From Klebsormidium nitens (lineage: Eukaryota; Plantae; Klebsormidiophyceae), in NCBI GenBank assembly GCA_000708835.1, contig DF237663.1:1-41175 (forward strand): a DNA stretch of 41,175 nucleotides. Reading direction: 5' to 3'. Of this stretch, positions 1 to 41,175 are shown in pieces. The translations under genes and the position numbers were made by a program. A model generated the notes under the pieces. That model searched no databases. It was given only the letters and a program-made list of their open reading frames with translations, and was not told the origin of the DNA. Position 1 is the stretch's first letter, and every line of letters starts with the position of its first letter.

Positions 1-4
1 ATGA

Positions 5-5
<1 letters not shown>

Positions 6-38
<33 letters not shown>
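6..38 (+). repeat. Poly(A) tract, 33 nt
   Basis: Uninterrupted A run at 6-38. It may be the tail of a retroposed element lying left of the window, or an assembly-edge artefact; the two cannot be distinguished here. Confidence 0.9.
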
Positions 39-39
<1 letters not shown>

Positions 40-1809
40 CAGTACGGTAGGTAGTCTGCTTTTTGGGCAGGTTGCCCACTTCGGGTTATAGTCCTCCGAC
101 TTCTAATAAGGCTCGCCATGCCCGTATGTGCAGCCTGGTCATGCAATATACTACTTCGAGCTAGGCACAGCAAGCTTTTTGCCTTTCAGCTTCGAATTGA
201 AGATTTTGCTTCGAGGAGGAGAGAGGAGCTTTTCTAGCGCTACGTACGCCTGGGAGAGTGGCTGTTCTCTCGCTGCTGGAGTGACTCATTGTAGTTTGTT
301 AGGCCAGCAGAAGTGAGGTTTTCTGAGCCTACTTTACGGAAAATCTGGTTGTTAGCATTTGCAGCCTTTGTGATGGCGTCAACTGCTCTTGCCGGTGCCT
401 ATTCCCGGAGTCTGGTGCTGACATCATTGCCTTCGGTGGCTGGGCAGTCAGTAGGGCAGAGCTTTCCGGCCCCTGTTGCAAGGCCCTGCTTGATTGAGGC
501 GATGCGCAAGAAGAAGGCCACTAAGCATCATGAACACTCAAGGCCAAAGAAGGTGAGGGCTTCTTTATTTATGTCCAGGTGGCAAGAGAGGACGTAATGT
601 GTCGGTGAGGGTGTTTCCATTCAGCGGTACTCTGATGGTAATGGTCGCAGGTGTCGTAGCAGCTCACTGTGCACACCCCTACGTCAACAGAATCGCGTGC
701 AAGTCCGGTTCCGTCCAAACTAGAAAAGGCTGCCCTGAAATAATGTAATGCTTCAAGCGGCCGAGGGTGCACTTGGATGTGTTCTTTCGAACCCCAAACC
801 CGCACACGTGAGTTTTAGCTCGGGTTTCAGGGAGACAGTGAGAAGGGGCATTGCAGACCCTCACTTTTCGCGAGGAAATGTTTTCACTTGAGCACCTTGA
901 TCGCCAATGCAGCTTAAATGCGTATCCAGCTTTCTTTGCACGCTCTTTGACTGTCTTGCTTCTGGACTGGTGGTATGTTGAAGTGTCCAAGTCCACTTTG
1001 CCTCAAGTGTTTGGGGGGCACACAGTTCACCAGCCTCAGAGGCAGAAAGTGCAATGGTAGTCAGCTAGGCTCGAATCTGAGTGGCAGTAGGAAGCCTTGT
1101 GCTTCTTTTGGCTAGTGCCAGGATCAGAGTTTTCTTGGAGAATTTCTAAATTTGAGGCATCTGGCTTGTTGGTGCCCCTCCGACGGTCTTTCGTTGTCAG
1201 GAGATTCATCCGGCCTCTTGTGACGGTTTTTGCAGCACAACCCGTATGACAAGAATAGGAAGCCGCCTGTTTATGACGCCCTGCCGCCGCGTCCCCCAGT
1301 CCTTGTTGCTGAGAGCGACTCGGAAGCAGTGCAGCAAGCACAAACTCTAATTAGCGGGGCTCATGAAACACTGAGGACCACGATCGCATAGAATCTCTAC
1401 TCTGACAATCGAAACAAAAGAAATTCTTCTATGGGGGAAAAGAACCGCTCAAAGCATTGGCTGCGAGCCGTCATGGAGGAGCTTGAACCGCCCATTTCGG
1501 CATACATTCTGTTCTTCCAGTCTGCCAGAGCCCTTTGGAGCAATGTATTAAACTTATGAAGAGATCGCCCTTCTGTATAGGGGGTTGGATAGCCTCGATC
1601 AGTCAGAGGCGTTTCTAGCATTGGGTGTTTCTTCTCAAAGACGATTTCGTTGAGTAAAGGTTTCAACGAAGCTTACTCTCCATTCTGCTGAGTTTGAGGG
1701 CCCGCAGCTACCACAATCTCGAAAAACAAGGTTCTTCATGACGCCAATTGGCAGTGGTTCAGGACGAGCTAGGCTGGCGGGGAGTTTTGGGTGGTGCAAC
1801 ATTCTTTTC

Positions 1810-2560
1810 GCATGCGTTTACTTTTAGGATGATCTGTGGACGCATGCAGTGCGGGCCTGCGTGCTGTAGAGAGTATAACGCCCATGCGAGTTTGTTGTTA
1901 CGTTATTTAGATGCGTAATTTGCGCGGGCAATGTCCGGGCGGCTGTTGCCACAAATATTTCGTACGCGTCCGATTCGATCTGATCGGTAAGTACACATGG
2001 TAAGATTGCAAGTATGATAAGATCAATCGTCGACTTGTGCATGATGCAATATAGTGTGGATCGATTAAACGCGTCGGGAGCTGCACCGGCAGTATATCTT
2101 GTTCACTGCCGGACGCAGTATTCCGCGGGCACTGATTGCCCATGTAATTATATATGTTGACTAACGCACGAATGCCAATGATGCATGAGCTGCAATTATG
2201 ATGACAATCGTGCACTAGCGCGGCGCGCAAATCCATTAGAACATATATATCAAGATGTACCGCGGCCAGCAACTATAGCTCAAGTTCTGGATAATTAGTG
2301 CAAGCTTGCAGTGAGCCCATGCCAGGCGGCCACAGTTCAATTCAACGGATGTACCAAAATGTACATAATTCGTGAGCTGTAGGTCGAAATATATGCAACC
2401 ATCAGATCACTTACAAATTGCTTGAAAAGTATCATTACTGACTCGTTCAGATCGCGGCCTAAATTGGCTCAGTCAGTACTGAGCCTAGCGCATGCCGGCC
2501 GGATTGAAACAGCACATACCATGTGCAGGCAGCTGAAAAGTGCGGTATACGTTTGACCAC
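1810..2560. other. Palindrome-rich intergenic island A (3' of ARI)
   Basis: Hand count of about 58 4-mer palindromes in 1921-2280 (about 16% of positions; 6.25% expected). Examples: TGCAAGCTTGCA 2299-2310, GGCTCAGT-cagt-ACTGAGCC 2466-2485, CCGGCAGT...ACTGCCGG 2086-2112. Boundaries approximate. Confidence 0.7.
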
Positions 2561-2847
2561 GCACTGCGTTTTGGATTGAGCACTTAAAGAGATATGTTTT
2601 GAATGCCACAGAAGCACACAGGTCGAACTTGAAAGGACTGGAATGAAAGTCGAGTCACTGTCTGCAGAACAGGCACATGAAACTTTAGACGATATTCAAC
2701 TGTACACGGTGACAGAGATGGTGACAACCAAGCTGTCCAAGCATGAAATCCTAAGCCCAGACATCTCTACATGGAAGCGGGCAGGTGTGCGCTCGTTCCA
2801 CCCTCGTCCTACCTCGACTAGGCTGACCCTGCCTACCCCTTACAACA

Positions 2848-5800
2848 TCAAGCCGGACGCGGCGACGCACACATTTGGCAGGCGATTGAAGCATTGGGGT
2901 TTGCGTACGTGCAGCGTTCGCAGGGCCAGTACGCAACTTCGTCTAGCATGTTAGACTTGGGCCTGCTGCTGCCTCCCTTTCCCTTCCCCCCCTTGCTCTT
3001 ACTTCGCGAGCTTTTCGACGTCCCGGCCTCGGCTGCTGCCTTGCCGTCCACGCTCTTCAGCCCCGTCTCCAGGTCCCGGACCAGGGAGTCGAAGTAGCCA
3101 CGAGTCACCCTGCAAGGGAGCGGGCAGGTCAGACGGGCCATCAGCAAAAACTCCGGGACTGGGTAACTGGCACCACCCTTCTGTTGCACAGTTACCCCCT
3201 CACAGCAAGCAAGCAGGCCTTCCGAGGAGGCCGCAAAAGGAGCTTACTTCAATCCAAACAGCATGCCCGCCTTGACCAGACGAACTCCTTCCATACGCCA
3301 TAGCAGGAGAAAAACGAAGACGGCAGGTTGTCAAGACGAGAACGCTTACGTCGTGAGTCCCGCGAGCTTCGTCTTGAACTCTGTGAAGGTCATGTCCGTG
3401 GGCGCGGCTGGGTCGTCATTCAGGAACTGGTTCAGGTCTTTCTCTGCACACTGGTGCAGCCGCTCTAGGTTCGCTTCCGCGTCCCCTGCACCACCAAATA
3501 CGGCGAAACGTGAGACCAACATCAACGTAGTGCAAAGAGGTCTCGACTTGCATCAAGGACACAACACATGACCAACAGTGGCTCGCAGATATCCGCAGCC
3601 TGGAAAACTTTCGATGCATAGCCCGTGAACCTGAAGCGCAGACTTGGCCAGCTGTGCCAAATAAGTTCGACTTAAGATTCATATGAGGCCGGTCAAGAAA
3701 CGAATCGATCACGACAAGGGGTGGATAGTACGACCTTACCTTGCGAGTATTCGAAGAAGTTTTTCTTAGCAATGTCCTCGTCTGGCAGGTAGTAGCCATA
3801 CGCGTACGTCCACTTGAGCACCCTCCGGCATTCAACAATCTGCGCATCGACGGGGAAACAGCATCAGCAGGTGCCAACGCAAATAGAGCACGACACATCC
3901 AGCAAACAATTGCTCCACAGATGCGGAACAAGCAAAAGAGGTGCGGTGTTCAGAGCCGCAGCCGAAGCACCTTGTGCGTGTCAAAAGCACAAGTTTGACC
4001 GGTGTCCAGGGCCTATCTCAAACTGCAACACTCACCTGCTGCAGTGCTTCGGTGATGAACTTGAGCTGGCTCACGGGCTGGCTCTGCCTCTCGCTCAGAA
4101 TCTCAATCTTGTCCCCGATGTTGCGCAAATCCTCCAGCGCTTTCTGGCGAGACTGCACAAGCAGAATAATCGGGAGGTGAGGCTACGAACGTGAGTGTGA
4201 GACAAACGCGAGCAGGTTTTCCTGAGACTGCGACCACTGACACGGAAGACGCAAGCAGCTCAACCAAACGTGCTCTGGACAACCACCATTCCTAAGACCG
4301 ACATATGCTGGCCATGAAAGACGAGGCTCACCGACTCGTTGGTCGCCCAACGCTCGTAGTAGTGGGTGTACTTCTCCAGAGAGTTCTTGGCCATCTCACG
4401 CCGACGCTCTGCCTCGTCGTACTGCACAGAGATGACACTACGGTCAGGTCGGCCGAGCAAAGATATGGACCGACAGGAGTATGCGAGCAGTCTCACACAA
4501 AGAGATATACTTTCTCCCCTGTGTAGAGTCCTTTCCGACGACTAACCCGGAAAAAGACCTGCAAGCGCAACACCAACGTCGATGCTTACCACTCCCTCCG
4601 TCTTGGCAGCCTCGTATCTGTTGCAGGCGTAGAAGCCACCAGTGCGCTCTCCGTGCTCAGTCCAGGGACCTAGGCAGAGCCTGCCAAAAGCAGAGCAGTG
4701 TCAGAGCACCACAAGAACACGGAGAGACCTGACGGCCAGTCTAGATCGTCAAGTGAATCACAAGAAGGAGTGCACAGGCTGTCTGCAAACTCTGCCTATT
4801 GACAAGCCGCCAGAATACACGCCCTTCCGACTGCTTCTGAAACGTACATCCGAAAAGCATTTCAGAGCTTGGAACTACATATGGTACGAAGAGGGCGTTG
4901 CAGGGTTGCCAGCGGTATGGCCGCGGTTGGGGCCTCACCAGCAGAACTCGAACTTGCACGGGGGTGTGCAACTCATGTGCATGCAGCCCTGGTTCTTCTC
5001 AATGGGCCGCTTGCACTTGGGGCACGGCTTGGAGTTGGCCAGAATCCTGCAGCGCCCAAACAAAACGCTCAGACAACCGGTAAGCGTCAACAAGATACAC
5101 AACGAAAAGAACCAACCTACCCGTAGGGGGCTGACAACGATCTTGCATTAGAGATCAAGACAGTGTAACGCAGGTGCTCATATCCGGTCCATCTACCTCT
5201 GACAAAATTCGAGTTCAACAGATACCACCAACCATTGCTCCAATTGCTTGACCCAGACCCCGCCAGGATGCACCCCGAGGAGAAAAGGGTCCCAGAGCAT
5301 GTGAATATAGAAACGGCACACCTACCAGTTCATGTTCTCCGATTCGGCACTGTTCTTCAGAATCCACTTGTTGACAGTGGCGCAGTCCACTGGCCTATGA
5401 GCCTCTTCCACGCACTGCACAGGAAGGAAAGGAAACAGAATAAGAATTTGAATGATAGGCTCAATCTAGACAGTACATATGCCACCATTTCCAAGATCTA
5501 ATCGCTGAAAGGTTGAGTCACTCCTCCGCACCTTCAGTATGTTGCGGCACGATCGAGAGGGGAGCACTTGCAGAGACTGGCATGAGCAGAAATATGGTAG
5601 GTTCCTCACCTCCCAGCAGAAGTTGTGCCCGCAGCGGCATAGCACGTCCATTGACGATGAGCCCGTGAGATCCTCCACGGAGTACACGCACCCAGGGGCA
5701 GGGCACCACTTGGCCTGCATCAGCGATCATATCTGATAAGCAGACTGTCTCATGGCCAGGATACGGAGGTGACAGGGCTGTGAAACCACAGGGAATGACA

Positions 5801-7725
5801 AATCTTTGAAAACGAGTGCAATTGTTGACTATGCGGTACCACATCCCCGCTGGTGCAAGTGCAAGTGCGCCCAGGCGGGGACACTCACCATGCGGTTGTC
5901 TTCCACGTAGCTGCGCCTGGCATACTTGAGGAACTTTTTGCGGTCCTCCTCATCCACCAGCTGCAGCACCATCTCATCCCCCAACACAGCATTGCAGTCT
6001 GGCTGAGCGCAGCGCAGTGTCAGGCAACCAGGCCCTTCCCCCACCTCAGAATGGACATACCCTGCAAAAAACAGCGGTGCTGGAAGACTCAAGAAGCTGT
6101 GACGAAAAAGAAATGATCTTCTGATCTGAGCATCAAATCCATATCTACCAGTCAAATGGGTAGAATCTCTACAATAAACCAAGCATCCTTTGTGTACATC
6201 GAAAGCCTTCAGTCCACCAGAAACCTCCATCAAAGCCGCCAATAATGGTACGTATCTGTAGCACAGATCAAGATATCCAAGGGCAGGCACTCACCCTTCC
6301 AGCAGTCCTTGCAATACAGATGACCGCAACGAGGTGCAATCATCTCGTCCCTGCTGAAGTCGTCGAAGCAGATGCCACAACTGACCTGCAACAGCAGGAT
6401 TGTAAGACGTGCTGAGGACCGTGTCCACAGCAAGAATCTGAGGCACCGCAAACCCTAGTCAACACCAGGACTTCATGAAATGAGCTTGACAGACCAGGTG
6501 GACACCACGTCATTTGAGCGAGGGAGATTTGAAAGGAACACATCAGGTACTCCTCTGAACGTCCGCAACAAGTGCGAAAAGCATGCGCTCGAGAATCAGA
6601 GGCGCTTTACCTTCCTCCTGCCTCTCCCAGTTTCTAAACCAGCTGGATGCACAAGTCCAACAAGATCCCGCACCCGCTCCTCGTCCCCAAACCATTCATC
6701 GTTGACACGGCTCACACTCCTGTGTAGATAAGTTCTCGTAAGCAACACACCGACTCACTGCGACCAACAGGCATAGCAGACCAACAGGCAAAGCAGCAGA
6801 ATCTGCTCAAGGCCCAAGACATCAAAGCGCAGACAGCAGCAAATGGATGCAAATGGCACTAGGCCCTCACCGCTTGGCCTCAAAAACATTCGAAGAATCA
6901 CAAATTCAATACTGCGAAAGACCAACCTTGATATGCAACAGATGCCTTCTGAAAGTAGAAATTATTAGGAGTCCCAGAGCCCGACCACTTGATTGCCTGT
7001 CTTTTAACTGCAGCACTTTGGTTCGTGCTGTCTTGAAGGTCCACATGCTTTCAGGTTCCAATTCAACAGCTGTAGTGTAACATCGAATGGTTCAAATGAT
7101 TAACGCCTACCATTTGAAGTGGCGCAGCAAAATTGTTGCCTCTTCCTCCGTGACAGAGAGCACAGAAGCAACACTCTTCACTGCCTCTGCCTGCCGCGCC
7201 TCGATGTCTTCGTCAGATAGGATCGCATAGTGAGCCTGTATAAGACGCGCGGAGTTTTGAGGAAAGGCAACACGCGGTGACGGCAAATCAGGGGAAATCA
7301 AAGCTTGAATGACAAGAGGACAAAGCCCAGGGACAGGGCAGCTATGCAGAGCACTCTCTACAACTTTTTGGAAAGAGGAGCAACAACAGGCAAGGGTTTC
7401 ATGTAGGTCTATGCAGCCACCTGACAAATGATCACCGTCTCTGATTTGCTTGATTCAACAACTCAGACCCCTAACCCACACAAAGCAGATACATACAACT
7501 TTCACGAACATTTCCTTCGCAGAAGACTTGAGAAACACCCAAAGACAGGCTTCTGCTAACATAACCTACCGTTGGTAGCCTGGAGCTTGGCTCATCGTCA
7601 TCTTCGCCCATGTCCTCATAGCCGTAGTCATCATCACTTGCTTCTTGTGAAAAATCTTCTTGGTCATAATCACCGTAATCATCATCCGAATCTTGCATGT
7701 AGTCCTGCTCGTCGTCAGAGTCCAT
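2848..7725 (-). CDS. ARI: ARIADNE-family RBR (RING1-IBR-RING2) E3 ubiquitin ligase with C-terminal RanBP2-type zinc finger, about 583 aa, ARI7/ARI8-like
   Basis: Exons 7725-7570, 7235-7111, 6719-6611, 6385-6295, 6061-5889, 5714-5610, 5414-5326, 5046-4939, 4680-4590, 4421-4332, 4152-4036, 3839-3740, 3485-3350, 3109-2848; all GT-AG and in phase. Motifs: acidic N-terminus [13 protein letters not shown]1 [43 protein letters not shown]2 [21 protein letters not shown], Ariadne domain [43 protein letters not shown]. Confidence 0.97.
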
Positions 7726-8623
7726 CTCCACCTTACGCTTCTTTCCTACAAGCGACGACGTGTTGCCTGGCTAAAGGCCGTATCGCCACTGGCAAAAAGC
7801 AGAGAACCCAAAGCAACAGTACCTTCTTGAAATACAGACCCGTCTTCTACATACCTAAAGAAGGACGGCAAATTGTTACACCATGCCCCGACGTGCCACA
7901 CCTCAGCTCAGGGACAAAATATTGAAAGGAGCTTCAGAGGAGCTTTTAAAATCTAGGACTCGAGGGCGCCTTCCTGTTTTCTGCTTCCTGCTTCCTGCTT
8001 CTTCCTTCTTTTCTTGCTTGGAACTCCGAACTTGGATTCGGAAGTTGGGACCTGTGGTGTTCACTCAGACTCAGAACCGGCCGGCTCAGGATTACGGTAA
8101 TTGACGATTTTCAGTTCAATGCAGATATTGGCTGCTGGTATAAGCCCGTACAATCCGCTTCTGAACCGGCTACTGATGGTGTTCAAACGGAATTGTTGAG
8201 GTGCGCACCCACAATTGTGCACGACTCAAAGTGGTTATTTGAAAGCGTCAAAGTTTTCATTTAACAAGGCCTCTCGGCATGTCTCGGCATCGACATGAGA
8301 GCCCGGGAGATCATCTCAATTTTGCTCTTAATTTTACGGATTGCGTATCGTAAGGTTTTGAAAGGTATACGATCGTACCCCTGCCGCCAAATCAAGCACG
8401 GTACGCACCGGGTTCGTTTCTGGCTGATGTAGGCATTCCCAAAGCGGTGCATACCGGCGACTCTGCGCGAAGCAGCTGCCTGCCAGGTGCTGGAGACTGA
8501 TTCTGACTGACGACCAAGTCCACATGATGAAGCCAGAGCTAGGAGCCTGGCAGTGGAGGCCGGCGCAAGAGTCGAAGGCCAGAACATCAAGCTACTCTTG
8601 CTAGCTAGGGGTTACCGCAGCTT
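7726..8623. promoter_or_regulatory. Divergent (head-to-head) promoter/5'UTR region shared by ARI and SICKLE-like gene
   Basis: About 0.9 kb between the two outward-facing ATGs (7725 on -, 8624 on +). Inferred from gene orientation only. Confidence 0.6.
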
Positions 8624-9571
8624 ATGGAGGAGGCATCTAGTCGGCAGGCTCGACTGCGGGCATTGCGAGAGAAGGCGGCTGGAAGTCAGGGGCCGGCAAG
8701 CGGTGCCCAGGGACCTCCGACGGGGCACCTCCCCCAGCCATTGCTTGCGGACCCTTTTCCACCAGCTCCACCCCGCCCCACACTTCCAAGTGGGCCTTTC
8801 AACTTCTACAGCAACCCGCTGTCCGCATATAGTACTTTCCAACCAGCTCCTTTGCCTGCCTCAGGGAATGTGCTCCCTCCTTCCAACCTCAGCCCTGCTC
8901 CGCTCGCTCCAGGGACCTCTTGGAGAGCGCCTTCGCAGGGCCCTTTCTCCGGTAGCCAGGGTCTGCTGCCAGGGCCGCCTCCAGGACTGCCCCCTGGGTG
9001 GCCGCAAAGTCAATCGCCCCATCAAGGTGGAGGCGGCAGACCTCAGTTCAATAACCAAGGAGGCTGGGGGACCAGCGGTGGTCGGCCAGAGTTTGTGAGA
9101 GGGGCCTTTCCGGGCAGAGGGTCGCCGGCTGCGCTTGGCAGAGGAAGAGGCGGGGTAGGGCTACATCATCCAGGCGGGCAGCCTCGATGGGAGGGTGGTA
9201 ATGCAGGGGGCCAGGACCTGTCGCGGGGAGCGAAGGCGCCGCGCTTTGACGGCGGAGGGAGGGGAGGCGGGGGAAGGGGAAGTGGGGGGAGGGGAGGTGG
9301 GGGAAGAAGGGGTCGTGAGGAAGAGCAGAGTGCGCGAACAAACCCAGAACTGTTCTTTCACAAGTCCATGCTGGAGGATCCATGGGCGGAACTAGAAAGG
9401 GCGCATGCACGCAGGCCAGCTGGTCATTCCGGGGTCGATGAGAGCTGGCTACCACCATCTTTGCAGCACGCTAACAAAGGATCCGCTGCTCCGGAAGTGA
9501 AGGTAGCTCTGGGTTCGAGCTTGGCGGACGCACTTGCGGGTGCGCTGGATGCGGCTCACAACTTGACTTGA
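8624..9571 (+). CDS. SIC: SICKLE / MPLKIP(TTDN1)-like proline- and RGG-rich protein, 315 aa, intronless
   Basis: Single ORF. Blocks match my recollection of Arabidopsis SICKLE: N-terminal MEEASSRQARLRALREKAA, FNFYSNPLSAYSTF, Pro-rich middle, RGG tract, FFHKSMLEDPW (MPLKIP motif), WLPPSL, SLADALAGALD. Length is similar to SIC. Confidence 0.85.
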   Translation: MEEASSRQARLRALREKAAGSQGPASGAQGPPTGHLPQPLLADPFPPAPPRPTLPSGPFNFYSNPLSAYSTFQPAPLPASGNVLPPSNLSPAPLAPGTSWRAPSQGPFSGSQGLLPGPPPGLPPGWPQSQSPHQGGGGRPQFNNQGGWGTSGGRPEFVRGAFPGRGSPAALGRGRGGVGLHHPGGQPRWEGGNAGGQDLSRGAKAPRFDGGGRGGGGRGSGGRGGGGRRGREEEQSARTNPELFFHKSMLEDPWAELERAHARRPAGHSGVDESWLPPSLQHANKGSAAPEVKVALGSSLADALAGALDAAHNLT

Positions 9572-10619
9572 ACTGTCCAAGGTGACAGCTCATCAAAGAG
9601 GGACGAGCGGCCCGTCGTATACACTGATTGCGGGCGACACTTCTTGACGACCATCGAGCAAGCTGTCCAGGCCTTGAGATTGGGAACAGATGTTTTGGTG
9701 AGGCGATGGCTTGTGCGTTCTTTGGCAAGTCGTGTCTTTGACTCCCTTTTGTTTCAAAAGGCTCAAGAGTTTCCGTTCAACGGTCGTGTTTGTTTGTCAA
9801 TCATTGCATAATTTGGAAATCGGTCAAGCACTTCGACCCTACACTTCAAGCATTCAGTGTCCTACACATCGTCGTCTTCGTGCAGTAGCACTGTAGAACC
9901 GGAATCGGCTTCAGATTGGTCAATTTACCTGCTGACATGGCGGCCATTCGATGCCTCTGGAGGGTTGTCACAGAATATACTTCGTCATAATCGGTGCCTG
10001 TCACACCTTTTATTGGAACATTTGGGAACGACCCTTTATGCATTGTTGCAACTCTGCTCGTCGAACTGCACAAGTCTGATGTATTTGGTTGGAAATTCAC
10101 CCGTCGGTGTGGTCCTTTAACAGCCGCTTCGAAGATCATGCCCCTTACATTAACCTTTTGTTCACCTGCCAGGTACTTGGCCCTGCTCTCTCAGGCACAT
10201 ACAATTTGTGGGAGGGCTTCTTGTAGGCCCTCCATAGCATTCGGGTTCCCAACTCGAAGTTCGTGTTTGTAGACTGTAATTGTCCATTGGACGTCCAAGC
10301 AGCTTGGGAAAGACGCAAATCTCTAGACATGACGATAGCTGCCCACCTTTTCTCAGCCTGCACGACTTGCCCGTCTGGTTCACTGCACTTGGATCTATCT
10401 TCACAATCAGGACAGGTTGCAAAGAAATCAGGGCTCGGGGAGCCTGGGTTGCTCGCATTGAATGGGCACCCTGCTGAGTACGGTGACGGTTTGAGCGCGC
10501 CACTGGGCGCCTAAGGGTTCTGATTTCATGAAACTGGGTGGGTATTGTAAGCTGAGCATCTCCGAGCCTGGTCAAAGGTTGGGTATACTTTCTTTTGAAT
10601 GTTTGTATAGTAATGAAGA

Positions 10620-10900
10620 ACGTGCCTGTATATACTGTTTGCCTGGCACACCGTGCAACCGGGATGTCATTACCTTGTAATGACACGGTGCGCGTACAAT
10701 TTACATGTATGCCACTCATGAAATAATGGCGGCCCCGCAAGCGTACTGATATACGTATGTATACATAGTTCAAGCTCTAGGCACGTTGCATGGGGACCAC
10801 GTCTATATATGCGTATGCCGTAGATATATGCTCGAACAGCGCCGGTCCAATATCTGCTGCGTGGATCGATTGTGTCATGTTTTGCCTAGCTAGCTGAGAT
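10620..10900. other. Palindrome-rich intergenic island B (between the convergent SIC and importin 3' ends)
   Basis: About 36 4-mer palindromes in 10681-10896 (about 17%). Examples: TGTCATTAC-ctt-GTAATGACA 10665-10685, ATGTATACAT 10757-10766, TACATGTA 10702-10709, AGCTAGCT 10888-10895. Confidence 0.65.
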
Positions 10901-11473
10901 TCAGGATATTTTAACACGAAAACAGGGAAGCTATCTTCATACTTGCACAGCAAAGGGAACAACTTTGGGTTGATTTTAGTTCACCAGCATCCCTTCTTTG
11001 CATAAGTTAGCAAGTGGCTCGGGCAGAGCGCCTCAAGCAGCAACAGCAGAGCCTGCCAGCTGCTGGTGACCCAGCCCTGTTTGGCGTAGCTCACAGAGGG
11101 CCAGCAGGAGTTGAATATGCAACGAAAATTCCGCAAGTGGTTCACCTCCTGCGGCAGTCTGATTTGACAGTTGAGAATCCTTAATGGAGTACGGTGGCGA
11201 TGACAGCTTCTCTGCACAACAGCCCTGGGCTCTTCTGATCAGGTTGCGACTACCACTTCATTGGCTTTGATGCAGCAGAGCAGACACATCAGATGAAGGA
11301 CATGTCGTCTCGACCTGAATGATCGTCATGCGGGTCGGCAGAAATCAGCAGCATGGACAGCATTTTGGCAAACCTATCAGTCGCATGTACGGAAGGTGTC
11401 GCTCATTTTGAAGACACGTCAAGACGGAGGAGGTCAAGGTAAATGTCTGAAAACGAAGTATGAGAATAACGTG

Positions 11474-14400
11474 TCAGCATTGTCTCAAGTAGCTGGCCGC
11501 TCTCGGGACAGCTTTTGAAAAGGCTTCTAAGAGTTGTCGGTCCTGGATCGAGGCTGAGGCAAGGATCATCTTCCCGTGGGCTTGCAAACACTTCAAGAGG
11601 GTCGTCTCCAGACTGGTGAGCCCAAGGACACCTGCACGGACAAACGCGACGACTGTATCAACGGCCAGCTAGGCTGAGCACAGTGCTCGAGTCATCCGGC
11701 CGTGACAGGTGAGTGACTAAACCAAAGCACTCCCCCCTTCTGGATAGATGTGGTTTAACGTCCAAACCAAACTGCACGGCGCCTGCCGATGAGGCTTTCC
11801 CCCTCGTTCATGCAAGCAGCATCCAAAGTGGCCCAGCGAATTAGGGCGGGGATGTTTCCAGGGTCTCCGCCCGCGTCCCCTCACCCAGCTCCAGCGGCTG
11901 GCCGTCCTCCTCGTCGCCCCCCTCCGCGTCGTCCTCGCCCTCCTCCAACTCGCGTGCCGCGGCCGCATACCGCGCCAAAAAGTGGGCCTCCGTCTCGTCC
12001 TGCTCGCTCTCGTTGTCCTGCCGCAGTGACAGGGCGCTCCAATCAGAAATTTTAAGCGAGAGTTTGTAAGACACGGGCATCTCATTGTAGGTACACCATG
12101 GCACGCTTAAACAAAGCGAAGACTTCGGCGTACGTGACGGATAAAAGGAATTGCATGGCCGCCTCTCTGGTGCAAGGACGTCCCACAAGGTTCAGATCAA
12201 GCTCGCTGCTTCTGTCACCTGATTTTAGAGCTGACCGAAGCTTTGCCACTGCAGCAAGCCTAGACTACTGGACAAGCGTGCCAGGCCGACTTGAAACCCT
12301 TCGTGCGCTGCTCCCCCTCACCTCCTCCCCGTCGTCCCCTTCCTCGTCCTCTTCCTCGTCGTCGTCCTCTTCCTCATTCTCTTCTTCGTCCTCTTCCTCC
12401 ATTCCGCTGTCCTCCTCTTGCAGCTCCGCCTCCCGCAGCAGTGCGCGCATGGCCCCCTCCAGTGAGGCCGCCGCCACTCCCGCCTCTGCGGGCCCGCCGC
12501 CCGCGGCAGCCAGAGTTTCCGCCACCTTTATTAGAGCCGCACCTGCGCGAACCAAGGGAGTCATCTCCAGTCAGCACGGCCCCCTTCAATCACTGCGACA
12601 GAAGGGGTAGTATCTAGTCGAGTTTGTCACGCTTTTCTCGCTACAGGCATGCGCCGAATATGGTTCGGTCCAGCAAAAATCTGGCTCCTGTCACTTGACT
12701 GAATCAGACGCAGCCTTGCCCTTCACGTCAAAGACAAGTCGGGGGTCCAGATTTGAGTCGAGCAGAAGATCTTCGGCAAAACTTAAGCAGGTAGGAGTTC
12801 TACGAATCCGAATTTTCTCTGTTCCCCTCTCAAGCAGCTGAGAAGCCAGAAGCCCTGAAAGACACGTTCGGCGGACCCGGTGCTTCACCCCAGCTCCCGC
12901 TTGGCGCGGCCGCCTGACCCCTCTCACCTGCGAGGTGCGCCTCGGTGGGATCCGTAAGACCGTGCTCGTTTCGCGCCACCACTTCCGCGAGGCGCACCGC
13001 CCACTCCGCCACGCCCGCGCGAGCCTCCAGTCCCGGCCCCGCCTGCTCCTGCGCGCCCAGCGCGGCCGCGAGCGCGGGGGTGGCCACGTCGGGGCTGCAC
13101 AGGAAGCACGTGGCCAGGGCCAGCACCAGCGGCTTGGCCAGCGGGGCCGACCGGGAGGACAGCGCGAGCAACCGCGCGCCGCACGCAGCAGCCACGCGGT
13201 GCACCACCGCCTGCGCACAGACGGGGGAACGTCAGGACGAGGCACACAGCCGAAATGGTCGGGCATTTGGCGATCTTGGGGCAATTCTGGCAGTTGATCT
13301 TGAAGTTCTGGCGGTGCCCATGTCTGACGGGCATTCGGATGCCGTTGGCACTGACGAGGCCGTAATTCATCGAAATCTCTTGTTTGTAGAACAACAGAGG
13401 AGAAGTCGTGCACGAGTCTTTGCCAGCTGTGCGCGTAGGGTGCGTGTCCGTAACCCTCAGCTGGCCGCCGCGGGTGCGCCGCCGCACCTTGGTTGCTTCG
13501 TGGCTGTCGAAGGCGAGCGCGGTGGCGTGCAGCAGGGCGTGCACGCGGTGGCACGCGCGCCATACGCCCTCCGCACGCGTGCTCTCGATGGCGTCCGCCA
13601 GGAAACCGGCGATGGCCTCCAGCGGGGACAGGGGCGGCACTGGGGGAAGGGGGGCCGCCGGGAGAGGGGCCACGATGAAGTGGGGCAGCAGCGCAGCTTT
13701 CTGCACAAACGAAGAAGGGTCGGGCTTCGAGGGAGGGAGCTAGGCGGAGATGTTCCGGTACCCACAAGCACTGCACAAGCACCGATGAAGCCCCTGAATG
13801 CACCCCAAAAGATGAACAACACTTTCTTTTTACTGACTTAAGCGTTGAAGCTCTAAGTGAAGCTTCAAAATTAGCCGAGATCTCAATCCGGTTTTGAGAA
13901 GTTGAGACGTAGAGCAGCCGTCCCGCTTGGCGGTCCGGCGGAAAGCAGCCGGCGCCGCGCACCTGTTTCTCGACGGCCTGGTCAATGACTGCGAGCGCGG
14001 CGCTGTCCTCCTCGCTGCTCCACGCGTCCCACTGCGACAGCAGCCCCGCCCACGCTGACACTAGCGCGCTCACGCGCCGCCGCTCCACTGCGCCGCTATC
14101 ATTGGTGTGCCTGCGCGGAGCAGCGGAACACCGGAATCAGCACAGAGCAAGGACGTCATCCAAAGCCAGGCGCGTGGACACGGTGACGACAGGCTCGAGA
14201 ACCCCTTTCGAAAGGTGCTCTATTTTGCGACTAACGCAATCGCAACTCTACCGACTTCCCACTTGGGAATCGCATGCTCAGCAGTGCAACCCACAGTCAG
14301 TACGTCGGAAGGCAACAGCGCCAGGGCGTGCCACTGCCCGCGCTTTTGATCTGTGTGGAGCGGTGTGGTGCTCACTGGAGGAGGCTGGCCAGCAGGACGG

Positions 14401-17400
14401 AGAGGTCGTGCAGGCACGAGTCGGTGGGCGGCTCCGCTTCCTCTGCGGCCCCGGGCGGGGGCAGCCACGCGCGGGCCAGAAACGCAGCCACGCAGTCCGC
14501 CACGGCGGCCTGCTCCGAAGGGGACGGTACATACGGGGGCCCGGCCTGAGAGGGGAGGAAGGAGGGACGTCAGCACGGGGTGCGGGGCAGGAGAAGGTGA
14601 AAGTCTTCGGCTTCGGTTAAGTGGTCGAAATGCGATGAAAGGGCAACTTCAGGCGGTCCTACCAACACTGGTGCTCCCACCTACAAAAGAAACTTTCGGA
14701 ACGCTACTTTCGAGTTGCAAGGGGCCGTTTCTAGTGGTGCCTTACCATCACGCTCCCTCGTCAAAGAGACACGAGCAACAGAGAGTCATAGCCAGATCCG
14801 GAATCAACGGAAGAACTCGGCATCCTCGTTGCACGGCACCCCCTACCGCACCCCTCCTCACCGGCTCCTCCTCCTCCTCGTCGTCCTCCTCGTCAGTGCC
14901 CGTCGCGGCATCGTCGGATGCCGTCACGAGCTGCGTCAGGGCAGCGACGCCCGCCTCCGCGACCGCGGGCCAGGGGGTCGCCCGCTCCTCCGGCAGCCGC
15001 GCCACCACCGCAGCCATCAGCACCGGCAGCAACGCAGGGCAGTGGCGTGCCACCTGGCACAAAAACGACAACCGTGCGGTCAGCGGGCAGGAGCGGGCGG
15101 GCCCGGAGCGAAGATACGGCGGGGATGCCAACCGCGCCCGGCAAAGTGCGATTTGCTGGAGCGACTGCTCCCAGCGTGGGCCCGGCGGGCTGACCTGGGC
15201 GTCCCCGGTCTCGGCGGCGGTCTGCAGCAGCTGGAAGGCGCGCGCGGTCTCGTCGTCGTCGGGCGAGCGCGACGCGGCAACGGCGGCCTGCAGCAGCGGC
15301 AACCACTCGGGGGGGACGAACTCGGCCTGCACACACAGGGGCGGGGAGGTCGCCTCACGCAGCGACGGTGACGGACCCGGAAAGACCGGGCAGCAAATAT
15401 TTATTCGAAGAAACAAGAAGGTGAACTGAGCGTGCCTTCACTGCAGCAACGCAGATAGCTCGGATAAGATTGACCACTCGAAGCGCGTGCCGTCTTGAAT
15501 GCGAGCAGCCGCCAGCAAGGGCGCTGTGTATAACCCATCGTTGCGCTCGTGCAGTCACCCCTGCACGGCGTGACTCCGAAAAGCGCATCGTCCGGATGTC
15601 CATCACGGCCTGGTTCAGGAAATGGCAAGTTCCAGTTTCCCTCACCGTGAGCAATGCTCGAAGGGCGCCTGCCGCGGACAGGCGGACCGGCCCCGCGTCG
15701 AGGTCGTCGGTATCGGGCCAGGTGAGAGCCTTCATGAGGGTGTCGAAGACGTGCCCGCGCAGAGTATCCCCCGCCAGGCCCGGCGCCTCTCCCGCCTGGG
15801 CGTGTCGAGCGAACGAAACTAAAAGTCAAACGGCGAAGGACTGCCAGGATCGCGCATGCAGGGAGGCAACTCCATAAGGGGAAGGCCACGTGGTCGAAGT
15901 CTCTACCGGATGCGGGTCGTCATGCACCTGGCAACACGAACCGGGACGATACCCGCCCGTAGATCTGGCTTTGTGAGCGTGACGGCTGACCTTGGCGAGG
16001 TGGTCCGCGTACTCCCCGAGCAGCCAGTTGGCGGTGGCGAGCAGCAGCGGCGACGGGGCGGGCTGCCCGTACAGCGGCAATACGCGCGAGCGCAGCATGG
16101 CCACGGCAGCGCCGGGCTTTTGGGAGCGGCTGTAAAACTGGGGGCCAAACAGGGGACGGGGTCAGGCAGGAGCGGAGACAGAATCACGTGATGACGGTAC
16201 GAAATTTTCTGTTTTCGTGATCGCTTACTTGTTGTAAGAACGCAGAGGTAAGATTGGCGGCTTATTGACAGCGAAACGCGGTGATTTTGCAGCCAGGAAT
16301 AAGTAGAACATGCAGCCAGATGTATTACCGATCCCGGTCCACTACAGTACTTGGAGGAGCATACAAGTCGGGGATTGTCCTGTCTTACATTTTGGAGGGC
16401 TCCGTACGCTTGAAGCACGCCGTAGTACCTGGACCACAACAAGATGCAGCAAGCGTGAGACGATATTCGGCAACAGCGAAGAGAAGAGACTAGACACTCC
16501 CGTGCAATCGAAACATGGTCGAGCAGGTTATGCGCAGCAGGTGCAGGGACGTGGCTGCGCTCACTGCGCGACGTCGCTGGTGCTTGTCCCGGTGGGCATG
16601 GCGTGCTGCGCGAGTGCGGGCAGCACGATCAGCTCGCCGGCTGTCACGTCCTTGGCATCGCGCAGCGGCCGCTTGCCGCCCTTGCGCGCCGGCCGCGACG
16701 GCGAGCTCACCTGCACGCAGAATGGCACACACGGAATAGGCGCGAGGCGCTGAGACGGTCACCGACTGGGACGCGTCTTCGCTTCTGCAACTGCTTCCAG
16801 AAGTTGTACGTACGAGGCAACCAGCAAGTAAGCGGGACCAGCATGCCTGTACTTAGCCCTTGATTTTGGAAGGCTGCACAGTTTAGAGTACCTAAACTGC
16901 TCGAGCAGCGCTTGTGAGTGGCCCCTTCTGAGGCCTCGTGCAGCTTGGCTGGAGTTAGCAGCGGCTGTACCTTGGCCAGTGCGATGAGGCCCAGCAGGTT
17001 CTGTGCGCTCCGCCGGGGGCTCAGCAAGTCGTCCCGCCACCCGCTGACATCGTCCTGCCGATTTGCAACGAAGGAATATATTCGAACCTTCAACAATGCC
17101 GGGATGGAACCCGGACGGAGTGCGAGTGGTCTGCGAAACCTCAATAGGAGAAAAGAAGGTCCGAATAGTCGAAACGCAAATGGTACAATACATAGAGACT
17201 TGACACAACACACTGATGAGCTCCGTCCTACTGAGGGCGACTGATCGGGGTTACCGCACCATATCGTCCGGCAGGTTGCGGCTGAGGTAGGCGGCGGGGT
17301 CTTCCTGCCACTCGGTGACGTCCTGGATAAGGAAGCAAGCACGCACAGTCAGCGAGAGCTGCCCCTGAGAACCGTATTAAGCACGCACTGCTTTGGCCAG

Positions 17401-20400
17401 AATCGAAGCGGCACTGCTTTGGCCAGAATCGAAGCGGCTAAATCTGCTCCGCTGGTGACACTCCTGACTGCACGCATCAAGAGATCGACTGACGTCACCC
17501 CAGTTGCAGAGGCCGCGTTTCACCTGTTCCTGGAGAGCCAGAGCGGGGAAGATGGCCTGGCTTAGCAGCGCCTCGAAGTGGGGCGACAGCAGGCGCCAGC
17601 CCTGCACACGCCACGCGGGGGACAGCATGCGTCAGTGACGGCGGCTGTTCCTTCTCATGGCTGCACTGCAGTCTTGAACCAATAGACCCGAGGATGGAGC
17701 CTCCTACACCATAGTCATACTTGGTGGGACTTCCTAGTGCTTTTCCGATCAGGGTCTCAGCTCTGGCTGTCGTTCTCTCCGACCCAGCCCCATCGCCAGT
17801 GCCATGCTCGTTTGCAGCCTTCCCCCTTACCCCGGGGAAAAGGGCACTCACCGGGCCTGTCTCCAGGATGGCGGCCAGCAGGTCGAAGGCCAGCGACACG
17901 ATGCGCTCCTGGAGCGGGTGCAGGCCCTGCACGCGCCACCACCACGCACACTCGCTCAGACGGCACCAAAGGTGGGCCGCGCTGCTGCACCGTCCAAGGT
18001 AGGCAGCATGCTATGGCGACAAGAAGCGGACAACTTGACCAGGTGCCTGTGTTTCCTACATCGGGCTTCGATCCAGAGATGGTTGCCATACGTTCTGCCC
18101 ACCTCTCGTCCGTGGTACTCGAGATGAGGCTGGGTGACGCACCTGATGCGCCACTGCTGCCGTGACAATGCCCACCGCCGCCGTGACCATCTGCTGCAGG
18201 TACCTGCCACCGCAGGCGCCTGGCAGGGCTCAGCGCAGACACGGCCGCAAGGGCCAGAACCAGCAAGGGCAGCCAAGAGTGGCGCTCCTGGCTGGACCCA
18301 TGGTAGACCGAGGAGTCTCACAAAAATCCAGGAGTAGACGTTAACAGTGGTTTAAAGCTCTCCGCGTCAAATTTGCCACCGGAGCTCCGACTCGAAATGT
18401 ACAGTTTTCGATCTTGAATTCCGATTTCGATTCCTGATCTTCGATACTTGCACACCCCTAACATGTCGATTTTAGAGAGGATGATTAGCCGGGAGCTTCA
18501 TAAGAGTTCCCGGGTGGATTCAGAAGTCAAGTGACAGCTGCTTCATCTTCAGCAAGAATCACTGGCCGTTTACTAAACGTCAATCTCATCCCAGGGGGTA
18601 CCGCCGTCCAAGATGGGAATGGGAACTTCACATTCAAGATCGAGAACCGCAATGCGACCGTTGGGGCTCCGGTGGCAGGTTTGACGCAGATAGCTGTAAC
18701 ATGAGCCAACGGTGGTGCGTGGGTTGCTCACTTGTCGGTGTGTTTCCGGTGGCGGGCAACCATGGAGGCACAGATCTGGAGGGTGCGCTTGACGAGGCGG
18801 AAGCGTGTGATGTGCCCTTCCTGCGGGTCTTGCACCGCCAGCACGGGGAGGGTCGCCAGCGCCAGCACCCCGGCCAGCCACACCGGCAGCTGGGGGACCA
18901 AAGCGGCAGGCAAGTGGGAGCGCACCTGGGGCGACAAAAAGCAGTGAGAATAGGCTCCAAGTGTAGAGGCGGGACGTCAGATATTTGTGTGAAATCTTCT
19001 TGGACTGGTTTGAACTTGGTCAAAGCAACGGTGGGGCATTTCAAGCAGACGCCCAGGCGGAGGCCCTGTCATGAGGTCGAGGCAGTGGCTCGTCCTTCAC
19101 TCGGGGACAGCTAGGGGGCCACCTGCCGCAGAAAGCCTCTCACTGTGTGGTGGAACGCCTTGAGCAGCAGGTGCAGCAGCGCATCGTGCTCCGCAAGGCC
19201 TGCTTCATGGCTGGCAATCGCCTGCGAAGGGATTAGAAATGCCGGTCAGACCAACGCACAGTCTGCCTTGGACCAGCCTGGACTGGTGGGGCCAGATCAC
19301 GTCTGGCCCAGCTATGATCTGCCTTTCGGTCAACGCATGCCTGGATCTACAACGAGAGGCCATCGAACGGGCGCCCAAACTCCGCCTTCACATGAAAGCT
19401 GCAACAAGGAGCAAGGCGCACCTGTTGCGTGAGTGCCTGGTAGATGCTCTGCAGGGGCTCCAGCAGCTGCGCCGCAATGGCCTCCAGCTGCGGGGGGACG
19501 GGCTCAGCCACCTCCGTCGGCTTCTGGAAGTACTGCACGCATCACAATGCCAGGGGCAGGCGGCCCATCAGAGGACCCATCAGTGCAGCACCGAATCGCA
19601 CGGGGCAGCCTCTGTAAACGAAGACTACCTCCAGCCAGCATGCTTACAGGGGCACCCGTCAACGTGGGCCATCGAAAGTGCCAGCGGGGTACAGAACAAA
19701 GATATCAGCCTCATTTCTCAACACATCACCGCAGCCCTTCTCCGACACACTGGCGTGGTTGGCGGGCCTACTTGGAAGGGCTTGGTAATCGTGTGCACTG
19801 CCACGAGCGCGTTGTACGTCTTGATGGGTGACACGGCGCTGCCGGCCATCAGGTTGCTGTGCTGGATGGCGGCACGCAGGGCAGGGAGCAGCTCCGGCCA
19901 CTCGCCCGTGTCGCGAAAGTCGTGCATCACCAGTACGCGCAGCTACACACCCAAGCAGGCGGAACGGGTTTGGAATGGCATGCGTCCTGTTTGAAAGACC
20001 AGATACTCACTAGGAATGGACGGTGCCAGCTTGGGGTTGGTACACAGTGGAATGCGCAATGCTGCAACCTCCCCTGTGAACCCCTGGTGCCCACATGTTT
20101 GGGTTGCCTCACCGCCTCTGCCAGCTGCTTGAGCACTGCGCCGTCTGCTCGCATGACCACCTCCAGCAACTGGGCACGCACAGTGGCGCGCTCGCCCGCT
20201 GGGAGGCCCACGCCGCGGTCCTCGGTGAAGCGAGTGGTGCGCACATAATTCTTCAGGTAGGTCGCTGCAGGCAGCGAGTAGCCGGCCAGCGGGACCACCG
20301 CGCACAGCGCCAGCAGCTGGCTGGCAAAGCCTGGCAAGCAGGAGAGGGCGGGGCATGGTTAATGGCATCGTGCACAATGTCTGGAGGCAGCTGACATCCT

Positions 20401-20672
20401 TCCGTCCCTAACAATTGGCTGAAAAAAAGGTGCAGAATGAGGCACAAACAAGTCCACATTGGAAGTATCTTTGCCATCTTGCAGCCTGTGCGCATCATGT
20501 GGTGCCAAAGATAGATGTGGTGGCCTGATTGTTGCTGCGAATTAGGTGGCCAGAACAAAAGTCCAGCTGTCTCACCAGGCTGTCTCTGCTCCTGCTCCAA
20601 AGCTGTCGTAGCTTTCTTCACAGCTTCTCCATCTCCTGTTGTGGCTTCTAGCAAGTGTGCCAAACGCTCCAT
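11474..20672 (-). CDS. Importin-beta family karyopherin (ARM/HEAT repeats, importin N-terminal domain), about 1120 aa, most like the plant SAD2-homolog/PLANTKAP (At3g17340) type
   Basis: 24 in-phase GT-AG exons: 20672-20576, 20330-20113, 19942-19772, 19532-19422, 19221-19144, 18925-18732, 18203-18143, 17926-17852, 17601-17524, 17322-17260, 17054-16971, 16710-16565, 16428-16389, 16137-15991, 15795-15646, 15326-15195, 15053-14862, 14545-14376, 14110-13963, 13700-13488, 13210-12928, 12542-12322, 12017-11885, 11631-11474. Motifs: AATYLKNYVR, WPELLPALRAAIQHSNL, RIVSLAFDLLAAILETGPGWRLLSPHF, EWQEDPAAYL, YYGVLQAYGAL, acidic C-terminal loop and ETEAHFLARYAAAA. Subfamily call is from memory of homologs. 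Confidence 0.9.
17385..17438. repeat. Perfect 26-bp tandem duplication in importin intron 9
   Basis: GCACTGCTTTGGCCAGAATCGAAGCG at 17385-17410 and 17411-17436, followed by GC. Confidence 0.95.
18352..18699. mobile_element. Degenerate foldback/MITE-like element in importin intron 6
   Basis: 18352-18390 (ttaaagctctccgcgtcaaatttgccaccggagctccga) pairs with the reverse complement of 18661-18699 (ttacagctatctgcgtcaaacctgccaccggagccccaa) at about 80%. Pairing continues inward (cagttttcgatcttgaat vs cggttctcgatcttgaat). No clear TSD. Confidence 0.7.
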
Positions 20673-21256
20673 GGCTGCCAAAATCTTCCCCAAGAACCCA
20701 GCCCACTGGGCTTGATGCTTAGACCATCCTTGCAGATGCTACAGAAGCAAATGATCTCATTACCATGGTGGCAGCTAGAGCTGGTGCAGTTGACAGCTGG
20801 ATTTACATATTTTTGACACTGTTCCACAGCCAGCGCAAACCTGATCAGTCAGTGAACTTGAGAGTTGGAACTTCAAGTTGAAGTCGACGAGTTGAAATAC
20901 GGTAGAATGGCGGGAAGGGCGCAGTGAGTAGCTCCTATGCCAGCTGGCAGCGCGCGCCGGTTCAAACGGTCACCAGCCGCCTGAGCTACTACCTACTACC
21001 AGGCGGAACGCACAATTCTGAGATGGCCGAAACGCTGTCACAGCCGTCCGATCTTCACCTAATGAAGCCAGTCTGAGGGTGCACTTGGGCATTAGCTGCT
21101 AGCGACCAGGACCGGACTCTTAAGCTTGGGCCTCCTCCCTTGCGCCGAAGAGGACGAATCGGAGCCGTCAATTTGTTGACGTTGACAGGATGGACGATGA
21201 TGACAGCATGGTCGCTTGTCCCCCAGCCATTTCGAGATTGTGCGTTCCGCCTGCTA

Positions 21257-21545
21257 CCGTAGTCCAACGTGATGATTCCGAATAAACAAATAATTATTTG
21301 CGTTCGGAAAGTCAAAAATTCGGATTTCTCATTCGGAAAGTGAAATTTCGGAAAGGTAAAATAACCCTGAAATGGTCCTCGGAAGCCGTAAAACTGCCAA
21401 AAACAGCCAAAAAGCCCCCTTCTAAGTGAGACCATAGGGCGTTCGGATTGTTGTCGGAATCAGCGTAAATAATTCCACTTTCCTGGTCGGATTGTTGGAA
21501 AATAATTGAAATAAAATCGTTCGGAATCATCACGTTGGACTACGG
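21257..21545. mobile_element. Tc1/mariner-type MITE (289 bp), TA target-site duplication
   Basis: Perfect 26-bp TIR CCGTAGTCCAACGTGATGATTCCGAA (21257-21282 / 21520-21545) flanked by TA on both sides (21255-56, 21546-47). AT-rich non-coding interior. Confidence 0.9.
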
Positions 21546-21550
21546 TAAAA

Positions 21551-21959
21551 GAGTAGACTTACATTGGCACGGTTACATGGGTTTGTAGCAACTTTTTCCA
21601 ACGGCACGGTTACTTCGAGTTTAGCGCGAAAGCAATCGGCCGGTCACCGAACGTAGCCCCTTGGAATGCAAATTTGGGATCGATCAGACGGTACTGTACC
21701 ATGTAGATCTTGGGTACCGAGTGTGTACTGACCAAAGTTCCGAACCGTCCGATCCACTCGTTCCCCCCACGCGGCAAGCCCGGATGGAGTAACGGTGCGC
21801 CGTTGGCCATGCAACGGTGCCGTTGGAAGATTATCGCAGGGGGTTCCGAAGAATCGACCCAGTTGATCATGAAGTAACCGTGCGTGAAAGTAACCGTGCC
21901 AATGTGCGGTCCGGTTGCAGTTAAGTTTCAACAGTAACCGTGCCAATGTAAGTCTACCC
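21551..21959. mobile_element. Second non-autonomous TIR element (409 bp), superfamily uncertain
   Basis: TIR G(A/G)GTAGACTTACATTGGCACGGTTAC, 25/26 identical (21551-21576 / 21934-21959). Extra subterminal GCACGGTTAC/GTAACCGTGC copies at 21604, 21874 and 21890. No matching TSD found. Confidence 0.85.
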
Positions 21960-22253
21960 TAGTGACTCTGAAGTCAACCGTACTACAGTGGCCCCGCGCG
22001 TGCCCGGCCGCGACGTAGTGTTATACCGTAGGACCTAAACCCTCCGACAAACCCTACGGCGCAGTACGTGTCACCAGCCGCGCGGCCGGCCTGCGCGCGT
22101 CGAGCTCATAAGAAATCAGAGCTGCCCCAGCCCCGGGCTTTTATTCAGCCACCGTCTTTGGTCGTGTCGCACCTGTCGAAAGCCGTTCATTTTTCATCGA
22201 CGGTTGTGGCGCGTTTCACCACATTTGAGGCTGTCGTCAGCACTATTTGCTTA

Positions 22254-22431
22254 GTACGAATTATTAGTACCGGCGGTACTATTAAAAACAGTACCGCGGA
22301 GTCGCGACGACGGTAAATTTGATACCGGCCGGTACTATAGTCTGACAGTATTTGTCAGACTGTGTGTACGGCATTGAGTGCCGTACGCAATTTGGTACGG
22401 AAAATTTGGAATTCAACCGTCGCGCGACGGT
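22254..22431. other. GTAC-dense chain of short hairpins/palindromes
   Basis: TAGTACCG-g-CGGTACTA 22265-22281, TACCGGCCGGTA 22323-22334, AGTCTGACA-gtatt-TGTCAGACT 22339-22361, GTACGGCA-ttgag-TGCCGTAC 22366-22386, ACCGTCGCGCGACGGT 22416-22431. Eight GTAC in 145 bp. Confidence 0.8.
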
Positions 22432-22592
22432 ATCGACCCCGGTAAACTTAGCACTGGAAGTCTAGTGAGCCTACATTTCAGTACAGTGCAGCCTCAGTGC
22501 ACTACCCCAGTGTCAAATTTATTCCCGCGAACACCTCGGTACATGTCAAAAGTCAGCCTACGTCACGCGCGGCCTTCACCCAGACTGCGCAA

Positions 22593-23163
22593 CAGGGGTG
22601 CGGACAGGATTTTGCCTCGAGGCGCTTCTGCGCCCCGGGCCTTTGCCCTGGGGCGCAGGCAGCTTCCCTGGGGCGCACAAAGTAGTACCGGGCCCCAGAA
22701 GCGCCCGGTACACTTAGCTTTTGCTCTATTACGGCCCTAGGAGGCCCTGGGCCCTGGCCCACCTTATACTCCTAATTAGCAGCAACTACATGTGGGACTT
22801 ATCGGATCAATACGCTACTGATACTAGTCTGCTTATGGAAGCAGTAAATGCAGATACGAATTTGAATGTTTTCTTGAATGGCGTGGGGACAGGCAGGATG
22901 ATAATCCGGACGAGTTCTGTAGGGGTAGGCACTTATATAAGATTGTCAAATATTCAGGCAGCACTTATGGCATTGAAACTCGCTCAGATTCTAGACTCTG
23001 TTCAAGATTGAACCAGATTAAGCACCCAATATAGGTAGTCCATGTCCCTGCTTAGGCCCACATTTGCCCGGGGGCGCTTCTGCGCCCCGGCTCTTCGCCC
23101 GAGGGCGCAGGATATTTCCCGGGGGCGCTCTGCGCCCCATTCTGCGCCCCGCCCGCACCCCTG
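22593..23163. mobile_element. Non-autonomous hAT-type element (571 bp) with 8-bp TSD
   Basis: 11-bp perfect TIR CAGGGGTGCGG (22593-22603 / 23153-23163). Identical 8-bp flanks CTGCGCAA (22585-22592, 23164-23171). GGGGCGC/GCGCCCC subterminal motifs at both ends and an AT-rich core. Confidence 0.92.
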
Positions 23164-23269
23164 CTGCGCAAGCCAATCAGAAACAAGTATTCGCGAATGT
23201 CGCTTGGAGGCGGTGGCTGATTAAAAGCCGGTAGATATTCTGAACTTTGATTTCTTATGGCTATAGCTG

Positions 23270-23660
23270 TATGATTGCACATATGATCGGACATGCGGAT
23301 TATTGGGAATTTGGGCCCTGCATGAAACAATTGTCATGAATGATCGAACGCATATCATTGGATCGACGCGCGCATGCACGTACAATAATGGATCATCCGA
23401 CAGTTTACAATTATACTATGGCCATTATCAGTTTACTACGTACCGGTACCGTCAGGCAATTGCGAAATTCTTTCAAGAATTTCTGTCAGTGGTATCTATC
23501 TAGCTACTAGCTGCATCATTGAATCACGCGATCAGATCGACCGCTTCAATCCGTTCATGATCGCGATCCGGGCTGGCATGATGTAGTATGTGATTATATA
23601 TATAGCTCGTTAAGCTAGAACTCTTTGATAGCGCGAGCCGCAACTTCTGACAGAATTGGC
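23270..23660. other. Palindrome-rich intergenic island C (3' of BIG)
   Basis: Hand count of 61 4-mer palindromes in 23281-23640 (about 17%). Examples: GTACCGGTAC 23440-23449, GAAATTCTT-tc-AAGAATTTC 23464-23483, GATCGCGATC 23559-23568. Confidence 0.75.
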
Positions 23661-23978
23661 AGCATCATTCGCCTCATGTGCTGCTGGCATTAGTAGTCAT
23701 CAATGTAACCAAGCATGGACGTAAACCGGCAACACTGTGATCAATCCCGGGCCGATTGACAAACTGTTCAATGTTTCTTATAGCAAGTACTAAAGGAACA
23801 CATTGGTTAAAGGGCACACATCGGTACAAAAGACTTGAACGCCTTTGAGGAGATGGTATAGTATGATCGCACGCAACTAATTCGTCTATCTTGCACAAAT
23901 CTCAACGGAACCTATTTCAGAATTCCCAATGCAAGTGCTGTACCATCCCAAAAAGCGCAGCTTTGTGAGGCGACTTAT

Positions 23979-26900
23979 CTATATCTTGCCAACCTTTAGG
24001 CCAAGAAGCAAGGGTCCCACTCTTTGAGTGAACAACGTGCTGAGAGCTGCTTGCACGTCTGCACTAGAATGCTCGCAACCCACGAGCTGCGTCAGCAGAG
24101 GGAAGAAGGTTTTCGTCAAGTGCTGCTCAAAGGCGGGTCCTTTCAAAGCCGTGATCGCCTGCAGTGCCGCGACAACCAGCGGGGACCGCGCTGTCAGCTC
24201 CCTTCGCCGCGCCGACCCCAGCGGCACTGCCCAGTGCTGCGGCCGCGCCTTGCCCCCCTCCCCGTCGCCTGCCCCTGCCGCGCTCGCGGTGTTGATGTAC
24301 ATGTGCAGCACCTCCGCGCAGAGGTCCACCAGGCGCGCCTCCACGTGCAGCGGGCCGCCCGCCGTGGCCAGCTGCGGCTGGTCGGCGGGCAGGCGCTGCA
24401 GCAGGGTGAGATACGCGTGGAAGGCCTCGCTCTCCAGGCGCAGCAGCGGCGGGTCCGCCATCTGCGTGAGCGCGCGCAGCTGCTGCAGGCGCGCCCGGCC
24501 GCGCGGGTCGCTGTTCACCTTGTGCGCGTGGCCGGCCATGAGGTACAGCACGTCCAGCAGCGCCAGCGTGTGCGCGGGGGACAGCGCGCCGTGGTGCAGC
24601 GCATACAGCTCCGACACGGCCTGCCAGAGCAGGGGCGAGGCAGGCTCAGGGTACGTGAGACACTATGCAAGGGCGCAGGGCGTCCACATTGCGGCACAAG
24701 TCAAATCACATCATGCTCGCCGACCACACAACCGGATCGACATGAGCACACGGTGCGGACGGCCTGGTGGGGCCGGGCCGAGCAGTGGTTCCTCACCTGC
24801 ACCAGCAGCAGCTGCACCGCCGTTCGGCACCGCAGGTCCGCTATGCTCTGCTGGACCGACCCGATCGCCGCGCCCTCCTCCGCCCCCTGCCCCTCCGCCT
24901 CGTCGGCCGCCCCTGCCTCCTGGGCCCCTGTGCCCCGTCCTTGCGCTTCTGCGCCGCTGGCCCCTGCCCCGCCCTCTCCCGCTGCCTCCCCCTCCCGTCC
25001 GGCCCCATCCTCGCCTAACATCCTCGCTGCGGTGCTTGCCGAATCTTCCACGTCATCGTCATCCAGCGCCTCCCCCCTCTGCTGGCGCAGCGTGGCCTCC
25101 TCCAGGCGGTCCGTCGTGAGCGCGCTCAGGTCGGGCAGCGTGCTGCTGCCAGCGTCGGCCAGCGCCGCCAGCACGGCGTCCCAGTCGGCGGGGGAGAAGA
25201 GCGCGCCCGCGCTGCTGATGAGGCGCACGAAGGCGGCCACCCCAATGGCGGCCAGGCTCTGGTGCGGCCGCTTGATGAAGGCGGTGAGCAGGCCCAGGAT
25301 GCGCGGCAGCAGCGGGTCGACCACCGCGTAGAACTTGACAAACAGGTCCACCACCAGCTGCAGCGCCAGCGTGCACGTCTCGTACAGCCACACGTCCATC
25401 TCCAGCCCCTCGCGCGTGGCGCCCGGCGTCTCGGTCCCGCCCCCCGCGCTGCGGTCGCTGGCCAGGGAGAGGGAGCGCTCGGCGGAGGCACGGCGCACGT
25501 AGTCGAAGATGGGGAAGAGGACGGAGTCGAAGACGCGCTCCCAGAGGGCGGGCGAGAAGAGGTGCCCGTGGTAGCGCAGCGTGTCAAAGAGCACCTCCAG
25601 GCTGCTCTTGCGCACGTCCGGCCGCGGGTCGAACGTCAGCTCGGACAGGCCTGCGGCACACACAGCCACGCACGGCCGAGTGTAAGACCACTGAGGAAAG
25701 CGCCCCTAAATTACAAAGCGCCAGTACACCGGAAAAACTGACAGTACGCAAAGCAACGCCGTCGCCCTCGGGCTTGAAAGCTCAGGTCACTGCAACCGAA
25801 GGTGTTCGAGAGATGTGCGGCTGCCAAGCTTCTTGATAGGAGGGCTGGTTGCCTGTCCCCTCCAGCATGGTGGGTGGCTCGTGGCTGGCGGGGCCGCACC
25901 TGCGAGGAGGGGGAACCAGAAGTAGAGGTGGTCGTCGCGGTCGGTGAAGGGCGCCTGCGGCGGCTCCGCCTTGTGCTCGCCGCCGTCGGCTGCGTCGCGC
26001 TGGTCCACTGGCTGGCCCAGCTCGCCCTCCGCGAGCTTGAGCGCGCAGAAGCGCAGGAACGCGATGGCGTTGAGGGAGACGTCCTTGTTGAAGCGGCTGT
26101 TGGTGAAGGCGATCAGGCAGTTGACGCAGTCCGTGAACGTGCTCGTCTCCGTCTCCGTGATGTACGAAAAGTAGTCGCGCACAATCTTCTCGATCGTCTG
26201 GAACGCCAGCGTCACGATGTTCTTGTGCTCGTCCGCCGCCGCCGTTGTAAACACCTGCACCCGCCGTGTTTCAAGGTCAGCAGGAGACAGCAGCGGACAC
26301 AGCAGTGGGTGGCAATATCCTGGCCATAGAACCGCCTCTGGAACATGTGAAGTATGACTCGCGTGCTTTGCCTTGTATCTCGTCGTGCTTCCATCCCACT
26401 CATCAGTAAGCTTGACCGATGTGGATAGACAAGGCGTTGAGGTGGTCCCTTCCTGAGGCGTCGCCTCTTCCTCCTAGACAACAACCATAGTCAGACCGAG
26501 TAGGCTTCCGGTTTTCCCTGATCCGCAGCCGCTTTGTGTGCACGGCTGGCGGGTGGTGCGCGGGGCTCACCATGAACATGACCTTCCAGCCGGACTTGAC
26601 GTTGCCGACACGCGCGAGCACCATCTGGGACATGCAGCGGATGATGAGCTCGCGGATCTCGACGGAGTTGCTCTTGCGCATGATGACCACGAAGGGCTTG
26701 AGGAAGTCGTTCTGGAAGTTGTAGTTGGCCAGCTCGTCGCGCTCCAGGAACTTCATGGCCAGCTGCCGCAGGCTGTCCACCGCGTACATTGCCACCGTCA
26801 GGTTCTCCGCGCACCCCACCGTCACGAAGTAGTCGCTCAGCTCCGCCCAGATGCGGCTCCACACTAGCCGGATGCGGCTCATGTTGAAGTGCCTGCGCGA

Positions 26901-29900
26901 GCAAAAGCGGCCGCACATCTTCACGCAGGGCGCGGGGGCAGCAGGAAGCAATAAACGCATGGAAACGGCCTCGCTGCGGACAACAAGCTGCCGACGAGTC
27001 CACGCTCGCCCACTAGGCGGCACTGTGCAAGGAACGACGATAGCACTGATGAGGCAACTGAAGGCAACAGCCTCAAGCCCTTCTTCCGGATTGTCCACTG
27101 GGTTAATCTCTGCAGCGAGTAGAAGCACAATTTTGAGAAGGTAGTCTTGAAGGAGCGCGGGCGAGTGCGAAGGTCCTCACGAGATCTCGACGATTTTGGT
27201 GAGGGAGAAGATGCGCGGCTCGGCGGGGGAGCGCAGCTCGTCCAGGGAGACCTTGATGATGGCCTTCACGAACTCCACGATGGCCTCGCTGTTGAGGCGC
27301 TCGCTAGAGGTGAAGATCCGGTTGATCTCCGTGCTGTCGATCTGCTCCAGCAGGCCCAGGTTCGACACCAGCGTCGCAATCTGTTCGCTAGTCACGGGGC
27401 CCGCCGCGTTGCCGCCCACGCCCGCGCTGTCGTAGCTCCCGCGCTTGATGGCCCCGCTCTGGATCGCCTCCGCGGGCAGGTGCGAGCGGCGGCTGCCCTT
27501 GGCGCTGCCGCGCGCCTTCTTGGCGTCGGGGCGCGCGCCCGCAAACAGCGCGGCGTCCGTCATGACGCCCTCGCCGATCTGGTGCAGGTGCTCGAACCGG
27601 CTGATGCACGTCAGCACGTGCTCCCACGCGTCCGCCAAGTGGTTGCCGTCCTCCTCTGCCACCGACATCAGCGTCTGCCAGCAACACAGCGCAGGCAAGG
27701 GTGAGGCCGAGGGGCTGAGCACGCCGAGGAGACGCGGTGGTGCCGCCAAAAACAGCCGAAATGCAACGAAGGGGCATCGGGAGGAGAAAACGAAGCAGCC
27801 AAAGACATCTGCGACGGGACAGCGTGGGGGCAGACCAAGGGGGCCTCGTGCAGGGCATCGCGCACCTTGATGGCGTCTATGTTCTTCTGCTTGATGTCAG
27901 CCGCAGAGTGCAGCGAGGTGAACTTGGCGAGGGAGGTGATGTAGGCGTCGCGGATGGTCTCCATCTGCATCACGGCGGCCACGTGGATGGCGTGGCGGAA
28001 GCCCTCGAGGCACTGGTACGTCACCACCGCGTCGTCGCTCTTGTCGAGCGGCACGCTGAAGGCCGCCAGCATGGGCGCCCACACGACCTCCACCATCGGG
28101 CGCACGATTTCCACGTCGCTCGCGGCGTTGAACAGCGTGCCGCCCTTGCCCGTGCCCTGCTTGAACATGTCCTGCATGTGCCGGATGATGTCCTCGCTCG
28201 TGTCCGCCGACACGTCGCGCTTGCGCCGCGGCAGCACCAGCTGCAAAATGGCCTCCAGCCCGCCCTGCGGCTTGGCAGCCGCCACTGCCGCCGCCCGGGC
28301 CCCCGCTGCGCCGTCACTCTTCATCTTGATCTCGTTCTTCACGATACGGTCGTACAGCGCGCCCAGGAACTCCTCGGGCAGGTCGCCATTCTCGTCGATG
28401 CCGCGGTTGTTGCGGATGAACTGCGCCTTCGACATCTGCGACCCACCAACACTCACAAAGTCAGACCACAAGCTCCTACCGATCATGAAATATCGTCCCT
28501 ACGAGCCAGACACACCGTTTATACATCAAAATGCTTATGCTCCTAATTCTCACTTTTCTTTGCGATTCAATCTGAAGAAATTTACTCCTTCGCTATGCCA
28601 GCATTCACTTTTTTAGCTTCCATCAACGCGAGGCATGGTTGCACTGAAGGTTTGGAGCGCAGGGCTGACCTTCTGCTTGACCATGGGGTTGTGTGCGTCG
28701 GTGTTGAGCATGATGACGGAGTAGGCCAGCACGTAGGCCGTGTCGGCGCTTGAGAACGACTTGGGGTTGCACTTGCAGTAGCGCTGCGCAAACTTCTCCA
28801 TCAGCCGATCGATCTTCTGCGCCTCCCCCGGCAGCCGGAAGCCGCTGAGGAACAGCCGGATGGCGTTGTCGAACTCGATGCCGGCAAAGTCGTGCGCGTC
28901 GACGTAGGCGTGCATGACCTTGAGGCAGGTGTCGTCGCGCTCGCCCAGGTACTCGCCCACCATCACCTTGTCCAGCCCACGCCCCTCGCGCAAAAACGCA
29001 GCAATCTCCTCGGGGGTGCCCCCCAGCTTGCCATTGCGAACCAGGAACTCGATACCCTTCTTGGGTTTCTTGTTGAACAGAGCAATGCCCTCCTGTAGCC
29101 AGACGGCGCAAAATCAGCCCAGGGTGGCGAGGCACGTACAACTGAGTCCTTTGTGTCGTTTTTTGTTCAGTTGACGAGTGCATGAGCGGTGTTCGACTGT
29201 TACAAAACCAAATCGTACACATTTGAAGAAACCCCACAACAGCGCGCTCGTTCCAAAGGACAAGGGAGTTCCTCCTGTCTGCCAGCGGCACACCTCGCGA
29301 CCACCTTTGACATGCCGGACACCATCCGAGGCCCACCTGCAGTTCGATCTTGTAGGCCCTGCGCTGCTCGAAGTGCACCGCCTCCGAGACCTCGCTCCCT
29401 GCCCCGTCCAGGTGGTCCCCGCCGCCGTCCGACCCCAGGTGGTCGCCCTCCTCTTTCTCCTGTGCAGCCGACACGGCGACGGCCCGCCCATGCGCGGCAA
29501 TCTGGATGAGGTTCAGCTGCTTGTTGGTCCAGCTGCCCATGGAGCGCAGCACGCCGACGAGGCACTTGACGGCCGCCAGCCGCAGCGCGCCGTCCTGCTT
29601 CGGCTCCAGCGTCGTCTCCACGCTGGGAGGGACGCCCTGCGCCGTCTTGAGCAGCCCGTTCACCGTTCTGCAGCCACACGACGGCGTCAGGGACAAAATG
29701 AGATCGCGATACGACTGCTGCGAAAATGAGGAGAAAGGATCTCCAAAGAAGCGACGGCGGAGGAATGACAAGGGAAGCACTTGATGAAGTAAAGAACAGG
29801 CTGCAGGCGTGCACAGAAGGGCCCCTTACTGTGGACGGATGGAAGTCGCGTCATGATGCCTGACCTCTCAAAGATGTTGGACGAATCGAGGTCGCAGTCG

Positions 29901-32243
29901 TAGTTGACAAAGACGTCCACCAGGATCTGGGGGTCCACGCAGAGCTTCTCCAGGAAGCGCATCACGATCATCTTCTGGGCGTAGTTGGGCTGCGCCACGT
30001 TCTCCAGCACGCGCAGCACGATCATGGGGAAGAACACCCCGATCTCCGCCTTGAGCCCCGCACGGAAGCGCGCCACCAGGCTCATGAAGATGGAGCACGA
30101 CAGCTGGAACACGCTCAGGAGCGACGACGCGCTGTTCTTGAGCAGCGACAGGCAGAGGTACTGCTTGATCGCGCCAACAAACCTGCGGAGAAGCAGCCCT
30201 ACAGTAAGAAACATTGGTAGAAAGGCTGACCAGCATAGCAGAAGAGTGACTGATATGGATGCATTCATATTGGTGATGCAAAGCAATCAGTTGAGCCCAG
30301 TTGTGCATGACTTGAGAAGCAGTGTTTTCTAACTCTCGACCAAGCACAACCAGCTGAAAGCTCTCTTAACCCAGATTACGCTGGAACCCTCAAATGCTCA
30401 CGGAAAGCAGACGGGACAGAAGTTAGATTCTGCGAACCTTCAAAAACGACTGAGGCAACATAGAAAGAGAAGGGCCACTGCTTTCCCACTAGATCACCCT
30501 ACGGCAATCAAGGCTCAGGTTTTAACTGCCGGACTTCTTGATGAGGCAGCCAGCGGGCGGGTGGCAGGTCACTCACCTCTCATTGGTGCGGAAGATGGCT
30601 CCCGCGTTCTCCAGCAAGATCTTAAGCAGCTCCAGCGCCACGATCTTGCCGCGCACCGCAAACGGGTCAATGACCCCCTCCTGAGGGGGGGCCTTCATGG
30701 ACAGCTTGCACAGCGCCCGGAACACCAGGAACGCATCGCGGCGCAGCGAGTTGGTGTTGGCGGACACGCCCTCCTCCAGCTCATCGCCCACGTCCTGGCC
30801 AAGGCCCCCCTTCTGGCTGGCCTTCTTGGCAATCTCCTTCTGCAGGTTCACCTCCCACGACTTGGCGTCCAGCAGCGCCGCATCCTTCACTCCCTCCTCG
30901 TCCACCGGGCTGCTCTGCGGGATGGTGTCAAATGCGCCGTCATGCCGGTGCGACCCCGACAGCTGCGTCACAGGGGCGGTCCAGGCCTCCCCAATCTCCT
31001 GGACCACCTTGTTGATGAAGCCCTGGACAAACAGCATGGACGTCTGGTCGGTGGTCGACCGCTCTGCCGGCTCCATAAGGTCCGCCACCACAATGGGGGT
31101 CACCGCAACCTGGGAGGTGTCTGCCTCCATACGCCGGAAGACGAGGACGAGCATCTGCGTGAGCGCGGCCTTCGCCGTCGTCTGATTCACCACCGCCTTG
31201 CTCCCCAGGAAGATGTTGTAGCAGGTGCGCACAATCTTGAGCAGCGTCTCCCCGTGCACGTGCACGCTCTGGCTGGTGACGCCCGTGAGCAGCGCGCGCA
31301 GCACCAGCAGCTCCACCGTCTCGTCCGCAATGTCGTAGCAGCGGCACACGCCGTCAAACACCTCCTGCAGCAGCTTGGTGTCGGGTGTGGTCCCAATGTC
31401 CACCTCCCCGCGCAGGTGCCCGTGCGCCACCAGCTTCTGCACCAGGTCCAGCACCGGCTCAACAATTTTCACGCTCGAAGTCTCGCATGCCAGCTGCAAC
31501 GGCCGCAAGATCAGCTCTGCGTCGCCATGGCTCACGGGGGTGTCGCCATCAAAGAGGATGGGCCGGGCAGGGATTCCCCAGGCAAAGTCTGACTCCTTCC
31601 CGGAACCACTGCTGAACTGCTGCGTGAAATCAGGCGACTGCACAGCTGGCTTAGCTTCTTCGACTGCTGCTGCCGACTCTGAGCGCGCCAGAGACGCCTT
31701 AACAGATGCATTCTGTTCTGCGTGCTCTTCCTGAGCAGACCCATTCTCAGCTGCTGACTCTGCGCCAGTCCCCGCGCCAGCCTCCCCTCCAGCTTCCTGC
31801 TCAGGGTTGGCTGTTGTGGCACCAATCTCTGGGGCTCCTGTACTGCTCAACGCCTGGCTTTCCTCGCTGGCTGAGGAAGCAGCCTGGACGTCCGCTGTTC
31901 CTTCACCCGCTAGATTCTCACTGGGACCCCTAATTGTGGAATCCTCCTCTGACCCATTCTCTTTCGCAGATCTTAGTGTTTCAGGCGGCACTCCTGCATC
32001 TCCCGTCCGTTCTGAGGGCTGATCTGCTGCTTGCTCGACTTTTTCCCGTTTGAAGGTAGAAGGGGACGGCAGAGGGGGTAGCTTCTCAGGGGCCTTGGTG
32101 AAGTGATCAATGACGCTCTTGCATTCTGTTATAAGGCGCTGATGCTTTCTCCAGGAGGCTGCCTTCACAACCTTCTCCAAGGCAGGGACTACGAGCCGCC
32201 CTAACCGAGACATTGGGGCCTGGGACTGCACCTTCGACGCCAT
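23979..32243 (-). CDS. BIG: Brefeldin A-inhibited ARF guanine-nucleotide exchange factor (DCB-HUS-Sec7-HDS), about 1991 aa, BIG2/BIG3-like
   Basis: 10 in-phase GT-AG exons: 32243-30577, 30182-29865, 29667-29337, 29092-28670, 28435-27866, 27674-27181, 26892-26571, 26254-25900, 25650-24797, 24620-23979. Motifs: [55 protein letters not shown], Sec7 [70 protein letters not shown]. Confidence 0.97.
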
Positions 32244-33711
32244 GCTGCCAGCGTGTAGAACAGCTCGCACAGATTGGAGGTCCCCCAATCCTCCCTGTTT
32301 CTGTGAAGAAACCTGATTGAGTCAATCCTCGGGTCCAAAATCGCAGGAATTCAAAGAACTACTGGATATGTGTGGTATTCAATCTGCGCAGCTGTAGGAT
32401 CAACCTTAGCACCGCTTTGCATTGACCCATCATAAGGATATTTCCTGCTGCAGTCCTGACACTTTTATCCTGGACGACCTTTGCCCCAACCTGACCACTG
32501 CGGTTCAAGCATTCTTTGCGGCTGCACTCTCCTCAGCCCCCCAAAGCCATGCTCATCATCACGATTCACGATGTAGCGCTTGCATTGGTATGAGCGTCAG
32601 AGCGAGCTGTGCATGACGGGCAGCCTGTGTACCTAGATCCGCCAACTAGAGCGGTGGTGACTCTGATTTCACTTGCAGACGAGATGTCGGAGTCCACTCC
32701 TTTCCGGTACGTACCGGTACCCGCTCAGTGGCAGACTCAGGTACGTGGGTACCTACTAGGTACGGTCGTACTACCTGCCGATACCGGTATAGCAAAGCTT
32801 GGTTGACCCGAGGGAAGTTCTCCCGCCCGATGATGGCGAGCGGCGCCGACTTGATCAAGTTTGACATCAACAGCCCCGGGCAGGCCGCTTGGCCTGGTGC
32901 GACCCAGGGGAACGCATTAATGCACTCGGTACCTACCGGGGCACGGCGGTACACCATAGTATGGTAGATACCGGTATTCGCGGTGCCCATTTCAACGTCT
33001 CATTGGGATTGTCAGATTTTTGAGCCAATGGCAAATCAAAGGATTTTGTGTGCAGTGTGAAATCTTGTGAAGCATGGATCCTTGACTGGGAGAGACCAAG
33101 GTCCAAGACTCGAACTCCGAGTCGAAGTATGGACGTGGCGAGTGACCCAGGTCCACAGGGCCTCGAACAGGTCGCCAATGTTCGTATCATTATGGTGGTT
33201 CTGTAGGAGGTGCTCAATACCCACTGCATGCGCTCTGGGCGTCCCATGTGAGCTCTAGGGATTACTGTCCTAAAGGTACCTAGGCCCTAGGGTTTCAGAT
33301 GTCAGGCGCATTGGCGGCTTGTCGAGAAATCAGTAAGAAATGGCCTCCAAGTTGCGGTGCTAGCGTGTTCCTGGTCATTCTGCTGCATCCCGTCCTCATC
33401 AGCCTGGCGAGAGGGATCTTAGCCTGCTAGAATTTGGTTCCAGATCTCAACGTTGTCTGAGGATTTAAAGCGCGGGATTTGAAGCATGGCCATAGATGCA
33501 CCATTCTGCTCCAGCCGGTTCAGATAGGGCTGCCAAAGCTGTTCAAGTGGGGTCTCTGCTAGAATGTTTGGGCTCACCTTTTAGCTTGTAGGACCTGAAC
33601 ACAAAGCGTCTTGCATACAGGTGCAGAAGACAATTGACCCTCATGATGGTAAAATAGACTGACAAGGCAGTATTTTGAGCTAGCTATCAAGAGTCGTCTG
33701 AACAGCCGGCC
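32244..33711. promoter_or_regulatory. Divergent promoter/5'UTR region shared by BIG and NACK-type kinesin
   Basis: 1.47 kb between outward-facing ATGs (32243 on -, 33712 on +). Contains a TAGGGTTT telo-box-like site at 33288-33295 and the GTAC cluster below. Confidence 0.6.
32704..32988. other. GTAC/CCGG palindrome cluster in the BIG-kinesin divergent region
   Basis: Seven GTAC within 32707-32771 and nine in total. Examples: CCGGTACGTACCGG 32704-32717, ATACCGGTAT at 32781 and 32968, ACTTGATCAAGT 32849-32860, CAGGCC-gctt-GGCCTG 32881-32896, GCATTAATGC 32914-32923. Confidence 0.8.
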
Positions 33712-36700
33712 ATGGCCCCTTTGGCGGGACCTGGTGGGGCAGGTGATTTTGCAGTGCCCGGACCGCCAGGTGCACTGGTTGTAGGAATGCGGAAAGCCAA
33801 TGACAACGAGGAGGCTATTCTGGTCACTGTGCGAGTGCGTCCGCTTAGTTCGCAAGAGCTTGCAGAGAGGGACGTGGCAGTGTGGCGTTGCACCGACGAA
33901 AAGACATTGACATTCATGGACCACGTTCCGGAGAGGTCACCTTACCCATCTGCTTACGCCTTTGGTGAGTTGACAGTGTAATAATGCCTGCAACAGACCG
34001 TCTTGTGCAGTAAAGGAGGATGTGGCATGTTTTGGTGAGAGTTTACCCGCTTACTTTAGAGTTCGAGGACTACTTGCAGCTCGCTGCTAGAGTACACATA
34101 GAAGAGCATGCGGAGACATGGCGGCAGAAACAGCATTGTCAGAGAGACCGATCAGAAACATGCTTTTGCATTGTAAGATTCTTTGTAAAGCTTCTTCCAA
34201 TTGCAGGACTATCTACTGCATAACAATTGGACGTACGGTATTGTACCCATGCTATCTGCAGAATTGTGAAAAGTCTCTCTACTTGCCTCGGTCTGAGACT
34301 GACGGAGCTTATTCAAGTGATAAACCACATTCCTAATAATTGCAAACCACAAGTTGGGGGAATTGCTCTTCTCGGAATCTGCTGTATTACTCTTGATTTG
34401 ACAGACTGACATCTTGCTTGAGTAACAAGCCAGATTGTGTGTTGCAGATCGCGTTTTTGGGCCTGTGGCTTCATCAGAACAGGTGTATGCAGAGGCAGCA
34501 CGCGACCTTGTGCAGTCATCCTTGAGCGGTTTGAATGGTCAGTCCCCTGTCTTTGCACATCCTTTGAGGTCTGGTGGTGGGTTGCATGTGATCCGTTGCT
34601 GGTGTCCTCGTGCTTTGGCCTCACTATATTTGTCACTATGGCATGATGCGGCGGAAGCTGGTGCTAGTATCTGTGAGTTGATTCTCTGCATAGCCTGTGG
34701 AATTTGATGAGCATGAATCAGTGGTTCACTTTCTACTGCAGCCACGGTTTTCGCATACGGTCAGACAAGCAGTGGAAAGACCCACACAATGCGGGCCGTG
34801 TCGCGGAGTGCCGTGCAAGATATTTTTGAGCACATACAACGGGTGAGATCATCAATGATGCTGCTTCTTTCGGCAGAGAAGGACACTCTTACAATGCAAC
34901 CTCTGTAATGTACACTGGCAGCCTTAGCTTGGGCTTAAAAGCAAGTCTTCAGTAAGATTGGTGGCCGCATCACATGGGACGGCATGCAGGCTCATGCAGA
35001 TGCAGCGCATGTGTCGCTACTCGCTTTAGGACATTGTGGACAGCTTAATGAGAGTGACGTACGCGCCCTTGGTTCTGCTGTTTCTGAGGAGGGAATGGAC
35101 CCCCAGGGATATAAGCGTAGCTGCTTCTATCAGCGTGTGCCCGTTCATGTATTTGATTGGTTTTGATTGGTGTGACTCCGTCTGTGCAGACCCCACAGCG
35201 GGAGTATCTGATCCGCGTGTCTGCTCTGGAGATTTACAACGAGGTGGTGCGTGACCTGCTGCGCCCTGACAGTGGCCCGCTGCGCTTGCTGGACGACCCT
35301 GAGCGCGGCACAGTTGTGGAACGCCTCGCCGAGGAGGTTGTTCGCTCAAGCGGCCACCTCTATCAGATTCTGGAAGACTGTGAAGGTCAGCCTGGCTTTG
35401 GGTGGAAGCAAGAAAATCTACGGGGTTCGAACGCCAACGTTAAGGAGGGCTTCTGGAGCGGACATGCGTGATTTAGTCAACTGTTTCGCAGTGACAACGT
35501 TTCGTGGAGTAGATTGATATCAGTCACCGATGATGTCGTTGTGAAGGTTCGCCGAAGTACACAGGAGACCAAACATATGAAATGGATGCTGAAAGGGTCT
35601 CTTTCTCAGCACCTACTTTTGTTCTCATCGAGTGGGGTGCCTGGTGGGTGCAGCGCAGCGGCAGGTGGGCGAGACGATGCTGAACGACAACAGCTCGCGG
35701 TCGCACCAGATCATTCGCCTGAGCGTGGAGAGCTGCCCCAGCATGGAGGAGGGCATGGTGGCAGGGGCGGGCGGCAGCCACGTCCTCATGAGCGTGCTCA
35801 ACTTTGTGGACCTGGCAGGCAGTGAGCGCGCCTCGCAGACGCTGGCAGAGGGGGCACGGCTCAAGGAGGGGGGCCACATCAACCGCTCCCTACTCACCTT
35901 GGGCACAGTCATCAGGAAACTAGGGTGAGGGGCAGACGGGACAGCACCATAGCACATGACACGGTGTTACAATTACCATTCTGTTGTGTGTCCTGCACTG
36001 GCAGACATTCGCCAGCCGCTTATCTCCCAACCTGGACCCACATGTTGCCTTTAGATCTGATGAGGAGGGAGATATTGCAAACTTGATGCTGACAGTACAA
36101 CTAGACATGTATTAAGAGCTCGTCCGGAAGGGTGTGATCTGCGAAGAAGGGAGGGGGAGTACAGAGGCAGTTGGCTGTGTCCCGGCTGGTCTGGTCCTGC
36201 GTTTTTCGCACCTTTTCAGCCTTCCCCACCCTCTGGGCTGCAGAGAGAGTAACAAGCTACGGCGCGGTCACATCCCATACCGGGACTCCAAGCTGACGCG
36301 GATTCTGCAGCACTCTCTGGGGGGCAACGCGCGCACGGCCATCATCTGCACCATGAGCCCCGCGCGCGCTCATGTGGAGCAGACTCGCAACACGCTCTCC
36401 TTTGCCACGCGGGCCAAGGAGGTCACCAACAGCGCGCATGTCAACCTGGTAAGCAGGCCTGCTGCCACTACCCCTTGACGCACTTGACAGTGTTTGCACA
36501 GCAGGCGGTTGTCTTCAGAAGTTACTCTTAACATCTCATGTTCCGCAGACGCTGGGAAGCTCAGGCTGGGCCGTTGTTGGGTTGGTCACCCCCCGCCCTG
36601 TGTTTTTCGGTGCAGGTCGTCAGCGACAAGGTGCTCATCAAACGGCTGCAGCGGGAGGTCGCCCGGTTGGAGGCAGAGCTGGCCGTGGCAGCCAACCCTC

Positions 36701-39700
36701 GGGAACTGCAGGCGCGCGACATCCGGATACAACAGGTCAGCGGGTGTATAGAGCTTGCGCTGCAGTAGAGGCTGTTTGGCCATGGACCAGCCTTGGAAGC
36801 TTTCTGCAGCTTACCTGACCTCTCCGCTTGTGGTTGCGCGCGGGTCCTTCGTGCAGCATATCCTCCGGGTTGCACGTGTGCGGGGCCTTTGAGCAGGCGC
36901 TGAGCGGCGCTGGTGGTGTGCAGATTGAGATGCAGCTGCACGAGCTGGTGCGGCAGCGGGATGCCGCGCAGGCACATGCACGCGAGCTGACCAAGGCCAT
37001 GATCAAGGGCGACAGGGGCGACGAGACCTCGCAAAAGGTAGGGACTTCTCCTCCGGAATTCTAGGGCCCTGAACAGGTTGCGATAACTTCGCCTCCAGTA
37101 TTGCCGGGCCACTGCCTGACGCACTTCAAGAAAGTCTAGTCCATGAGGAGCTTGCACCCCTTTCAACGTCCATTGTTCGCCCTTTCAGGCGACCAAGTCT
37201 TGGAGCCCGGATACTGTAAAGAAGCTGCTGCGCCGATCAGGGAAGAAGAAAAAGACTCGGCTTGGGGCACCCGACGACGTGAGCATCGAGAGCGCGCCCC
37301 TGTTCGGCACCAGCGCGAGCCGCTTCCTGGAGTACAAGGAGATGCGTGAGCGGCGGCGGGAGCGACAGCGCGAAAGGGAGAGGGTGAGGCCGGCAACTCG
37401 GGAGCCGCTCTTCAGCGGAATGACGGGCTGCCCCGGTCCTCTCTCGTGCACTGTATGCATGTGATGCGGGCCGTTCTGTGGAGTGCAGTCCTGTGCTGAG
37501 ATTGATTGTTGTCTGCCATGGGTTGTGGCGTGCAGGAGCGGGAGGCGGAGGCGGCCGTGCTGGACGGGGAGAAGCGCAAGCTGGAGACGATGCACGAGCG
37601 GCTGGGCCAGGGGGCGGACGTGGCAATGCAGGCGCTGCACAAGGAGATTGAGTGCCTACGGCTGGCGCAGGCCCAAGCCGTGGTGGGGGGCGCCAAGTCC
37701 GCCGACATCGCAGGTCAGCGCTGGGGCCGGCCTCTCAAGGGGGCTTCTGCTGGAATGAGTGCCCTTGATTGTTGCTAAAGCGCAGACGAAAATCCGAAGA
37801 CGGACCATGGGTTGCCCGGCCAGTCCTGCATTCCGGTCCCCGTCTGATTGCTCTGTGCGGCTACAAACGTGATGACCCAGTTATTTGGTAACCCGAAGTA
37901 GCCCGGGCCACAGCTGGCATGCTTGTGCTCATGCGGCGCCTCTTCTCCGTGGGCAGGCATGATCGACAAGCTGCAGGCGGAGCTGGAGGGGCTGCAGGCG
38001 GCGCAGGCGGCGAGCGTGCCAGAGGAGGACGCTGGCGCAGAGGCGGCCCCGGAGGGGGAGGCCCCCCCTGGGATGCGCAAGGCGGCAGTGAATGCCAGCA
38101 TGGAGCGGATGATCCAGCTGCTGCGGGATGAGCTGGCGCGCCTGCAGTCCGCCACCAAGGCGGACGAGAAGGCGGACCAGGAGATCAGTGCACTCGAGGA
38201 GAAGCTTGAGAGTACGTGCGCCCTGCCAACAATCACGTGTGTGAACTTGTTTCGAAGGACTTCTTTTGCCCGGCGTAATACTTTTCAATGCACAAGTGGT
38301 CATTGTTGGACGATAGTCGCCTGTGCTCGGTGGTTACCGCCCTGTTAGTCAACTGGAGCTCCGCCAGGCGGAAGGAACAGCTTCAGCATAGCCTGTGCTT
38401 TGGTGAAACCGAATTTCTCGTTGAGTACCCATAGTCATCTTTTGTCACGGCTTCTGCGGCCTCTGAACAGGAACGCCCTCCGGTGCTTGCTCACAGGCCG
38501 TGACGGAACCTTTGAGAGTCTTTGAAGCATCACCAAATCCTCCAAGAAGCCGACAACTTGGAAGTGGAACAACAGAGCATGCCGACTCGACCAGAATTTC
38601 CCCTGCTGGAACCTCTCTGATGTTTCTGCCCCACCACTCCCTTCAGGTGCCCAGCTCTCACTGGACAAGTTCTATGACAGCGCCACTCCGGGGGACGACC
38701 CGCTGCTCTCCAGCGGCCGCCGCGTATTGGCGCCCCGCTCCCCTGGCGGGGCCAATGCAGCAGGCCCGCCTGCCTCGCCGCGCCTGCACCGCCGCTCGCC
38801 GTCAGCAGGAGGAGCCCTCCCCGGGGGGCACCAGGAGAACGACGAGAACGCTCCGGGGGGGCAGGACAGCGGGCACTACAGCGCCCCAGAGGATGGCGAG
38901 AAGACGCCGCGACGAGGGGGCGCGTCGAGCGTGGATATCCGGCGCATGCAGAGCCTGTTCAAGACGGCGGCGGAGGAGAACGTGCGCAGCATCAAGAACT
39001 ACGTGACCGAGCTCAAGGAGCGGATCGCCAAGCTGCACTACCAGAAGCAGCTGCTCGTCTGCCAGGTGAGGGGCGCGCAGCAGGCACACACTCCCAAGGA
39101 CGGGCACCAAAGCGGGGCGCAAGGGGCATCCCCGAAGCGACGGGCCCGCATGAAGGGGGTTCAGCTTAGGGAAATTTTGTCGCTGAGTGTTAACTGGTGG
39201 CTGGGATGCAGGCACCCACAAGATGGTGCCTCGGCAGACTAGTCTCACCACCCTTGATGCCTCCAGTTTGCAGGTTTAGCCACTGGAACCCCTTACTCGA
39301 TTGAAAGGATGCAATGAGGGCTTCAGGGACTGCTGAGATTTAAAGCTCCCACTGATGGCCCTCTCCCAATGTTCCGCTGGCCAGAAGTGCTATACTCAGG
39401 GGTGCCACATTCGATCTCTCGACCTTGACAGGTGCACAAAGACGTTGCATCTTCGTGTGCGCATGGCAGGTGTTGGAACTGGAGGGCGCGGCGCGGCGCA
39501 GTGGCGAGGAGAGCGAGGGCCCCGCAGGCCTGCGGCCGGAGGTGTGGGTGGCGCGCTGCGAGGAGCAGACGGCGGCCATCGTGCAGCTGTGGGACATGTG
39601 CAACGTCAGCCTGTTCCACCGCACCCAGTTCTACCTTCTCTTCAGCAGCGCGGCCGCCGCGGACCACGTGTACCTGGAGGTGGAGCAGCGGCGTCTCGAG

Positions 39701-40225
39701 TGGCTGCGCGAGCAGTGCCTGCTCACCCTCGAGGACGGCCACGACGAGCCCCGCGCCATCCGCGGCTCCCTCAAGCGCCTGCGCCACGAGAGGTACGTGC
39801 ATATAGCAAAGAGGCCCACTGCGCAGGGTCAGAGGCCGGCTGTTACTGTTGCATTGAGTCGTGCATGTAGGTTCGTGTCTGGAGCCGCAGCTTAAACGTT
39901 GGGGCTTAGCTGACCTTTGGTGGTCTGGCGCAGGGACGTCTTGGCCCGACGAATGCGGGACCGGTTAAGCGACATGGAGCGCGGGCTCTTGTTTGAACAG
40001 TGGGGGGTGCCGTTGACCTCCAAAGCCCGGAAGCAGCAGCTGGCTGCGCTGGTGTGGAACAACCCCTTCGATGCCAAGCATGTCCGCGACAGTGCCGACC
40101 TGGTGGCGCGCCTCATGGACTTTGGAGACGCCTCCACGCTGGTGCCAAAGGAGATGTTTGGGCTCAAGTTTGCGCAGCCAGGTCGGAAGAGAAACTGGCT
40201 CATGCGCATTGCATCGACAGGTTGA
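33712..40225 (+). CDS. NACK1: Kinesin-7 family, NACK1/HINKEL-TETRASPORE type, about 1003 aa
   Basis: 14 in-phase GT-AG exons: 33712-33964, 34448-34537, 34742-34842, 35190-35385, 35654-35924, 36244-36448, 36616-36735, 36924-37037, 37189-37383, 37536-37713, 37957-38211, 38647-39065, 39470-39792, 39934-40225. Motor motifs: [70 protein letters not shown]-specific stalk [38 protein letters not shown] and C-terminal [19 protein letters not shown] (DUF3490-like). Confidence 0.95.
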
Positions 40226-40554
40226 CTACAATCTTCAGGAATGCTTGAATTGGAAATAATGCTTGCTAATAGAGCAATCAGTAGGGAGTTGCGACAGGAA
40301 TTCGATCACTAATATGTACATTAATATTGCTTTGACTTGCTTCTTTCAAGTCGTTGGCCAGCACGATCCTTTAAGCACATATGGCAAGTTTGGGGTTTTT
40401 GCAAATCTTCCAATATTGTCATGCTGTCGGGGCCCAACGGTGCACCTCAACGACCCTGCCGCGCTTCTCTTCATTCAGATGGTCACTTGCAATTTAATAA
40501 ACCCTGAGCCATATGCGTTGAGCCAGTGGGCAACGCTCCGGTGACATCCTGAGA

Positions 40555-41175
40555 TTAATGTACCGTACGGTTAGGAACTTGCCCGCGCGCGGGCCTGCGA
40601 TTTCGAAACCTGGGTGCCAGCATGTGGGTCACCGTCTTAAGTTCGGGTGGCTCAGTCGCTAATTAATTCGATCGACAATTGCACGTAGCACACTGAGTGG
40701 ATCTCCAATCTCCAATATTGGCGCGTAGTACTGGCATACAGCACATGATCGATGGCCGGAGAATTGACCCGCTACGTACATACGTATACATACGTTGATC
40801 AAATCATGGTCACTACGATGCACGAGATGATTTGCGTGATCGTGGACAGTGACTATGCTAGCGGCCGGCGCCGCCACTAACTAATTGAATTGCAGCGGCA
40901 GTTATATAGAGTACAGTCACTCAGTAGTTGAGTCAGTCAGGACGGTACAATCATTGAATACTAATTTGTCGATCGCAGAACATATATGTACTTAAGTTGC
41001 ATGCCATGATGGCGTGGTTTGCGACTGGTGCCTATATATACCGTACTGGCACGTGGCCGCGCGGTTTATACGTACATGCCCTATAATTGCCATATGCAAC
41101 TTACGATCGATGCACATGGTGTACTAGGGTATACGTAAAGACCGCCGCAGCCGGCCCACCCATGTGACGGTTGGA
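40555..41175. other. Palindrome-rich intergenic island D (3' of kinesin, runs off window)
   Basis: About 74 4-mer palindromes in 40681-41160 (about 15%). Examples: ACCGTACGGT 40562-40571, GCCCGCGCGCGGGC 40581-40594, CCAATATTGG 40712-40721, ACATATATGT 40980-40989. Confidence 0.75.

Follow-up and report, generated by a model that had tools for sequence, protein, structure and literature searches.

Discrete blocks rich in four-base palindromes lie behind gene 3' ends in a 41-kb window of Klebsormidium nitens DNA

Introduction

In budding yeast, short inverted repeats are enriched at poly(A) sites, where they are tied to chromatin (Miura et al., 2018; PMC6420913). Located at the poly(A) site itself, these repeats are capable of forming cruciforms and are rich in ApT/TpA or in A/T tracts. 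Bacterial REP elements and intrinsic terminators also contain palindromes and lie between convergent gene ends; they are stem-loops that act in RNA or in single-stranded DNA. Palindromes of 2–4 bp, of any sequence and with no gap between their arms, arise as P-nucleotides in V(D)J recombination and as excision footprints of MULE, hAT and Transib elements, whose excision passes through hairpins on the flanking DNA (PMC5499845); each is the scar of a single junction. Topoisomerase II (TOP2)-dependent de novo duplications span 2–4 bp, 4 bp being the commonest length in yeast (Stantial et al., 2020; bioRxiv 10.1101/2020.05.03.075358). CpG islands are unmethylated gaps amid gene-body methylation, and in K. 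nitens the published methylome describes CG methylation of active gene bodies (PMC5890265).

The blocks described below lie within positions 1 to 41,175 of K. nitens contig DF237663.1 (the window), and resemble each of these systems in part. Like the yeast repeats, they are dyad-symmetric sequence enriched at gene ends; unlike them, their unit is any 4-bp palindrome, they avoid A- and purine tracts, their hairpin potential is not raised, and they fill 0.3–0.7 kb beyond UTR-like DNA. They share palindromes and a place at gene ends with REP elements and terminators, whereas their looped stems are at chance level and a search of Rfam gave no match. Their palindromes are zero-gap and of any sequence, as in P-nucleotides and excision footprints, but amount to about one excess palindrome per 17 bp across whole domains rather than to single scars. 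CpG o/e rises from 0.6–0.85 in transcribed DNA to 1.2–1.4 in the blocks, as in CpG islands and in keeping with the published methylome, yet the blocks lie at 3' ends and not at promoters, and their GC content (about 47%) is below that of their surroundings. They show the 4-bp periodicity of TOP2-dependent duplications, but not an enrichment of non-palindromic 4-bp duplications. In the literature we found no description of this palindrome texture behind gene ends.

Results

Palindromic 4-mers are in excess in four blocks

The initial annotation had reported that 15–17% of positions in four blocks start a palindromic 4-mer, against some 5% in a control intron of the ARI gene. Recounted within the bounds drawn there, the blocks give 13.5%, 15.1%, 16.2% and 15.2%, the control intron (6781–7080) 5.4% and the window as a whole 6.8%. 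The excess is real. It survives dinucleotide-preserving shuffling (1000 shuffles) in all four blocks, with z of 5.0, 3.3, 5.5 and 6.4, the control intron giving 0.09. With the blocks pooled, it stands at O/E 1.69 (z 11.5) against trinucleotide-preserving shuffles and at O/E 1.61 (z 10) against a null that keeps the purine/pyrimidine pattern; over four different randomised controls O/E was 1.5–1.8, with z up to 11. An unbiased scan in 400-bp windows returned all four blocks among its top windows, and at 100-bp resolution their edges are sharp (for example, 0.18 to 0.05 at 10900). The islands, and the inserted elements next to one of them, are as follows.

I1, 1900–2500: island 0.35 kb past the stop of an ARI/RBR E3-ligase gene (minus strand, stop 2848; IBR domain in exon 4938–5147); 88 palindromic 4-mers against 54.3 expected, O/E 1.62, z 5.5; CpG o/e 1.27
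I2, 10600–10900: island at the convergent junction between a plus-strand MPLKIP-domain gene (stop 9571) and a minus-strand importin-like gene (stop 11474); O/E 1.52, z 3.4; right edge sharp at 10900
I3, 23260–23660: island 0.32 kb past the stop of a BIG/Sec7-type ARF-GEF gene (minus strand, stop 23979; DCB, HUS and Mon2_C domains); O/E 1.74, z 5.2; CpG o/e 1.37
I4, 40500–41175: island 0.28 kb past the stop of a kinesin gene (plus strand, stop 40225; kinesin motor and DUF3490 domains), beginning just 3' of an AATAAA at about 40495 and running off the window end; O/E 1.67, z 5.7; 6-mer palindromes z 6.9
Island fragment, 21961–22106: overlooked initially, and separated from I3 by an inserted 1.15-kb element; palindromic 4-mer density 0.175, O/E 1.78, z 3.7; CpG o/e 1.39; purine/pyrimidine tracts 0.056
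Element E, 22107–23259: 1.15 kb, with terminal inverted repeats of about 50 bp and GCT on both flanks
Nested piece within element E, 22586–23170: bounded by repeats
Three adjacent MITE-like elements, 20997–21256, 21255–21547 and 21550–21960: between the island and the importin promoter

The blocks follow gene 3' ends

A block follows each of the five gene 3' ends present in the window, whose stop codons were verified at 2848, 9571, 11474, 23979 and 40225 (that at 9571 being additional to the four named initially); random placement achieved this in 4 of 100,000 trials. The blocks start 0.28–0.57 kb beyond the four stops, in line with the 0.3–0.6 kb first given, and 1.03 kb beyond the fifth. The 3'UTR-like DNA between stop codon and block has no palindrome excess (O/E 0.90–1.23), and in divergent promoter gaps the texture is far weaker (O/E 1.17–1.26; CpG o/e 0.72–0.83). 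The blocks are supported as a DNA class of their own, situated where transcription units end, and in this respect the earlier reading of them as a termination-zone or boundary class stands; its dimeric-binder and symmetric-methylation versions are not supported, nor is a looped snap-back origin, as discussed below. I1 is probably also a convergent junction, since strand skew suggests plus-strand transcription of its left neighbour. I3 is a tandem junction, because the next gene downstream, importin-like (ATG at about 20672), shares the minus strand.

The four islands are alike in palindrome density, GC and CpG o/e, and similar in size (0.3–0.7 kb). As the initial annotation had found, they cannot be aligned to one another: between blocks, BLAST at word size 7 returned nothing beyond chance or self-palindromic matches of 14–21 nt. 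No terminal repeats or bounding inverted repeats were found around the islands themselves.

The symmetry is short, nearly gapless and independent of the word

Palindromic 4-mers cover 46% of island bases, and the signal lies at the tetranucleotide level: controlling for 4-mer content brings the numbers of longer palindromes, of period-4 repeats and of imperfect dyads close to expectation. The perfect 8–14 bp palindromes emphasized at the outset, like the period-4 repeats, reach z of 1.7–2.2 against 4-mer-preserving shuffles, roughly what the 4-mer bias alone predicts. Against dinucleotide shuffles, 14 of the 16 palindromic 4-mers are in excess, RRYY-type words being the most enriched; measured against transcribed non-coding DNA, every one of the 16 is raised (1.25- to 9.45-fold). 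TATA is raised ninefold and TCAGT-type words about twofold. Words of the 2-base class (O/E 1.54) and of the 4-base class (O/E 1.78) are both raised, and 2 kb of island contains 42 of the 64 possible 6-mer palindromes. The palindromes are genuinely nested: outer bases pair at 0.44 if the inner pair is complementary and otherwise at 0.26, and extension from 2 to 4 bp occurs at 0.44 versus 0.27. Because the symmetry is independent of the word and present in both classes, its cause reads complementarity itself.

Reverse-complement arms are enriched at gaps of 0–2 only (O/E 1.63, z 10, at gap 0); at gaps of at least 3 their O/E of 1.03–1.2 is not significant, and mirror repeats show no enrichment in the islands. 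Stems with arms of at least 5 nt are at expectation with loops of 3–8 nt (12 versus 11.0) and of 9–20 nt (21 versus 22.5), so that the tight hairpins noted earlier are not an enriched feature, and single-strand fold z-scores (−0.46, −0.64, −1.76 and −3.16) place structure at chance in two to three of the four islands. With looped stems at chance level, we reject a hairpin or cruciform terminator and an inverted-repeat element of the REP or yeast type. General short tandem repeats are absent (2-bp duplications, O/E 0.93; 3-bp, O/E 0.89), period 4 being the sole tandem period enriched (50 versus 26.8, z 4.5); direct repeats resembling target-site duplications, with periods of 5–9, are weakly present (50 versus 36.8, z 2.5).

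CpG o/e is 1.17–1.37 in the islands against 0.59–0.85 in UTR-like DNA and introns, and so exceeds 1 within a CpG-depleted background. TpA, ApT and GpC rise along with CpG, and loss of methylation decay alone therefore cannot explain the islands. Purine or pyrimidine runs are depleted fourfold (0.037 versus 0.125 in random sequence), and alternating purine–pyrimidine runs are accounted for entirely by dinucleotide content. The islands are probably untranscribed and free of gene-body CG methylation. New here are the tetranucleotide-level signal, the near-zero-gap symmetry, the rise of all 16 words, the fourfold tract depletion, the undepleted CpG, and a block at a tandem junction that is split by a transposon.

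Inserted elements share the I3 spacer

Element E was delimited from inverted-repeat pairs and the alignment of its two ends, and is counted as context rather than as island proper; part of its interior (22161–22585) is nevertheless island-like (O/E 1.47, z 3.1; CpG o/e 1.43). The MITE-like elements have terminal repeat pairs of 28–31 nt (84–100% identical) and bodies that lack the palindrome texture (O/E 0.98, 0.39 and 1.26). The I3 spacer carries four to five of the five to six recognisable terminal-inverted-repeat elements in the window, one of which split an island; spacers therefore do receive cut-and-paste elements.

Discussion

A repair scar or a selected spacer

Most likely the texture does not represent a set of protein-binding sites but is the footprint of mutation or repair. 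We tentatively suggest a scar left by repair that copied very short stretches in inverted orientation, in DNA that is untranscribed and probably unmethylated. On this view the islands would be spacers beyond the ends of transcription units, in which only one or two bases are copied at DNA breaks, inverted and without a gap; many repeats of this would rewrite unconstrained, insertion-prone DNA towards an equilibrium in which self-complementary 2-mers and 4-mers abound. We infer a mutational origin, with breaks from transposon excision or other sources and, as candidate chemistry, either the opening of hairpin-capped ends, with P-nucleotide-like additions as after hAT, Mutator or Transib-type excision, or a micro template switch during fill-in. 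To our knowledge, hairpin-end opening is the one chemistry that writes zero-gap 2–4 bp palindromes regardless of sequence. Very short zero-gap inverted copying would fit the anatomy of the islands, whose palindromes have zero gap, short arms and any sequence, with little beyond 4-mers. The snap-back or template-switch footprint proposed initially thus survives in this form, and not in the form that leaves a loop (including the polymerase-theta type), which we reject because arms are not enriched at gaps of 3 or more. The scale of up to 4 bp matches the 1–2 nt length of P-type additions, and the uniform density, GC and CpG o/e across islands are as expected of an equilibrium; both count in favour of a repair scar. 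So do the lack of sequence common to the islands, the lack of terminal repeats of their own, and the cut-and-paste elements received by the I3 spacer.

When random inverted additions of 1–3 nt are simulated together with point mutation, the model recovers the dinucleotide level, both extension rates (2-to-4 and 4-to-6), the distance-3 correlation and part of the tract depletion, provided that there are no fewer than 0.3 break events for each point substitution. It overpredicts same-base matches at distance 2 (1.14–1.2 versus 0.91 observed) and underpredicts the depletion of purine/pyrimidine runs (0.06 versus 0.037). Since a static preference model fails alike, there is a second constraint that neither explains. 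Against a repair scar stand the very high palindrome density and the weakness of the direct repeats that resemble target-site duplications. Nor does a purely neutral process predict the weaker texture of the promoter gaps. This argument assumes that the gaps, like K. nitens promoters in published work, are not transcribed and escape gene-body methylation; their CpG o/e, however, is only 0.72–0.83.

The sharp edges and constant position of the islands fit a function equally well. The main rival, somewhat unlikely in our view, is that selection keeps strand-symmetric, tract-free DNA for a role at transcription-unit ends, possibly that of stopping or insulating polymerases from either side through, for example, strongly positioned nucleosomes or a symmetric DNA-processing enzyme. 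Such selection would account for the position behind every 3' end, the discrete size and uniform composition, the much weaker signal in promoter gaps and its absence from young MITE bodies in the same spacer; most statistics are reproduced with a single parameter, by which each palindromic 4-mer is preferred 2.2-fold, and the avoidance of purine/pyrimidine runs looks like a separate constraint. It sits less well with the lack of words or positions common to the islands and with single-strand structure that mostly does not exceed chance, and we know of no protein that prefers every palindromic 4-mer whatever the sequence. On a broader reading, which we hold to be doubtful, this streptophyte alga marks essentially every transcription-unit end with a discrete 'directionless' domain (4-bp strand symmetry, no purine/pyrimidine tracts), actively maintained either by selection for two-way termination or insulation or by a dedicated palindrome-writing repair confined to spacers.

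Other explanations

It is improbable that the islands are old copies or captured pieces of palindrome-rich transposable elements that belong to many different families, with a single copy of each in the window. The island-like interior of element E and the clustering of elements in the I3 spacer would suit this origin, but the islands show no homology to each other or to the elements and have no bounding terminal repeats, MITE bodies lack the texture, and decay sufficient to wipe out homology would wipe out 4-bp palindromes too; a single interspersed repeat family is rejected within the window on the same lack of matches and bounding repeats. Plant transcription factors that dimerize on palindromic cores are numerous, and dense regulatory DNA, whether clustered cores (ACGT, GTAC, CATG, CANNTG, CAATNATTG) or promoters of antisense or non-coding RNAs downstream of genes, could explain the raised TATA and TCAGT-type words and finds a precedent in one genuine single-word cluster (GTAC) in a promoter gap. 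We consider it quite improbable, as the actual promoter gaps of the window have a far weaker general excess and essentially all palindromic words are enriched rather than a few motifs. The dimeric-binder sites envisaged initially are rejected likewise: one protein, or a few, would not leave 14–16 of 16 palindromic 4-mers raised and so many 6-mer palindromes present with no longer motif shared. Symmetric methylation substrates, the other initial proposal, do not account for CpG that is over-represented rather than decayed, and AT or CG sites cannot explain GATC, GTAC, AGCT, CCGG and others.

Very improbable is an origin in topoisomerase II scars, in which positive supercoils ahead of polymerases would draw TOP2 to 3' spacers, trapped complexes would be filled in and joined to give 4-bp duplications, and a dyad-symmetric site preference would amplify palindromes. 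Period 4 is indeed the only tandem period enriched, but its excess is due to palindrome-containing repeats (19 versus 4.5) and less to dinucleotide repeats (7 versus 2.6). Non-palindromic 4-bp duplications (24 versus 20.0, z 0.9) and 2-bp duplications are not enriched, which rejects a fill-in signature; pairs of palindromes likewise show no enrichment at lag 4 (ratio 0.93), and at lag 2 they are largely due to 4-mer content. Collapsing all period-4 repeats leaves a palindrome excess (O/E 1.40, z 5.9), and fill-in is unable to make palindromes from nothing. Chance, or a by-product of low GC, purine–pyrimidine alternation or microsatellites, is barely credible: alternating runs do follow dinucleotide content and some exons exceed shuffles, but the excess survives dinucleotide-, trinucleotide- and purine/pyrimidine-pattern-preserving nulls (z 5–11), by which this explanation is rejected for the four blocks, the most enriched words are of RRYY type, and short tandem repeats are generally lacking.

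Implications

If the texture is mutational, the spacers record a break-repair pathway that very frequently writes palindromes of 2–4 bp into the one type of DNA neither transcribed nor constrained. Hairpin-end or micro-template-switch repair would then be readable genome-wide in an alga that is an early-branching relative of land plants. Were the texture selected instead, it would amount to a sequence-level definition of transcription-unit ends and of the insulation between neighbouring genes in a compact, intron-rich genome; we know of no such code in plants or algae. Were the directionless domain real, it would constitute a genomic element class, or reflect a mutational process, for which we found no description in the literature. 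Either way, the domain is detectable from sequence by its 4-mer palindromes, lack of purine/pyrimidine tracts and CpG o/e above 1, and the islands could act as an annotation-free marker of transcription-unit ends in the K. nitens genome. Some exons of the kinesin gene also exceed dinucleotide shuffles (z 3.8–4.5), through GC-rich, codon-linked words and at a lower density.

Palindrome-rich islands lie beyond the 3′ ends of genes

The DNA of the window is eukaryotic and intron-rich, with a GC content of 57%, and no part of it resembles human sequence. Genes were mapped by exon-by-exon Pfam scans together with reading frames, the exons being left unspliced, and the following features were recognized:

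Stop at 2848, minus strand: ARI/RBR ligase gene (IBR domain)
8624–9571, plus strand: ORF with an MPLKIP domain (Pfam/reading frame)
ATG at ~20672 to stop at 11474, minus strand: importin-like gene (Pfam/reading frame)
32321 down to stop at 23979, minus strand: BIG/Sec7-type gene (DCB, HUS and Mon2_C domains)
~33679 to stop at 40225, plus strand: kinesin gene (motor domain and DUF3490)

No known RNA families were found in the window. An exact look-up of a 315-aa ORF in a sequence collection returned no entry, and a metagenome search gave no match with either a kinesin exon or a MITE end as the query.

The initial annotation had described blocks built from overlapping short palindromes past the gene ends. 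Their richness in palindromic 4-mers proved to be real; with the block limits first drawn, 13.5–16.2% of positions start such a word, compared with a window average of 6.8% and with 5.4% in a control intron of the ARI gene. The excess persists against dinucleotide-preserving shuffles (z = 3.3–6.4 for the blocks versus 0.09 for the control intron) and, for the pooled blocks, against both trinucleotide-preserving shuffles (O/E 1.69, z = 11.5) and a null with the purine/pyrimidine pattern preserved (O/E 1.61, z = 10.0). The four blocks were among the top windows in an annotation-free 400-bp scan, and at 100-bp resolution they are discrete, sharp-edged islands at 1900–2500 (I1), 10600–10900 (I2), 23260–23660 (I3) and 40500 to the window end (I4), which together give ~2 kb of island sequence in this single window. 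Palindromes are not in excess in the DNA between stop codon and island (O/E 0.90–1.23), in introns (0.93–1.13) or in region 41–1800 (1.00), and divergent promoter gaps show a slight excess (1.17–1.26).

Two stretches of kinesin exon, 36001–37200 and 39201–40000, also exceed dinucleotide shuffles in palindromic 4-mers (z = 4.5 and 3.8), so the shuffle z-score alone cannot single out islands. The words concerned are GC-rich (TGCA, GCGC, CGCG, AGCT and GGCC) and probably stem from codon usage. In transcribed non-coding DNA across the window, 6-mer palindromes are slightly under expectation (58 versus 78).

An island is present at all five gene 3′ ends, at distances of 0.28–1.03 kb; the initial annotation had given ~0.3–0.6 kb for four of them. 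When four islands were placed at random, all five ends were matched in 4 of 100 000 trials. I2 sits at a convergent junction, and I1 probably does so too, because strand skew flips there. I3 occupies a tandem junction, between the BIG 3′ end and the importin promoter; the feature therefore tracks 3′ ends and not convergence as such. The right neighbour of I4 is outside the window.

To the left of I1, a 100-aa open frame on the plus strand (295–594) has a transit-peptide-like start and matches DUF5323 only below threshold; this frame, together with the strand skew, suggests a plus-strand gene, so far unrecognized. The window opens almost directly with ~35 uninterrupted A residues (6–40), which could have formed the tail of a retroposed element situated to the left.

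CpG o/e is 1.17–1.37 in the islands versus 0.59–0.85 in UTR-like DNA and introns, a contrast that fits the CG methylation carried by active gene bodies in K. nitens (PMC5890265). This suggests that the island edges may be where methylated transcription units end. TpA o/e is ~0.55 in introns and UTR-like DNA throughout the window.

The texture is one of tetranucleotides

Reverse-complement symmetry is enriched in the islands only at gaps of 0 (O/E 1.63, z = 10), 1 (1.34) and 2 (1.43); at wider gaps (≥ 3) reverse-complement arms occur about as often as chance predicts, and so do mirror repeats. Where palindromes are nested, the outer bases pair at 0.44 around a complementary inner pair and at 0.26 otherwise. 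The enrichment is spread over words: 14 of the 16 palindromic 4-mers are above shuffles, all 16 are above their frequency in transcribed non-coding DNA (1.25–9.45-fold), and 6-mer palindromes are represented in 2 kb by 42 of their 64 possible forms. The signal is at the tetranucleotide level. Against a background with the same 4-mer counts, 6-mers (z = 2.1), 8-mers (1.7), overlapping pairs (2.2) and imperfect 12–20 bp dyads (z ≤ 1.5) are about as expected. Purine and pyrimidine runs are avoided (RRRR plus YYYY 0.037 in islands versus 0.148 in controls and 0.125 in random sequence), and CCTC/GAGG is found 0 times in islands versus 72 times in controls.

Literature searches, some of which targeted palindromes enriched near the ends of genes or as a class of tetranucleotides, gave no description of this texture. 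The closest parallel that they gave is in yeast, where short inverted repeats that are AT-rich and cruciform-capable are enriched at poly(A) sites (PMC6420913); the islands differ from these in unit size, composition, domain form and lack of fold potential.

Origin of the texture

Several specific explanations fail. The tight hairpins of the initial annotation are not borne out, because looped stems are unenriched, and single strands do not consistently fold better than shuffles do (z = −0.46, −0.64, −1.76 and −3.16), which argues against hairpins, cruciforms and hairpin terminators. The snap-back or template-switch origin that it proposed, in the form that leaves a loop, is likewise contradicted by the chance-level symmetry at the wider gaps, and its dimeric-binder sites by the word-independence of the enrichment. 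Decayed long palindromes do not account for the texture, as the dyads match expectation once 4-mers are fixed. R/Y alternation or Z-DNA is not the primary feature, since dinucleotides account for the alternating runs and palindromy persists under the R/Y-preserving null; nor is a rule that all four bases differ, given that non-palindromic words of this kind are raised 1.20-fold versus 1.78-fold for palindromic ones. Cryptic simplicity or microsatellite slippage was rejected because period 4 is the only enriched tandem period. TOP2 fill-in predicts 4-bp duplications of arbitrary sequence (bioRxiv 10.1101/2020.05.03.075358). The period-4 signal, however, is mostly implied by 4-mer content and is due to palindrome-containing and, less so, dinucleotide repeats; non-palindromic 4-bp duplications number 24 versus 20.0, and the palindrome excess persists after every period-4 repeat is collapsed (O/E 1.40, z = 5.9). 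The islands have no sequence in common, in line with the initial view that they lack obvious common descent, and no bounding inverted repeats were found around them, which argues against one repeat family or elements with terminal repeats. We also rejected, by reasoning, a ‘double jeopardy’ selection in which palindromes show both polymerases one RNA word, because some palindromic words should then be absent, yet all are raised.

What is left is a process that responds to complementarity as such, on a scale of ≤ 4 bp, or selection on symmetry. To our knowledge, zero-gap palindromes of 2–4 bp and of any sequence are produced by only one known chemistry, the opening of hairpin-capped ends, of which P-nucleotides are an example; a micro template switch would have the same outcome. 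Hairpin opening also underlies the footprints that hAT, MULE and Transib elements leave on excision (PMC5499845). We tentatively favour the possibility that the texture is an equilibrium of repair scars in DNA that is untranscribed and prone to insertions. A simulation of P-nucleotide accumulation fitted most statistics, requiring at least 0.3 events per substitution, and missed the identities at distances 1, 2 and 4 and the tract depletion. A static-preference model with one parameter (2.2-fold per palindromic 4-mer) also fitted most statistics, reproduced the excess of self-complementary dinucleotides and missed the same points. Because both models fit and miss alike, they do not discriminate mutation from selection. 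A selected two-way spacer, although rather unlikely, is the main rival to the repair scar. Transposon remnants, TOP2 scars and regulatory clusters are each less probable still.

Mobile elements and GTAC clusters

The I3 spacer also contains three MITE-like elements, as well as an element of 1.15 kb bounded by terminal inverted repeats. The latter cuts I3 in two, and the separated 146-bp piece (21961–22106) keeps the full texture (O/E 1.78); the MITE bodies are without it (0.39–1.26). The three MITE-like elements abut one another (20997–21960) and have terminal repeats of 28–31 nt; one repeat pair is 100% identical, and its element is therefore probably young. The first two have a common TA at their junction (21255–21256), pointing to the use of TA as target site, a trait of Tc1/mariner-Stowaway elements. 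A further MITE-like, 40-nt inverted-repeat pair (83%) within an importin-like intron (18352–18699) explains why the scan shows a local rise in palindromes there.

GTAC is clustered at 32690–32990, in the divergent promoter gap between BIG and kinesin, and at 22201–22500, inside the 1.15-kb element, with 9 copies per 300 bp versus a window mean of 0.98, often within CGGTAC or GGTACC. A 14-nt word is common to these clusters and I3. As SBP-box factors bind a GTAC core, the clusters may be regulatory or may derive from a transposon.
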